From contig CAZDXI010000001.1 of NCBI GenBank assembly GCA_964509095.1, positions 1 to 53,447 of the forward strand: a stretch of 53,447 nucleotides of DNA. The letters are read 5' to 3'. The notes under the pieces are model-generated. The model ran no database searches. It worked only from the letters and a program-made list of their open reading frames with translations, and had not been told where the DNA came from. A program made the position numbers and the translations under genes. This document shows positions 1 to 53,447 of the stretch, in pieces. The stretch's first letter is position 1; every line of letters starts with the position of its first letter. Source of the stretch: an uncultured Rhodobacterales bacterium. GTDB lineage: Bacteria; Pseudomonadota; Alphaproteobacteria; Rhodobacterales; Rhodobacteraceae.

Positions 1-51
1 ACTGTCATAAGATACAAAAAGCTCCGGAATAGGAGCCAAGTTCGTCAACAT
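1..51 (-). CDS. Possible 5' end of a CDS running off the window edge (MLTNLAPIPELFVSYDS...)
   Basis: ATG at 51 on the minus strand, purine-rich AGAGAGA upstream, frame open to position 1. Only 17 codons are visible. Confidence 0.3.
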   Translation of the reverse strand, partial: MLTNLAPIPELFVSYDS

Positions 52-192
52 GGGAAAGGTCTCTCTAAAAGAATATCAAAAAATTGCCGGGCCTTGCCCA
101 ACACTGCACGCACTACACCCGTCAAACGGTCAAAGTCCAGTGGGGCAAGGGAGAACAGACTGTTTTCATGCATCAAATGGCGCATCTTCAGA

Positions 193-1335
193 CTAGGTTT
201 CTTGGACTGGAGTTTGCGGCACGAGCCGGTTTACCAGTTTGCGGGTTTCGTCCGGGGTTTCGACAAAGTGCGACACGGGCAGATCCAGCAAGGTGCGGCT
301 TTTTTCACGAATGTCGTCCCGGTTGTTCAACAGCGATTCCATCAGTTCAGGTGCTGTGACATTTGCAGGTTCTCCAAACAGCCATCCGGCTTTCCAGCTC
401 ATGATTTTTTGACCAGTTTCCGTCCCAAGAGACCCGATCGCGGGTACGCCGTAATATCCACCCTCATAGATACGGTTGGGGATTTGCCAGATCGAGTTCC
501 GTTCCGCTTCGAACCAGTCGCCAGCCCAGACGATGTCAAAGCTGCTGTAGATCCGGGGCAGGTCAACTGCGCTGTCATAGCGCCCATGATATGTGATGCC
601 CTTTGCACGCTCCAGTTCGTCTTCGAAATCGGGAAAGACAGAGCGGGCTGGGTAGCCATGCACATGGATTTCGAGACGGTCGTGAAACATGTTCCCCAAC
701 TGGCACAGCAGGTCCAAAGACCGACGGCAACGCAGGTTGCCAATCCAGCCGAGCTTGAGCTTGGAGCCGTCGGGCGTCCGGGGTTGGGAGGGGCGCCCAC
801 GGACGTCCCCTGAGTTTAGCCGGTTTTCGACAAGCCAGCCGTCGAAGCGACCGGGGTGATACACATCGAAATAGACCTGTCTGTACCGATTGGACGAATA
901 TACCAGCAATTCGCTGCGACGAAGCAGGGCGGCTTCCAACCGGCGAAGTACCCAGCTGACTGGATTGCGAGCGACCATCAGCCGATGGATGTCCAAACAT
1001 TCATAGACAATCGGCACCGACAGGCGGTTGCGCCAACGGAACGCATGCGCACAGGCGAGCATGTCGAGGTTACGGGCATAGATCACATCGATCCCGGCGA
1101 GTTCCGGATGGTTTTCGGGAGTGATCCGGAGCGATCTGAGAAACGGCCGCAGGCGGCTAAGGTAATCATTGTCCCGCGTTTGACCCAGCGAGACAAAGTC
1201 GAACGCCGCCGTTTGAGGCGCTCCGCGGTGAGGCATGATGCCAACCAAATCAAGCCCACAGTCCGCGAAGGCGCGCGCCCGTTTACGCACGGCGGGTTCG
1301 TTGACGTTATGCCCGAAGAAGGCCAGTTTGGTCAT
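193..1335 (-). CDS. exoL: Succinoglycan biosynthesis glucosyltransferase ExoL-like (GT-B fold)
   Basis: N-terminus FFGHNVNEPAVRKR, plus YARNLDML, VYECLDIHRL, IPNRIYEGG, all typical of ExoL. ATG at 1335 preferred over the ORF-track start at 1353. Confidence 0.85.
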   Translation of the reverse strand: MTKLAFFGHNVNEPAVRKRARAFADCGLDLVGIMPHRGAPQTAAFDFVSLGQTRDNDYLSRLRPFLRSLRITPENHPELAGIDVIYARNLDMLACAHAFRWRNRLSVPIVYECLDIHRLMVARNPVSWVLRRLEAALLRRSELLVYSSNRYRQVYFDVYHPGRFDGWLVENRLNSGDVRGRPSQPRTPDGSKLKLGWIGNLRCRRSLDLLCQLGNMFHDRLEIHVHGYPARSVFPDFEDELERAKGITYHGRYDSAVDLPRIYSSFDIVWAGDWFEAERNSIWQIPNRIYEGGYYGVPAIGSLGTETGQKIMSWKAGWLFGEPANVTAPELMESLLNNRDDIREKSRTLLDLPVSHFVETPDETRKLVNRLVPQTPVQET

Positions 1336-1524
1336 TACCGTACACTGGAGCACACTTGGTTCGCCGTACCAGGGGACTCCATACTCGCATTGTTGTCGTT
1401 TCAGTCGCGGGCGGACCTAGTGCCAACCCACGTATTATTCAGCATCACAACGTTAAGCGCCCTGTGTGACAATAGATACCGTTGTCTGCGGGCAAATCCC
1501 GCAAAACACGGGTGCAGATTCGGA

Positions 1525-2370
1525 TCAATCGGCCCTGCGTGCAACCCAGAGTATTTCAGCGGGGTTGAGCCGCTTGCTTTTCTGAATCGCTTCAGGAATC
1601 TGATCGGGGCCGAACGCACTCACTTCAAAGCCGGTCTGCCTTAGGCGATTTACGAAGTCCTCGCGGCTGTAGATCCGCACATGATCTCTTTGGGCAAAAC
1701 GCCGTTTTTGTTCTTCGGGGTCATTGATCCACGGGTCTTCGACCGTTTCAGCCCCATCAATGGCCTCCGGGCCAATGAACAGCGCATATCCATCCTGACG
1801 CAGAATGCGATGCACTTCTTGCATGGCTTTGTGGTCATCGGGGACATGTTCCAGCACATGACTGACCACAACGACATCAAAGCTTTCATCCGCAAAGGTC
1901 AGCTGTGTCAGGTCCTGCTTGGTCACATTGGGAACGATTGTGTATCGCTCGGGCGACAAATCTGTCGGGACGTAGTCGATCTTCTTTTGCCGTTCCAACC
2001 AGTAGTACATCCCGATGTCAGGCGCGACATGCAGGAAGCGCAAGGGCCGCTGTCCGACAGCGCCTTCGGTTTCAAGGAAGTGGCACATAAGGCGCACCCG
2101 ACTGGCCCCATAGCAGACCGGGCAAATGTCATTGGCAAAAGGCAGGGCACCGACAATTTGGCGCTTCTGGACAATTGGCAGATCGACACCGGAATTGCTG
2201 AAATGAGACACGTCAGACTGGCAGAGATCACACCGCCCAGCGGTGCCGCGAAACTGCTGCTTGCGATACATCAGGCGAATTTGGCGCGGGACATGTCTGG
2301 ATAGACCCGATCGCAGGGATTTTGCCGCTTTTGAAAGTCGGCTCCTACGCGTCGTCACAGGTAATTGCAT
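1525..2370 (-). CDS. Class I SAM-dependent methyltransferase with N-terminal CxxC...CxxC
   Basis: LHVAP, DLTQLTFADESFDVVVVSHVLEHVPD and EVHRILRQDG motifs. Start uncertain (2370 chosen; ORF extends to 2553). Confidence 0.8.
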   Translation of the reverse strand: MQLPVTTRRSRLSKAAKSLRSGLSRHVPRQIRLMYRKQQFRGTAGRCDLCQSDVSHFSNSGVDLPIVQKRQIVGALPFANDICPVCYGASRVRLMCHFLETEGAVGQRPLRFLHVAPDIGMYYWLERQKKIDYVPTDLSPERYTIVPNVTKQDLTQLTFADESFDVVVVSHVLEHVPDDHKAMQEVHRILRQDGYALFIGPEAIDGAETVEDPWINDPEEQKRRFAQRDHVRIYSREDFVNRLRQTGFEVSAFGPDQIPEAIQKSKRLNPAEILWVARRAD

Positions 2371-2605
2371 ATGAATAACAACATGGTGATTAATAAGGTT
2401 CAGCGTACGCATTTTCCAAGGCTTTGTAAACATCTGTAGCTGGCGCGTTGCCACTGAAAAAGCGTTTGAAAATAAATAAAATTTCCTGATCTCTGCCATC
2501 TGAAAGCTGCCTACAGAATGGGCAGTGGTCACCCAGCTTTGCCTGTTGCACAATGCCTATTGCGAGGCCTGTTGCGGGGCCCTGTCAGGACAGACCCAGG
2601 CTGAA

Positions 2606-3829
2606 CTAGCGCAGCGGATATCTCTTGGCATAAACGGCCCCGATCCACAGCAGCATATTCGCCATGATCAGCGGGCCCATCAGAGAGCTTTCAACAAAAC
2701 CGCGGATCAACCCAACCATTGCCACGGTTGGAAAGAAGATGAACGGCATACCGCCCCGCACCAGAAGCTGTGCAAAGATCTGATACGTCGCCCAAAGCAG
2801 TGTGAAGAGAGTCAGGCCCAGACCTATCAGCCCAAAATGTACGGTGACTTCATAAAATGAGTTGTGGAAGGAAAATACCTGCTTCGGACTCTTGTGGAAT
2901 TCGGCAAAGATCTGTCGGACCAGATCATTTTCCTCGTAACGCCAAAAGCCACCCGCGCCATAGCCGATCCAAGGGCGTGTGCGGATCACATCCTCTGCAT
3001 ATGCCCAGAGTTCCGTGCGCCCGGTCAGCGTGCTGCTTTTGCCCAGAGCCCCCAGAAGATAGGACACGGGTGATACGGACATTTGCGCCACAAGCGTGGG
3101 GATCGCGACGCCCAGTATACCCGCGATGATCAAGGTGACCGCTGCCCGGTCCACCGGAGTGCGAGCACCGTGCCCCGCAAAAAAGCTGAAGCCAACAACC
3201 GCCATACCAATCACAACAGCAAGGACAAGGGCTGTCGCGGAATGGCTGGCCAGAATCAGGGCAAGAGCCAGCGCCGCAAGACCCAAGGCGCAAACGCGGA
3301 CCCAAGCGCGAATCCAGCTGTCCAACGCGATGCAGATCGCAGCACACCACAACAACAGCATCTTTGCCCCAAGCATGTTCTTGTGCGCAAAGATGCCTGT
3401 CATCGCGCCGTCATGATAGGACGTGATGAAAACGCTTAGAACGCCGCATATGCCCGTTGCTGCGAGCACGGTCAGGACGATCTCTCGGGGGCGCATCCAC
3501 ACGACAAACAGGACGCAGACCTGAATGGTTAGGATCATCTGGATGGCGCGCTTCAGGGCCACATCGGGGACTTCCGCAAAGGGCGACATGATCAAGGCCC
3601 ACAGCGGCAACAACAAAAGAGGCCAAGCCCGCAGAAAGATCGGAAAGGTTTCCTGCCGGAACCGAACGAAGGCAAACACGTAAAACAACGCAAGCGGGTA
3701 CAGGATCAGCTCGTCTCGGGGAAATGTCGTGAAGGTGACGACAAACCAGAAGACGGTCAGGTACTTTTCAAAGGGCCGGGCCGAAAGGGAAAACGACGAA
3801 GGGGCAAACCTTGTAACACTGGCCGTCAT
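2606..3829 (-). CDS. exoQ: O-antigen ligase/Wzy-family polysaccharide polymerase (ExoQ-like)
   Basis: Multi-TM protein with GIFAHKNMLG, TLTGRTELW, RPWIGYG and FHNSFYE motifs, inside an exo cluster. Confidence 0.8.
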   Translation of the reverse strand: MTASVTRFAPSSFSLSARPFEKYLTVFWFVVTFTTFPRDELILYPLALFYVFAFVRFRQETFPIFLRAWPLLLLPLWALIMSPFAEVPDVALKRAIQMILTIQVCVLFVVWMRPREIVLTVLAATGICGVLSVFITSYHDGAMTGIFAHKNMLGAKMLLLWCAAICIALDSWIRAWVRVCALGLAALALALILASHSATALVLAVVIGMAVVGFSFFAGHGARTPVDRAAVTLIIAGILGVAIPTLVAQMSVSPVSYLLGALGKSSTLTGRTELWAYAEDVIRTRPWIGYGAGGFWRYEENDLVRQIFAEFHKSPKQVFSFHNSFYEVTVHFGLIGLGLTLFTLLWATYQIFAQLLVRGGMPFIFFPTVAMVGLIRGFVESSLMGPLIMANMLLWIGAVYAKRYPLR

Positions 3830-3946
3830 ATCAAAACGCTCCCGTTACCCGATGACGACGTTGGTTGTTTCAACGTTCGCGCACACGGCATCCTTCCTTG
3901 CCGTGCATAGGGCGGTTTCGGCAATTTTGCAAAACCTGTCCTGATT

Positions 3947-5563
3947 TCAGGTCTCCGGGTTTTTGGCGCAAATGCGCTGGTAATACGTAAACACAAGCGC
4001 CTGCGCATTGGGTCGATAGGGCGCAAGCTCAGATGGAACCGTGAGTGGTGTAGTCTGTTTTTGGTAACACTCGGCAAATTCAGGTAGGGCTTTCAATTCA
4101 ACCCCAGTCAGAAACCATTTTTCGGCGTCCGCGACGTCAATCCCTTCTGCCCCCCCTAAAATGATGTAGTCAGGTTGCCGGCTCAGGACATAAGCGGCGT
4201 CCCCTTTGCCATGCCCCGGCGTTTTCTGCCGCTGCGCCAGGAACGGGACATCGTCCCGCTTTGCGATGACCCGGTCATTCAGTCCGAGCATGTCGATATA
4301 CACATGCCCCCGACCAAAGAACGGAGTGGACCCGGCGGTGTTCAGCGCCACAACCGATCCCGCAGGCCAAGCGGTTTGGATATGTTGGCCCACAATTGTC
4401 CCGTTGAACGCCGCCCAATCCATCCGGAAACTGCGCGCGTTAAACGCCGCCACAACAAGCAAAAGCAGGCACAACAGACCCACATTGCGCCCCAGCGCAA
4501 CAGGCAGAGACCCAATCGCAGCAATCGCCAGAAGCGACAAAGGCCCAATGGCAGGCAGCAGAACACGTGCTGCGGCCATGTGGTCTCCACCGGACCAGAT
4601 CACATAGGCGAAAAAACCCAATGAAACAGTCAGCAAGACCCAAGCGATGCGCGACAAACGCCCCCAAATCAGGGCGACAAAAACCGCAAGCCCCGCGCAG
4701 GTGATGACAGGCAGGTAGAGCAAGGAGGACTTCAACAGATAGTCAGGAACTTTGGTGATCCGCTGCGCCAGATCCAACCCGACCTTGGCGTGGAACGTGT
4801 TCGGAACAACGTCACCATAGTAAGACACACGCCAGCCAAGATGCACCATGAAGACAACAAACGGTATCCCGGCAACGATCATACCCATGACAAGCCGCGT
4901 CCCGAACGGGCCTCTGACCAGAAACAGGATCGCGAAAAAGGTGACCGCGACAACGATAACACCGTCCGGCCGTGTCAGAACCGCAAGGGCAAACGCGAGC
5001 CCGCTCCAGATCAGGGGATGCCAGCGAAGACCTGTGTCCTGTGATGTCAGGCTGACCAACAGAAAGGCAAAGGCCCACGCAACGAACGCCGCCGCAAGCG
5101 GGGCTTCCAACCCGCCCAGAAGCCAGACCACAACAGAGATATTGCCAAGCACCAAAGCAACGCTCAGCGCTTGCATGTCCAGACGCGCCGGAAAAAGCGC
5201 ACGCACACCGTAAAAGACGGCCCCCACCAGCAGCACAATCGCCACCGCGTTGATGATCCGCACCGCAACGACCGGATCAACGCCCATCTGCAACAGCCCG
5301 GCCGTCAGCAACACATAGAGAAAGTTCGTATATCCTTCGATACGCTCCCCGATGTTCCAGGACATCTCACCGGCATTGGCCAAGTTGGTCGCGTATTTCA
5401 GAGAAATGAACGCGTCATCATGCAGGAAGAACCGATTGCGCCACAGATTGACACAGAACAGTACAATCCCCCCGACCAGCGCAATCGCAGGAAAGGATCG
5501 GCTCAGCACCCCGTACGTGGAAGAGGACGACCGATTATGCAGATCATCAGAGGACAAAGACAT
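3947..5563 (-). CDS. GT-C-type membrane glycosyltransferase, AftB-like (putative arabinofuranosyltransferase) #1
   Basis: HDDAFISLKYATNLANAGEMSWNIGERIEGYTNFLY after TM1, LTRPDG, YYGDVVPNTFHAK, C-terminal IDMLGLND...PGHGK. Start 5563 or 5584. Confidence 0.75.
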   Translation of the reverse strand: MSLSSDDLHNRSSSSTYGVLSRSFPAIALVGGIVLFCVNLWRNRFFLHDDAFISLKYATNLANAGEMSWNIGERIEGYTNFLYVLLTAGLLQMGVDPVVAVRIINAVAIVLLVGAVFYGVRALFPARLDMQALSVALVLGNISVVVWLLGGLEAPLAAAFVAWAFAFLLVSLTSQDTGLRWHPLIWSGLAFALAVLTRPDGVIVVAVTFFAILFLVRGPFGTRLVMGMIVAGIPFVVFMVHLGWRVSYYGDVVPNTFHAKVGLDLAQRITKVPDYLLKSSLLYLPVITCAGLAVFVALIWGRLSRIAWVLLTVSLGFFAYVIWSGGDHMAAARVLLPAIGPLSLLAIAAIGSLPVALGRNVGLLCLLLLVVAAFNARSFRMDWAAFNGTIVGQHIQTAWPAGSVVALNTAGSTPFFGRGHVYIDMLGLNDRVIAKRDDVPFLAQRQKTPGHGKGDAAYVLSRQPDYIILGGAEGIDVADAEKWFLTGVELKALPEFAECYQKQTTPLTVPSELAPYRPNAQALVFTYYQRICAKNPET

Positions 5564-8500
5564 CCGCTTCAGTCCACTCAGCACCGGTTATGGACGCAAA
5601 GAGCAAATCTCCAGACTGTTCGGCATTGCCCGTTGAATCGATGACCCCGTCTTCGTCGTTGAACTGATAATAGCGCAACAAGTCGGGTTCAGAGGCGTCG
5701 ATCACCTGATCAAAATAGTCGCTGATTTCGGTTGCACTGCGCGCATCATCCCAAAGTCGCAATTCGTCAAGCGTTCCGCCCAGAGCCTTGCTGTCGCGCA
5801 CATTGGTCGCGAGCTTCTCGATCACCAGATCGGCCGCCAGCGCATTGGTGCTTGTCGCATCCAGCACACCGTTCAGATAAATTGAGAAGTCATCGCCTTC
5901 TCGAACAAGCGCGAAGTGGTTCCAAACGCCGTCTGCCGCAACAGCAGTATTGGCGACAATGACGTCGGACGACCCAGTGGATTCCGTTGAATAGAGCCGC
6001 ATCTTGCCAGCATGGAAGTTCAGGTCGTTTCCGAACACCCCATCTGTGGCGCTGTCATCGCCGGGCGCGCTGTCATACACGCCACCCGTGATCGCCGCGT
6101 CATATTTGTTAAGATTGCTGCCGGTCTCGAAGGCGGCCCAGAACTCCACAGTATAGTCGCCCGTGATGGTAAGATCCTGAACATCCACGCCGCTGCCGTT
6201 GTTGACAGACAACAACGCACCGGGTGTTTCGACAGGTGTGCCGGGGTCCGTCACAGTGATCGTCGCGGTTGCCACGTTGGACCAAGCGCCTTCATCGTCC
6301 TGAACGCGGTAGGTGAAGCTGTCCGTGCCGGTGAAGGACGGATCCGTGGGCGCGTATTCCGCATGGCCATAGTGGCCTGCCGACATGCCGCGATCGATCA
6401 GCTCCTGTTCGGTGTCGATAATCTCAATCGTGCCGAAGCTGGGACCGCTGATCACCTCAACCATCTGCGGATTCAGCGCACCATCCGGATCATAGTCATT
6501 CATCAGGATGTGGATGTGGTTGGTCACCGGGTCAAAGCCCAGCGGAAGAGTATAGGCGTCATCCACGGCAACCGGAGGGGCATTGCCAACGTCAATTGCG
6601 ACACTGTCAAACGCCGTGGATGCGCCAAGCTCGTCCGTCACCGTCAGCGACACTGAATAAAGCCCAATGGCGCTATAGGTATGTGACGGTGCGGCGAGAT
6701 CTGAGGTGGTTCCATCGCCGAAGTCCCAGGCATAGGTCAGCGCATGGCCCTCTGCGTCCGTGACATCGGACTCAAAGGTCACAAGATGCGGTGCATCGGT
6801 GGCCATGTCTTCACCCGGATCCAGCACAATCCCCGTCCCGGTCGGTGCCGTGTTGGGTGGTCCCGCCTCACCATTGGTGATGATCAGGGAAATCGGCGCA
6901 GTAGACGTATCCGTCCCGTCACCGATCACATAGCCGATGGACGCCGCGATGCTGTCACCCTCTGCCAGCCCGGCGAAATCGTTATCCCGGTCTTTGAATT
7001 CAACCGTGCCATCCGAGCCGATGCGGAACAGCCCACCATTGTCCGACCATGTTTTCAGGCGGCCTGAATTGTCGAAATTGGCGGCCGTTGTTGGCAGGCC
7101 ATTGCCTTTGTAGCCGTCCAGTTGCAGCAGATTGAATCCGGTGCCCGCATCCGTGTCATTGGTGAACAGGTTGTAAGGCAGGGTTATCCAGTTCCCGCCT
7201 GTCAAGTCGGCCAGATCGACTGACATCGTATCCCCAACCGCCGCAAGCACATCAGGTGGTGTGTCCGTCACAGTGATCGTCGCGGTTGCCACGTTGGACC
7301 AAGCGCCTTCATCGTCCTGAACGCGGTAGGTGAAGCTGTCCGTGCCGGTGAAGGACGGATCCGTGGGCGCGTATTCCGCATGGCCATAGTGGCCTGCCGA
7401 CATGCCGCGATCGATCAGCTCCTGTTCGGTGTCGATAATCTCAATCGTGCCGAAGCTGGGACCGCTGATCACCTCAACCATCTGCGGATTCAGCGCACCA
7501 TCCGGATCATAGTCATTCATCAGGATGTGGATGTGGTTGGTCACCGGGTCAAAGCCCAGCGGAAGAGTATAGGCGTCATCCACGGCAACCGGAGGGGCAT
7601 TGCCAACGTCAATTGCGACACTGTCAAACGCCGTGGATGCGCCAAGCTCGTCCGTCACCGTCAGCGACACTGAATAAAGCCCAATGGCGCTATAGGTATG
7701 TGACGGTGCGGCGAGATCTGAGGTGGTTCCATCGCCGAAGTCCCAGGCATAGGTCAGCGCATGGCCCTCTGCGTCCGTGACATCGGACTCAAAGGTCACA
7801 AGATGCGGTGCATCGGTGGCCATGTCTTCACCCGGATCCAACACAATCCCCGTCCCGGTCGGTGCGGTGTTGGGTGTTCCGGCACCCTCAAGGGTCAGCG
7901 AGATTGTCGCGAGATCAACATCGTCGCCATCCGCAATATCATACGTGATGGATGTCGTGATGCTTTCGCCTTCTGCGAGCCCGGCAAATTGCAAGTCCCG
8001 GTCGCGGAATTCAACGGTACCATCTTCGTAGACGCGGAACTGGCCCCCATTGTCGCCCCAGATCCAGCCATAGCGCCCGGAATTATCAAGGGTATTGTCC
8101 GCCTTGGGCAGGCCAGTCACCTTGTAACCGTCAATGCCGGTAATCCCGAACGGATCTCCGGTCGGGTTGGTATCATTCGCCAGCACATTGCCGATCACAT
8201 TGACCGCATTGCCATCAAGCGTGTCGACCTCTCGTGTAAATGGATCGTCAACCGCGTCCACAGGCCCCACAACGGCGCCTTGCACATAGACAGGCCGGAT
8301 CGTGCTGTCCGCCTCGGGGACGACAAAGGTCCGCGCGGTTGTGGTGATCGAAGGATCGTCCTCCCAATGAGAGAAATCCCACTGGAACCCACCATCAATG
8401 TAGGAACTCTGCACATCCAGTGTGTGATTGAACCCAACCATGTTGTCGCGCACCTGATCCCCGGTGAACGCGATCCCGTCGAGGTAAAAAGTGAACCCGG

Positions 8501-11039
8501 CGACATCGGGCATGTCATAGGTGGTGAGGCTTTCCTCGGGATAGATGACAATGGTTTCCGTGGTGGACAAACCAGAGCTGTCAATCGCGGTCAGAGCAAT
8601 GAAGAATCCAACGTTTTCAAACGTATCATGACCGGAATCCGGGATAACAAACTGGATCCCACCGGGCACGTTTTCCAACGCGGCAATCTCGGGGTGGAAA
8701 TGCGAGTTATGCGCCAGATTCACGGACCAGAACACATCCGGACCCGACAGCGTGCCATCTTCCAGATCTGTGGCAAAGCCGGTGAGCGTAAGCACATCAC
8801 CAGCCCGGAAGGTTTGCCCTTCGCTCGGCGTTGTGATCGTCACTGTGGGGGCATTGCCGATCGTGATGGTTGCCGGGTTGTACACCGTCTGCGCGCCGTT
8901 GCTGTCTGTGGCGATCAGTTCAACCGTGTATTGGCCTTCTTCGGTGTAGGTGTAGGAGGGGTTTTGCTCGGTGGATGTGGCACCATCGCCAATCCCGTCG
9001 CCATCAATGTCCGGGCCATCACCAAAGGACCAGACATAGGTCAGATCGTCTCCGTCCGGGTCAAAAGCGTCCGTCTCAAAAGTCACCGTATAGGGCGCAG
9101 TCAGGCTGCTGTCTTCGCCGGGATCAAGGATGATCCCTGTGCCTTCGGGGGCCTGATTGCCGCTGCTGTATTCCAGCCGGTTCACAGCCCCTTCAAAGGT
9201 AAAGATGTTCCCGGTCTGGAAGGTTGTGATGTAGTACAGTGTCCCGTCCGGAGCCTCGGCAAAAGTCAGAACCTGACCACCGGCGTTCTTGAAGTGATTG
9301 TCGGACACAAGGACCGGCTCACCCGATGAATAATCGATCTCAAGATAGCGGATCCAGTTGCGCACCCAGTCGCCATAGAAATAGACGCCTTCGAATTCGC
9401 TTGGGAACTGATCCCCGCGATAGACGACGCCACCAGACACCGACGATCCTGCATCCCCATAGCTGGGCAGCTGGTCCTGCCCCGGGGCAGACGCATGCAC
9501 ATAGCTGAAGATCGGATTACCCGGATCGTTCGGGTCGGGCAAAAAGCCTTCGTGGTCGGGCCAGCCATGGTTGGCACCGGGCGCGGCGATGTGAATGTCC
9601 TCGGTCGCGAACCGTCCGTTCCCACCGACTTCCCCGATCCAAAGCGTGCCGGACTGCTGATCGTATTCGGCCCGGAACGGATTGCGCAGACCCGAGCTGT
9701 AGATCGTCGTGATCACGCCTTCAGGATCAAGAGCAAGGTTCGCCACATTGGTGGAAATCGCCGACAATGTGTTGACCGATGGCGTGTAGGTCGCTGCCAC
9801 GGCTGGATCATAATACGGGTTGTCCGTCGGGATGGAGCCATCCGTCAGATTGACCCGATGCACCTTGCCATCATCATGGGTCAGGTCCCCGGCATTTTCA
9901 GGCGCAAATTCTTCCCCGATCGAGATGTAAAGCTTGTAGGGGCTGGGGTCATTGGCATCGATGGGCTCATAGCCGATGGCCAAGCCGCCGCCCTGATGGT
10001 CCTTTTCCGAGAACAGATCATATTCCCGCCACAGCACAGACTTGGACGACAGATCACCAGTGCTGGTCACCCCGCCGGCGTTTTCCTCGTGCTCATACCG
10101 CGCCACCGTCGTGCGCTGCTCGTTCACATCCGTGTAAAGCAGGTAGAAGTACCCGTTGTCTTCGAAGTTCGGGTCGATTTCGATGTTGAGCAGCCCGGCT
10201 TCGCGGAATTGCTCCACCTCGGCGCTCAGATCCATGTAGATGGATTTTGGACTGTTGGCGACGGACGGATCCTCGACAATGATCACCTCGCCGCTTTTCT
10301 GAATAACCAGCATCCGGCCATCGGGCAAAAAGGCCATGTCCGTGGGCAGGATCAGTCCGTTGACGACCTTGGTATCGATGAAACCGCCGACATCACCGAC
10401 CGGCGTGTCGAACACCGTGTCGTCTTGGATGATTGCGGTTCCGGTGGGCGGGTGCAGATCGTGCAGCGTCTCCGCATTGCCGGTCGCATCAATGATGTGA
10501 TCCGTGTCCTCGTCAAAACGGTAGTAGCGCTGCAACCCAACGGGGATGCCACCGGCCAGATCCAGCGTCTGGTTGGCGTTTTCAAGGATTTCAGCCCCCG
10601 GACGCGCCAGATCCCAGACTCGCACTTCGTCCAGACGACCTTCCAACGCACCTACGGTGCTGGATGCCAGTTCCGATATCGTGAACGTATTGTTGTAGTT
10701 CGTGGTCGAGGAGTTGGCCTCGTTGACCCCGTTGATATAGAGCCGAACAGTGCCTTCCTCGCGGACAAAGGCGATGTGGTTCCACACGCCGGTCTCCAGC
10801 GGTGTCGTCCCGACAACAACGTCCCCTCTGTCTCCGTCATAAAGGCGCGGAATACCGTTAAAGAAATTGATGTCGTTTCCACTGCCGACCTGAGAGGAAA
10901 AGACCCCGTCGTTTTTCGCAATGGCGGAGCCAGGCTCAAAATAGACGTTGAATTCAATCGTGAAATTTCCAGTAAGCGCAATATCCTGAATATCGACGCC
11001 AACATTATCGGTTTCAAACACATAATTCACGGCTTGCAA
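5547..11039 (-). CDS. 1830-aa multidomain extracellular-type protein: LamG - PQQ-dependent sugar dehydrogenase (GSDH) - PKD/Ig-like repeats - LamG
   Basis: LamG (WNHIAFVRE..LYING, LDEVRVWD), GSDH (PTDMAFLPDGR, HQGGGL, GLRNPFR, NHGWP), PKD (TYAWDFGDG), Ig/cadherin-like (PVAVDD, GTDSFTYRVQD). Very acidic; TTG start. Confidence 0.85.
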   Translation of the reverse strand: MQAVNYVFETDNVGVDIQDIALTGNFTIEFNVYFEPGSAIAKNDGVFSSQVGSGNDINFFNGIPRLYDGDRGDVVVGTTPLETGVWNHIAFVREEGTVRLYINGVNEANSSTTNYNNTFTISELASSTVGALEGRLDEVRVWDLARPGAEILENANQTLDLAGGIPVGLQRYYRFDEDTDHIIDATGNAETLHDLHPPTGTAIIQDDTVFDTPVGDVGGFIDTKVVNGLILPTDMAFLPDGRMLVIQKSGEVIIVEDPSVANSPKSIYMDLSAEVEQFREAGLLNIEIDPNFEDNGYFYLLYTDVNEQRTTVARYEHEENAGGVTSTGDLSSKSVLWREYDLFSEKDHQGGGLAIGYEPIDANDPSPYKLYISIGEEFAPENAGDLTHDDGKVHRVNLTDGSIPTDNPYYDPAVAATYTPSVNTLSAISTNVANLALDPEGVITTIYSSGLRNPFRAEYDQQSGTLWIGEVGGNGRFATEDIHIAAPGANHGWPDHEGFLPDPNDPGNPIFSYVHASAPGQDQLPSYGDAGSSVSGGVVYRGDQFPSEFEGVYFYGDWVRNWIRYLEIDYSSGEPVLVSDNHFKNAGGQVLTFAEAPDGTLYYITTFQTGNIFTFEGAVNRLEYSSGNQAPEGTGIILDPGEDSSLTAPYTVTFETDAFDPDGDDLTYVWSFGDGPDIDGDGIGDGATSTEQNPSYTYTEEGQYTVELIATDSNGAQTVYNPATITIGNAPTVTITTPSEGQTFRAGDVLTLTGFATDLEDGTLSGPDVFWSVNLAHNSHFHPEIAALENVPGGIQFVIPDSGHDTFENVGFFIALTAIDSSGLSTTETIVIYPEESLTTYDMPDVAGFTFYLDGIAFTGDQVRDNMVGFNHTLDVQSSYIDGGFQWDFSHWEDDPSITTTARTFVVPEADSTIRPVYVQGAVVGPVDAVDDPFTREVDTLDGNAVNVIGNVLANDTNPTGDPFGITGIDGYKVTGLPKADNTLDNSGRYGWIWGDNGGQFRVYEDGTVEFRDRDLQFAGLAEGESITTSITYDIADGDDVDLATISLTLEGAGTPNTAPTGTGIVLDPGEDMATDAPHLVTFESDVTDAEGHALTYAWDFGDGTTSDLAAPSHTYSAIGLYSVSLTVTDELGASTAFDSVAIDVGNAPPVAVDDAYTLPLGFDPVTNHIHILMNDYDPDGALNPQMVEVISGPSFGTIEIIDTEQELIDRGMSAGHYGHAEYAPTDPSFTGTDSFTYRVQDDEGAWSNVATATITVTDTPPDVLAAVGDTMSVDLADLTGGNWITLPYNLFTNDTDAGTGFNLLQLDGYKGNGLPTTAANFDNSGRLKTWSDNGGLFRIGSDGTVEFKDRDNDFAGLAEGDSIAASIGYVIGDGTDTSTAPISLIITNGEAGPPNTAPTGTGIVLDPGEDMATDAPHLVTFESDVTDAEGHALTYAWDFGDGTTSDLAAPSHTYSAIGLYSVSLTVTDELGASTAFDSVAIDVGNAPPVAVDDAYTLPLGFDPVTNHIHILMNDYDPDGALNPQMVEVISGPSFGTIEIIDTEQELIDRGMSAGHYGHAEYAPTDPSFTGTDSFTYRVQDDEGAWSNVATATITVTDPGTPVETPGALLSVNNGSGVDVQDLTITGDYTVEFWAAFETGSNLNKYDAAITGGVYDSAPGDDSATDGVFGNDLNFHAGKMRLYSTESTGSSDVIVANTAVAADGVWNHFALVREGDDFSIYLNGVLDATSTNALAADLVIEKLATNVRDSKALGGTLDELRLWDDARSATEISDYFDQVIDASEPDLLRYYQFNDEDGVIDSTGNAEQSGDLLFASITGAEWTEADVFVL
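6246..6859. repeat. Intragenic direct repeat, copy A (about 614 bp; PKD + Ig-like domain)
   Basis: Matches 7263-7876 at offset 1017 bp. Only two mismatches noticed (6824/7841, 6849/7866). Confidence 0.95.
7263..7876. repeat. Intragenic direct repeat, copy B (about 614 bp)
   Basis: Near-identical to 6246-6859; the protein segment PNTAPTGTG...ATATITVTD occurs twice. Confidence 0.95.
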
Positions 11040-11288
11040 TTCCCCAAAAATAAAAAACTACTAAAGTTACCAACTCTGGCAAAGCGGATCGTAAAACAAA
11101 AAAATCGAGAAGTTTCGCGCGCAACGCACATGCTTCCCAGTCACAAAAAACAGTAATATTAACCAAATTCTAGGCTTGCTCCGACCCCCTGTCAATTGCG
11201 GGATTCACCCATTGTACCGCTATTTTCAACCACAGGTATCAAGATTCGCAAATGTTACCGAACAAACTTTTGACCAATATTTGTTGGC

Positions 11289-12737
11289 TCATTCGGCAGA
11301 CACCGGCGAGCCCCGCAACCAAGTAACATCCTTACGCAGTCCCCGCCATGTAAGAGCCACGGCGAGGGCGCTGGCGAATACACATAAGACAAGCACTGTA
11401 ATTGCTCCAATAATATCAGATTGTAATTGCGGAGTAATAAAGAAAGCAGACAAAATACCCACAGAAAGACCAATTAGAACTGGGGGAACAAGGACACCTG
11501 CTTCCGCCTTTACGGACAATGGAACGCATTGGTTCATAAAACTCCAATATCGCGGAAGATACAAAACAACGAAAAGGCTACGCACAAAAATTGCTATTTC
11601 GACGCCAAATGGAAGTGCGGCCAGAAAGACGGCTGTTCCGATTAAAAATCTTTCAACCGCCATCTTCAGCCGAAGGTCCGTTCGATCAGCAACCATGAAT
11701 ACGCGTGCGCCCAGCGATGCGATCATGTCGACCAGCAGACCCGGCACTGCCAGACCAAATATCAGGGCAACTCCGGTCCACGTATCCGACAAAAGCCAGG
11801 CAAACACAGGTGCCCCGTTAAACGCGACAACCAGCAGACCCGGAAACATCAATGTCGCCAACAATCGCGTTGCCGACAGGTAGGATTTTCCAGTGGAGGC
11901 CGCCCCGTCCCCGTCCTGCCATTGGCGCGACATGGATACCATGGTGACTTGCGACAAGGGGCCCGACGCGCCCAGTTTTGGGAACCGCGAAATGCGTTCT
12001 GACATGGACCAAAGCGACACCGCCAACGTGCCGAACATCTGATTGAACGCAAGGACCGGCAGCTGATTTTGCACTGTCAGGACCCCGGACAATAACAGCG
12101 TATTGCGCCCGAAAACCAAATGGCGCCGCAGGAGGGGCACGCGAAACACCATGGTTGGGCGGAACCGGGAGAACCAGAACACACCAAGCAATTTGAACCC
12201 GGCCAGCAGAACTTGCTGCATGACCAAAGCCCAATACCCAAACCCCAGATAGGCCATCCAGAGTGCCGCCAGCACACTGGCAATCCCCGCCGTGACGGTG
12301 ATTTTTGAGATAACTCCGAACCGGTATGCCCGTTCGATAGATGCCTGATGCACGGACATAACCGACTGCATGAACGGCACGGTTGCCAACACCATGACAA
12401 CGGTCAAAAGCTCTGGCCGCCCCATGGCCCAAGCAAAAAGCGGCGCGGACATAAGAACCAAAGCGCCCAGAACGAGACCCACGGCCAGTAGGAACCAGAA
12501 CACTGTGCTCCACTCGGCCTCATCATAGGTCTGGGCCCGGATCAGCGATCGACCAAGCCCGGCATCACTGAATGTGTTGGCGAATGCCGGAATCGCCATT
12601 CCCAATGCGATGATGGCGAAGTCCTCAAGCGACAGCAGCCGGGCAAGAATCGGAAGACTTAGAAACTGCAAAGCCATCAGAACGGCCCGTGCTCCGACAA
12701 GGGAGCGCACGCTGCCAAAAAAGCTGTCGTTTGACAT
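11289..12737 (-). CDS. Wzx-type oligosaccharide flippase (ExoT/WzxC-like)
   Basis: ILARLLSLEDF, FSDAGLGRSLI, GFGYWALVMQQ; many TM helices. GAGG upstream of ATG 12737. Confidence 0.88.
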   Translation of the reverse strand: MSNDSFFGSVRSLVGARAVLMALQFLSLPILARLLSLEDFAIIALGMAIPAFANTFSDAGLGRSLIRAQTYDEAEWSTVFWFLLAVGLVLGALVLMSAPLFAWAMGRPELLTVVMVLATVPFMQSVMSVHQASIERAYRFGVISKITVTAGIASVLAALWMAYLGFGYWALVMQQVLLAGFKLLGVFWFSRFRPTMVFRVPLLRRHLVFGRNTLLLSGVLTVQNQLPVLAFNQMFGTLAVSLWSMSERISRFPKLGASGPLSQVTMVSMSRQWQDGDGAASTGKSYLSATRLLATLMFPGLLVVAFNGAPVFAWLLSDTWTGVALIFGLAVPGLLVDMIASLGARVFMVADRTDLRLKMAVERFLIGTAVFLAALPFGVEIAIFVRSLFVVLYLPRYWSFMNQCVPLSVKAEAGVLVPPVLIGLSVGILSAFFITPQLQSDIIGAITVLVLCVFASALAVALTWRGLRKDVTWLRGSPVSAE

Positions 12738-12924
12738 ATTGGCCGTCCTCAAACACCGAACATTTCCAGCGCGCCGTAAAAATGACTTAAACACACACCA
12801 TTTTGTTGCTTATCGGCGGAAAATCACCGAAAAACGAGTGGCGTCAACACCGAACTCTTGCAATGGTGGAATTGACGCTACTTTGAGTCACACACTCGTT
12901 AGATGGAACTGTACACAACCTCAC

Positions 12925-13206
12925 ATGTTTTTGTTCCGATCCACCCTACTGATATGCGCCATGATCTTCGGCGCAATAATGCTATCGTCAGCACTTGGCG
13001 GGAATGTCTGGTTGTGGGTGATTGGCGCGTGGTTGATTAGCGGTCCGCTCGTCGTGGCACTTGCATTTGTCGCACCACCACCCTCTGCGTCACCGCAAAG
13101 CGTGGAGGACAGCGAACACGCCGCTGTCCCTTCAGTAAGCGCCTCCGGTCTGCAACCCGAGAAACTTGCGCGCAGTTACCAGAACGATCCAAATATCCTT
13201 CCATAG
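12925..13206 (+). CDS. Putative small membrane protein (93 aa, two hydrophobic segments)
   Basis: ATG 12925; hydrophobic N-terminal half and polar tail. Fills the flippase-exoY gap and overlaps the exoY 3' end by 75 bp. Confidence 0.35.
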   Translation: MFLFRSTLLICAMIFGAIMLSSALGGNVWLWVIGAWLISGPLVVALAFVAPPPSASPQSVEDSEHAAVPSVSASGLQPEKLARSYQNDPNILP

Positions 13207-13794
13207 CGATCCAAAGCGCACGTATTCGACGTCGAGCTTCACGCGCTCGTCATACGTGCTATCGGACCGTTCTGAAGACTGCCACGGACCGGTCAAACCG
13301 GGACGAACAGACAGATATTCAAAGCGTTTGACCCCATAATATCTTAGCTCGTCATCCACAATCGGACGCGGGCCAACGATACTCATGTGTCCCAAAAACA
13401 CATTCAGGATCTGCGGCAGTTCATCAAGGCTGGTCTTACGCAAAATGAATCCAATGCCCGGGATAATACGCGGGTCATTTCGCAGTTTGCGCGTCTCCAG
13501 CCATTCGTCGCGCAGCGCAGTATCAGACTCAAGCAAAGCAGCAAGACGCGCATCCGCGTCTGACACCATCGTGCGGAACTTGTAGCACGGAAAGTGCTCG
13601 CCATTTTTTCCGACACGCGTGTGCGCATAGACAACTGGCCCGCGGTCAGCGCACTTCAAAAGCACGGCAATGACAGCAAAGACAGGTAGGAACAGGACCA
13701 ACAACACCCCAGAAAAAACGACATCAAAAAGCCGCTTACCTGAAGACTGAGTTGTCCAGTGGTTACTTACGTCAAAGTAATGTGAATGGTACAT
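13132..13794 (-). CDS. exoY: Priming undecaprenyl-phosphate sugar phosphotransferase (ExoY-like)
   Basis: KRLFDVV, CYKFRTM, KLRNDPRI, LRKTSLDELPQ, MSIVGPRP, RPGLTGPWQ, C-terminal GAY. ATG 13794 with GGGTGGA upstream. Confidence 0.9.
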   Translation of the reverse strand: MYHSHYFDVSNHWTTQSSGKRLFDVVFSGVLLVLFLPVFAVIAVLLKCADRGPVVYAHTRVGKNGEHFPCYKFRTMVSDADARLAALLESDTALRDEWLETRKLRNDPRIIPGIGFILRKTSLDELPQILNVFLGHMSIVGPRPIVDDELRYYGVKRFEYLSVRPGLTGPWQSSERSDSTYDERVKLDVEYVRFGSLWKDIWIVLVTARKFLGLQTGGAY

Positions 13795-14083
13795 TTCAAC
13801 AAATCCACCCCAGCAAAATAAACAATTGAGCAAAAAAGCGCTCGCAATACGAAAAAGTAACAAAAATTTCTTAGTTTTAACCATTTTTATGCTAAGCGCG
13901 GTCATTGGCAAGGGGATTTTAATGAATCCGTGCAATGGCCTCGCTGATTCGAAGATTATACACGCATTCAGAGAAAAAGCTGCCTGTTTTTGAGACAATG
14001 CGTTCCCAAGAACCTCTGATCAGCCCAAAAATGAAACATGATGAGAGAGAATCGGCTGAAGGCGCGGGTGGCTTTTTGGCGAC

Positions 14084-15001
14084 CTAAGTCACAGGCATCG
14101 GGTCCTCACCATAGGCTGAAATACCGAAGTCCTTCAGGATCTGACCCATGCGCGCAATTTGCTGGTCGGAAAACTGATGGCGCCACTTCCCAACCTGTTG
14201 CTCCGGGTCATTCAGAAGGCTGTCACCTTGTGTCATGCGGCTTGCCTTTTGAACCTGCGCCTGTGCGATTTCTGGTACGGGCTCGCCCCAAGCATCAAAC
14301 AGGTGCTGGATTTCTCGTTCCGGGTAAACGGACAAGGTTTCATAGTGCATGCGCACCACGCGATCTTGGGTTTGCGAATCTTCAAGGGCGCCTTTCTGGG
14401 TTCGGCACCACATCGCGACGATACGTTCTTCGTCCGTTTGCAGGCCCCGGATGTATTCTGCGCTCTCGGCGAGGTCCTTTGCATACGGTCCACGCTGCAG
14501 ATCGGCGTCCATTCCGGCGGTGTCGAAATTTCCCATGCGGATCTGCGACGCCGCGATTGCAAAGGGATGGCGCAGGAAATGGATAGGTTTGCGGCGGAAC
14601 GCGACCCGCCGCACCATCCACGGCAGAAACCCATTTGCCCGACAACATTTGACGATCAGCTGCTCTGCCGTGAAAAAGCCAGAGGCCGGGCTTGCCCAAC
14701 TGGTCCATTGATTGATCAGCCGACCGCGCAAGATATCCCGCACCAGCGCCTCGGCCTCCGGCCAATCTGCGTCTGGGGGAATGTACTGACGCCAGGCAAA
14801 TCCGGCGTCCCGAACGCGCGGGACGTTATCAAGGTGAAACGGCTCCCATATGACCGCGCTCGGCGTACAGGCGGTCAGCACCTCGCTTAGCCACGTGGAC
14901 CCGCTGCGCGGATCGCAGGACAGAACAAGCGCGTCTTCCGCACGCAAATTGCGCAGACGCAAACCGCCTGCAATCACCTTGGATCTCAAAACCTGTTTCA
15001 T
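14084..15001 (-). CDS. Sulfotransferase (P-loop-like, Sulfotransfer_1/3 type)
   Basis: 5'-PSB-like PRSGSTWL, 3'-PB-like LRHPFAIAAS, HYETL, C-terminal VGKWR. Confidence 0.85.
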   Translation of the reverse strand: MKQVLRSKVIAGGLRLRNLRAEDALVLSCDPRSGSTWLSEVLTACTPSAVIWEPFHLDNVPRVRDAGFAWRQYIPPDADWPEAEALVRDILRGRLINQWTSWASPASGFFTAEQLIVKCCRANGFLPWMVRRVAFRRKPIHFLRHPFAIAASQIRMGNFDTAGMDADLQRGPYAKDLAESAEYIRGLQTDEERIVAMWCRTQKGALEDSQTQDRVVRMHYETLSVYPEREIQHLFDAWGEPVPEIAQAQVQKASRMTQGDSLLNDPEQQVGKWRHQFSDQQIARMGQILKDFGISAYGEDPMPVT

Positions 15002-15018
15002 ACCGCCAAAGACACCTC

Positions 15019-15816
15019 TTATACGCTCAATCCGTCATATCCCAACTGCGTCAGCAACCGGGCACGGGTTTCCAATGTCCGATCCCGGCTGCGCCGCGTC
15101 ACGCCGTCACCAGAACCTTGGGGCTGCGGTTCTGCTGACCCATCAGCAACCGCTGCGATGGCCTCGGGGACCAGATCCAGTGCGACAAGCAGATTGCGGG
15201 TCCGCAGGGCTTGGGGAGAAATCCCCTGTTCTGCTGGGGTCGCGCGTTGCAACACGATGTGGCCCGTATCAACACCAGCATTCACGAAATGCACAGTCAC
15301 ACCACAGGTGTCCAAACCACCTTCCAGAACCTGCCAGAATTCCGCCTGCGTGCCACGATAAGCCGGCAACAGCGACGAATGCATGTTCAAGGTCCCCAGA
15401 CGCGGAAGCTCAAACACTGGGGGCCGCAGGATGGGCGCGCCCGTTACGGCCAGAATGTCGGGTTGCAGCGCAGATAACCAATCCACACAGTCCGGAGCAT
15501 TGGGATTGCTGGTCAGATGCACAGCCACACCCGCAGGCCAGTCCGCCGGAGGGGAGGCAGCTGTTTCAAAAGCCTGATCCGCCTCTCGCGACAGGGTTTG
15601 TTCGATTCGCCGCACCTGACGCTCAAGCGACGACATGCGCACGGCATTCCGCATCCCCTGCTTCAGCTTATGTAAGCGCGACACCGGGCGGTCGATGCCC
15701 AGAACACCCACCAGCCCCGCATCAGGACCCGCACCAAACCGCGCCTGCAGCGCCGCCGCCATGGCGCGCCCGAACGGAGCCTTGTGGCAGATCAACACGA
15801 GCCGCGGCGCCGTCAT
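15019..15816 (-). CDS. Formyltransferase family protein
   Basis: LNMHSSLLPAYRG and GVTVHFVNAGVDTG formyl-THF transferase motifs. Confidence 0.88.
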   Translation of the reverse strand: MTAPRLVLICHKAPFGRAMAAALQARFGAGPDAGLVGVLGIDRPVSRLHKLKQGMRNAVRMSSLERQVRRIEQTLSREADQAFETAASPPADWPAGVAVHLTSNPNAPDCVDWLSALQPDILAVTGAPILRPPVFELPRLGTLNMHSSLLPAYRGTQAEFWQVLEGGLDTCGVTVHFVNAGVDTGHIVLQRATPAEQGISPQALRTRNLLVALDLVPEAIAAVADGSAEPQPQGSGDGVTRRSRDRTLETRARLLTQLGYDGLSV

Positions 15817-16685
15817 CGCGCACCGTCCTGATCGCGCGGCACATGGCGAAACAGCTCACGAGGCGAAAAGAAATTCTGCAAGAAGCTCTCCGGCAATCCT
15901 GACCAGTGTGGCTCGGGCTGGTATGTGCCCAGTTGTGACTGATGCGCATCCAGCGCGGTCCGCTTTAGCGCAACGAACGATCCGATGCGCACCGATGACA
16001 TTTGCCAACGGGCAAGTTCGCTCAGCATGTCGCGCAGCCCCAGAAGAAAGCCTTTTGTGTTGGTGAGACCCGGACGCCTCCAGGACCGAAAGTCAAAGCT
16101 CCAGACCGGGTATTCGTACAGGCTGACAGTGTCTTCCGGCAGATCCTGCACAGCGCGCCGCGCCGCCAGTGCAAGGGCCACATGATCGGGGTGCCCGTCG
16201 CGATGCGCCGAGACATAGACCTCCCTCGGAGACGCGTTCTGAATCAGTTCCGCGATGGCCGCGCTCAATTCCGGCACGCAGTCGCTCAACTGCCCATCCT
16301 TGAAGCCCAGAAAATGCAGATGTTCTGATGTGACCCCAAGCGTGGCGCAGGCCTGCGTCGTTTCCCGTTGGCGCAATTTCACAAGATCGTCCCGTGAGGT
16401 CTCCAGCGTGCGCTCCCGGCTATGAGACGCCGACCCATCCGTTGCAACGGCCACTGTCACGGCCGTGCCTGCCTTGCGCTTCAACGCAATCGTGCCCCCA
16501 CAGCCCAGTGTTTCATCATCCGCATGCGGGGCGAGCACAAGCGCAGGCCGAGTTTCTGTTTGCGCGGTCCGATCACGCGCCTTGATCCGCAAGCCGTGGC
16601 GGAACAACTGGCACGCCGCCTTTTCGGCATGCTTCCAGAACGACTGGCGCCAGGAAGGTTTGGGGCTGTCGGTGGCTTGGGTCAC
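15813..16685 (-). CDS. PIG-L/LmbE family deacetylase
   Basis: LAPHADDETLGCGG, ATDGSASH, DGHPDH, AHQSQ. 4-bp overlap with the formyltransferase. Confidence 0.9.
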   Translation of the reverse strand: MTQATDSPKPSWRQSFWKHAEKAACQLFRHGLRIKARDRTAQTETRPALVLAPHADDETLGCGGTIALKRKAGTAVTVAVATDGSASHSRERTLETSRDDLVKLRQRETTQACATLGVTSEHLHFLGFKDGQLSDCVPELSAAIAELIQNASPREVYVSAHRDGHPDHVALALAARRAVQDLPEDTVSLYEYPVWSFDFRSWRRPGLTNTKGFLLGLRDMLSELARWQMSSVRIGSFVALKRTALDAHQSQLGTYQPEPHWSGLPESFLQNFFSPRELFRHVPRDQDGAR

Positions 16686-16689
16686 GTGT

Positions 16690-17859
16690 TCAGGACCTCG
16701 ACGCCAGTTGAGACAGGAAGTATTCGCGCCGCCGCATCATGCCCACCGTCTTGCGCAGCACTTCGATAGGTGAGGCCGCGCGCGCCGCCGTCGCGCCTTG
16801 AGACGGGCGCGTGGACATAAGCCCCTCAAGACGCGCGGGAACTGAGCCGATGTCATGGCGCGCACGGGTTGCGGCTTGTGCGCGTTCGGCCAGACGCCGG
16901 GCCGCAACCGGGTCGGCGCGTAGCCGCTCCAACACAGCCGCCGTCTCCTCTGGCGGGGCGTACAGCGCAAGGTCCCCAAACGTCGGCTCCAGCCGGGGGT
17001 CCAGAATACAGACCGCGCCCATCAACATGGCTTCCGCAACTGTCCGCCCGAAACTTTCACTGGAATCGGGATGGAAGTGATAAATGAACACATCCAGTCG
17101 ATCCAGAAACTGCGCCACCGGTTCGGCATCAAAGGGCAACAGCGTCCAGTGGGACGTATCAATGCCCATCTGGTCGAAATCGGCCAGCGGCGCGCCCATC
17201 ACCCGAATCTCTGTATCAGGCAAGGCGGGCAAGCTCGCTTGGATCTGCGCGCTTGTCGCGGGCCACTTCAACAGATCCGCGCGCCCATGCCGACCGATTA
17301 CCAGACGATCCTGTGCAAAGGCCTGTCGCTTTGGCACCCAGTCACTGACATCAAACACGTTGGGCCAGTCCTCGCTCGCCAATCGGATAAGCGGGGCAAA
17401 CGACTGCAATTGCTGACGACAAATGCCTGACACCGGAGCCCAAACAGGCCAGACCCCCGTGCGTCGGTACACGCGCCACGACGTTACCACGGGATCATAT
17501 TGCAGGGATCCATCGCCGCGAAAGGGAAGATGGTGCGCCACAAGGAATGACATCTCTGCGCGCAGACGGAAGGAGGCTTCAAGTCCGTAAAAGAACGTCA
17601 TCGGATGGTGGAAGAACGCCGCCCGTGCGATAACTTCAGGATCTCGTGTGATGTCCAGAACCTGCACGCGCGGGTCCTGCACCATGTTGGTGATGATCTT
17701 GCTGCGCGTCCGCTCCGTATCCGCCAGATAGGGGCTTGTGACCTCCACCAAAGCGACACTCAGACCCGCCTCCAGAAACGCAGACACATCGCAGGCCACT
17801 GCAGCAGCGGTCCCACCTTCAAAACGGGGGTCGATGATACAAACGACATCAAAGCGCAT
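16690..17859 (-). CDS. Glycosyltransferase, GT-B (GT4-like)
   Basis: IGRHGR, FLDRLDVFIY, ESFGRTVAEAM (E-x7-E motif). Confidence 0.8.
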   Translation of the reverse strand: MRFDVVCIIDPRFEGGTAAAVACDVSAFLEAGLSVALVEVTSPYLADTERTRSKIITNMVQDPRVQVLDITRDPEVIARAAFFHHPMTFFYGLEASFRLRAEMSFLVAHHLPFRGDGSLQYDPVVTSWRVYRRTGVWPVWAPVSGICRQQLQSFAPLIRLASEDWPNVFDVSDWVPKRQAFAQDRLVIGRHGRADLLKWPATSAQIQASLPALPDTEIRVMGAPLADFDQMGIDTSHWTLLPFDAEPVAQFLDRLDVFIYHFHPDSSESFGRTVAEAMLMGAVCILDPRLEPTFGDLALYAPPEETAAVLERLRADPVAARRLAERAQAATRARHDIGSVPARLEGLMSTRPSQGATAARAASPIEVLRKTVGMMRRREYFLSQLASRS

Positions 17860-19922
17860 CAGGTGCCGTCACCCTCGCGGACCTGTGCCTCTGCCCGACC
17901 CAGATCCATCACGCGATCCAGTTCCGAACCCAGCAGGGCCGCACCTGCGCTGCTCAGGTGATCATCATCGTAATACAGCGCCGCCCCATCACGGTACGTC
18001 CGGCACAGTTCTGCATCGCACAACATCTCATACGGGCGAATCTGCAGTGCGCCGCTGCGCTCCGTGATCTGGTCCAACCGCGCAATGATCTCCCGGTTGC
18101 GCGCGTCAAAGTCCGCGCGGGTCAGACCAAAATCGGAAATCGGGCGCCCCTGCAGGGACAGCTTGGCCAGCGTTTCGGGAACCTTGTGGCCGATTTCAGG
18201 GATTGGATAGACCACCGCAACTGTCAGGCCCGCGTCGGTCATCAGAGTAACCGCTTCCTCCAGCTTGCCCATCAGCTGATCCAGTCGCGCGTCTTCCGGC
18301 CAGCGACCCGTCTCGGCGTCCTCGAACAGGGTCGGGCCGAAATCCCTCTCTGCCAGACCGTAATCCACCAAGTATCCCTTTGCCGCCATGGCATATCGCG
18401 ACACAAGGATCACCGTGTCGAAACTCGGTGTGTTCAGGATGAACTCCATCGAGGCGTTGCCATAATCCACGCAGCGCCCGGTTTGCCCATCCAGTCGTTC
18501 CACATTGCGCACAGGAAGGCAGCCGGACCGGGACAGATAGGCCACCCGGTGCGATCCGCGAAACGCCGCCGCTTCGATCTCGGGCAGCAGTGCTGCGGCA
18601 TGGCTGTCCCCCCAGATCGCGATATTGGGGCCATCCTCGGGTTGATCTTTGGGCGGGCCAAAGACGCAGGCATCCGCGGGTGCGCGCCACGCGTTGGCGC
18701 CGCGCGCCGTGCATTCGCGTAACCTTGGGTGCTTGTCCTCCCGGAACGCCGCCAGACGCACCGCGTCCTCGGGCAGACGCCAGGACCAGCCCTGACCCAG
18801 CATCACCATCAGCGACAGCGCTGAAATCAACAGACCAGATGTCAGGGACGCCCCGAAAATGCCCCGACGGGACCAGACCATACCTTCGGTCAGTTCCGAC
18901 TTTGGGGCAGAGTGGCGCCGGAAGGGGGCTTCGATAAAGCGCCAGCTGAGCCAAGCCAGCAGGATAGACAGCCCCACAACGATGATCACGCCGCCCAATG
19001 CAGGCCGCTCCAGCGTCAGCTGCTGGTAAAACACGATGACTGGCCAGTGCCACAGATAAAGCGAGTAGGAAATCAGCCCCAGACCAACCATCGGGCCTGT
19101 AGACAACACCCGGTCGCTTAGAATGTCGCCGCGTCCGCCACAGATCAGCAAAAGCCCGGCTCCTGCCACTGGCAGCAGGGCGGCTGCTCCGGGAAAGACC
19201 GTCGCCTTGTCAAAACTCACGATGGCATAGGCGATCATGGCCAGCCCAAGAAGCGACAACACTTCCCTAAGCCCCCGTCTGATCTGAATGTCAGCAATAC
19301 TCAGCGCAATGAACGCGCCCACACCCAGCTCCCATGCGCGCCACGGCAACAGGTAATAGGCCATGTCCGGACGCATCGACGTGGTCATCGCGCTCAGCGC
19401 GAAGGACAGAAGCGTCACGCCCCCAATCACCAGCCTTGGGCGCTGTTTCAGAAACGCCAGAAGCATCATCAGCGGCGGGAAGAAGATATAGAACTGTTCT
19501 TCGATCGCCAAAGACCACGTATGCAGCAGAGGCCGATCATAGATTCCGGGGCTGAAGTAGCCTGTTTCGGACCAGAACAGAATGTTGGAGACGAAAAAGA
19601 CCGTCGCCAGAGCAGAGGCCGCCGTGTCCTCGAATTCCGCGGGCATGAAGACGAAATAGCTCACTGCCAGCGTGGCAAGAATCACCGCGAACAGCGCTGG
19701 CAGGATCCGGCGCGCCCGGCGTTCATAAAAGTTGATGATAGAGAACGTCCCAGCGCTGATCTGTCGATGCAGGATCGACGTGATCAGAAATCCGGAAATG
19801 ACAAAGAAGATGTCAACGCCCACAAAGCCACCGGACAAACCGCTGACATCCGCGTGAAACAGCACGACTGGCATGACTGCGATTGTGCGCAGCCCATCTA
19901 TGTCCCGCCTGTACCCGATCAT
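17859..19922 (-). CDS. Acyltransferase-3 with C-terminal SGNH domain (OafA/OatA-like)
   Basis: YRRDIDGLR, GGFVGVDIFFVISGFLIT, HTWSLAIEEQFY, ISYSLYLWHWP, WGDSHA, DDDHLS. Confidence 0.92.
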   Translation of the reverse strand: MIGYRRDIDGLRTIAVMPVVLFHADVSGLSGGFVGVDIFFVISGFLITSILHRQISAGTFSIINFYERRARRILPALFAVILATLAVSYFVFMPAEFEDTAASALATVFFVSNILFWSETGYFSPGIYDRPLLHTWSLAIEEQFYIFFPPLMMLLAFLKQRPRLVIGGVTLLSFALSAMTTSMRPDMAYYLLPWRAWELGVGAFIALSIADIQIRRGLREVLSLLGLAMIAYAIVSFDKATVFPGAAALLPVAGAGLLLICGGRGDILSDRVLSTGPMVGLGLISYSLYLWHWPVIVFYQQLTLERPALGGVIIVVGLSILLAWLSWRFIEAPFRRHSAPKSELTEGMVWSRRGIFGASLTSGLLISALSLMVMLGQGWSWRLPEDAVRLAAFREDKHPRLRECTARGANAWRAPADACVFGPPKDQPEDGPNIAIWGDSHAAALLPEIEAAAFRGSHRVAYLSRSGCLPVRNVERLDGQTGRCVDYGNASMEFILNTPSFDTVILVSRYAMAAKGYLVDYGLAERDFGPTLFEDAETGRWPEDARLDQLMGKLEEAVTLMTDAGLTVAVVYPIPEIGHKVPETLAKLSLQGRPISDFGLTRADFDARNREIIARLDQITERSGALQIRPYEMLCDAELCRTYRDGAALYYDDDHLSSAGAALLGSELDRVMDLGRAEAQVREGDGT

Positions 19923-20308
19923 TCCTTCACCAATACTACCATGACGTTAAAATCTCTGTTGCGTCAGGGCGCCATCAAAAGCTCGGACGAGCCATGACTC
20001 GCATTCCGTAGCCTGCGCCCCAACGCGCTACGTTCTGTGGTTTCCGGTACCTGTGAAGTGTCCTGAATACCCGCCCCGAGCCAGTCGATGGCACATGAAA
20101 TCGTCAAAATATGTTCTCCAAAAAAACTGGAAAATAGCAGCCGCATCGCGTGACCGCATAAAGTTCAATATTCTGCAAACAAACCACAAATCCGGACCAA
20201 ATGCCAAGACAACTCTTGTGTCTGCACGCTGGAATCCCTACCCCAGACGGGTTAGAAGTCTATTTTTGCACCAACTTTACACGGCTTGATTGAAGTTTCG
20301 GTTTTATC

Positions 20309-21970
20309 ATGTCTTTTCAAATTCAACCTTCGTTGCCGAAGATTCCCGGTTTGGGCGCGGCCCTTTTTGTTACTCTGATCACGGCAGCTTTGGCGTGGTA
20401 CCTGGCTGGCGCACCGGGCACCAACGGGATCGACGATGCCGCCATCACCCGGTCCTATTCCGAGAATCTCGCGAACGGACATGGGTTTGTTTACAACATC
20501 GGGGATGAACGCGTCGAAGGCGCGACCTCGTTTCTGTGGACTGTGCTGGTTGCCGTGCCCTACCTGTTCTGGGGCAACCCTGAATTTGCCATCCTGAGCA
20601 TCACGACCCTGTTCACGGTTCTGGCCGTGTTCTTTGGTCTGCGCGTCGCGCATCGCGCTGCAGGTGAATTGCCGGGTCTGACCGTTGTCGGGATCATGAC
20701 GGTTGCACTTATTGGCTTGCCCGGATTTTTCATATGGTCGGTCTGGTCCATGATGGAAATCGCGCTTTGGTCCGCGCTGTGCATGCTGCTTTTGGACCGT
20801 TTGTCGCTGCTCACCGAACCGAGCGAGACCCTACCCGCCTTTGACCCTGTGTTGCTTTTGGCAGCCTTAGCGATGCCATTGACGCGCCCCGAGGGAATCG
20901 CGGTGGCTGTCGGATTGGTGCTGTTGGCCTGCGTGTTGCGCCCCGCCGTTTGGCGTCCTTTGGGGCTGGCTGTGTTGGCGGCCCTTGCCTCTTTCGCCGC
21001 CCTTGTGCTGGGGCGGATCGCCTATTTCGGGTTCCCCTTTCCCAACACTTACTATGCCAAAGTGTCTTCGGACCGGCTGCAGAACATCGTCGACGGCGCG
21101 AAGTATCTGGCGAGCTTTGTCACCGAACAGCCCTTTGCCGAAGTTCTTGTCGGTGCCTGGGTCCTGCTGGCAGCCCTGAGCGGTGTTCGTCTGCTGCGTG
21201 CGCCGCGCCCCGGGGACCGCACGCGCCTGCTGGCCAGTGCGCTGGTTCTGGGCATTCTGTCTGTTTATGTGATGCTGGGCGGGGATCATTTCGCGCTTTG
21301 GCGGTTTTATCAGCCGATCATGCCGATTCTGGCGCTGCCGGTTGTCCTGTTCGGGGTCTGGGCGCTGCGGACACTTCCCAGACGCGGTCAGATCGCCGGG
21401 ATCAGCTTGGCGTTGTTCTTCTGGGCGGTGCTCAACAGCTTGGCCTTTTATCAGGAGCGCTTCGGGATCGCCAAGGAATACCAGTTGTCCATGCGCGGTG
21501 AAGTGTTCGGTCGTTACCTCAACGACATCTCCCCATCGCCCGTTCTGGGTGTCGTCGCAGCCGGAGGCATCGCGCTCACTTATGACGGCAAATTGCGTGA
21601 CCTCATGGGGCTGAACTGGGTGGAAATGGCTCATGCCAATCCGGTCAAGGTCGGCTTTCGGAACCATGCCAGCTTTGACGTCGATACGTTCTGGAAACAT
21701 CCGCCCGATCTGTTGGCGCTGTTTCACAAGACCCGATGCCAGCGTACTGGCTGGACCGAAAAATCCAGCGCCCAAGACACGGGAATCAAACAGCTTTATG
21801 GGCTGCCCCGGTTTCAGAACGCCTATACCCCGATCATCATGGACATGGGCAATGATCGCTGCACCAACGGCTTTGCCGCCAATAGCTGGCTGTCTCAGGT
21901 GAACACCCCCGGCATTACCGCCGTTGCGTGGGACGACCTGGTGATTGTCGGACGTCCGGGTGACTCATGA
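20309..21970 (+). CDS. GT-C-type membrane glycosyltransferase, AftB-like #2
   Basis: IDDAAITRSYSENLANGHGFVYNIGDERVEGATSFLW, LTRPEG, YFGFPFPNTYYAK, GGDH, DLMGLN. Paralog of 3947-5563. Confidence 0.75.
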   Translation: MSFQIQPSLPKIPGLGAALFVTLITAALAWYLAGAPGTNGIDDAAITRSYSENLANGHGFVYNIGDERVEGATSFLWTVLVAVPYLFWGNPEFAILSITTLFTVLAVFFGLRVAHRAAGELPGLTVVGIMTVALIGLPGFFIWSVWSMMEIALWSALCMLLLDRLSLLTEPSETLPAFDPVLLLAALAMPLTRPEGIAVAVGLVLLACVLRPAVWRPLGLAVLAALASFAALVLGRIAYFGFPFPNTYYAKVSSDRLQNIVDGAKYLASFVTEQPFAEVLVGAWVLLAALSGVRLLRAPRPGDRTRLLASALVLGILSVYVMLGGDHFALWRFYQPIMPILALPVVLFGVWALRTLPRRGQIAGISLALFFWAVLNSLAFYQERFGIAKEYQLSMRGEVFGRYLNDISPSPVLGVVAAGGIALTYDGKLRDLMGLNWVEMAHANPVKVGFRNHASFDVDTFWKHPPDLLALFHKTRCQRTGWTEKSSAQDTGIKQLYGLPRFQNAYTPIIMDMGNDRCTNGFAANSWLSQVNTPGITAVAWDDLVIVGRPGDS

Positions 21971-22015
21971 CACAGATCGCTTACCTTGCGCGCCCCTTGC
22001 CGGACCGGAGACGTG

Positions 22016-23626
22016 ATGCCTCTGACTGACATCGCCACGGCCACCACGCGGCTCTATGATGTCTGTGTCGCCGGTGCAGGCCCAGCCGGGATGTCCGCAG
22101 CCCTGTCCTTATCCGAAGCGGGTCATGCGGTCCTGCTGCTGGATGCCGGTTCCGATATGCCTGCCCCGCCCCCAGACGCGTCGCGTTCCAATCCGGGCGC
22201 ACATGAAGCGCTCGATATGACCCATTGTCAGGCGCTTGGGGGCACATCCTGGCTTTGGGGTGGGCGGATCATGCCGTTTGGTCAGGAAGAGTTCCAACAC
22301 AACAACTGGCCCGTGCCCTATGACAGCTATGCCCGGTATCTGGATGACGCTGCGGCCTTTCTGGGCGGGTCCGCTCTGGGTCGGCCCTTTCTGCACCCGG
22401 TCTGCTCGGAAAGCTTTGATCTGAACGCCACAGAAATGCAGGCCGTGGACGGACCCATCAGCGCGCATCACAAGGCCCGGCTGGACGCCGCAACCGGGCC
22501 GGATATCCTTTTGTCAGCCTCGGTTGTTGGGCTTGCCGTGAACCGGGATCCTCATGCCGGACCCTCCTGTACGGGCGTGCGGCTCCGGCTGGCATCCGAT
22601 ACCAACCTGCACGAGATCCGCGCCCGGGTGACGTTGATCGCAATGGGCGGGATCGAGACCGCGCGCCTGCTTCTGGCAGACCGGGCCCGTCACAACGACA
22701 GCCTTGGTCATTTGGAGGCTCTGGGGCAGCGTTATAGCGGTCACCTGACTGGTACGATTTCAACGATCCAGTTTCCTAAATCGACCCGACCGGGCCCTTT
22801 TGGCTGGCATCCGTCCCTGCAGGGCGGCTTTGAGAGACAAGTCTTTCGCAGTGTGGAACCGGATGCCAACATGTTCTTCTGGGCCAAGAACTGGCCGTCA
22901 GAGGACGCAGCCCACGGCTCCGGCATCCTGTCCGCCAAATATCTGCTGTCACGCCTCAGAGGCGCTTCTGACAACAACCAGACCCACAGCGGACCCGGCG
23001 CACCGGACGCGGCCGAAACATCCCCGGCCACCGCGCATCTGGGCAATCTGATCCGCGATCTGGCGACGTCCCTGCGTGCGGCCCCGGCCACCTACCGCGC
23101 CATGACCAATCGCGCGCGCAGGAAGCTGGACCATCTGATCCCGAACCATCGCAACTGCTACAAGCTCAATTATCACGCAGAACAGGAACAACGCGTCGAA
23201 AATCGCATTGACCTTGCAGGGCCGGTCGCGCCGGACCGCTTGCCGGACATTCAGATCACGTATGACTATTCGGATGCCGACATCGAGGCCGTGCTGCGCG
23301 GACATGCGCGTCTGGCAGACGAACTGACACGGTCGGGGCTTGCACAGCTGGACTATGATGTGGCCGCAGAAGAGAGAGCGGAAGTCGTGCGCCGCAAGGC
23401 CCGCGACGGGTATCATCAGATCGGAACGACCCGCATGGGCGGTGATCCCAGCGACAGCGTTGTCGACGGCACATGTCAGGTGCATGGGGTGCGCGGAGTG
23501 TATCTGGCCGGTTCCGGGATTTTCCCAAGCAGCGGCTCGGCCCCACCGACCCAATCAATCGTCGCCCTTGCGTTGCGCCTCGCCGATCATCTGTCGTCTG
23601 GTTTGACATCAGGTGACCTGCGATAG
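22016..23626 (+). CDS. GMC-family FAD oxidoreductase
   Basis: DVCVAGAGPAG, LGGTSWLWGG, GGIETARLL, HQIGTTRMG, IFPSSGSAPPT. GGAG RBS before ATG 22016. Confidence 0.88.
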   Translation: MPLTDIATATTRLYDVCVAGAGPAGMSAALSLSEAGHAVLLLDAGSDMPAPPPDASRSNPGAHEALDMTHCQALGGTSWLWGGRIMPFGQEEFQHNNWPVPYDSYARYLDDAAAFLGGSALGRPFLHPVCSESFDLNATEMQAVDGPISAHHKARLDAATGPDILLSASVVGLAVNRDPHAGPSCTGVRLRLASDTNLHEIRARVTLIAMGGIETARLLLADRARHNDSLGHLEALGQRYSGHLTGTISTIQFPKSTRPGPFGWHPSLQGGFERQVFRSVEPDANMFFWAKNWPSEDAAHGSGILSAKYLLSRLRGASDNNQTHSGPGAPDAAETSPATAHLGNLIRDLATSLRAAPATYRAMTNRARRKLDHLIPNHRNCYKLNYHAEQEQRVENRIDLAGPVAPDRLPDIQITYDYSDADIEAVLRGHARLADELTRSGLAQLDYDVAAEERAEVVRRKARDGYHQIGTTRMGGDPSDSVVDGTCQVHGVRGVYLAGSGIFPSSGSAPPTQSIVALALRLADHLSSGLTSGDLR

Positions 23627-23680
23627 GTCCCTGTTTCTGTGGGGCCTTGACCTATCGAGCCGAATTCATGGAACAGCGTC

Positions 23681-25126
23681 TCAGGTCACGATTGCATGCA
23701 CATATTTCCGCAGTTTTCGCAGTCTGCGGAGGGTCTTAGACAGACGTGGGCGCGTGTTTTCGGACGGGTTGAACGGCAATGCGTCCAGTTCCGGCGCCCA
23801 GAGCCGGATCAAGTCCCTGTGGTGCGCGCTTTTCATCCGGACATCCAAAGGCACGGACAGCATGAGTTCATAAGTTCGCTGGCAGTTTGCCACGTGAATG
23901 CGTGTTGCGCCGGTCAGGTCGATGGATTGCTCCAGATCGCCCATCCATCCTGCCATGCGTTGATCGATGAAAAACAGTTCGCGGTAATCAATCTCCGACA
24001 TCTCTTTGGGGTCGATGCTCTGTGTCCATGTCTTGAGGCTTGCGAGATTGCGTTTCTGTTTTCGCCGCAACAGCGGGTAAAACAAGTGCCTGTGGATCGA
24101 GTCATAAATGTCATCGCCCCCGGGTGCGTCCATATCGGGAAGCGAGGAATAGTAAACGCATCGCCCGACTTCAAAATATCCACCCCCCAGTATCAACCTG
24201 CCTGACAAAGGCGCCCATTGCCCGCGGGCATAAAGAAAGCGATCTGCTTGAGGACGTTCGCCGTGGCTGTGCAGATCCCATTTCTTTATCAGGTCGGGGT
24301 CCGTTTCTGTTGCGGGAATGATCTGATGGGACACGCCGGCGATCTCGGACAATTGCCGGGCCAGATCCAGATCCGATGTTACGCCGTTGTCCATCGTGTA
24401 GGTTGAGAAATTCAGATCCAGCTTTACCGCCGCCGCAAGCAACAGGCGAGAGTCATAGCCAGCCGTCAGCGGCAACAGAATTTCTTCATCGATACTGTCC
24501 GCAACGGACCGCACAGAAGCCAGCAAAGTGCCCCCAAGGTCGCTCAGAACATCTTCGTAGTCTCGGGTCGCTTCAGGACAAAGTTGGGCAACCTTACGCG
24601 GTATCCAGCGACCGTTTTCAATGCAGAGCGCAAAGCGCGGTGACGTTCTAAAGACATCGAGACCGGCGGTCGCCGGCAAGAGCACGAAATCCATGCCGAT
24701 TTCGTAGATCAGTTCATCCGTAATGGGTGGCGACTTGGACAACAGGGCGAGGCTGGACCCAATCACGGTGCCATCATGACCGGTCAACAACGGCAATGAC
24801 ACGGATGCATCGCCCAGCGCCATCTCGGCGGTTAGAAGGGCAAATCGACCACACCAATTCTGAGTGACCTCCGGCATCTCGGTCAGGGAGGTTTGCGCAA
24901 TCTGTGTCTCAGGTTGAGGCGCTCCGGCGACGGCTTGGTAGGCAAGTCCAAGCAGCAGGAGTTCGATCCCGTCAGACGTCATCAACCTTTGAACAGGTAG
25001 TTCAGGGCAGTGCCAAACCTGCAATCCACTCAGTTCAGTTTTCAACCAGTGCTTGGGAAGTTTTTCCGCAATATCAGATGAGTATGAAGCAACAAATTGC
25101 CGTCTGTGAACGCTGCTGTCCGGCAT
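23681..25126 (-). CDS. Asparagine-synthase-related (N-type ATP pyrophosphatase) protein
   Basis: LPLTAGYDSRLLLAA PP-loop variant, FSTYT, C-terminal LWAPELDALPFN. ATG 25126 preferred (ORF extends to 25315). Confidence 0.65.
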   Translation of the reverse strand: MPDSSVHRRQFVASYSSDIAEKLPKHWLKTELSGLQVWHCPELPVQRLMTSDGIELLLLGLAYQAVAGAPQPETQIAQTSLTEMPEVTQNWCGRFALLTAEMALGDASVSLPLLTGHDGTVIGSSLALLSKSPPITDELIYEIGMDFVLLPATAGLDVFRTSPRFALCIENGRWIPRKVAQLCPEATRDYEDVLSDLGGTLLASVRSVADSIDEEILLPLTAGYDSRLLLAAAVKLDLNFSTYTMDNGVTSDLDLARQLSEIAGVSHQIIPATETDPDLIKKWDLHSHGERPQADRFLYARGQWAPLSGRLILGGGYFEVGRCVYYSSLPDMDAPGGDDIYDSIHRHLFYPLLRRKQKRNLASLKTWTQSIDPKEMSEIDYRELFFIDQRMAGWMGDLEQSIDLTGATRIHVANCQRTYELMLSVPLDVRMKSAHHRDLIRLWAPELDALPFNPSENTRPRLSKTLRRLRKLRKYVHAIVT

Positions 25127-25384
25127 GAATAATCCAATAAAAGTCTTGAAATCAGCGTGACTTACCGTGGCTATATACGGCAAACTGAAATGTCTTTGGG
25201 CATTATGACAAATCAAATTGGTGAGTCCAGCTTGATTTATCGGGGTTGGACTACCCGCATTGTTGCACACTCTGGTCCGACACGTTTCGGTCAGGTATCC
25301 CCGAAAAGGTGCCACACGTTTTGCTATGTCAGAGTGTGTTCTTTGGCCGAAGTCTATGCAGCAATCAGACCTTCGGCGGGTGTC

Positions 25385-25449
25385 CGGTCCCGGCCATAAG
25401 CCGGAACCGATGCAAGTGTTTGGGGGACGTTGCGGGTCAAACCCGCAAC
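25385..25449 (-). terminator. Tandem hairpins just downstream of the G8-protein stop codon
   Basis: GTTGCGGGT-caa-ACCCGCAAC (25429-25449) and CGGTCCCGGC-cataa-GCCGGAACCG (25385-25409). The mismatch becomes a G-U pair on the minus strand. No U-tract. Confidence 0.45.
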
Positions 25450-25452
25450 ACC

Positions 25453-28400
25453 TTAGTAGAGCTCAAAGATCCCGACCTCGCCCGCGATCCAGCTCACGTA
25501 CTCAGGCAAGTGCAGCGTTTCGACATCCTTGGATGTTTCCTCTTCGACGAAGACCGAAGCCGATCCTGTCCCGAGTTCATCAAGGCGCAGGGCCACCGGG
25601 TCGCGCCCCTTCACAGAAGAGATATACCCGATGAACGCCGTGTCTGCGAATGAGGCGCCGAAGTCTATGGCACTGCTCTGATCGCTGACATCGCGTGAGA
25701 CACCGCTGGAGAAGTCAAATTCAGAACCCGTGCCTTCTTCAATCGAAACGACGAAGACTGTTTCTGCCTCAACCTCGGTGCCTCCGGCTTCTTCACCTTG
25801 CAGCTGCACGCGAACCGTATCGTTGTTGGTCGGTGTGGATCGCACAACAAGCGCACCATCGGTATTGTCCGAGCCAATCTGCATGAATGTTGGAGCGGTG
25901 CTGTGCAGGCCATCCATATTGACGGAGACAGCGCCTTTCGAGTTGGTCTCAACACTCTTGGCAGAGATCTGACGGCCATCAGCAAGCGTGTACTCACCTT
26001 CGGACATCGCCATCCAGCTGACCGTTTCACTTGTGTGACGACCGTCAAGGTAGTCCCATTCATCGATACGCAGCTCGAAACCGGTATCCGTGACGTTCCG
26101 AACACGCGCCATGGCAGGATCATCGCCAGCATCAGAAACCGGACCAACGATAACGACAGCGTTTTCAATCGCTTCCGAGAAGGACACGCTGATCCACTCG
26201 TTGTCTTCAAGGCGCGGCGTTGTCACCTTGCCAAGTTCGAGATGGGCATCTGTGTCTGTCGGCGCGGGCTCGTCAACCACTGGCGGTGGTGTGGGGCTCT
26301 CATCGACAGGCGGCGTGGTGTCTTCAACTGGCGGAGGCGTCGTATCTTCCTCTGCAGGCGCAGGGCTGTCTTCTGCAGCAATGCGAGAGTCGACAAGCTG
26401 GGTTCCACCTCCCCAATCCTTGCCATCTTCGAAGTTATATGCGGCAAGAATGTCTGGGTTAGACGTATCGGCAGAGGATCCAGCGAGCTGGCCTTCACTG
26501 AGTGCGACGTCCCAGACACGGAGATCATCAATGGAGCCAACAAGACCACGGGACAGGCTTTGACCGTCGCCGAGCGTGTCGATGCTCACGGTCTCATTCC
26601 AGTCTTCTGTCGTTTTGCTGACTTCCTTGCCATCCAGATACAAGGTGACAACACCATCTTCCCGCACCACAGCATAATGCGTCCAGATGCCGTCAACGGA
26701 TTTCACAGGAGAACTGACGATGTCGTGTTTGCCGTGCGACACGGTCAGACTGCCATCGTGGAAATTGACGTCAAACTTGTCGCCGCCAACAATGGCATCT
26801 GCGCGATTGATGTTCTTGTTTTCGGCCAAGTTTATCCAGGCTTCGACCGTGAAATCACCGCTCAGCGTCACTTTGGGGATCGTAACGCCGGTTTTTGTCA
26901 GCTCAAGTGCTTTACCAGTGCCGCCGGTTGGTTCACCAGTTCCACCGGTATCGTCGGTGTGACCACCAGTTCCGCCGGTGTCGTCGGTGTGACCACCTGT
27001 TCCGCCGGTGTCGTGGTCATGTCCATCGGTACCACCCGTGTCATCAGTGTGCCCATCGGTGCCACCTGTGCCGTGGTCATGTCCGTGGCCACCATCTGTG
27101 GTCATGTCACCTGAGTGGGTAACCGCGTAGGAATCCTGCACCACGATCTCATTGGATGGCAGGGAGAAGCTGTCGATCTCAAATTGTTCGAGATATGCGT
27201 CGGTATATCCCACCAGCTTGATGTCGATCCGGAACGGGTGATGTTCCCCAGTGACCCGGTCCGTGATCCACAATGCCACCGGCATGATCCAACCGCCGCT
27301 TCCGTCGCGCATCGCGCCGTGCATGGCGATCAGCTCTTCCGGCTCGGGCTTGCCGTTAAGATTGGTGGTTGTGTCGATACCATCATGGTCTGCCGTAGAC
27401 GTTGTTGTCCAACGGTTGGAGCCCAGTTTCAGGGTTCCGGCGCTGTCTGTAATGGTTCCCGAAATGTAAACTTCGTTATCTCGGACACCCATTGTCAAAT
27501 CCGAAGAGCCGTCGATTTTCAGCGTCGGTTTATCCATCAGCTCAATGTCGGAGAAATCCTGCAAACGCCCGGTTCCATAGAGGCTTGCATCAAGCTGTTT
27601 ACCAACATCCTTGAAGGTGTTTCCGATATACACACCATCATTGTTCAAACCCGCATCAGAAATTGCGATCCTGAACCCTTCGAAATGGGTGTTGATGACG
27701 GATGTGCTTTCATGCTTGTGCGGCATCTTGATGGCGCGTCCTGCGCCGCCTTCGGCCCCGATGAAAAGACCATCTCGGATCACATACTCGCCTGTGTAGC
27801 TGAAGATATCGAAGACCCGATCCACTTCCCAGGCGACCATCCCGATCATGTCACTGCGCAGATCGGTCGTGATGCTCACGGCCTGGCGGTGACCGGTATC
27901 CACAACCGTATCCACGGCAATGGCCGAGTTGTTGTGAAAGCCGATGATCGCCGGTTCTTCATTGTCGAGCACCGGCTTGAGCGGTGCGGGATCAAAATGA
28001 ATGGCATCCCGATCCGGGTTGTCCACGCTGACTTCGGCGCCGCGATACATCCAGCCGGTATTGGCGTTGGCCGCGATGTTATCCTGCTGGATGATCTGGC
28101 GGGCCTGATTTTCATAGGCGACGCCGCTGTGACCGAAGTCCGCATTCAGTTCGTCGCGTTCAATTGAAAACTTGCTTCCGGCACCGGGAATGTTGGTGAC
28201 AAAGTTCCCGATCCACTGGCCGATTTCGTCCCCGTCCTCGGAGACGATACCGGCACCGTCGATGTTGTGCACAAAGTTGTAGTCGACAGCCGCAGCGCTT
28301 GAGTGTTGCACGATGCCCCAACCGGGGGATCCGTGTACCGAGTTTCCAAGCAGGACCGACAAAGACGTGCCCGCATCCGTTCCGGTCTCATGCAGGTGCA

Positions 28401-29295
28401 GTGGATACCGGCCCGCGACATTCCCATCGACATCCAGCAACTTCGATTTGTCCGTACGCCCAAGGTCAGCAAATTCCGCGAATTGCACAGACACGTCGGG
28501 TGTGTGCATCATCATGACGTGGCCGCGCACACCTTCGGGGTTTTCGGATGTCAGCAGAACATTCCTGGTCGAGTTCCCGACATAAATGCTGAGGTCATGG
28601 CCATCTGGCGTTGTATGATCGTGATCCAGAGCTTTATCGAGTTCGACGACAACGCCGCTTGCGGTTTTCGTCACAGAGACGATTTCGCGATATTCGTCCT
28701 GAAAAGCGCCCAGCTTGGTGCCCATGACAACAATGGTGTCACCCGCGACCCAACCGGCTGTATCTGCGTTCAGAACAAGCGTCTTCGTCCCGGCACTGAC
28801 ATCATTCTGCAATGTCGAATATGGGTCTTTCTCCCAGCCGTGGATTTCCACGCGCCCTTCGGCAACCAATCCGTGACCCAGTTGATCCGGGTCTGTTGCC
28901 AGATCGATTTCGCCGTCGGCAAACACCATCTTGGCACTTACGCCAAACTCGACTGGCTTTGCTGCGGTGCCGATCGTGAGTTGGGACATCGGGCCTGTAT
29001 ACACGCTCTCGACGAGCATGTGCGTATCGACCGAGGTCGCAAAATCCAGAGCACCGTCAACCCGGACGACTTCTAGCCGCGCATCGGACACCACATCGTA
29101 TTGCACACTAACCCCCATGGGGATGTGCACTGTGGCGTCATCGTCTGGAATACGCCCGCCTTGCCAAGTCCCGGGGTCACTCCAAGCGCCGGATGATACC
29201 GCCACGTGAGTTGCTGTGCTCGCATCAAACAGATCCTCTGTCATGCTGTGATGCCCATCCATATGATGCATCATTGAGCCCGTCGTTCCGTCCAT
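25453..29295 (-). CDS. G8-domain/beta-helix protein with His-rich linker, LamG domain and C-terminal lectin-like repeats
   Basis: SGAWSDPGTWQGGRIP (G8), TRNVLL and GRYPLHLH, LamG (WTHYAVVRE..LYLDG, IDDLRVWD), three C-terminal repeats (RVRNVTDTGFELRIDEW...ETVSW). AGGAG upstream of ATG 29295 (ORF track starts at 29328). Confidence 0.82.
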   Translation of the reverse strand: MDGTTGSMMHHMDGHHSMTEDLFDASTATHVAVSSGAWSDPGTWQGGRIPDDDATVHIPMGVSVQYDVVSDARLEVVRVDGALDFATSVDTHMLVESVYTGPMSQLTIGTAAKPVEFGVSAKMVFADGEIDLATDPDQLGHGLVAEGRVEIHGWEKDPYSTLQNDVSAGTKTLVLNADTAGWVAGDTIVVMGTKLGAFQDEYREIVSVTKTASGVVVELDKALDHDHTTPDGHDLSIYVGNSTRNVLLTSENPEGVRGHVMMMHTPDVSVQFAEFADLGRTDKSKLLDVDGNVAGRYPLHLHETGTDAGTSLSVLLGNSVHGSPGWGIVQHSSAAAVDYNFVHNIDGAGIVSEDGDEIGQWIGNFVTNIPGAGSKFSIERDELNADFGHSGVAYENQARQIIQQDNIAANANTGWMYRGAEVSVDNPDRDAIHFDPAPLKPVLDNEEPAIIGFHNNSAIAVDTVVDTGHRQAVSITTDLRSDMIGMVAWEVDRVFDIFSYTGEYVIRDGLFIGAEGGAGRAIKMPHKHESTSVINTHFEGFRIAISDAGLNNDGVYIGNTFKDVGKQLDASLYGTGRLQDFSDIELMDKPTLKIDGSSDLTMGVRDNEVYISGTITDSAGTLKLGSNRWTTTSTADHDGIDTTTNLNGKPEPEELIAMHGAMRDGSGGWIMPVALWITDRVTGEHHPFRIDIKLVGYTDAYLEQFEIDSFSLPSNEIVVQDSYAVTHSGDMTTDGGHGHDHGTGGTDGHTDDTGGTDGHDHDTGGTGGHTDDTGGTGGHTDDTGGTGEPTGGTGKALELTKTGVTIPKVTLSGDFTVEAWINLAENKNINRADAIVGGDKFDVNFHDGSLTVSHGKHDIVSSPVKSVDGIWTHYAVVREDGVVTLYLDGKEVSKTTEDWNETVSIDTLGDGQSLSRGLVGSIDDLRVWDVALSEGQLAGSSADTSNPDILAAYNFEDGKDWGGGTQLVDSRIAAEDSPAPAEEDTTPPPVEDTTPPVDESPTPPPVVDEPAPTDTDAHLELGKVTTPRLEDNEWISVSFSEAIENAVVIVGPVSDAGDDPAMARVRNVTDTGFELRIDEWDYLDGRHTSETVSWMAMSEGEYTLADGRQISAKSVETNSKGAVSVNMDGLHSTAPTFMQIGSDNTDGALVVRSTPTNNDTVRVQLQGEEAGGTEVEAETVFVVSIEEGTGSEFDFSSGVSRDVSDQSSAIDFGASFADTAFIGYISSVKGRDPVALRLDELGTGSASVFVEEETSKDVETLHLPEYVSWIAGEVGIFELY
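26941..27090. repeat. 30-bp tandem repeat (about 5 degenerate copies) encoding GGT(D/G)GH(T/D)(D/H)DT
   Basis: Period-30 units visible, e.g. tccgccggtgtcgtcggtgtgaccacctgt. Confidence 0.85.
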
Positions 29296-29866
29296 ATGCT
29301 CGTCACTCCTTTTGCAGCCAGCCTTCATCGCTTACTCGCACGAAGTCGCTGGCCGCGATCTTGTGAGAGCGGAAGTCTAATATTCGTTTAACGCTGGGAC
29401 CCTTCCACGGTTCCAACTCACCCAAGCCACTAATCACCGGGAAAATCCTTCCAAAATAAGGCATTGCTGGTGCAAGAATGGGGCAGACCACCGAATCCGG
29501 CCTCTGTTTGCACCTTGCCCCAAGGGACAAAATTGTGTCGGCCGCTCGGCGTAGAGCAACACAAGGAGCCCCCTGAAACAGGGAGTTTTGATTTTGGACA
29601 GCATTGATTTTGTTAGATAGTTTGAGTGGTGGCCGGACCTGTTGCTTAAATTGCGGCGGCTGACCAGAGGGCCCGGCCCAGATGTCGGCAAAAGCCTGCC
29701 ATTGGGCGGAAATTGGATACTGAAGTTCGGGAGTTTCGGCTGATTCCTGCTCGGATTTTCAGCAAATGGCGCATTTCGCAACGTCAACCTGGGTTCTCTA
29801 CCAAAGGTTAACGATTGCGCACGGCTAACGGGAACTTGTGGTGATTCGCCCCGAAATGAGGAGCAA

Positions 29867-31114
29867 TTAAGGAGTCAGCACGTTAATCAACCCGTCATTT
29901 CCAAGGCGGGAAATCGACTGCCGGGCGCGTTTGGACATCTTTTTGCGCCGATTGTGGTCCTGCAGCAGCTCTGTGATCAGGGCTGCAAATTCACTGTGGT
30001 CCCGTGCTTCTTCCACCAATCCATCCAGAGCCGTGCCAAAAGCATCGACCGCGCCGGATGTCGCGACAACCGGCATGGCGATGGCAAGATAATCGACGAT
30101 CTTGATCGGGATGCCGCTGCCAAACTCGATGGGTGCAAGACCAATGGCATCGGGCCCTCCCAACGCGGACAGATCCTCCACCGGCCCAATCAAGCGAAGA
30201 CCTTCCAAGGCGGCTTCCTGAGGTGAGACCGTTTCGGCGATACTTCCCACGATGTGCAACTCGCTGTCAGGACATTGCGCGCGCACCAACGGCCATATGG
30301 TCTCACGCAGAGCCGTCAGAGCGGTGGTGTTGCCGGCATGCAGGGATCCGATAAAGACAGCATGCGGCGTGCGGGCCGGCACATCTTGGCGCAGACTGGG
30401 CCGGACCACGGGGCGCATCCAGACATGTTGTGCCTCAGGCAGGACCTCTTGCAGGCGTGTCTGCTCCACACAGCTGGCATGGATCACCAAGTCCGCCGCC
30501 GCACAGCGCGCGGCTTCGTCCTGCAAGGACAGGACTGCGTGATCGGGTTGCAGACCGCGGGAGACGAAGCTTTCAGCGCGCAGGGAAAACAGATCATGCA
30601 GGAACACGACCCGCTGCGTGGCAGGCCCCGCATCGGCCAGCAGCGGGGCCAAGCTGCTGTATTCTGCTGTCAGCATCGTGAAACTGTATCGCTTCAAGCG
30701 GGAGACAACCTGTTCCCGTTCGCCCGGGTCCAGTTCGTACCCCAACAAGCTTGGATAGGCTTCGTCAGCGGTTCCGCGCAGCCGACGCAGGGCTTCGGAA
30801 ACCACGCGACCCAGAAACCCGATCCACACAGACGGGGCGGTGGACACATACAATGACCCCAGTCGTATGGTTTGCGCCCAGTCCACGTGGACGACGTGCT
30901 GACGGATTTTCGGATGAATCCGGGCCCAGGCCAGATTTCCGAAAGACCGGCGGGGCGCGAAGATCAGCGTCGTGGCAATCCCCGCTTCAGCGCAGAGCGC
31001 CAGATAGTGTTCCAGATATTGCCCACTGCCGGAGTGCAGCGTGTCCAGACGGCGGGCAACCATCAGACCCGCCTGCCGGGGGCCATCTACGGGATCTGCG
31101 GGTTCCGACATCAT
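29867..31114 (-). CDS. Glycosyltransferase family 4
   Basis: VFLHDL, VFIGSLHAGN, APIEFGSGIPIKIVDYLAIAMPVVAT. Confidence 0.85.
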   Translation of the reverse strand: MMSEPADPVDGPRQAGLMVARRLDTLHSGSGQYLEHYLALCAEAGIATTLIFAPRRSFGNLAWARIHPKIRQHVVHVDWAQTIRLGSLYVSTAPSVWIGFLGRVVSEALRRLRGTADEAYPSLLGYELDPGEREQVVSRLKRYSFTMLTAEYSSLAPLLADAGPATQRVVFLHDLFSLRAESFVSRGLQPDHAVLSLQDEAARCAAADLVIHASCVEQTRLQEVLPEAQHVWMRPVVRPSLRQDVPARTPHAVFIGSLHAGNTTALTALRETIWPLVRAQCPDSELHIVGSIAETVSPQEAALEGLRLIGPVEDLSALGGPDAIGLAPIEFGSGIPIKIVDYLAIAMPVVATSGAVDAFGTALDGLVEEARDHSEFAALITELLQDHNRRKKMSKRARQSISRLGNDGLINVLTP

Positions 31115-32103
31115 CGCGACCGTGTCAGGCGCTTTTGGACAGCTTCACCCAGATGTCCCAGAACCCGACCAAACGCGGCTGGATGCCGGATCATCCCAGC
31201 CATGGCTTGAACAGGATGACCTGTTTTCAAACGCCCGAGCACGTCTTCGGTGACCAGCAAGGATGTCAGGTTCTTCTGTCTTTGTTTGAACAGTGCCAAA
31301 ACATCCGGGTCCTGCACCTGATTTGCGACTTGTTGATCTGCGACCAGAAGCGCCCGCAAATGGTCCAGCTTCGCCCGTCGGGACACAGAGCCCGCCCGGC
31401 GCGTATAAAGATACCCCGTTTGCGCGGTGAAATGCAGCGTTGCGCCAGCGACAAGCGCTTCGAGGATCAGGTGAAAATCCTCCCCATTGCGCAGCGTTTC
31501 GTTGTAGCGCAGGCCAGTGTCGCGCAAGAAGGCCCGCGAAAGGAGCGGCTTGGCATAGCCAAAGCTGACTTCGCCTCGGGAAAAGCTGTTCAGATATATC
31601 CAGTCCGCCAAGGTCAGGTCACCCGCGCCGTGTCTGTGCACCAGACTGGACTGATCCAGCTGTGTGCCCTGTTCATCCACGGATGCAAAATCGTCAATTA
31701 CGATATCCGCCCCGGTGGACTGAGCCGTGCGGATCATGTCGCTGAGCCGGTCCGCGCGGAACAGGTCATCGGAATCCAGAACCGCAATCCATGTCCCGCG
31801 CGCACGGTCCAGTGCCAGATTGCGCGCACCTGCCGGGCCAAGATTGGTTGGACTGTGGATCGGCACAATCCGGGAATCGGCGCGTGCCAGCCCGTCCAGA
31901 ACGGTGCGGGTGCTGTCATCAGAGGCATCGTCGGCCACCAGAACTTCCAGCGTGACATCGGCCTGCTGCAGCGCGCTGTCGATGGCCTTGCCCAGAAAGG
32001 ACGCCGCATTGTGCGCTGCAATAATGACAGAGACCTGCGGGCAATCGCCCTGCGTCTTCTGCGGCTCGGGGCTGTTCATACGGGGCTCTCTGCGCGCGTC
32101 CAC
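31111..32103 (-). CDS. exoO: GT2 glucosyltransferase, ExoO-like
   Basis: VSVIIAAHNA, DDASDD, GPAGARN, VLDSDD, FGYAKPL, LRNGEDF. Confidence 0.75.
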   Translation of the reverse strand: MDARREPRMNSPEPQKTQGDCPQVSVIIAAHNAASFLGKAIDSALQQADVTLEVLVADDASDDSTRTVLDGLARADSRIVPIHSPTNLGPAGARNLALDRARGTWIAVLDSDDLFRADRLSDMIRTAQSTGADIVIDDFASVDEQGTQLDQSSLVHRHGAGDLTLADWIYLNSFSRGEVSFGYAKPLLSRAFLRDTGLRYNETLRNGEDFHLILEALVAGATLHFTAQTGYLYTRRAGSVSRRAKLDHLRALLVADQQVANQVQDPDVLALFKQRQKNLTSLLVTEDVLGRLKTGHPVQAMAGMIRHPAAFGRVLGHLGEAVQKRLTRSR

Positions 32104-32104
32104 A

Positions 32105-32911
32105 TCAGGATGCCGATGCCAAACCGGACACCTGACGAATGATATCGTAATCCATATCGTAGCGCGCCGTCAGAAGAGCATCCAAATCCGCAGGCAGCAG
32201 GCTGGCATCGTCAGGCATGAAGTTCTGGTCCAGAAAAATCTGCCGGATCTCTTTTATCGGCCGCTCTGCCGCGTCTGGCAGCGGGCGCAAGGGAATGTCC
32301 GATGTTCTGTTAACCGGTCGACGGAAATACTTGTCCGCGAGGTCCGCGCCAAGCACACCTGTCATGTGGGCGTGCAGGGTCTCCATCGGGATCACATCCG
32401 TGTAAACGGCGCGCCTCAGATGCATCTTCTGTGGCAAGACATGCCGGTCCAGCGTTTTGAAACTCTTGTGCAGATAGCTTTGCACGAAATCGCGAAAGCT
32501 GGTGTCTTCCGGTTTGCGGTTTTCACTGCGCTCATAGTGGCGATGAATGTCCTCCGCGCCCGTACATGCAATGAACTTGTTGCGAAACATGGACAGCACG
32601 CGTTTCTTTGGGTCGCGATAGACAAAGATCAGGTGGTCGCATTGGCCAAGATCCTGTTCTGACATGCGATGATACCGGCGCATGAAATCAATGGGCCGCT
32701 CATCCGGGCGCCGGGCGTTTTCCGGCGGCGACAAGTCCAGAAACATCTTCTTGAAACTCGAACAGGCGTTCTTGCGGATATAACAATACCCCAGCTTCAG
32801 ATCGCCCACCTGCAGGCAAAAATGGTTGCGCCCCAAACCGCGCAGATCATCAAGTCGCTTTTGCAGGCCGGGCATCCCGGCCCGGACGATGGGTGTACGG
32901 TTGTCAAACAT
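32105..32911 (-). CDS. Sulfotransferase family 2 protein
   Basis: YIRKNACSSFK (5'-PSB), VYRDPKKRVLSMF (3'-PB), DRHVLPQ, YDMDY. Confidence 0.85.
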   Translation of the reverse strand: MFDNRTPIVRAGMPGLQKRLDDLRGLGRNHFCLQVGDLKLGYCYIRKNACSSFKKMFLDLSPPENARRPDERPIDFMRRYHRMSEQDLGQCDHLIFVYRDPKKRVLSMFRNKFIACTGAEDIHRHYERSENRKPEDTSFRDFVQSYLHKSFKTLDRHVLPQKMHLRRAVYTDVIPMETLHAHMTGVLGADLADKYFRRPVNRTSDIPLRPLPDAAERPIKEIRQIFLDQNFMPDDASLLPADLDALLTARYDMDYDIIRQVSGLASAS

Positions 32912-33055
32912 GGGTCTTTATATCTGTCGCATGTGTAAAATAAGTCTGCCGGAGCCAGCTTGAAATCCTGACTGGTCCCTCAGGATGAGCATAGCGCGTG
33001 TCGGACGGGTGGATCAACGCAGGACCGTTCCGCGCTGCCTTGTACACAGTGCACG

Positions 33056-33976
33056 TCATATGGGTTGGTCCTTCCCATATGTTTCCGTCGTGCGGCCCCC
33101 AAGGAAGAAATAGACAACGCCCGCATGCAGACACCCGCGCAACAGCCACGGCATGCTGCGTGTCTTGACCGGGACAGTCACAAGCGCCAGTCCCATGCAG
33201 GTTATGCATTTCGCCCCTGCGCGCACGGCCTCGCGGATTTGTTGAGAAACAGTCCCATCCATCCCCTCCAGCAGCATCAGCCCATGCGTTTGCCCAAAGC
33301 GGAACTTGCGCTGCATCAGCCACGATAACTGGGCGCGCTGTGGCAGGACCTCTTCTGTGACAACTGCATCCGGCGCAGACGCGATCCGTCCGCCCCGCCG
33401 GTGAACCTGCGCCAGAAAGATCGTGTCTTCGCCGCCAACCCGGCCCAGATCATGTCGAAAGAGAAGTCCGGTGATGCATGAGCGTTCACGCATCAACAGC
33501 GTATTGCAGCCATATCCGGTGCGGATTTCACCCTCGACAACGTTTGGGCTGGAAGAATGATGATCCCCCGATCGCATCCAGTCCGGTGCGTCCTGCGGAT
33601 AAATCGAGATCGCCGGACCCAGCACAACGTCCGCATCCGTTTCGCGCTGAACATCCAGCAGGGCAACAAGCCAGCCTTCGCTCACCAGTTCATCATCATC
33701 GATGAAGATCAGCACCGGCGCAGTGGCTGTTTCCAGACATGCATTTCGGGCAATCGAAATGTTGCGCCCCGGCGCATGCACATATGTCAGCTCAAACGGC
33801 AGCGCGCAGCCTGTCACCCGTTCTTCCGCCGATGGGGTGTCATCATTGTCGACCACAATGATGCGCACGCTCAGATCATCCGGCACCCGAATCCCGGCAA
33901 TCGAGCGTAGGGTTTCAACAATATGGTCACGTCGAAACGTACAGATTGCGATATCTACATCTGCGGGGTTGCTCAT
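33056..33976 (-). CDS. exoM: GT2 glucosyltransferase ExoM-like
   Basis: VDIAICTFRR, IVVDNDDTPSA, YVHAPGRNISIARNACL, FIDDDE, GGEDT. Confidence 0.85.
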   Translation of the reverse strand: MSNPADVDIAICTFRRDHIVETLRSIAGIRVPDDLSVRIIVVDNDDTPSAEERVTGCALPFELTYVHAPGRNISIARNACLETATAPVLIFIDDDELVSEGWLVALLDVQRETDADVVLGPAISIYPQDAPDWMRSGDHHSSSPNVVEGEIRTGYGCNTLLMRERSCITGLLFRHDLGRVGGEDTIFLAQVHRRGGRIASAPDAVVTEEVLPQRAQLSWLMQRKFRFGQTHGLMLLEGMDGTVSQQIREAVRAGAKCITCMGLALVTVPVKTRSMPWLLRGCLHAGVVYFFLGGRTTETYGKDQPI

Positions 33977-34893
33977 CGCGCATATTCAAGTGTGCGCCGC
34001 CCCACCATTCCAGCAAGTATGCCCGCGGATCGGGAGAGCAGCGCCACGCCATTGGCAATTCCCAGCCGGCCGCGCAGCACGGCAGTGGCCAGACACCCGA
34101 TCCCGACCGCCGCCATCGCGCTGCCCCGCACAAGGCAGTAAAGCGTGGCTTCCAGTCTTGATTTGCGCAGCAGCACTGTCATGGCGCGCGTCGATCCATA
34201 GCGGAACTGCCGTTTGACAGCCCACTTCCACGTCAGCCGACCGGCGGGCTGGACTTCACACACCCAGGCATTCGCCGCAAAAGCCCCCGTGCCGCCACAT
34301 CGGACGATATCCTGAAAGAACAGAGTGTCCGAACCACCATCATATCTGAGCCGGTCTTCGAACCGGCAGTTGTTCTCTGCTATAAACTGCAGATCGACCA
34401 GCACGTTGTTTGACCAGCTTTCCGTTCGCTTGGCCCCGTCCACATAGCTTTTCTGGCTGAAGAACAGCGTTCTGAGCCACCAATTGTCAGCTGTGTCGTC
34501 CACGAGCATGCGCACAGGCCCTTGAACAAAGGTCGCTTGCGTTTCTTTGGCCACCCGCCACAGCTCGACAATCCAGTCTTCAGTGACGGTTTCATCATCA
34601 TCGACAAAGACCAGATATCCTTCTTGCCCAGCCGTTGTAATTGCGCGATTTCGGGCAATCGGAATACCGGGTTCAGGTTCATGCACATAGCGGCAGGGCC
34701 ATGGGAAGTCCTGTGTCTCCCTCTCGAACACGGCCTGAGATGAATTCGTGACATCGTTATCCACGATGATGACTGTCAGCTCACAATCATCCGGCACCCG
34801 AATGTCCCGGAACGAGTGCAACAGATCTGTCAGCCCCTGCTCGCGACGAAACGTGCAGGCAGAAATGAAAATTTTTGACTTTTCCTGCGTCAT
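33973..34893 (-). CDS. Second ExoM-like GT2 glycosyltransferase
   Basis: CTFRR, IVDND, PGIPIARN, FVDDDE, GGSDT. 4-bp overlap with the downstream exoM. ATG 34893. Confidence 0.85.
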   Translation of the reverse strand: MTQEKSKIFISACTFRREQGLTDLLHSFRDIRVPDDCELTVIIVDNDVTNSSQAVFERETQDFPWPCRYVHEPEPGIPIARNRAITTAGQEGYLVFVDDDETVTEDWIVELWRVAKETQATFVQGPVRMLVDDTADNWWLRTLFFSQKSYVDGAKRTESWSNNVLVDLQFIAENNCRFEDRLRYDGGSDTLFFQDIVRCGGTGAFAANAWVCEVQPAGRLTWKWAVKRQFRYGSTRAMTVLLRKSRLEATLYCLVRGSAMAAVGIGCLATAVLRGRLGIANGVALLSRSAGILAGMVGRRTLEYAR

Positions 34894-35104
34894 AAATGTG
34901 TACCCAAAAAAACAAACGCGAAACTTAAATCGATATCCGTCCGGCGCAAATAACACCGGTCACAGAATGGGCTTAGACCTTCATGTTTTTCAGGTTTTGA
35001 CCCAACACCATCACCCCATGCACAGAACTTTACATCCAACTTGGGCTGATGTCCCGTGCGATTTGCCTTACGGTAAACCCTGAACATAAAAATCCGCGAC
35101 AACC

Positions 35105-35120
35105 TGTGACATTTATCACA
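35105..35120. promoter_or_regulatory. CRP/FNR-family-type palindrome TGTGA-N6-TCACA
   Basis: TGTGAcatttaTCACA in an AT-rich divergent intergenic region. Confidence 0.55.
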
Positions 35121-35239
35121 AAATCGGCCTTTATGCTTCCGGTTTGTGTAAAGTTCATGCACAATTTCAACGATCAAAGCTGCGCTGCTATATTTTCAGA
35201 CCAACGTGGTTACATAGTTTTTTTATTTGGATTTCATGG

Positions 35240-35929
35240 ATGATTGTCCTGCATCAGCACAAACTGATCTTCATCAAAACGCTCAAGACCGCTGGCACCA
35301 GCATCGAAATGGCCCTGTCTCGGGCCTGCGGGCCGGATGACATCGTTACGCCGATCTTTCCGGCGGTGGATGGGCACAAGGATCAGAACTGGCGCGGTTG
35401 GTTCGCCCCCTGGAAAGAGGTGCAGTCCAGCGCAGACTTCAAGAAGAACATGCGGGAGTTCCTGCGCCGGGACCGTCTGTACAATCACATACCAGCGCGC
35501 TTCGCCCGCGCCCGTCTGCCGCGCAAGATCTGGGACAGCTATCTGAAAGTCTGCGTGGAGCGGAACCCATGGGACAAGACGCTCTCGCACTACCACATGT
35601 TTCGCAACGCAGAGTGGCACCGGCATTACGATCCGGACCTGACGCTGGATGCGTATCTCGACAAAGGTGTGTTCTGCCACAACGCGCCCTTTTATTGTGA
35701 TACGCAAGGCGAGATACTCGTGGACAGGGTGTTGCGCTATGACCGGCTGAGCAGCGAACTCCCCAACCTTCTGGAGGAGGTCGGCATCGAATTTACAGGC
35801 CTGCCGCACGCCAAATCGGAAACGCGCAAGGATCGCAGGTCCTACAAGGATGTCTTTAGCGATGCCCAGAAACAGATTATCAATGACGCATTTGAACAGG
35901 AAATAAGCATTCATGGGTGGGAGTATTAA
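35240..35929 (+). CDS. Sulfotransferase family 2 protein
   Basis: IFIKTLKTAGTSIE, VERNPWDKTLSHY, VDRVLRYD. ATG 35240. Confidence 0.85.
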   Translation: MIVLHQHKLIFIKTLKTAGTSIEMALSRACGPDDIVTPIFPAVDGHKDQNWRGWFAPWKEVQSSADFKKNMREFLRRDRLYNHIPARFARARLPRKIWDSYLKVCVERNPWDKTLSHYHMFRNAEWHRHYDPDLTLDAYLDKGVFCHNAPFYCDTQGEILVDRVLRYDRLSSELPNLLEEVGIEFTGLPHAKSETRKDRRSYKDVFSDAQKQIINDAFEQEISIHGWEY

Positions 35930-35930
35930 C

Positions 35931-36818
35931 GTGAGATCATGTGCGATTTTCGCAGACAGGATACGGGTGGTTGCGGTCCTTGGCTTTGCCGCCCTGAGCA
36001 TCCTTTTGGGGTCTGTTCCAACAGACGCAGACGCCAACCAGCGCAAGAAACGGGAAGGCAGCCCGTTTCTGACTGTCTTCCCGCTGTCGGGCCTTGGGAC
36101 ACAATGGTGGATTGCCGAATATGACAACACGGCGGCCTGGCTGCATACGGCGTGGCGCGCATCGGGCGTATCTGTCGATACATCCGGAATTCGACTTGAT
36201 CTGACCCCGACACCGCAAGACATGCGAGTCACCAAAGAAGAACTGGCCGACGATGACGGAACGCTCGCTGAAAAAGGGGCGACGACCAAAAGATTCACCA
36301 GCGGGCAAGTCCAGCGCAAGCGATGGTACGGGTACGGACGCTATGAAGTTGTTATGCAGCCCGCAGTCGGTGACGGCCTGATCTCGGCCTTTTATGTCTA
36401 TACGGGCCCGTTTTTCGGCCATACCCACGAAGAAATCGACATCGAGCTGCTCGGGCGGGACACAACCAAGATTTACATGAACCGGTTCATTGATGGCAAA
36501 CCCATGGAAGAACCGGTTTTGAAAGATCTCGGGTTTGATGCCGGCGAGAAACCCCGCCTGTACGCATTTGAATGGCGCGAGGACAGTCTCACGTGGTTTG
36601 CCGAGGATCAGGAATTGTTCCGTCTGGACGGGGCGGATGACGTCCCCAAACCACCAGCAAAGATCTATCTGGATTTATGGGCCGGTGGCCCCGGTCAAGT
36701 GAACTGGGCAGGCGAGGCCGCAGATGACACGACGGCAAGTGCGATCGTGCAGTGCGTATCCTTTTCGCCTCTGGACGCCCCGACACCGCAATGCAGTGAC
36801 ATTGTCGCCGGGAACTAG
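35931..36818 (+). CDS. exoK: GH16 endo-beta-1,3-1,4-glycanase (ExoK-like)
   Basis: YGYGRYE, AFYVYTGP, catalytic EEIDIE, YAFEW; N-terminal hydrophobic signal. Start 35931 (GTG) or 35913. Confidence 0.85.
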   Translation: MRSCAIFADRIRVVAVLGFAALSILLGSVPTDADANQRKKREGSPFLTVFPLSGLGTQWWIAEYDNTAAWLHTAWRASGVSVDTSGIRLDLTPTPQDMRVTKEELADDDGTLAEKGATTKRFTSGQVQRKRWYGYGRYEVVMQPAVGDGLISAFYVYTGPFFGHTHEEIDIELLGRDTTKIYMNRFIDGKPMEEPVLKDLGFDAGEKPRLYAFEWREDSLTWFAEDQELFRLDGADDVPKPPAKIYLDLWAGGPGQVNWAGEAADDTTASAIVQCVSFSPLDAPTPQCSDIVAGN

Positions 36819-36822
36819 CGCG

Positions 36823-38055
36823 TCACTGCGTATCCACGCCGACCCGCAACTGGACTTCGAACACATCTCCCGGCAGCACCGCGTCATCGGGTCCCACCGG
36901 TAAAACGGAACTGCCGCCATCTGCGGTGGGTCGGCGTACCTGCATGTAAAGCTCCACGGGAACATCGACCGGCTGAACACCACTCAGTGCTGCCAAACCG
37001 ACCAGCATGCTTTCGCGCTTGGTGTCCAGTTCAATGCGGCGGCGCGTGTCCTGCAGTTGCCGCAGAACGTCATTCTCCCGGTCGTTGACCATCTGAAGCT
37101 GATCACGCTGGGTTTCCCCGATCCGCTGGCGGGCACGGAAAATCGCGGTGTTCAGATCCAGTTCCTCTGCGCTCAGGTCCAGCAGCGTACGTTCCGCGCT
37201 CAACACCCGGCTGGCTGGTACTGTGCCGCGTTCCACCAGAGTGCGCAGGTTTTCGGTTTGCTCCCGCGCACTTTCGATCTGGAGTCTCTGACCTTCAAGC
37301 TTGCCCTGCAAACCGGCCAATTCGGTCTCGTGCAGGGCAATCAGCGCTTCGTTGGATTGTGTACTGCGCACATAAGAGGCCAGCCGCGTTTCAAGGATGG
37401 ATCGCTCTTCCTGCTTGATAAGCTCCACGGCCTCCGGACCGTCTGGATGCGCTTGCAGATTGTGAAACGTGATTTCGGTTTGTTGTGTCAGTTCCGCTTC
37501 CAGCCGGGCCTCGCGCGCGCGCATGCGGACCAATTCCACCTGAACGCTCTGCAGGGAACTTATGTCGCGATAGATACTGGCCTCGTTTACGGAAGCATCG
37601 CGGGTGCGCAACGTGCCCCCCGCCAAGGCCAGCGCCTTGCTCGCGGTCAGCTGTGGGCGCCATGCATAGGCCCCGGGATTGTTCACATCACCGGCGATGT
37701 AAAACGGCCGGTAGGTCGAGATCTCCAGCGATACAACTGGCAACTGAAAGAGCCCCGCAGAGGTCTTCAGCGCTTCGGCGACGCTTTCGCTCAGGTCTTC
37801 GGGTGTGATCCCCACAGCCTGAATACGACCCACCACCGGCAGCGCAATGGCCCCGGAAACAGAGACTTTGTATTCCCCGGTGATGCCTTCCATGGGCACG
37901 TAAGAAGCACTGGCATCGTCCCAGGTCACCACCCGCAGGGAGACGACATCCTCTGGTCCCAGAAGGTAAGTCTGCGCCACAGCGGGCAGCGCACCCCAAA
38001 GCGCAAACATAAGCAGGCACGCCACCTGCAAGACTCTGTCGCACATGCGTGTCAT
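36823..38055 (-). CDS. exoF: Polysaccharide export protein, ExoF-like
   Basis: Signal peptide, YLLGPED, GAIALPVVG, YRPFYIAGDVNNPGAY, ALALAGG, coiled coil, C-terminal VLPGDV. Confidence 0.85.
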   Translation of the reverse strand: MTRMCDRVLQVACLLMFALWGALPAVAQTYLLGPEDVVSLRVVTWDDASASYVPMEGITGEYKVSVSGAIALPVVGRIQAVGITPEDLSESVAEALKTSAGLFQLPVVSLEISTYRPFYIAGDVNNPGAYAWRPQLTASKALALAGGTLRTRDASVNEASIYRDISSLQSVQVELVRMRAREARLEAELTQQTEITFHNLQAHPDGPEAVELIKQEERSILETRLASYVRSTQSNEALIALHETELAGLQGKLEGQRLQIESAREQTENLRTLVERGTVPASRVLSAERTLLDLSAEELDLNTAIFRARQRIGETQRDQLQMVNDRENDVLRQLQDTRRRIELDTKRESMLVGLAALSGVQPVDVPVELYMQVRRPTADGGSSVLPVGPDDAVLPGDVFEVQLRVGVDTQ

Positions 38056-40388
38056 GCAGAGGCCTTTCCGGTCTTTAGCACGTTCTCAAACCCGGCATAT
38101 TCGTATTTGCGTTCCATGCGGCGCTTCACCTGAGTCATGACCAAATAGACGTTCTCGGTATGGAGATCGCGCAACCGTTGAACGCAGGCTTCGATGGTTT
38201 GGCGTGGTGTTGCGTTCCAGCGTGATGCAACGACCACCGCTTCGGCATCGCGCATGAAGCTCAACGTGCCAGATGAAGACAGAACCGGAGGCGCATCAAT
38301 CACGATGTAGTCGTACGCCTCACCCAGCGTCTTCATCAGATTGGCTTTCCAGGCGTCCGTCAAAAGATCCGGGTCCATCCGGGTCGCGGCAGACAGGGAC
38401 AGTTTGTAAAACCCGGCACCTGTTTTTTTGATCTCGTCCAACGCAGGCAGTTCGGGCGAAGCTTTGGTTGAGACGATGAAGCTCGACGGCTTGCCCGTAG
38501 CGCTCACCAGCAGGACGGACTCTGCGCGCATTGCAAGTGCTTCAGCAAGCAAGAAGGCAACTGTTGAGCCCCCTTCCCCTGCGACGGCAGAAGTCACCAC
38601 GATGCTGCCATTTCGGCCTTCCAATATGTTGAGCAGGAACGAAGCAACGCCGTTGCTTTCCTGCGTCAACGGTGACTTGTCCCGCTTGCCGTTCGGTTTT
38701 GCCTGGTTCTCGCGCATTCGGGTGCGCAGCTGCCGTATCTTTCCGCCGCCAATCTGGGAGAAGCTGCCAATGACAGGCAGACCAGCCACCGCGCGCAATT
38801 GGCGCCCGGTTTTCACGTTGTTGTTCATGGCCTCAATCAGGATCGCAATGCCCAGACCAATGGCCAGTCCGGCAAGACCGGAGGCAGCCAGAATAAGCAA
38901 TGTTCTTGGTGAACTGGGTGAATTGGGCACCTCGGCATAGGACAACAGGCGCACGGTCGGCTGTTGCAAAGCCTTGTATTGGGCTGATTCCGTCGCGATG
39001 CTCAGGAATTCCTCATAGGCGATCCTGTTTGCATCCGCGATCCGCCGCAGCTTGCCAAGCTCCACCATGTTTCGGGTGCGTGACAGAACCGCCTCTTCGG
39101 ACTTCACCAGTTCTGTGTTGATGGACGCGGCGATGTTCTGTGCCACTTCCAACTGGGTTTCGTATTCAGCGATCAGCCGTGCCGTCTCGATCTCGATCTC
39201 TTGCGAGATGCGGTTGATCACAGCATCAATCGCAGACACCTGACTGGATTGAGCACCAAAGCGTTCCACCGCGCGGCTGCGTTCAATGCGCAGTTGGGAC
39301 AGCTCCGACCGCACGCTGACCAGAATCGGCGATGTCAGCACATCAGATGCGGCGATGGCCCCGTCACTCGACACGATTTCAATGACGTTTTCGTATTGCG
39401 CATAGGCCCTCACAACATCCGCCCGCGCTTCAATCAGACGTCGGTTCAGATCCTCGACCTGGCGGGACAGGCGATCCACGCTGAAGGCATTGACCCCCAT
39501 CTCGCGCTCCTGAAAATCCACGACCGCTGTTTCGGCCTCTTCCAGATTACGTCCCAACTCATCCACCCGGTCACTGAGAAGCTGAACCTGCTCCTCGATG
39601 GAATCCCCGCGAATATCGAGACTGAACCGTGTGTATTCTGTTGCCGCCGCATTCGCGACCAACGCTGCAATTTCAGGGTTGCCTGATTGCGCGGAAACGC
39701 CAATGACATAGCCATTGCCGCGTTGTGCAATCTGAATCATACCGCCAAGCCGATCGGCCGTGTCCCCGTATTGCAACAGATCCGCAGCCAGCGCCGTTGT
39801 CAGATCGCGCGATGTCCCATCGGAGGGCTCTGTCCCGGCGGTTTGTGTCGACGTGTCCTCTGTCTCGGCCGGGTTCTCTGCATCTGTTGATTGGGCTGGC
39901 TGGATCAGGCTCGAAACGAATCTCTTGGCACTGCGCAACAGCCGGACTGGCAGGATGGCAGGCTGCGGGGGTTCGATGAAAGGCGCGTCGCTTTCGGTCT
40001 CAAGTCGTTTGACGACCTCGATCATGAACGCCTTGGAACTCATGGTCGTGATTTCCTGCTGAACCAGTTGGCGGCTCAGCGGGACGCCTGTCAGCAAGTC
40101 GGCAATCGGTGTGCTTTGTTGCCGCTGGTCAATCAGCGTCAGTTCCGCAGTGGCAGAGTAACGCGGCTTCACCGTCGTCAGCATGGCGCCTGTCAACAAA
40201 AAGACCGTCCCTGCGATGAGCCCGATCAGGAACCAACGGCGCTTCAGGAACAGCACCACATCCGTAAGACTGATCACGGATTGCCGCGGCGTGGCATCCA
40301 ACGGATCCTCGACCATCAGGTCAAACATGCCGGGTTGTCTGTTCACAATTCCGCTCCACACAATCGAACGTCGGCTTTGGCCATACAA
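38052..40388 (-). CDS. exoP: Polysaccharide co-polymerase ExoP/Wzc (GumC) with degenerate kinase domain
   Basis: Two TMs flanking a coiled coil (PRYSATAEL; AEVPNSPSSPR); C-terminal BY-kinase-like domain with YDYIVIDAPP. Start 40388 (TTG) or 40328. Confidence 0.88.
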   Translation of the reverse strand: MYGQSRRSIVWSGIVNRQPGMFDLMVEDPLDATPRQSVISLTDVVLFLKRRWFLIGLIAGTVFLLTGAMLTTVKPRYSATAELTLIDQRQQSTPIADLLTGVPLSRQLVQQEITTMSSKAFMIEVVKRLETESDAPFIEPPQPAILPVRLLRSAKRFVSSLIQPAQSTDAENPAETEDTSTQTAGTEPSDGTSRDLTTALAADLLQYGDTADRLGGMIQIAQRGNGYVIGVSAQSGNPEIAALVANAAATEYTRFSLDIRGDSIEEQVQLLSDRVDELGRNLEEAETAVVDFQEREMGVNAFSVDRLSRQVEDLNRRLIEARADVVRAYAQYENVIEIVSSDGAIAASDVLTSPILVSVRSELSQLRIERSRAVERFGAQSSQVSAIDAVINRISQEIEIETARLIAEYETQLEVAQNIAASINTELVKSEEAVLSRTRNMVELGKLRRIADANRIAYEEFLSIATESAQYKALQQPTVRLLSYAEVPNSPSSPRTLLILAASGLAGLAIGLGIAILIEAMNNNVKTGRQLRAVAGLPVIGSFSQIGGGKIRQLRTRMRENQAKPNGKRDKSPLTQESNGVASFLLNILEGRNGSIVVTSAVAGEGGSTVAFLLAEALAMRAESVLLVSATGKPSSFIVSTKASPELPALDEIKKTGAGFYKLSLSAATRMDPDLLTDAWKANLMKTLGEAYDYIVIDAPPVLSSSGTLSFMRDAEAVVVASRWNATPRQTIEACVQRLRDLHTENVYLVMTQVKRRMERKYEYAGFENVLKTGKASA

Positions 40389-40459
40389 CTTGGCACCATG
40401 GCATGAATCCAGCCGTAATATACTCTATTATCGTTGAACATAGTCACTTTGCAGCCGAT

Positions 40460-41476
40460 TTAACACTGCATTCCTGTCCAGACGGTCGACAAATCCCGGT
40501 CCAGAAGCTTTGACAGGCCCGCATTTCGCGCCGATAGGTGCTGCTGCAGATAGGCTTTCGTGTCCTCACGCATCTCCGGCGGGCGGTCCGCTGTGAGAAT
40601 GCGGGAATTGACGTGCCTGAACCACCTGTAGTGCAGCTTCTTGTGCAGTTTTACCCAACCATCGCGGCTGCCATCCTTGGCCATATGCTGGCGGTATTTC
40701 TTGCGGACCAGATAGTTGCCCACCACATTGGACAGTCGCTGGATGTTCAGGTTTCCCGGGTATTTCGTCCGATTAAACCACGCCTTATCCGGATCGATCT
40801 GCATGGGCTTTGCCCCGATGAAGGCTGTGACGTCATCCACACAAGCCTGATTGTCCGCCCGGAAGTCTTCAAACAGGCAGACCTTGATCTGTTCGGGGCC
40901 GAACGTGTCCTGAAACCGCCGCAGACCCGCTAAGTAGCTGGAACCCAACAGGATATTCGGATAGTGCAGGATCGCCTGTTCGAACGTCTTCGTTGTGCGC
41001 CCGGTTTTGACCAGATGCCAGTACTGCGAATAGGCCCGCGACACCGGGTGGCGCAACATAAAGATCAGGCGCACATCCGGGATCAGGGCATGAATACGCG
41101 CCGGGGCCAGCTCTGACATCAAATAGGTGGTGGAATCTTCGCCCAGCAGCGCCGCAGACCCGCCTTCGGCAAACCGTTCTGCATACCAGTCGAGATTTTG
41201 CGTCTGGCTGGGGCGCGGATCAGGCCAGACCAGCGTATCCCCGTGCACATGCAGGAAATCGGGATGCGTGATCGGATCATCGGCATCAAAGAAGTGCACC
41301 TCATCGACGGGCAACGAGATATCGGCATGCTGATCCAGAATGAAATGCAAAGAGGTCGTCCCGCATTTGGGCGCACCTCCGATGATGAAATCAGGATACC
41401 GGCGCGACCCCGGTGCATTTGCCTGCGCAGACAGGCCACCTTCGCGAAAATCAGATTGATCCAAAACAAGCTCCAA
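40460..41476 (-). CDS. Sulfotransferase (Sulfotransfer_1; heparan-sulfate sulfotransferase-like motifs)
   Basis: PDFIIGGAPKCGTTSL, EVHFFD, LIFMLRHPVSRAYSQY. Confidence 0.9.
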   Translation of the reverse strand: MELVLDQSDFREGGLSAQANAPGSRRYPDFIIGGAPKCGTTSLHFILDQHADISLPVDEVHFFDADDPITHPDFLHVHGDTLVWPDPRPSQTQNLDWYAERFAEGGSAALLGEDSTTYLMSELAPARIHALIPDVRLIFMLRHPVSRAYSQYWHLVKTGRTTKTFEQAILHYPNILLGSSYLAGLRRFQDTFGPEQIKVCLFEDFRADNQACVDDVTAFIGAKPMQIDPDKAWFNRTKYPGNLNIQRLSNVVGNYLVRKKYRQHMAKDGSRDGWVKLHKKLHYRWFRHVNSRILTADRPPEMREDTKAYLQQHLSARNAGLSKLLDRDLSTVWTGMQC

Positions 41477-41752
41477 TCACAAAATCCGGTCGTCGGGGCA
41501 TACGCCTCCAGATCTCGTCCGGCATCACACTAAGAACATTCATAAAATCTGGAACTTTATACGACATTCTGCCTGTTGGGACAACCATATCGACGGCACA
41601 GGCCTGACAAAACTGACGCGCTCGGATCCAACAGATGCACAAAGCGGCCTTCGCGCAATGTTCGCGCCCCCGAGGTCAATCCGAAGTGGACAAACGCTGG
41701 CCAGATACGGATAGTCCGGGGTGCAAATACATTTGTTTAAACAGGTTTTAGA

Positions 41753-42940
41753 GTGACCCAGATTTCCGCGATCGTTCCGACGTTCAACCGAAAAGCTTAT
41801 CTGCTTCAGGCGCTGGAGTCGCTGCACGCCCAGACTCGCCCGGTGCACGAGATTATCGTGTGGGACGACGGGTCAACCGATGGCACCGAGGACACCATCC
41901 GCCCCCTTGTCGGGCCCGGTCTCATCTATCACCGCGCCGAGAACGCCGGAAAGTCCGCAGCGCTGAACAAGGCTATGACGTTGGCCAGCGGTGATTACAT
42001 CTGGATCTGTGACGATGATGACCTTGCCGTGCCGGACGCAGCCGAGCGTCTGGCGGAGGTTCTGGACCGGGACCCGACAGTCGGTGTGTCGGGCGGAGGT
42101 TATCACCGTTTTCGCGACACCGAAGCCGGGCATGATCTGTCCGGTCCGGGATATTGGCCTGATTTGAGCTCTGGCAGCCCAATGCGCCATCTTCTGGAAG
42201 ACATCTTCCTGTTTCAGAACGCTACTCTGGTGCGGCGCAAGTGTTATGATCAGGTGGGTCCGTTCCGCGAAGACCTCGCCCGCTCAATTGACTACGACAT
42301 GATCGCCCGGCTCGCGACGCGTTTTCCCGTGCATATGAGCGACGAGGTCGTCTTTTTGCAGCGCAAGCATGACGGCGACCGGGGTCCGGCCCATCAGCGA
42401 CACGCGGCGTCCAGCGTCGACAGTGTCTGGGCCGCGCAGGATCGGGTTGTCTTTGAAGGATTACGCACGCACATCCCGATCTCCCTGATGGCGGCGATGT
42501 ATGACGGCACATCCGAGGAAACGCAGCGCGCCGCTCACATCCAGCGCGCCTGTATCTTTGCCCGCCATGGTCTGTGGACTGATGCCTGTGACGATCTGGA
42601 CGCCGCAGCACATCTTGCAACTGACCTTGCGCTGGGCCCGGTCGAGACCGGGGCGTGCCGCAGGGCTGTCTCTGGCAAACATGGTGTAGGGTTGTCTGCA
42701 GATGATCTGCGCCGCCTGTCGGAACTCAAACGGGTGTCCCCTGTTGGGCGTCAGATCGTCCGCAGTCTGGGGCGGGGTCTTCTGTGGTCGCTGCGTCAGG
42801 GTGTGTCCGGCGGCGACGTGCGCCTTGTGACCCGGCTGGGTCGTATTCTGATGACAACAGGTGTTCAGAACACGGCGCGCGATGGCACGTCGCAAGTGCA
42901 GGAACGTCAGACCCTGCCTTTGTCGGCCTACGACTGGTGA
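41753..42940 (+). CDS. Glycosyltransferase family 2
   Basis: ISAIVPTFNR, WDDGSTD, NAGKSAALN, ICDDDD, SIDYD. Confidence 0.88.
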   Translation: MTQISAIVPTFNRKAYLLQALESLHAQTRPVHEIIVWDDGSTDGTEDTIRPLVGPGLIYHRAENAGKSAALNKAMTLASGDYIWICDDDDLAVPDAAERLAEVLDRDPTVGVSGGGYHRFRDTEAGHDLSGPGYWPDLSSGSPMRHLLEDIFLFQNATLVRRKCYDQVGPFREDLARSIDYDMIARLATRFPVHMSDEVVFLQRKHDGDRGPAHQRHAASSVDSVWAAQDRVVFEGLRTHIPISLMAAMYDGTSEETQRAAHIQRACIFARHGLWTDACDDLDAAAHLATDLALGPVETGACRRAVSGKHGVGLSADDLRRLSELKRVSPVGRQIVRSLGRGLLWSLRQGVSGGDVRLVTRLGRILMTTGVQNTARDGTSQVQERQTLPLSAYDW

Positions 42941-43923
42941 CGCCCCCCGGTCACGACCCTGCGGGAGCGCAGATATACCTGACCCAGCAGCTTGCCTGCC
43001 AAAGACAGCACCACGCTGGGTGGCGCCACAAACGCCCCGATCATGGAAGAGATGTCGCGCGCCTTGACCGCATCGATCAGGCGCCGCCAAGCCCATTCCT
43101 TGTGCACATCAATCCGATGCGCGCGCAGGGCAACCTTGTCCTGTGCCGACAGGTTCGGGTGGCGTGCCAGTGCCAGATCCGCAGTCACAATCGCCCCCAG
43201 ATCAGCCGTACTATGTTGCGAACTGAGAGAGTCCCCGCGATACACCGCGAAATAGCCTCTTGGATCGACCAGACGAAAGGCCGCCCCGGCGGCTAGTGCT
43301 TCGGCATACAGCAGATAATCCTCGGCCAGCCGCAGATCGGGATCATAGGACAGCCCGGACTCTTCCAGAAACTGCCGCCGCATCAGCGGTTTTACGAACC
43401 CCAGTTCGCCACGTCCTCCGTACCGATCTCGTCGGTTTCCTGTCACGAAGGCATCGAAGGTGACGTCCATCCGACCAAAATCAGTGGCGCTCCACAAACG
43501 GTGATCCGTGGCGTGCAGATCCGTGTCGCGAACCCGGTACAAATCATCCGCCAGCAGATCGAGCCCATCGGCCTCGGCTTCTTCTACAAGCCGTGCAATG
43601 CGGTCCGGGGCCATGTGATCATCTGCATCCAGCACGGCGATCCATGGGGTTGAGCTTTCCGCGATCCCACGATTGCGCGCCGCCGCCGGACCGCCATTTT
43701 TTGGCTGCCGAAACACGCGAACCGCCGGGTCCTGCTGGCTGAACTCTTCGGCCAGCGCATGGGTGCCATCATCCGAACAATCATCCACAACGATGATCTC
43801 GACCGGGACTGTCTGGGCCTGAGCAGACCGGATGGCCCGTGCCAGCGTATCCGACGCGCGATAGGCCGCGATCACAATGGCCGCAACCGGTTCAGGCGCC
43901 TTAGACCCGTGCGCCGCATCCAT
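42928..43923 (-). CDS. exoU: GT2 glucosyltransferase, ExoU-like
   Basis: IVIAAYRA, GGPAAARN, VLDADD, RGELGFVKPL, LRLAEDY, SLSSQHSTADL. Confidence 0.78.
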   Translation of the reverse strand: MDAAHGSKAPEPVAAIVIAAYRASDTLARAIRSAQAQTVPVEIIVVDDCSDDGTHALAEEFSQQDPAVRVFRQPKNGGPAAARNRGIAESSTPWIAVLDADDHMAPDRIARLVEEAEADGLDLLADDLYRVRDTDLHATDHRLWSATDFGRMDVTFDAFVTGNRRDRYGGRGELGFVKPLMRRQFLEESGLSYDPDLRLAEDYLLYAEALAAGAAFRLVDPRGYFAVYRGDSLSSQHSTADLGAIVTADLALARHPNLSAQDKVALRAHRIDVHKEWAWRRLIDAVKARDISSMIGAFVAPPSVVLSLAGKLLGQVYLRSRRVVTGGRHQS

Positions 43924-43926
43924 CGC

Positions 43927-44673
43927 TTACAGGCTCATCTTCTTGAAGATGCGTTCCGGGATGGCACAGATAATCCGCATCACCAGCCACCAGATCGGCT
44001 TCACATAGATCACGTTGCGCCCAGTCTCGACGCCCTTGAAAATCGCGTCTGCCACCTGTTCAGGTTCAGCCGTCAGGCGTTTGGGCAGGTCCATGCCTTC
44101 GGTCATGCGCGTTGCGACAAACCCGGGTTTCACGGTCAAAACATGCACATTCCGGCTGGCCAGCCGATTGCGCAGACCCGACAGGAACGCCGTGAACCCC
44201 GCCTTGGCAGAGCCATAGACATAGTTCGTGGCCCGGCCCCGGTCTCCGGCAACCGAACTTACCCCGACAAGGGCGCCCTGCCCGGCTTCGGCCATCTGGT
44301 TGGCAAACAATCCCAGAATCAGCGCGGGTCCTTCGTAGTTGGACCGCATGACCAGAGCAGCGGCGGCCGGGTCCTGTTCACTTCCGTCCTGCTCGCCCAT
44401 TGCGCCCACGACACAGACAACGACCGAAGGGGCGGGATCCAGACCAGCCACAAAATCGGCCATCGCGCCCGTGTCCAGAACATCAAACTCCGCCAGATCG
44501 ACAGAGACCTCATGGCGCAAGGCGATGTCCGCGCGATCCGGTTCCAGATCCGCAACCGACCGCGCCGCAAGCACGACGGATGCACCCGCCTTGGCAAATC
44601 GGCGGGCAATGGCCTGCCCGATATCTGATCGACCTCCCAGGATCAAAACAGTGTCAGATGAGGAGATCGTCAT
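43927..44673 (-). CDS. dprE2: SDR oxidoreductase, DprE2-like (polyprenylphosphoryl-2-keto-pentose reductase)
   Basis: LILGGRSDIG, SSVAGDRGRATNYVYGSAKAG, VKPGFVATRMT; directly downstream of the DprE1-like gene. Confidence 0.82.
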   Translation of the reverse strand: MTISSSDTVLILGGRSDIGQAIARRFAKAGASVVLAARSVADLEPDRADIALRHEVSVDLAEFDVLDTGAMADFVAGLDPAPSVVVCVVGAMGEQDGSEQDPAAAALVMRSNYEGPALILGLFANQMAEAGQGALVGVSSVAGDRGRATNYVYGSAKAGFTAFLSGLRNRLASRNVHVLTVKPGFVATRMTEGMDLPKRLTAEPEQVADAIFKGVETGRNVIYVKPIWWLVMRIICAIPERIFKKMSL

Positions 44674-46013
44674 AAGCGCAGTCTTTCGGATTGTGAGGAA
44701 GCAAAGGTCTGATCAAGGCTTTTGTCACGACGCATCTGTGCGAAATCGCCTGCGCGCGGGTCTGCCTTGTGCAAAGTCGTGGCTGCCAGTCTTGCGTCCT
44801 TGGCAAGGTAAAACCGCCCGCCATGTGCCACCGTGATGGCATCCAGACGGTCCAGCAACGCCAGAGTTTGTGCATTGGCCGGGAAGTCCAGCGCCAGCGT
44901 GTAGCCTTCCATGGGAAAGGAAAACCGGCTGTCCTGCGCGCCAAAACGCTTGAGCACCGCAAGGAAAGACCCTTGCCCAGCCTCTGAGGTCGCGTTCAGC
45001 AAGTCTGTCAGCCCCGCTTTGGACTGTGCCAGCGGCAGCACACACTGAAACTGAAGAAAACCGCGGCGCCCATAGATCCGGTTCCAGCCCAGGATCGCAT
45101 CCAGCGGATAAAAATACCGATCCCAATCCACGAGCGACTCTCCCGCGCTGCGCACGCCTTTGCGCCAGTAAAGGGCGTTGAAGGCCTTGACCGTCAGGCG
45201 GTTCAGCGCCAGCGCCGGGAAATCGATGGGGATGGTTTTCTTGCCGGGGCGCGGTGCCTGTAACGGGGTTGCGCGGTGTTCGGATGGCAGATCATCGGCG
45301 CGCGCATGTTCGCCCAGCATGATCAATGACCGCCCCAGATCAGCGCCCCCTGCCAGACAATCGATCCAAGCTACGGAATAGGTTGCGTCTTGTGCGGCTT
45401 CGAAGGCAGCCATTGCGGCATCCAGATTGGGGGCGACAACGGTCTCTTGCCGGATCCAAGCGCTTTCAACCGGGCGCAGTCGAAGCGCGGCACGCAGGAT
45501 CACCCCGGTCAGCCCCATGCCGCCGACGGTCCAGCCGAACAACTCCGGGGTTTCGGACGGGCTGACGCGCGTCACCTGCCCATCCGTACCCATCAGGTCT
45601 ATCCAGTCCACAAAACTGCCAAAGGAGCCATCCACGTGATGGTTCTTGCCATGCACATCTGCCGCAATCGCCCCTCCGAGGGAGACGAATTTCGTGCCCG
45701 GTGTCACATAGGGAAACCAGCCGCGCGGCAGGAACGTATCGATAATGTCTCCCAGCAGCACGCCGGCTTCGGCGACCAATTGACCGGTTTCAGCATCAAA
45801 AGACAGGAAGCGGTTGAAGGCCCGCATGTCCAGCGTCAGAGCCGCGCCCATGGCGCTGTCCCCGTAGGCGCGCCCATTCCCTCGGGCTACGATGCCTCCG
45901 GTTGGCATGTTGGTCTGCACATGGCGCCGGATGTCCGCTTCGCTGCGGGGGGCTCCCAGTGGTCCCGGACGCCGGGGATAGCGTCCCCAACCAGTCAGTT
46001 CGGTACTGTGCAT
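44670..46013 (-). CDS. dprE1: FAD-binding oxidoreductase, DprE1-like (polyprenylphosphoryl-ribose 2'-oxidase)
   Basis: LTGWGR, ARGNGRAYGDSA, PGTKFVSLGGAIAADVHGKNHH, YSVAWID, WNRIYG, FLQFQ, GGRFYLAKD. ATG 46013 overlaps the GtrA stop. Confidence 0.85.
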   Translation of the reverse strand: MHSTELTGWGRYPRRPGPLGAPRSEADIRRHVQTNMPTGGIVARGNGRAYGDSAMGAALTLDMRAFNRFLSFDAETGQLVAEAGVLLGDIIDTFLPRGWFPYVTPGTKFVSLGGAIAADVHGKNHHVDGSFGSFVDWIDLMGTDGQVTRVSPSETPELFGWTVGGMGLTGVILRAALRLRPVESAWIRQETVVAPNLDAAMAAFEAAQDATYSVAWIDCLAGGADLGRSLIMLGEHARADDLPSEHRATPLQAPRPGKKTIPIDFPALALNRLTVKAFNALYWRKGVRSAGESLVDWDRYFYPLDAILGWNRIYGRRGFLQFQCVLPLAQSKAGLTDLLNATSEAGQGSFLAVLKRFGAQDSRFSFPMEGYTLALDFPANAQTLALLDRLDAITVAHGGRFYLAKDARLAATTLHKADPRAGDFAQMRRDKSLDQTFASSQSERLRL

Positions 46014-46426
46014 CAGGCGGCCTTTGCGGTGACGGCATCTGTAAAGACATAGCGACGGTCCAACTGGTACTTGACCGTATAGCCCACGGCCAGCCCCAGA
46101 ACGGCCCCCAGTTCGCGCATGGCATCCGTGCCCCAGACGATCCAAAACGCGGTCTCTGTCACCCAGAAGATCAACGTGGTCACAACGCCCATGAGCGAAT
46201 AGAGAAAGAACTTCCGACTGTGTTGCGCGACCCCTGTGCTGTGGTCTTCAAAGATCCAGCGCTTGTCCAGAATGTACTTCAGCACCAAGCCGACCGCTGT
46301 GCCCATCACCACGGCTATCGCAAAGCCGATGGCCTCACTGTTGATCGCAAGGACCAGCCTTTGCATGGCCAGATTGGCAATTGTTGCCAGAACGGCAAAC
46401 AGAACATAGCGGGTCAATCGGGTCAC
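46013..46426 (-). CDS. GtrA family membrane protein (putative lipid-linked sugar translocase)
   Basis: 137 aa, 4 TMs, KYILDKRWIF and KYQLDRRYVF repeats. Confidence 0.88.
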   Translation of the reverse strand: MTRLTRYVLFAVLATIANLAMQRLVLAINSEAIGFAIAVVMGTAVGLVLKYILDKRWIFEDHSTGVAQHSRKFFLYSLMGVVTTLIFWVTETAFWIVWGTDAMRELGAVLGLAVGYTVKYQLDRRYVFTDAVTAKAA

Positions 46427-47874
46427 AGGAGAGATCCGGATACAGCACAGCCAAAGATGATCACCGCACAGATCAGCGATATCCGGTCCTTGGCCGCAAA
46501 GACCACAGGGTCGTCATGCATCCAGCCGCGATGCGAAATCATCACCATGCGGCTGAGCCAGAACAACAACACAAGGCAGATCCCCCAGAGTGCCGCCGGG
46601 GTGGTATAGAGCGTCGCCACCGCTTCTGTGTTCAGATACAGCGCCATCACGAGCACAGAGACATAGCCCGACGACACCGCCATGTTGGTGACAATGGGCA
46701 AATCTGTGTTTCGATAGCTGCGACCATGGGCCTGATCATTGCCGCTTGCCCCTCCGGCGACAAGCTCGGCCTGTCGTTTGACCGCCGCCAGTGCAAAGAA
46801 AAAGAAGATCGAAAAGGCCAGAAGCCAGACCGACAAGGTCAGCCCGGTGGCCACCCCTCCGGCGATGATACGCAGGGTGTAAAGCCCCGCGAGCGTGCAG
46901 ATATCGATCACCAGCAGCCGTTTCAAAAAGAACGAATAGGCCGTGGTGATCGCGTAATACAGCGCCATGACCCCGATAAACATCGGACCCAGAAAGGCCG
47001 CCAAACCAAAGCCGACAACCAGAAGTCCCGGTGCCAGAACCGTACCCCAAGCCAGTGGAAGGGTCCCGTTTGCAAACGGGCGCAGGCGCTTTCTGGGATG
47101 GGCGCGGTCGGCGGCAAGATCCAGCAGGTCATTCAGCAAATAGACAGAGGAGGCGATCAGACTGAACGCGACAAAAGCCAGCAGTGCTTGCGCCAGTGTC
47201 GCAACTCCGAACTGGTGCGCGGCAAGCAGCGGCAGGAAGACCAGAATGTTCTTCAACCACTGATGCGGACGCATGGCCTTCAGCAAAGGATTGCGGCGTC
47301 CATCGCGTGTCTTGAGATGTTCAACCACTGCGGCTTGAGTATCGACCTTTGCCGCGAGGGCTTCGGGCACATCCACCGTGACTGCCTTGGCCGCATCGCG
47401 CCAGATGGCCAGATCCGCTTCGGCATCCCCGACATAGGCGAACCTGCCGATGCCATAGGTCTCTTGCAGGTATTGGGCCTTGTTAGGCCCTTTCAGATTG
47501 TGCGTTCCGTCCGAGCCTCGCACATCATCAAACAACTGCAGATGGTCCGCAATGCGCTGCACGATGCGCTGGTTCGATGCAGAAACCAGTGCGGTCCGGC
47601 CGCCCTTGCTGCGCCAGTCCCGAACGTACTGGAGGATATCCTCGTTATAGGGCAGCAGGTCGGGATCAACCGGGCCCAGCTCTTCGAGCTTCTGTTTGAA
47701 CACCGCCTTGCCACTGCGCAACGCTTGCAAGGCCGGGATGATGTTGAGCCAACGCACCGACACCGCGGACCAGAATGTCTCGAACAGCATATCTGTGCGC
47801 ACCAACGTGTCGTCCAGATCAACAACAAGGACGACATCCTCAGCGCTCAGATTAAAACTATGTGCATCATCCAT
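46423..47874 (-). CDS. HAD-like phosphatase fused to UbiA-family polyprenyl-phosphate phosphoribosyltransferase
   Basis: N-terminal VVDLDDTL, VSAS, YVGD..AD. C-terminal MRPHQWLKN, YLLNDLLDLAADRAHPRKRLRP, AYSFFLK, KRQAE, HDDPVVFA. Confidence 0.88.
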   Translation of the reverse strand: MDDAHSFNLSAEDVVLVVDLDDTLVRTDMLFETFWSAVSVRWLNIIPALQALRSGKAVFKQKLEELGPVDPDLLPYNEDILQYVRDWRSKGGRTALVSASNQRIVQRIADHLQLFDDVRGSDGTHNLKGPNKAQYLQETYGIGRFAYVGDAEADLAIWRDAAKAVTVDVPEALAAKVDTQAAVVEHLKTRDGRRNPLLKAMRPHQWLKNILVFLPLLAAHQFGVATLAQALLAFVAFSLIASSVYLLNDLLDLAADRAHPRKRLRPFANGTLPLAWGTVLAPGLLVVGFGLAAFLGPMFIGVMALYYAITTAYSFFLKRLLVIDICTLAGLYTLRIIAGGVATGLTLSVWLLAFSIFFFFALAAVKRQAELVAGGASGNDQAHGRSYRNTDLPIVTNMAVSSGYVSVLVMALYLNTEAVATLYTTPAALWGICLVLLFWLSRMVMISHRGWMHDDPVVFAAKDRISLICAVIIFGCAVSGSLL

Positions 47875-48059
47875 CGTAAAGTCTCACCAATAATTATGGG
47901 AACTGAAAATTCGGGTCTTAAAAAAGGTACAAAATCCTTATGGGTTATTGTGCACAAACCGGAAATTTCGTTCAAGTCTTGCGCGGGTTTGCCCCGTCGT
48001 ATCGCCCGGCCAACGTGCGACCTGCGCCAAAATTGCAGGTTCCATCCTTGTGCAGCGTG

Positions 48060-49790
48060 TCAAATAACCCCCCAATCCTGCATGAATACAGCAAAAGCGG
48101 CAATCACGCCATTGGCAGTCACATGTGCCACAATTGCATCGCACAACCGTCCTGACGGGCGCAGCACCAATGCAGCAAAGACCAGACCGGCCAGACCTGC
48201 GGCAATCCAGCGATCATGCAACAGGGCAAAGGCAACTGTGCTGACACAGATCGCCAGAACGGCCCCCGCCACAGAACGTGCGGCCCCCAGTTTCTCCAGC
48301 AGGTAGGAGCGAAAGAACAGCTCTTCGACCACAGGGACAAGCACTGTCGTGCCCAGCACGCGCGTGACAACCCAGAGCACCAGCAAACCGGGTGCCAAAG
48401 TTTGAAGGGCGGCTGTCAGTGGTCCATAAGCCCCCGTGGTCGCTGTCATCAACCACAGCACACCGATCACACCCCCGGCAGCCACCGACAGCGGGTCAAC
48501 GCGCCAGAGCATCTGTTTCAGATGCGCGCGAAACACCCATAGCGACATGGCAACAAGCACAAAGCGCGCCGGATAGATCAGTGCAGGCGTTTGGGAAAAC
48601 GTGGACGCAAGCAGGGCTGAAAACATGAACACTGCAAATGGCAAAATGCGGGCCGCATTCCAGTCATCCCAAAACGCCGGGAGGGTCGGGGCTGGCGTAG
48701 GTGCCAAGCCGGGAGCCGAGGACTGGGAGACCACAGCGCTGGCGTCTGGACCGGCGGGGCGCTGGAACCACGACACCCGGTGCACCACAAGCACAAGAAA
48801 GATCGCGAGGATGGAAAACATCAGCCACCCCGCATGAGAATGAAACGCCCCTACTGCCAGGTCTGGCGACACATTCAGCCCGATCCAGATCAGCACCATG
48901 ATGCGGACCGTGTTCAGCCACCAAGACAGGAACAACCCGACCGGCAACACGACAAGCAAAACCCGGGCTGGCAGCAGATGACGCCAGAACAGGACCACAT
49001 AGCCCAGAAGAAAAGTTGTGATCAGCGCAAGGCCTTCAATGCCTGAACACCTCTCATCGATCTTGATTACGAACACGTCAGTACCCAGCAATGCCTCGGC
49101 CGGATTAGATTGCAGATCAAAGCCGAAGGCGCTCGCGCTCCATGCGACAGTGTCAAAGGTCAGAGTTTTGAACAGGTCCGAATGCCATAGCGGAAACACC
49201 ATCCGGCCAAGTTCCGGAAGACTGAGGCCGAAGACCAGCACCACCCACAAGCCGGGCCCTGCCTGTTTCAAAACCCGTCCCCAAACAGGCAGCGGGGCAA
49301 TCAGATGCAGCGCCACATAGCACAGCAAAGCCACCCCAACGGACCAGGAGATCAGACTGACCATCAAAAGACCGGGGGCCGGAAATGCCGTGTGATAGGC
49401 CATCGGAACCGCAGCCAGTAGTGCGCCCAGCCCTGCCAGCAACAGCATGGGTTTGAACGAACGCGGGGCTGCCAGCGCTGCCTTCACTGGCGCAAACAGA
49501 TCCGGACGGCTTAGCAACGCGATCCCAGTCAACACGATCACCGCCAAAGCACGTTGCACGATATCCAGAGAGAAGCGGCAAAACTTCCAAGACGCCACCT
49601 CTGAACACCGCTGGATGGACATTGGCGCAAACGACAATCCGATGACCGTCAGCGCGAAAACGTAAAACAAGGCGATCCACATCAGACGGCGCCACACCAT
49701 CGGAACCGGGAGGCTATGGGCACCGGTCCTGTCCGGACCATTATCGCGTACTAAAAAGTTAAACGCGGAAAGACTGCGTAAAAATGGCAT
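48060..49790 (-). CDS. xrtE: Exosortase E / CAAX (CPBP) protease fusion, VPEID-CTERM system type
   Basis: Exosortase triad CSGIEG, LNTVRI, FHSHAGW, followed by CPBP motifs VPVVEELFFR, FALLH, AHVTANG. Start uncertain (49700-49802). Confidence 0.85.
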   Translation of the reverse strand: MPFLRSLSAFNFLVRDNGPDRTGAHSLPVPMVWRRLMWIALFYVFALTVIGLSFAPMSIQRCSEVASWKFCRFSLDIVQRALAVIVLTGIALLSRPDLFAPVKAALAAPRSFKPMLLLAGLGALLAAVPMAYHTAFPAPGLLMVSLISWSVGVALLCYVALHLIAPLPVWGRVLKQAGPGLWVVLVFGLSLPELGRMVFPLWHSDLFKTLTFDTVAWSASAFGFDLQSNPAEALLGTDVFVIKIDERCSGIEGLALITTFLLGYVVLFWRHLLPARVLLVVLPVGLFLSWWLNTVRIMVLIWIGLNVSPDLAVGAFHSHAGWLMFSILAIFLVLVVHRVSWFQRPAGPDASAVVSQSSAPGLAPTPAPTLPAFWDDWNAARILPFAVFMFSALLASTFSQTPALIYPARFVLVAMSLWVFRAHLKQMLWRVDPLSVAAGGVIGVLWLMTATTGAYGPLTAALQTLAPGLLVLWVVTRVLGTTVLVPVVEELFFRSYLLEKLGAARSVAGAVLAICVSTVAFALLHDRWIAAGLAGLVFAALVLRPSGRLCDAIVAHVTANGVIAAFAVFMQDWGVI

Positions 49791-49967
49791 TGGCTGAAGC
49801 AAAACAAATGTTAAAAGTCACAAGAAATTATGCAAAAATCATAGGTCTGTCCGTTGAAGACAGCAAGAAATTACGACCTCAAATGCGGCGCTTGCATCTG
49901 AACAGACTGTTTCTGCCGCAGAACGCACTCGCATGAGTGGAATTATTAGGATGTGTGACACAAACCG

Positions 49968-50999
49968 ATGTCAGAAAGCGTTGAAGACAGCCATATGACC
50001 GGTCCGGGACCATTTCAGCCTGAGCACGTTCTTATTGCCATCCCGGCCCTGAACGAGGCCGCGCATATCGAATCCTGTATCCGGTCTCTTCTTGGGGGGG
50101 ACCCGGACTTGAAAGAGGTCCGGCTTGTCGTCGCTGACGGGGGCAGTCAGGATAACACGGCTGACATTGTGCGCGCTCTGACAGGTGACTTTCCCAATAT
50201 CCGGCTGATCGACAACCCGCAGAAGTACCAGTCTGCCGGTGTGAACGCGGTCGTGCGGGACTGCGCAGAAGACAGCCATATCTTTCTGGTCCGATGTGAC
50301 GCGCATTCGGTCTATCCACCCGGCTATGTGCGTCAGATCATCGACACCTTTCAGGCCATCCCAGACGCGGCCTCTGTGGCGACGGTGATGGATGCCACCG
50401 GAGACGCCTGCTTTCAAAGGGCCTCTGCTTGGATCGTGGATACGCCCTTTGGGTCGGGCGGTTCGGCCCATCGTGGCGGGTCCCGGTCGGGCTGGGTGGA
50501 TCATGCGCACCATGCGGGGTTCCGACTCGACTGGTTCCGGCGCATTGGCGGATATGATCCGGGCTTCACGCATAACGAAGATGCCGAATACGACCATCGG
50601 CTTGGCCTCGCAGGGGGGCGGGTCTGGCTCGCAACCGAGATCCGCATGGATTACCAGATGCGCCCCACTCCGCGGGGGCTGATCAAGCAATACTGGTCCT
50701 ATGGTAAGGGACGCGCACGGACGCTGCTCAAGCATCGCATGCGGCCCCGCCTTCGCCAACTTATCCCCGTGCTGAACCTTTTGCTGATCGCCTTTTGCCT
50801 TATGCTATCCGGGCTTTTGCCTGTGTTGCTGCTTTGGCCGTTTCTGTATCTGCTGGCCCTCATCGCCATATCCGTGCAATCGGTGCTGTCCATGCGCTCG
50901 CTCTGTGGCCTTTGGGCTGGTGTGGCGCTGGCCATCATTCACAACGCTTGGGCGCTGGGCTTCCTGAGCCAGCTGGGTCGGTGGCTTTTTCGGCGCTGA
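49968..50999 (+). CDS. exoA: GT2 glucosyltransferase ExoA
   Basis: IPALNEAAHI, ADGGSQD, QSAGVN, RCDAHSVYP, GSGGSAHR, DHAHH, HNEDAEYD, RLRQLIP. Alternative start 49995. Confidence 0.88.
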   Translation: MSESVEDSHMTGPGPFQPEHVLIAIPALNEAAHIESCIRSLLGGDPDLKEVRLVVADGGSQDNTADIVRALTGDFPNIRLIDNPQKYQSAGVNAVVRDCAEDSHIFLVRCDAHSVYPPGYVRQIIDTFQAIPDAASVATVMDATGDACFQRASAWIVDTPFGSGGSAHRGGSRSGWVDHAHHAGFRLDWFRRIGGYDPGFTHNEDAEYDHRLGLAGGRVWLATEIRMDYQMRPTPRGLIKQYWSYGKGRARTLLKHRMRPRLRQLIPVLNLLLIAFCLMLSGLLPVLLLWPFLYLLALIAISVQSVLSMRSLCGLWAGVALAIIHNAWALGFLSQLGRWLFRR

Positions 51000-51094
51000 C
51001 CTGACCCGTTTTGATCGTGCGGTGCGTTTCGAATCCTATCAGCGTGACTTTAGCTGCCACAAGTTTTCGGAAGCATCGTTTCAGCCGCAGTCTC

Positions 51095-51775
51095 TCAGTC
51101 GCAAATCCCGGCCAGTTGCACGCCATCCCACGGCAAGCGCACCGCGTAGGGGCGCGACTGCGGTAACGGAGAAAGAGGCATAAATTCCCCGATCATCGAA
51201 TGCAGCCGTTTCGTGCGCGCGCCTTGTGGGTCAAGCGAGACGCAGCAGACATACTCTTCCACAATCGCGCCCTGCTGTTCATAGCCGTAATCGAGGAACC
51301 GGCGCGTCTCGGCCGGATCAAACAGGTAGGGGTCTTCACTGTTATGCTCGGACGCGGCTTTCAGCGGGTGATACCCGGTGATCGCCCGGTTCTGCCATTG
51401 CCACAGATGTGTGATCTCGTGCGCGAAAAGCATGGCCGCGATCAGGTTAATTTCTTCCGGGTATTTGGGCAGGTAGTTGTCCAGATACCAATCCTTGTCG
51501 AACAGCACCCGGTTATAAACCGCAATCGCCGCAGGTTTGGCTGTGACGACATCACCGGTTGGCGGCGGCAGGATGTTCTCCCGACATGTCGTGCGCGGGC
51601 GTGGTTTGCGGCGGAATGTAACGGCTTTTGTCGGCGCGCCGTCCACCAGACGCACCTTGCGCGGATCGACCATGTCGCCGTGGATCGTCGAGATAAACGC
51701 CTGTTCGGACGACGTCATGGGACGACCGGAACAGGACACCAACACGGTCAGGCACAAAAACAGACGCAGGATCAT
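51095..51775 (-). CDS. Putative lipoprotein with HExxH motif
   Basis: Lipobox-like VLVSC, FAHEITHLWQ, YEQQG. ATG 51775 overlaps the PaaI stop. Confidence 0.7.
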   Translation of the reverse strand: MILRLFLCLTVLVSCSGRPMTSSEQAFISTIHGDMVDPRKVRLVDGAPTKAVTFRRKPRPRTTCRENILPPPTGDVVTAKPAAIAVYNRVLFDKDWYLDNYLPKYPEEINLIAAMLFAHEITHLWQWQNRAITGYHPLKAASEHNSEDPYLFDPAETRRFLDYGYEQQGAIVEEYVCCVSLDPQGARTKRLHSMIGEFMPLSPLPQSRPYAVRLPWDGVQLAGICD

Positions 51776-52173
51776 TTGGCAAAGGTCGCCGTGGCTGTGG
51801 CTATCGGTTTTCCGGACGGCTGTGCCACCAACATACATCGCGCGAATGCCATCGACTTGCCCATGCGTGTGATCTCCGCCTGTGCGTCAATTGTGTCACC
51901 CGTACCGGGGCGCAGGAATTGCGTATCCAGTGTGACGGTGCCAACGGGGATCATCTCTCCGTTCACCGCTCCGCAGGCGATGACCATCGCGGTATCGGCA
52001 AGCGTGGCCAAGGTCTGCCCTGACACGATATTCCCGGCGCGTGCGATCTGATCCGTGATCGGAATGCGCAACGTCGCGCCAACGTCCGAGACCTCGGTCA
52101 CTCTTGGCTCCAACGCCAGCACCCACGGGGCGAAATTGTCGTCCAGAAAACGCTGCGCTGTCGATACGTCCAT
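51772..52173 (-). CDS. PaaI family (hotdog) thioesterase
   Basis: VSGQTLATLADTAM, TVTLDTQFLRP, RMGKSMAF. Confidence 0.88.
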   Translation of the reverse strand: MDVSTAQRFLDDNFAPWVLALEPRVTEVSDVGATLRIPITDQIARAGNIVSGQTLATLADTAMVIACGAVNGEMIPVGTVTLDTQFLRPGTGDTIDAQAEITRMGKSMAFARCMLVAQPSGKPIATATATFAK

Positions 52174-52303
52174 ACCAGTCCTCTTCCCTTATCCGCGCAC
52201 CCTACCGCGCCTGCCAGATGGGTCAAGCTTGGTGGAATTGATCTGGCGCAAGGCGGGCACGTGCGGGATGCGCGATACTGGGGTCACATCAAGAGGAACC
52301 GAT

Positions 52304-52702
52304 ATGAAACACCTTATCTTGAGCCTTCTCGCAGGGTCCCTAGCCCTGCCCGCCATTGCGCAAGACGCCAGCGTCGGAGCGGAGATTTACCGCGTGCAAT
52401 GCGCCACTTGCCACGGGTTGGACGCAGATGGCACGGGTCCCATGGCGCCGATCCTGCTGGTGCAGCCTTCTGATCTGACCACCATGACAGAGCGTCATGG
52501 CGGCACGTTTCCCATGATCCGCGTGGTGATGCGCATCGACGGGCGGGAGCCTTTGGTCAGCCATGGATCAGACATGCCGATCTTTGGAGAGTATTTTGAA
52601 GGCGTGCAGGACGTGCCCCTGAAAGCAGAAAGCGGGCAACCCATGCTCGTCAGCCAACCCATCGCCGATCTGGCTGCGTTCTTGCAGGCGATCCAGAAAT
52701 AA
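52304..52702 (+). CDS. Periplasmic c-type cytochrome
   Basis: Signal peptide, CATCHG, PSDLT, HGSDMP. GAGG upstream of ATG 52304. Confidence 0.9.
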   Translation: MKHLILSLLAGSLALPAIAQDASVGAEIYRVQCATCHGLDADGTGPMAPILLVQPSDLTTMTERHGGTFPMIRVVMRIDGREPLVSHGSDMPIFGEYFEGVQDVPLKAESGQPMLVSQPIADLAAFLQAIQK

Positions 52703-52859
52703 GGCCGTGTTTCAGAGCCTATCGGACGCGTGATGCCTTGTGTGAGGTGGGGCGGTTTTTGTTACAGGGGATCGTGCATAGGTCTTTTTCATCGCAGGGC
52801 AAAACGCTCTGCGGACCCCACCGCAGCCCATCTTGGGTTGCCCGGAAAGGAGAAAGCCC

Positions 52860-52943
52860 ATGTCCCGTGTTATCATCCCCACCGTCGCAGGTTTCGTCGC
52901 CATGATGAGCGTTTGGGGCGTCACCCTCGCGACGTATATGTAA
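52860..52943 (+). CDS. Small hydrophobic peptide (27 aa, MSRVIIPTVAGFVAMMSVWGVTLATYM)
   Basis: Strong AAGGAG RBS about 7 nt upstream; single TM-like stretch; below the ORF-track size cutoff. Confidence 0.6.
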   Translation: MSRVIIPTVAGFVAMMSVWGVTLATYM

Positions 52944-53447
52944 GGTTTGCGCGGAAGGTGCGTGGTATCACGCACCCTACGCCCGCTTGGGTCAGGCCAT
53001 TGCGCACAACTTTGGCCCGCATCGCACATCGCAGTGCGGCAGGTCCGGCAGTTGGAGAGGTTGGATTGTATCAGGAGGCAGGCCTGCCATAGATTGCAGA
53101 CGGCTCAGCCCCGCCCCTTGGGGCAGATGCCGAGAATATGGATCACAAAGAACCATCTGACCTGATAGACGCCGCCGTCCCAAGGAGTTACCCGATAGAT
53201 TCAGTACGCGCCGCTAGCGTTCGTGGTTTTATGACTGTTGGGTTGCGATTTGGTGATCCGGGCGTTCGGTGGGGTGCCGTCGCGCACGCTACGATGGTTG
53301 AGCAACTTGCTCGCGCGGAACAAGACCTTTGGGCCGCCGCGTCATCCAAGCGTGCGCCGTTGGCGTGCGCGTTACCCGGCAACACATTGCCCCGCAATGT
53401 GTGAGAGGGGCCGACTATCGATGAGTTTGAGCAAAGTGCCCATGCGC

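Follow-up and report, generated by a model that had tools for sequence, protein, structure and literature searches.

A marine Roseobacter-group gene cluster of the succinoglycan type, with four sulfotransferases and an arabinofuranose system, as the likely source of a sulfated, arabinose-branched exopolysaccharide

The roles of ExoY, ExoA, ExoL, ExoM, ExoO and ExoU in S. meliloti are established. The succinoglycan repeat contains galactose and glucose at 1:7 together with succinyl, acetyl and pyruvyl groups, and succinate and pyruvate give the polymer its negative charge. The synechan xss cluster of Synechocystis PCC 6803 is a Wzy cluster with two sulfotransferases, whose product carries two sulfates per repeat (Maeda et al. 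2021, PMC8205485); in its accessible text, that paper knew no other sulfotransferase-bearing bacterial EPS cluster outside cyanobacteria. Sulfated EPS of marine proteobacteria, recognised by their chemistry, are catalogued in the accessible part of a review from 2014 (PMC4189415). In three-component pentofuranose systems, homologues of DprE1/E2 are taken as marks of arabinofuranose (Araf) (Kelly et al. 2024, PMC11127046), and the terms 'exopolysaccharide' and 'Rhodobact' have 0 occurrences in the main text of that article. For Phaeobacter inhibens, the accessible sections of Lipsman et al. 2024 (PMC10984933) report that the surroundings of the EPS clusters yielded no genes for sugar modification, and the knockout described there is of the chromosomal exoY.

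Here, a stretch of 53,447 nucleotides from a marine bacterium of the Roseobacter group (the window; contig CAZDXI010000001.1 of assembly GCA_964509095.1) was found to hold slime genes of the succinoglycan type, among which four sulfotransferase genes and a complete set of genes for adding arabinofuranose are interspersed. Judged from these genes, the product is likely to be a secreted, multiply sulfated, arabinose-branched EPS of the succinoglycan type. This is the best reading, and we give a probability of about 0.65 to the whole proposal, namely a succinoglycan-type unit made by a Wzx/Wzy route, sulfated at several sites by the four sulfotransferases (ST1-ST4) and branched with Araf in the periplasm. 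The basis in hand is the identity and order of the genes, their conservation, and the motifs and folds of the encoded proteins; the polysaccharide, the positions modified and the activities are predicted. The parts of the cluster are already known singly and its novelty is their combination. No account of a sulfated and arabinosylated succinoglycan-type cluster was found in the literature searched, in which few subscription papers were within reach.

The exo genes of the initial annotation (exoY/A/L/M/O/U/Q/F/P/K) and the flippase were borne out as orthologues of the exo region on pSymB of S. meliloti 1021, with 23-49% identity; the pSymB record is unannotated, and its gene names, which we assigned by gene order, were checked by Pfam in four cases. 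The priming galactosyltransferase gene exoY (13132..13794, -; PF02397) encodes a protein 49% identical to ExoY, and the glucosyltransferase genes comprise exoA (49968..50999, +; 40%, clade support 99), an exoL-like gene (193..1353, -; 35%, E 1e-51), exoM (33056..33976, -; 47%, same clade, SH-aLRT 97), an exoO-like gene (31111..32103, -; 42%) and exoU (42928..43923, -; 37%). The priming and ExoA/L/M/O/U set is matched with best BLAST identities of 35-49%, and a quick GT2 tree backs ExoA, ExoM and ExoU, which cluster with the S. meliloti proteins (SH-aLRT 97-99); ExoO was not placed. The export and glycanase components are all found: an exoT-like Wzx flippase (11289..12794, -; PF13440; a partial match, 29% to ExoT over 238 aa), an exoQ-like Wzy polymerase (2606..3829, -; PF04932; 29%), the co-polymerase and tyrosine kinase exoP (38052..40388, -; Wzz, GNVR and AAA_31; 23%), the outer-membrane export protein exoF (36823..38055, -; PF02563; 31%) and an exoK-like GH16 endoglycanase (35913..36818, +; PF00722; 31%) with a signal-like N-terminus by hydropathy.

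Compared with EPS I of S. meliloti 1021, the window is without exoH, exoV and exoW and adds four sulfotransferases, four extra glycosyltransferases and the arabinofuranose system. As first noted, nothing in the window matches ExoH or ExoV, nor does anything in the rest of the assembly, which is 69% complete, so that exoH and exoV could still lie elsewhere in the genome. Similarity search and tree gave no ExoW orthologue in the window or in the assembly. The extra glycosyltransferases are GT4a, of the GT-B type (16690..17859, -; weak PF13524; in 8/8 related clusters), GT4b (29867..31114, -; PF13692), the exoM paralogue GT2c (33973..34956, -; 33% to ExoM; sister clade) and GT2d (41753..42940, +), which was considered as ExoW and rejected because it forms its own clade with support 100 in the quick tree. 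The genes exoN and exoB sit on another contig of the assembly, in which exoZ had no close match and a weak AT3-domain match only.

By analogy with S. meliloti, ExoY, A, L, M, O and U would assemble Gal-Glc5 on undecaprenyl pyrophosphate. The side chain would differ from that of succinoglycan because ExoW is absent, and would be extended by up to four extra glycosyltransferases. The gene content argues against succinoglycan's own 1:7 Gal:Glc repeat with succinyl, acetyl and pyruvyl groups as the product. A galactan, proposed earlier as part of a glucan/galactan carrying sulfate alone, is unsupported, since the orthologues predict one galactose and five glucoses; the sulfated succinoglycan-type polymer of that interpretation is still the best reading. 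The predicted polymer is a glucan with one galactose and arabinofuranose branches, perhaps with acyl, formyl and methyl groups. After flipping by Wzx and polymerisation by ExoQ, the product would be exported through ExoP and ExoF and trimmed by ExoK.

The four sulfotransferase genes reported at first, starting at 14084, 32105, 35240 and 40460, are confirmed and each adjoins an exo gene. They had been assigned to at least three sequence types; several unrelated types are indeed present, and the count is four, because no pair of ST1-ST4 aligns at E<=1. ST1 (14084..15001, -) is of the Sulfotransferase_1/3 type, with PRSGSTW and RHP invariant in 9 sequences; ST2 (32105..32911, -; PF03567, E 7e-13) is of the Sulfotransferase_2 type, with motifs RKNACSSF/R-P--R, the former invariant in 6 sequences; and ST4 (40460..41476, -; PF13469) is related to heparan sulfate N-/3-O-sulfotransferases, with PDB matches to NDST1 (E 5e-11) and 3-OST1 (E 2e-10) and with PKCGTTSL/RHPVSRAYS aligned to the NDST1 motifs. 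These three are above the Pfam cut-offs. ST3 (35240..35929, +), a divergent Sulfotransferase_2 type that overlaps exoK by 17 nt and carries KTAGTS/RNPW, is below the cut-off, although its family (71/97 members match Sulfotransferase_2 at E<=0.01) and its predicted fold (pLDDT 95; all top matches listed are sulfotransferases) agree in assigning it as a sulfotransferase. We take the PAPS-binding motifs of ST1-ST4 to be the 5'-PSB and 3'-PB elements. None of the four has a signal or membrane segment. The ST3 profile gave non-informative matches only against the PDB, and a single-sequence PDB search with ST2 gave 0 matches.

Among solved structures, ST1 and ST3 resemble cytosolic small-molecule SULTs, and some relatives do without ST2, ST3 or both. 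Both points would fit an explanation in which some or all of ST1-ST4 are inactive on the polymer or are small-molecule enzymes, the EPS being mainly acylated and arabinosylated. We consider this very improbable: the PAPS-binding motifs are invariant, likeness to solved structures depends on which proteins have had theirs determined, the named matches closest to ST4 are glycan sulfotransferases, and sulfotransferases are enriched near exoA across the family (see below). In the preferred reading of a multiply sulfated EPS, ST1-ST4 would act in the cytoplasm, at different hydroxyls of the unit while it is lipid-linked and not yet flipped, and the sulfates would supply negative charge in place of succinate and pyruvate.

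The initial annotation saw no PAPS-synthesis genes, yet bases 51..1 (-), 141 nt after exoL, encode the first 17 residues of Sat-CysC (ATP sulfurylase and APS kinase), cut by the contig end. This fragment matches the N-termini of Sat-CysC of congeners, a PF01747 and PF01583 protein present in 10/10 of them, and bases 1-55 of the window are identical to the end of contig C83. Searches of the whole assembly for APS kinase and ATP sulfurylase were empty, with only a CysH-sized PAPS reductase found; the end of the contig at the start of sat-cysC accounts for this. The exoL-sat junction was not seen in contigs from four public runs, in which nothing covered bases 56-301, and an exact scan of metagenome contigs for it gave 0; one contig from the four runs spans bases 1-55 and then runs into a C83-type flank. 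Linkage of Sat-CysC to the cluster as a general feature was rejected (0/26 related loci), and APS kinase lies outside the cluster in 22/24 carrier genomes, with one copy in 21. The unseen junction and the lack of Sat-CysC in the clusters of the relatives count against our main reading. A PAPS source exists, and Sat-CysC would make PAPS for ST1-ST4.

Clusters of this type occur in 8 further genomes of five named genera, cultured relatives among them. Cultured carriers include Yoonia ponticola DSM 101064 and Limimaricola pyoseonensis DSM 21424. These relatives were selected by ST1, so its presence in 8/8 is built in; all four sulfotransferases occur in 5/8. ST3 was not found in one relative (G439) nor ST2 in another (G443), and neither was found in a third (G444). 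Each sulfotransferase keeps its exo neighbour although the clusters are rearranged: ST4 lies directly upstream of exoP in 8/8 relatives and ST2 directly upstream of exoO in 6/6 that have it, ST3 adjoins exoK in 6/6 that have it, and ST1 adjoins exoY in 6/8. Identities of the sulfotransferases to their orthologues (56-72%) are on par with those of the exo genes. The backbone may vary, because an exoL orthologue occurs in only 5/8 related loci and a close exoM in 4/8. ExoH was found in 0/26 related loci and ExoV in 1/26.

Across the family, a Pfam sulfotransferase match lies within 30 kb of exoA in 15 of the 17 genomes with a close exoA, where about 2 would be expected, these kin not being independent; the 17 were kept out of 48 matches, and the other 31 (E 1e-57 to 1e-73) were left out as probably belonging to another GT2 clade. 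Exo genes are commonly paired with sulfotransferases in Rhodobacteraceae, and the source genome is not peculiar in this. The conserved neighbourhoods in the 8 other genomes and this enrichment strengthen the case for a predicted sulfated polymer. The EPS module on the 262-kb plasmid of P. inhibens DSM 17395 is built on the same kind of exo scaffold (exoA 51%) and has a single sulfotransferase, PGA1_RS18150, with a distant likeness to ST4; unlike the window, it has no arabinose genes across the 48 kb examined. PGA1_RS18150 is present in this cluster although the accessible text of PMC10984933 reported no modification genes there.

Likened by description, synechan resembles the window in having a Wzx/Wzy EPS cluster whose sulfotransferases fall into distinct subfamilies, and its product has been shown to be sulfated (PMC8205485, accessible text). 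In the window, too, the sulfotransferase genes lie inside a complete Wzx/Wzy cluster. Synechan differs in being cyanobacterial, with two sulfotransferases and a Rha/Man/Gal/Glc repeat, and no lipid-linked pentose system is mentioned in the accessible text. The finding reported there that bloom formation and the amount of EPS changed little when one sulfotransferase gene, xssE, was lost counts against our main reading.

The arabinofuranose system, overlooked at first, consists of a ubiA-gtrA-dprE1-dprE2 run joined to exoU and two AftB-like GT-C genes. The run encodes a HAD-UbiA fusion, a putative polyprenyl-phosphoribose synthase and phosphatase (46423..47874, -; Pfam HAD and UbiA; PRK08238 above cut-off, PRK12324 partial), a GtrA-family flippase for a lipid-linked pentose (46013..46426, -; PF04138 and NF037976 above cut-off), a DprE1-like oxidase (44670..46013, -) and a DprE2-like reductase (43927..44673, -). 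The last two are under the NCBIfam cut-offs (NF053785, 424 of 500 bits needed; NF053786, 186 against 250 bits) despite a DprE1 match in the PDB at E 6e-75. Overlaps and the 3-nt gap between dprE2 and exoU suggest a single operon; the four genes occur in 8/8 relatives and lead into exoU in 7/8. GT-C no. 2 (20309..21970, +; in 8/8 relatives) is a putative arabinofuranosyltransferase: AftB is the sole PDB match of its family profile (E 6e-19, with the DD motif aligned) and the top fold match of its predicted model (pLDDT 94.6), and G40-D42-D43 is invariant as the acidic motif after TM1. GT-C no. 1 (3947..5584, -), with about 10 TM-like segments and present in 5/8 related clusters, is likely to have the same function by homology alone (over 489 aa it is 26% identical to GT-C no. 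2). Searched as single sequences against the PDB, both gave 0 matches. The systems of Citrobacter youngae O1/O2 and mycobacterial DPPR-DprE1/E2-AftB likewise combine a phosphatase-UbiA synthase, a small flippase, an epimerase pair and a GT-C, whereas, relative to the C. youngae systems, the window has a GtrA-type flippase, an AftB-like GT-C and, as we infer, secreted EPS as the acceptor. HAD-UbiA would make polyprenyl-P-ribose from PRPP, DprE1/E2 would epimerise it to arabinose and GtrA would flip the lipid-linked sugar, after which one or two GT-Cs would transfer Araf to the polymer in the periplasm. That the pentose is Araf is inferred from the role of DprE1/E2 homologues as markers in the accessible part of PMC11127046.

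Characterised Gram-negative pentofuranose systems, according to the same text, act on O-antigens and pilin, and two glycans might be made here: an EPS lightly modified, perhaps with one sulfate from ST4, and others decorated by ST1-ST3 and the acyl, formyl and arabinose genes. The acceptors would be LPS O-antigen or glycans on large secreted proteins or exosortase targets; the window holds two large extracellular-type proteins and exosortase E, and in Loktanella S4079 the cluster is split into two blocks about 190 kb apart. We regard this as unlikely, given that both blocks contain exo genes, that ST2 stays tied to exoO, ST3 to exoK and the arabinose-donor genes to exoU, that exosortase E occurs in 0/26 related loci, and that OPX and the tyrosine-kinase co-polymerase point to export of EPS or capsule. 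Assembly-wide comparison revealed further polysaccharide loci on contigs C8, C18 and C24, whose products could be alternative acceptors, which counts against our main reading.

Nod factors are among the molecules decorated with acyl and methyl groups, arabinose and sulfate, and succinoglycan of short length has a role in rhizobial infection. With ST3 overlapping exoK and beside it in 6/6 relatives, the main functional product might be a short oligosaccharide, cut by ExoK or by the G8 protein described below, as a decorated signal toward algae and not a structural polymer. This seems highly doubtful, as the full high-molecular-weight machinery of ExoQ, ExoP and ExoF is retained. If the family-wide conversion suggested next is correct, trimmed oligomers may act as Nod-factor-like signals to algae.

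We tentatively suggest, at less than even odds, that Rhodobacteraceae have family-wide turned the succinoglycan pathway into a sulfated-EPS pathway with 1-4 sulfotransferases, and that in one branch arabinofuranose is added in the mycobacterial manner. The sulfate-ester polymers of marine aggregates, usually credited to algae, would then have a genetically defined source in heterotrophic roseobacters, the model P. inhibens among them. The locus family links sulfotransferase-bearing EPS clusters with the chemically known sulfated EPS of marine proteobacteria, and offers a backbone that is well understood, deposited strains in culture, and four unrelated sulfotransferases whose presence and absence vary naturally. 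The enzymes that sulfate bacterial EPS, and the positions at which they do so, become directly testable, as does a contribution of heterotrophs to marine aggregates rich in sulfate. The locus family would, moreover, widen the reach of lipid-linked arabinofuranosylation to include a secreted polysaccharide, and its regiospecific glycan sulfotransferases could be of use in the production of heparin-like polymers.

Besides the arabinofuranose system, the initial annotation, sound on the exo scaffold and the sulfotransferases, had overlooked 3-4 extra glycosyltransferases, a deacetylase/formyltransferase pair, a methyltransferase and a GMC oxidoreductase. Its claim that sulfotransferases stand instead of succinyl transferases was too strong: acylation stays possible because an AT3-SGNH fused acyltransferase is present (17859..19922, -; PF01757 and PF19040; orthologue in 3/8 relatives). 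The best NCBIfam model for this protein is SucT (172 of 1275 bits needed); it was rejected as ExoH, to which it has no similarity. The formyltransferase (15019..15816, -; PF00551) and the PIG-L-type de-N-acetylase (15813..16685, -; PF02585) occur together in 6/8 related loci and are both missing in 2. ST1 is kept in those 2 by locus-level search, so its link to the deacetylase is not obligatory and a role as obligate N-sulfotransferase after it was rejected. The SAM-dependent methyltransferase (1525..2553, -; Pfam Methyltransf_11/23), a candidate for O-methyl tailoring, has 31% homologues in 2 other exo clusters. Together with the pair and the AT3-SGNH enzyme, it would add optional groups.

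An exosortase E gene also lies in the window and was rejected as a component of the system on its 0/26 occurrence. The GMC oxidoreductase gene (21986..23626, +; PF05199) follows GT-C no. 2 and adjoins it in 8/8 relatives. A large LamG/GSDH/PKD/Ig protein by Pfam (5547..11039, -), probably extracellular, has orthologues in 5/8 related clusters. The G8/beta-helix/LamG protein (25453..29328, -; Pfam G8, CEMIP_beta-hel and Laminin_G_3), present in 8/8 relatives, is possibly a polysaccharide-binding or -cleaving enzyme.

Known parts are newly combined in the window, where a succinoglycan-type scaffold is accompanied by genes for several sulfotransferases and for lipid-linked arabinosylation. The feature holds up and is conserved, and the cluster is neither that of succinoglycan nor a new kind of machinery. 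The window is all of one contig of a 3.46 Mb assembly (450 contigs, 69% complete). The closest named relatives of its proteins are Roseobacteraceae, and seawater metagenome runs contain DNA near-identical to it; the run that matches best may be the source sample.

The reference for the scaffold was the pSymB exo region of S. meliloti, a record without annotation, whose genes were named by their order in the region, with exoH, exoV, exoZ and exoW checked by Pfam. The exo scaffold and flippase described in the initial annotation were recovered, with best matches to ExoY (49% identity), ExoM (47%), ExoO (42%), ExoA (40%), ExoU (37%), ExoL (35%), ExoK (31%), ExoF (31%), ExoQ (29%) and ExoP (23%), and with the flippase aligning to ExoT across 238 residues. 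A second ExoM-like protein (33% to S. meliloti ExoM) is a paralogue. In a quick tree built from 83 GT2 proteins, ExoA, ExoM and ExoU were supported as orthologues and ExoO had no firm place; the glycosyltransferase at 41753, considered as ExoW, formed its own clade apart from ExoW. The genes exoN and exoB are located on another contig of the assembly (C73). As initially noted for the window, no ExoH or ExoV gene was found: tblastn gave no match to either in the whole 69%-complete assembly, nor was there any match to PF04230. Without ExoH, ExoV and ExoW, the product cannot be succinoglycan itself; as predicted from the genes, the pathway resembles that of succinoglycan for the first six sugars.

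The claim of four sulfotransferases of at least three types also held. These proteins, ST1 (14084-15001, minus strand), ST2 (32105-32911, minus), ST3 (35240-35929, plus) and ST4 (40460-41476, minus), retain the PAPS-binding motifs, and none aligns with any other of the four. ST1, ST2 and ST4 pass the Pfam cut-offs and ST3 falls below; Sulfotransferase_2 is matched by 71 of 97 aligned ST3 relatives, and the top fold matches of the predicted ST3 model are sulfotransferases (best E 8e-6). Among named PDB matches, ST4 is nearest to heparan sulfate N- and 3-O-sulfotransferases. All four lack a hydrophobic segment and are therefore probably cytoplasmic. ST2 ends just ahead of exoO, ST3 overlaps exoK, ST4 lies before exoP and ST1 before exoY.

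Sulfotransferases had been proposed to stand in the place of succinyl and pyruvyl transferases. This agrees with the lack of ExoH and ExoV matches, but is too strong for succinyl transferases: the window does encode an AT3-SGNH acyltransferase, which has no similarity to ExoH. Its best NCBIfam model, with a score far under the cut-off, is SucT, which according to the accessible text of PMC10503756 succinylates cell-wall polysaccharides of mycobacteria, so that the product may be acylated, perhaps even succinylated. A deacetylase and a formyltransferase (15019-16685), both present in six of eight related loci and both missing from the other two, suggest that an amino sugar exchanges its N-acetyl group for N-formyl.

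Neither APS kinase nor ATP sulfurylase turned up in family searches of the assembly (69% complete), and no PAPS-synthesis gene had been seen in the window. With congener proteins as queries, however, positions 51..1 of the minus strand, 141 nt after exoL, proved to encode the first 17 residues of Sat-CysC, the bifunctional ATP sulfurylase and APS kinase of about 570 residues found in 10/10 congeners. The family searches missed it because the contigs break at the gene start. Contig C83 of the same assembly terminates in the same 55 bases and, given that the assembly was built with 55-base overlaps, both contigs lead into one missing piece; this is one of four such two-contig convergences on a single 55-mer in the assembly. 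The gene start at the window edge reflects either strain variation or a duplicated PAPS synthase, with the second copy beside exoL. At the sat-cysC start, the flank in one public run was of the C83 type only, and Sat-CysC inside the exo cluster was absent from every relative compared.

A probable arabinofuranose system was missing from the initial annotation. HAD-ubiA, gtrA, dprE1, dprE2 and exoU run consecutively from 47874 to 42928 on the minus strand, with overlaps or a 3-nt gap. Two GT-C membrane proteins without a Pfam family, at 3947..5584 (minus) and 20309..21970 (plus), are homologous to each other and predicted to be arabinofuranosyltransferases. A profile of the second (96 sequences) had a single PDB match, the arabinosyltransferase AftB (E 6e-19, DD motif aligned), and AftB ranked first among GT-C folds for its model (pLDDT 94.6). 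In the accessible text of Kelly et al. 2024 (PMC11127046), DprE1/E2 homologues mark arabinofuranose in three-component pentofuranose systems, and the window genes match the full set. A GMC oxidoreductase (21986-23626) directly follows the AftB-like gene in 8/8 relatives, and other exo clusters have one too. In one further genome, ubiA, gtrA and a GT-C accompany the exo genes (G115:C5 31038-34600), with no dprE1 or dprE2 match within the 100 kb compared; such a cluster would yield ribofuranose instead of arabinofuranose.

Scanning GTDB genomes with ST1 gave 57 candidates, of which eight loci were confirmed, all of the same cluster type with shuffled gene order. The carriers are Yoonia maritima, Y. 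ponticola DSM 101064, Loktanella S4079, Limimaricola pyoseonensis DSM 21424, Leisingera S232, Marivita GX14005 and two further Rhodobacteraceae/Roseobacteraceae assemblies. ST1 is present in 8/8 by construction, ST4 in 8/8, ST2 and ST3 in 6/8 each and all four in 5/8 (Y. ponticola DSM 101064 and L. pyoseonensis DSM 21424 among them), the losses being verified genome-wide. The arabinose-donor genes occur in 8/8 (continuous into exoU in seven), the second GT-C in 8/8, the first in 5/8 and an AT3-SGNH orthologue in 3/8. Against full constancy, exoL was found in five loci and a close exoM in four, and the Loktanella cluster is split. The main alternative, that part of the tailoring gene set serves LPS or protein glycans, seems unlikely to us. 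To a sulfated, arabinofuranose-branched, succinoglycan-type exopolysaccharide we assign a probability of roughly 0.65 for the mechanism as a whole: a Gal-Glc5 core with extra sugars would form on undecaprenyl pyrophosphate, receive sulfate at up to four positions while still in the cytoplasm and, once flipped and polymerised, gain arabinofuranose branches in the periplasm before export and trimming. The charge that succinate and pyruvate give succinoglycan would here come from sulfate. This can be tested directly in deposited strains.

Across 400 family genomes, 48 had an ExoA match at E<=1e-55; the 17 at E<1e-84 were kept and the 31 weaker dropped. One of the 17, G172, does not differ from G446 in its map, and the two count as one among the eight loci. 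A Pfam sulfotransferase match lay near exoA in 12 (within 15 kb), 15 (30 kb) and 16 (50 kb) of the 17, where random scatter would give about 1, 2 and 3, related genomes not being independent. Pyruvyltransferases occur in 11/17, on the exoA contig in just two, and ExoZ-like genes in 3/17; ExoH had no match in the 26 related loci compared. Three more of the 17 hold the whole arabinose system. In only one of the close-exoA clusters does an ExoV homologue lie next to exoA (G201:C4 62758-66490), and there no sulfotransferase match falls within 25 kb, hinting at pyruvate and sulfate as alternatives.

A literature search, with subscription papers mostly outside its reach, turned up nothing that describes such a cluster. 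In their accessible text, Lipsman et al. 2024 (PMC10984933, and preprint) describe the Phaeobacter inhibens modules and report no modification genes, whereas the exo module of plasmid pPGA1_262 contains one sulfotransferase (PGA1_RS18150, L002:4316-5230). As far as its accessible text goes, a 2011 paper noted succinoglycan genes in roseobacters without a link to sulfotransferases. The available part of Maeda et al. (PMC8205485) provides a proven precedent, a sulfated Wzy exopolysaccharide cluster, and that of a 2014 review (PMC4189415) lists sulfated exopolysaccharides from marine proteobacteria, a Paracoccus among them; sulfated bacterial exopolysaccharides are thus not new chemically.

Exosortase E of the VPEID-CTERM system (48060-49802, over the cut-off) splits the cluster between ubiA and exoA, and the relatives are without it. 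An ORF at 23681-25315, without a Pfam family, has a weak CarA match (E 0.06) around an asparagine-synthetase-like motif and no counterpart in the 26 related loci. The gene for an 1830-aa LamG/GSDH/PKD protein holds an 802-nt internal repeat of 92% identity (6246-7043 and 7263-8054). The protein with G8, beta-helix and LamG domains encoded at 25453-29328 has a CEMIP-type layout common in related exo clusters, and is a candidate polysaccharide-cleaving enzyme.

What the first reader, a model, noticed from the sequence alone, without database searches (positions are those of the whole stretch)
43927..47874. Mycobacterial-type lipid-linked arabinofuranose donor pathway inside a succinoglycan-like EPS locus
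Seen: four translationally coupled genes (HAD-UbiA, GtrA, DprE1-like, DprE2-like) followed 3 bp later by exoU-like, plus two AftB-like GT-C genes elsewhere in the locus. Known: in Corynebacteriales, UbiA/DprE1/DprE2 make decaprenylphosphoryl-D-arabinofuranose for Aft/Emb transferases. Related genes serve Azorhizobium Nod-factor arabinosylation and Pseudomonas Pa5196 pilin glycosylation. Rhizobial succinoglycan has no such step. Inference: this organism makes polyprenyl-P-Araf, flips it, and decorates the EPS or surface proteins in the periplasm. That would be a donor-plus-transferase system I do not know to be characterised in this context. A ribofuranose product cannot be excluded.
Basis: partly seen in the sequence, partly recalled or inferred. 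Interest (0 to 1): 0.9.

Follow-up and report, generated by a model that had tools for sequence, protein, structure and literature searches.

The report
Arabinose-decorating module in roseobacter exopolysaccharide locus
A marine roseobacter-type bacterium has four coupled genes, matching the rhizobial arabinosylation genes noeCNHO in order and sequence, inside a polysaccharide gene cluster that also holds two membrane transferases related to mycobacterial AftB; together they likely make a lipid-linked D-arabinofuranose and would attach it to the exopolysaccharide outside the cytoplasm, a variant of a system type published in 2024.

Summary
HAD-UbiA, GtrA, DprE1-like and DprE2-like genes overlap by 1-4 bp, and an exoU-like gene starts 3 bp later. 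They match Rhizobium IRBG74 noeC-noeN-noeH-noeO in order, at 47-59% identity, and the DprE1 falls in one clade with NoeH. The donor is therefore most likely polyprenyl-P-D-arabinofuranose. This donor-flippase-GT-C design is a published system type (Kelly et al. 2024) and is common: DprE1 relatives occur in 120 of 300 family genomes. The scan has already noted the type in 46 findings, one in another roseobacter EPS locus. The less ordinary part is the transferase. Both GT-Cs match only AftB among solved structures by profile and keep all six AftB donor-site residues, but miss the AftB family model. All 18 family genomes and all 8 class genomes with such a GT-C have DprE1. All 19 closest GT-C2 loci are this EPS cluster. 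One genome has both GT-Cs and no detectable donor genes. The locus is succinoglycan-like, sulfotransferase-rich, and lacks exoV and exoH hits. The acceptor, the anomer (beta if AftB-like) and flipping are untested. Verdict: new variant of a known kind, interest 0.35.

The parts
46423..47874 (-). Polyprenyl-phosphoribose synthase with fused N-terminal HAD phosphatase (PRP-PPPRS, C. youngae ORF15 type; NoeC-like), 483 aa
   Evidence: Pfam UbiA+HAD; 8j8j E 1.7e-34; D19, N248, D249, D252, D256, R367, E370 follow the spacing of ORF15 D18, N247, D248, D251, D255, R366, E369; 59% to IRBG74 NoeC over the UbiA domain
46013..46426 (-). GtrA-family small membrane protein, candidate flippase of the lipid-linked donor (NoeN orthologue), 137 aa
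   Evidence: PF04138 and NF037976 over cut-off; 47% to the IRBG74 gene in the noeN position; flippase activity is not shown for any such protein according to PMC11127046
44670..46013 (-). DprE1/NoeH-type FAD oxidase, predicted 2'-oxidase of polyprenyl-P-ribose, 447 aa
   Evidence: PDB DprE1 E 6e-84; 12 of the 14 active-site contact residues tabled in PMC6128881 kept, S228 and N385 differ, and C387 is Ala as in NoeH; 57% to NoeH, shared clade with SH-aLRT 99
43927..44673 (-). DprE2/NoeO-type SDR, predicted 2'-keto reductase, 248 aa
   Evidence: Best PDB hit DprE2 E 1.8e-31, next hit 1.9e-18; N112, S139-S140, Y153xxxK157 shared with NoeO and Rhodococcus DprE2; 57% to NoeO
42928..43923 (-). ExoU-like GT2, 3 bp after the DprE2-like stop; probably the same transcript
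   Evidence: Reciprocal best match to S. meliloti ExoU, 37%; same neighbour in L180, L182, L202, L220 and, with the epimerases missing, L203
20309..21970 (+). GT-C2: AftB-related GT-C membrane glycosyltransferase, 553 aa; best candidate for arabinosylating the EPS
   Evidence: Profile A2 matches only AftB, E 9e-19; D43, T73, E150, R193, T247, R332 align to AftB D62, T91, E172, R221, T274, R372; GT-C fold, model pLDDT 94; 19 of the 19 closest GTDB loci are this EPS cluster
3947..5563 (-). GT-C1: second AftB-related GT-C, 538 aa from ATG 5563 (26% identical to GT-C2); acceptor less certain
   Evidence: Profile A1 matches only AftB, E 1.1e-20; Foldseek top hit AftB E 5.2e-9; same six residues kept; some orthologues lie outside EPS loci
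193..50999 (.). Wzx/Wzy-type exopolysaccharide cluster that holds the module. Genes: ExoL-like 193-1353, Wzy 2606-3829, Wzx 11289-12794, ExoY 13132-13998, three Pfam sulfotransferases (14084-15001, 32105-32911, 40460-41476), formyltransferase, PIG-L deacetylase, AT3-SGNH acyltransferase, ExoO/ExoM-like GT2s, GH16 ExoK-like, Wza 36823-38055, Wzc 38052-40388, ExoA 49968-50999
   Evidence: Pfam/NCBIfam; BLAST against the S. meliloti exo region; the window begins at the first base of its contig, so the cluster may continue

Best explanation
The four coupled genes likely make undecaprenyl-phosphate-linked beta-D-arabinofuranose from PRPP and would hand it across the inner membrane to the two AftB-related GT-C enzymes of the same cluster, which are predicted to add Araf side groups to the cluster's Wzy-built, probably sulfated exopolysaccharide in the periplasm. 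Steps: (1) the UbiA domain transfers ribose-5-P from PRPP to polyprenyl-P; (2) the fused HAD domain removes the 5-phosphate (steps 1-2 shown for the Citrobacter homologue, inferred here); (3) the DprE1-like oxidase and DprE2-like reductase invert C2 to give Araf (shown in mycobacteria, inferred here); (4) GtrA flips the donor (not shown in any system); (5) GT-C2, and perhaps GT-C1, transfer Araf to the lipid-linked repeat or growing chain before Wzc/Wza export (inferred from gene context). What the sequence shows directly is the genes, their coupling, their conserved residues and their co-occurrence. I put the Araf donor at about 0.88, the EPS as GT-C2 acceptor at about 0.7, and a beta (retaining, AftB-like) linkage at about 0.45.
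For: Donor: same gene order as IRBG74 noeC-noeN-noeH-noeO, 59/47/57/57% identical, an operon tied to Nod-factor arabinosylation, where deleting noeP abolishes and deleting noeN reduces it (PMC5080398 passages). DprE1 shares a clade with NoeH, SH-aLRT 99, quick tree of 83 rows. Catalytic motifs are intact. No GalE/ORF13-type epimerase, the xylofuranose route, is among the 41 window ORFs scanned. Transferase: both profiles match only AftB. The six AftB donor-site residues are kept in 117-120 of 120 rows of A1 and 98-110 of 110 rows of A2. Link of donor and transferase: 18 of 18 family genomes with an AftB-like hit have DprE1, against 120 of 300 overall. In an independent class sample it is 8 of 8 against 60 of 400. 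Link to EPS: 19 of the 19 closest GT-C2 loci carry this EPS cluster. In 7 of them GT-C2 directly follows the cassette, and 18 of the 19 genomes have a DprE1 relative. Of 7 family genomes with a close Wzy, 5 have PPPRS and GT-C2 in the cluster, and 2 (G290, G298) lack PPPRS, DprE1, DprE2 and AftB-like hits together.
Against: No biochemical, expression or glycan data exist for this organism. G337 (locus L118) has intact GT-C1 and GT-C2 in the full cluster but no PPPRS, DprE1 or DprE2 hit in its draft genome. The cassette is not EPS-specific: only 4 of the 32 close-type loci in the family sample sit in such a cluster. DprE1 and DprE2 score below the curated cut-offs, though NoeH and NoeO do too. 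The GT-Cs miss the AftB model NF041481, and by structural Z-score AftB is not ahead of OST, Pmt or ArnT enzymes. Several orthologous clusters have PPPRS-GtrA without the epimerases (L110, L119, L203). Co-occurrence counts include related genomes, and only the top 3-4 GT-C candidates per genome were scored.
Confidence: 0.6

Rival explanations
1. The donor is polyprenyl-P-Araf, but the main acceptor is not the EPS: it is a surface protein (exosortase-sorted proteins, Flp/Tad pilin or the large PKD/LamG protein), as in Pseudomonas pilin arabinosylation. This is more plausible for GT-C1 than for GT-C2.
For: An exosortase E gene lies directly upstream of the cassette (48060-49802), and about 15 VPLPA-CTERM-type ORFs are visible in the genome (my count from the list). 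GT-C1 overlaps the stop of the 1830-aa PKD/LamG gene and sits next to it in L115, L118 and L232. Seven GT-C1-like hits in the family sample lie in genomes with no close Wzy, and the five contexts annotated hold no EPS cluster. The other, commoner DprE1 type of this family sits beside Tad pilus genes (18 of 28 loci).
Against: Exosortase E was seen near the cluster in only one other locus (L104; none at E 1e-20 among the fetched loci). The PKD and G8 proteins show no N-terminal hydrophobic signal, so they may never meet a periplasmic enzyme. GT-C2 was never found away from the EPS cluster among its 19 closest loci.
Confidence: 0.17
2. The transferred sugar is ribofuranose, wholly or in part: the GT-Cs use polyprenyl-P-Ribf, and the epimerase pair is dispensable or only partly converts the pool, like the Citrobacter O1/O2 switch.
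For: Orthologous clusters in L110, L119 and the Leisingera plasmid L203 have PPPRS-GtrA with no DprE1/DprE2 between. Citrobacter ORF12 accepts more than one pentose donor.
Against: In this window both epimerase genes are intact and coupled. The genomes of L110 and L119 each have one PPPRS (in the EPS cluster) and one DprE1 elsewhere, so the full pathway is still present. AftB-like GT-Cs track DprE1 in 26 of 26 sampled genomes. The Leisingera chromosome could not be searched.
Confidence: 0.1
3. The donor is Araf but goes to another envelope glycan or lipid (LPS, periplasmic glucan, a separate arabinan), through these or other GT-Cs; the cassette merely resides in the EPS cluster.
For: 28 of 32 close-type cassettes lie outside such EPS clusters, some beside GT87 or other membrane proteins. 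The genome has one further PMT_2-type GT-C on contig C8. A marine alphaproteobacterium, Devosia submarina, makes a stand-alone alpha-D-arabinan (abstract).
Against: The cassette is coupled to the exoU-like gene here and in four relatives, and directly precedes GT-C2 in 7 of 19 loci. No GT87 was found in this genome (69% complete).
Confidence: 0.08
4. The cassette and the GT-Cs are functionally unlinked or silent passengers, or the oxidoreductase pair acts on an unrelated substrate.
For: G337 keeps both GT-Cs without detectable donor genes. No DprE1 relative was found in 10 same-genus genomes.
Against: All ORFs are intact with conserved catalytic residues. Order and coupling are conserved across many genera. 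GC content (0.57-0.62) matches the cluster and the genome (0.578). The enzymes group with NoeH and DprE1/DprE2, not with other oxidoreductases.
Confidence: 0.05

Closest known systems
Three-component extracytoplasmic pentofuranosylation systems (Citrobacter youngae O1/O2 ORF15-ORF14-ORF12 +/- ORF13; Kelly et al. 2024, PMC11127046)
   Same: HAD-fused polyprenyl-phosphoribose synthase with the same motif spacing, a small flippase candidate, a GT-C, and auxiliary epimerase genes inside a polysaccharide locus. The paper already predicts DprE1/E2 versions that give Araf and lists loci with several GT-Cs.
   Different: GtrA-type instead of ORF14-type transporter; DprE1/DprE2 instead of the GalE-like ORF13; two AftB-related GT-Cs (GT136/ORF12 was not compared directly); a Wzy-type EPS cluster instead of an ABC-type O antigen. 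The paper found no beta-linked Araf side chains other than AftB's.
Rhizobial Nod-factor arabinosylation operon noeC(N)HOP (Rhizobium sp. IRBG74, Azorhizobium caulinodans)
   Same: Same four genes in the same order, 59/47/57/57% identical; DprE1 in one clade with NoeH.
   Different: NoeC lacks the HAD domain. The transferase NoeP (401 aa) shows no similarity to either GT-C. The acceptor there is a lipo-chitooligosaccharide signal.
Mycobacterial/corynebacterial DPA pathway (Rv3806c, Rv3807c, DprE1, DprE2, Rv3789) with AftB (terminal beta-1,2-arabinofuranosyltransferase)
   Same: Homologous synthase, oxidase and reductase; both GT-Cs keep the six AftB donor-site residues and have the GT-C fold.
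   Different: Phosphatase is fused; the carrier is presumably undecaprenol (inferred); the GT-Cs are 538-553 aa against 669, about 20% identical in structural alignment, miss NF041481 and lack the AftB-specific membrane beta-sheet in the models. No other Aft/Emb-type gene was recognised in the window, so the alpha-arabinan acceptor of AftB is not expected.
Sinorhizobium meliloti succinoglycan (exo) cluster
   Same: Best matches to ExoY 49%, ExoM 47%, ExoO 42%, ExoA 40%, ExoU 37%, ExoL 34% (partial), ExoK 31%, ExoF 29%, ExoT 29%, ExoQ 28%, ExoP 22%.
   Different: No ExoV, ExoH or ExoX hit and no reciprocal ExoW; three sulfotransferases, a formyltransferase, a deacetylase, a GMC oxidoreductase, the Araf module and large secreted proteins are extra. 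The S. meliloti region fetched has no PPPRS, DprE or GT-C hit.
Pseudomonas Pa5196/PA7 D-Araf pilin glycosylation (donor genes plus TfpW)
   Same: Gram-negative use of a lipid-linked D-Araf donor and a GT-C (from PMC11127046 text and search listings).
   Different: Acceptor is pilin, product alpha-1,5-Araf, phosphatase separate. TfpW was not compared with the GT-Cs here.

Membership tests
Three-component pentofuranosylation system (Kelly 2024) | Polyprenyl-phosphoribose synthase (UbiA fold) with phosphatase, catalytic motifs intact | tested here: met
   matched to ORF15 by motif and spacing, not by direct alignment
Three-component pentofuranosylation system (Kelly 2024) | Small MATE- or SMR/GtrA-type transporter gene in the locus | tested here: met
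   GtrA family over cut-off; the paper's supplement accepts either type
Three-component pentofuranosylation system (Kelly 2024) | GT-C-fold transferase with catalytic Asp after TM1 in the locus | tested here: met
   Two genes; models pLDDT 96 and 94, GT-C matches Z about 20; DD motif
Three-component pentofuranosylation system (Kelly 2024) | DprE1/DprE2 pair (Araf) rather than ORF13-type epimerase (Xylf) | tested here: met
   no GalE-type gene among the 41 ORFs scanned
Three-component pentofuranosylation system (Kelly 2024) | Lipid-linked pentose formed and pentofuranose present on the glycan | not testable with these tools
   Needs membrane assay and glycan NMR
GT136 (C. youngae ORF12) | Sequence similarity to ORF12 | not tested
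AftB (GT89, recalled family number) | Donor-site residues D62, T91, E172, R221, T274, R372 | tested here: met
   All six in both proteins, read from profile alignments to 9dlf
AftB (GT89, recalled family number) | Score over the cut-off of the curated AftB model NF041481 | tested here: not met
   No hit at E 1e-4 for either window protein; two distant homologues score 26-34 bits against a cut-off of 1050
AftB (GT89, recalled family number) | TM3 and TM10 split into helix plus strand, forming a small membrane beta-sheet | tested here: not met
   Feature from PMC12041299 section 8; DSSP of both predicted models shows helices only there; models, not solved structures
AftB (GT89, recalled family number) | Closest fold is AftB | tested here: inconclusive
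   Foldseek ranks AftB first for GT-C1; VIA Z 20.5 and 19.4 are tied with or below Pmt, ArnT and OST, although AftB has the highest identity (20%)
AftB (GT89, recalled family number) | Retaining transfer giving terminal beta-(1,2)-Araf on alpha-arabinan | not testable with these tools
   Needs assay and NMR
noeCNHOP Nod-factor arabinosylation operon | noeC-noeN-noeH-noeO order and orthology | tested here: met
noeCNHOP Nod-factor arabinosylation operon | NoeP transferase following noeO | tested here: not met
   The next gene is an ExoU-like GT2; NoeP has no hit to the window proteins or to profiles A1/A2
Succinoglycan (exo) cluster | Core ExoY/A/L/M/O/U/Q/T/P/F homologues | tested here: met
   (ExoL and ExoP of the reference were picked by position, as the record leaves them unannotated)
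Succinoglycan (exo) cluster | ExoH (succinyl), ExoV (pyruvyl) and ExoW | tested here: inconclusive
   Not found in the window or genome, but the genome is 69% complete and the cluster reaches a contig end

The most novel reading that the evidence does not exclude
Roseobacters carry a mobile EPS cluster in which a widespread, unstudied family of AftB-related, retaining GT-C enzymes caps a sulfated succinoglycan-like polymer with beta-D-arabinofuranose, the terminal sugar of mycobacterial arabinan. It would be the first beta-Araf side chain made by a Gram-negative three-component system. Natural variants with, without and with split epimerase genes would switch the decoration on, off or to ribose.
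Probability: 0.3. Interest if true: 0.6.

Novelty: new variant of a known kind. Interest (0 to 1): 0.35.

Why it matters
If true, it gives a function to a family of unannotated membrane proteins (699 and 313 database hits), and predicts D-Araf on a marine bacterial exopolysaccharide whose structure I found no report of. It would also supply non-pathogenic relatives of AftB, described in PMC12041299 as the single structural example of a retaining GT-C, for testing what makes a GT-C retain or invert. Cultured strains with and without the module exist, so the test is direct. The donor pathway itself is published and common, which caps the interest.

Tried and rejected
Single-sequence PDB search with GT-C1 found nothing at E<=1; only profiles reach AftB. 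Pfam and NCBIfam give no family for either GT-C, and the Atlas returned only 'hypothetical protein' clusters and one with 13% PMT_2 for a homologue. The promoter scan gave 2 sites against 2.5 expected by chance, so the site at 47921-47893 ahead of the cassette is no evidence. No RNA holder was listed for the stretch, and no reads were laid. The careful tree did not finish; the quick tree is quoted, with duplicate sequences and loci L002-L020 left out. No GT-C tree was built, for lack of a root. No complex prediction was run. A recent GC-distinct insertion was considered and rejected: cassette GC matches the genome. The xylofuranose route was rejected (no ORF13-type gene). The idea that the GT-Cs are NoeP homologues was rejected. 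Yangia sp. ND199 EPS (PMC7892980, passages and section 17) is reported as Glc/Fru/Gal. It was calibrated with those three standards only and the paper analysed a related strain's genome, so it does not test the claim. Literature: 10 searches found no paper on this cluster or on AftB homologues in Alphaproteobacteria (searches returned none). The library lacks most subscription journals, so this is weak. Figures S11-S12 of Kelly et al. were seen as legends only. The DprE1 mechanism paper I first wanted was not held, so active-site residues come from an inhibitor-contact table. The 544-aa ORF at 23681-25315 stayed unidentified. Hypergeometric p-values (3e-8, 1.7e-7) ignore kinship and are not relied on.

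Full report
Observation. The window is the whole first contig of a 69%-complete genome, whose closest named relatives by these genes are roseobacter-group Rhodobacterales. On the minus strand lie a 483-aa HAD+UbiA protein (47874-46423), a 137-aa GtrA protein (46426-46013), a 447-aa FAD oxidoreductase (46013-44670) and a 248-aa SDR (44673-43927). A GT2 starts 3 bp later. The junctions are GTGA, TGATG, ATGA and TAA-GCG-ATG.

Identity of the donor genes. The FAD protein's nine best PDB sequences are all DprE1 (E 6e-84 to 8e-78), and the next family is at 8.5e-8. It keeps 12 of the 14 active-site contact residues tabled in PMC6128881 (passages). S228 and N385 differ and C387 is Ala; NoeH differs from the mycobacterial enzyme at the same three places. 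The SDR's best PDB match is DprE2. The UbiA domain matches only the mycobacterial decaprenyl-phosphate phosphoribosyltransferase. Its D19, N248, D249, D252, D256, R367 and E370 repeat, one residue later, the mutated positions of Citrobacter ORF15. The nearest studied relatives are not mycobacterial. The symbiosis plasmid of Rhizobium sp. IRBG74 carries UbiA-GtrA-FAD-SDR-hypothetical, which I equate with noeC-noeN-noeH-noeO-noeP of PMC5080398 (passages). The window proteins are 59, 47, 57 and 57% identical to the first four, against 39 and 33% for Rhodococcus DprE1 and DprE2. In a quick tree of 83 DprE1 relatives the window protein and NoeH share a 36-member clade with SH-aLRT 99. D-arabinofuranose is the sugar attributed to that operon. 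No GalE-type epimerase, the route to xylofuranose, is among the 41 ORFs scanned.

The two GT-C genes. GT-C1 (5563-3947) and GT-C2 (20309-21970) each have about 10 hydrophobic segments, are 26% identical and hit no Pfam or NCBIfam family. Profiles of 120 and 110 homologues (ten shorter hits left out) each match one PDB sequence, AftB, at E 1.1e-20 and 9e-19. AftB's catalytic D62 and donor contacts T91, E172, R221, T274 and R372 (PMC12041299, passages and sections 8-9) align with conserved residues in both proteins. They are kept in 117-120 of 120 and 98-110 of 110 rows. The models are confident (pLDDT 96 and 94) and have the GT-C fold, with AftB the top Foldseek hit for GT-C1. Against full membership: neither hits the AftB model NF041481. 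AftB's Z-scores (20.5, 19.4) do not exceed those of Pmt, ArnT or OST enzymes. The small membrane beta-sheet described as distinctive of AftB is absent from both models. They are AftB-related, not AftB. NoeP is unrelated to them.

Do donor and transferase belong together? In 300 family genomes, DprE1 relatives occur in 120 and AftB-like proteins in 18; all 18 are among the 120. In 400 genomes drawn across the class the numbers are 60 and 8, and all 8 are among the 60 (one of the 60, G360, is flagged unpublished). Kinship inflates these counts, and only the top 3-4 candidates per genome were scored. A GTDB scan with the GT-C2 profile kept 79 loci. The 19 closest (44-62% identity) all carry the same EPS cluster; several are near-duplicate species. 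In 5 the order is PPPRS-GtrA-DprE1-DprE2-GT-C2 and in 2 it is PPPRS-GtrA-GT-C2. Eighteen of the 19 genomes have a DprE1 relative and 17 a PPPRS. Seven family genomes have a close Wzy (E<1e-60). Five have PPPRS and GT-C2 in the cluster. G290, read over about 79 kb, has the cluster without any of the module, and G298, whose contig ends at Wzy, likewise gives no hit for PPPRS, DprE1, DprE2 or GT-C. The clear exception is G337 (L118): both GT-Cs are intact and no donor gene was found in the draft. Its close relative G335 keeps the donor cassette about 270 kb away, beside a third AftB-like gene, so loss or an assembly gap is possible but not shown.

How common, and how specific. The family has two cassette types. 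Thirty-one of 300 genomes have the close type (53-71% identity). I read all 32 such loci: 30 have GtrA, and only 4 lie in this kind of EPS cluster. Of the 89 genomes with the distant type I read 28: 25 have an LPG-synthase-type membrane protein and 18 lie next to Tad pilus genes. Two genomes with epimerase-less EPS cassettes (G328, G329) have their only PPPRS in the EPS cluster and their only DprE1, of the distant type, elsewhere, which fits one shared donor pool. A Leisingera plasmid has PPPRS-GtrA-exoU-like, the window's order with the epimerase pair missing.

The polymer. Against the S. meliloti exo region the window has best matches to ExoY, A, L, M, O, U, K, F, P, Q, T and a weak ExoZ-like acyltransferase. 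The genome gives no hit for ExoV, ExoH or ExoX, and none reciprocal for ExoW. It adds three Pfam sulfotransferases, a formyltransferase, a deacetylase and a GMC oxidoreductase. I infer a Gal/Glc-initiated, Wzy-polymerised, probably sulfated EPS: related to succinoglycan in its core, not succinoglycan itself.

Mechanism. Most likely (0.6): PRPP plus undecaprenyl-P gives lipid-ribose-5-P, the HAD domain removes the phosphate, the DprE1/DprE2 pair inverts C2, GtrA flips the donor, and GT-C2 (perhaps GT-C1) adds Araf to the EPS in the periplasm. The genes, motifs and co-occurrence are shown. Every chemical step is inferred from homologues, and flipping is unproven even in the model systems. Rivals: a protein acceptor (0.17), which fits GT-C1 better because its orthologues also occur outside EPS clusters and it travels with a large PKD/LamG protein; ribofuranose (0.10); another envelope glycan (0.08); no functional link (0.05).

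Comparison and novelty. Kelly et al. 2024 (PMC11127046; parts 1-6 of 8 of the text, supplement part 4 of 10 with figure legends only) define this system type. They show the HAD-fused synthase and a GT-C at work, predict DprE1/E2-dependent Araf versions and list loci with several GT-Cs. The window meets every genetic criterion. This scan has 46 earlier notes holding 'DprE1' and 'arabinofuranose', and one on the same module in another roseobacter EPS locus; these are unchecked notes and not support. What differs from the published cases is the transferase family and the acceptor. The paper reports no beta-linked Araf side chain other than AftB's product. If these enzymes retain like AftB, the product would be new for a Gram-negative system; I give that whole reading 0.3. 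My ten literature searches found no study of this cluster, within a library that lacks most subscription journals. The Pseudomonas TfpW work was seen only as search listings.

Verdict. Real, well-formed and correctly read as a lipid-linked arabinofuranose donor plus transferases. It is a new variant of a known, common kind of system; interest 0.35, or 0.6 if beta-Araf on the EPS is shown.

Noticed in passing
L213:8579-9001 (IRBG74 symbiosis plasmid): The gene in the noeN position is a GtrA-family membrane protein, not the phosphatase proposed for NoeN in PMC5080398; partial loss of arabinosylation in the noeN mutant would fit a partly redundant flippase. NoeC lacks a HAD domain, so the phosphatase of that pathway is unaccounted for.
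   Followed up: partly
L053-L080 (28 of 89 family genomes with the distant DprE1 type): A second cassette type, LPG-synthase-type flippase-DprE1-DprE2 often with a convergent PPPRS, sits beside Tad/Flp pilus genes in 18 of 28 loci read. It suggests common Araf glycosylation of Flp pili or another envelope target in this family; no transferase was identified.
   Followed up: partly
L110:7877-11518, L119:8190-11600, L203:30712-33583: Orthologous EPS clusters with PPPRS-GtrA but no DprE1/DprE2; in two genomes the epimerase pair is elsewhere and is the only copy. Natural test cases for Araf against Ribf.
   Followed up: partly
L118, L233-L237 (G337): Complete EPS cluster with two intact AftB-related GT-Cs but no donor gene detected in the draft genome.
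   Followed up: partly
window 48060-49802 (-): Exosortase E/CAAX protease fusion (TIGR04162 over cut-off) directly upstream of the cassette, with a second copy on contig C22. About 15 VPLPA-CTERM-type ORFs were seen, and no convincing VPEID-CTERM one, in the list.
   Followed up: partly
window 5547-11039 (-) and 25453-29328 (-): Two large proteins without an evident signal peptide: 1830 aa LamG/GSDH/PKD/Ig, overlapping the GT-C1 start by 17 bp, and 1291 aa G8/CEMIP-type beta-helix/LamG. Both recur in orthologous clusters; possibly EPS-binding or EPS-processing proteins.
   Followed up: no
window 15019-17859 (-): Formyltransferase, PIG-L deacetylase and a GT4-like gene in a row: a possible deacetylate-then-formylate modification of an amino sugar. 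The first two are missing from some orthologous clusters (L103, L201).
   Followed up: no
window 23681-25315 (-): 544-aa soluble ORF with no Pfam or NCBIfam family and no match at E 1e-20 among the fetched loci; by eye it resembles asparagine-synthase-like proteins (recalled, untested). It replaces the Wzy that follows the GMC gene in several relatives.
   Followed up: partly
window 35144-35929 (+): ORF conserved in orthologous clusters (64-72%) with no family hit; by eye a fourth sulfotransferase (recalled motif, untested).
   Followed up: no
L032:11460-15833 and ten similar loci: In 9-11 of the 32 close-type cassettes the neighbours are three conserved proteins (about 490, 336 and 575 aa) with no Pfam or NCBIfam family, often with a Sel1-repeat gene: an unexplained third context for this donor cassette.
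   Followed up: no
L215:11173-14351 (Rhizobium leguminosarum plasmid): The same four-gene cassette followed by two hypothetical proteins (519 and 540 aa) unrelated to the GT-Cs here; 34 Rhizobium plasmid records have a DprE1 relative.
   Followed up: no
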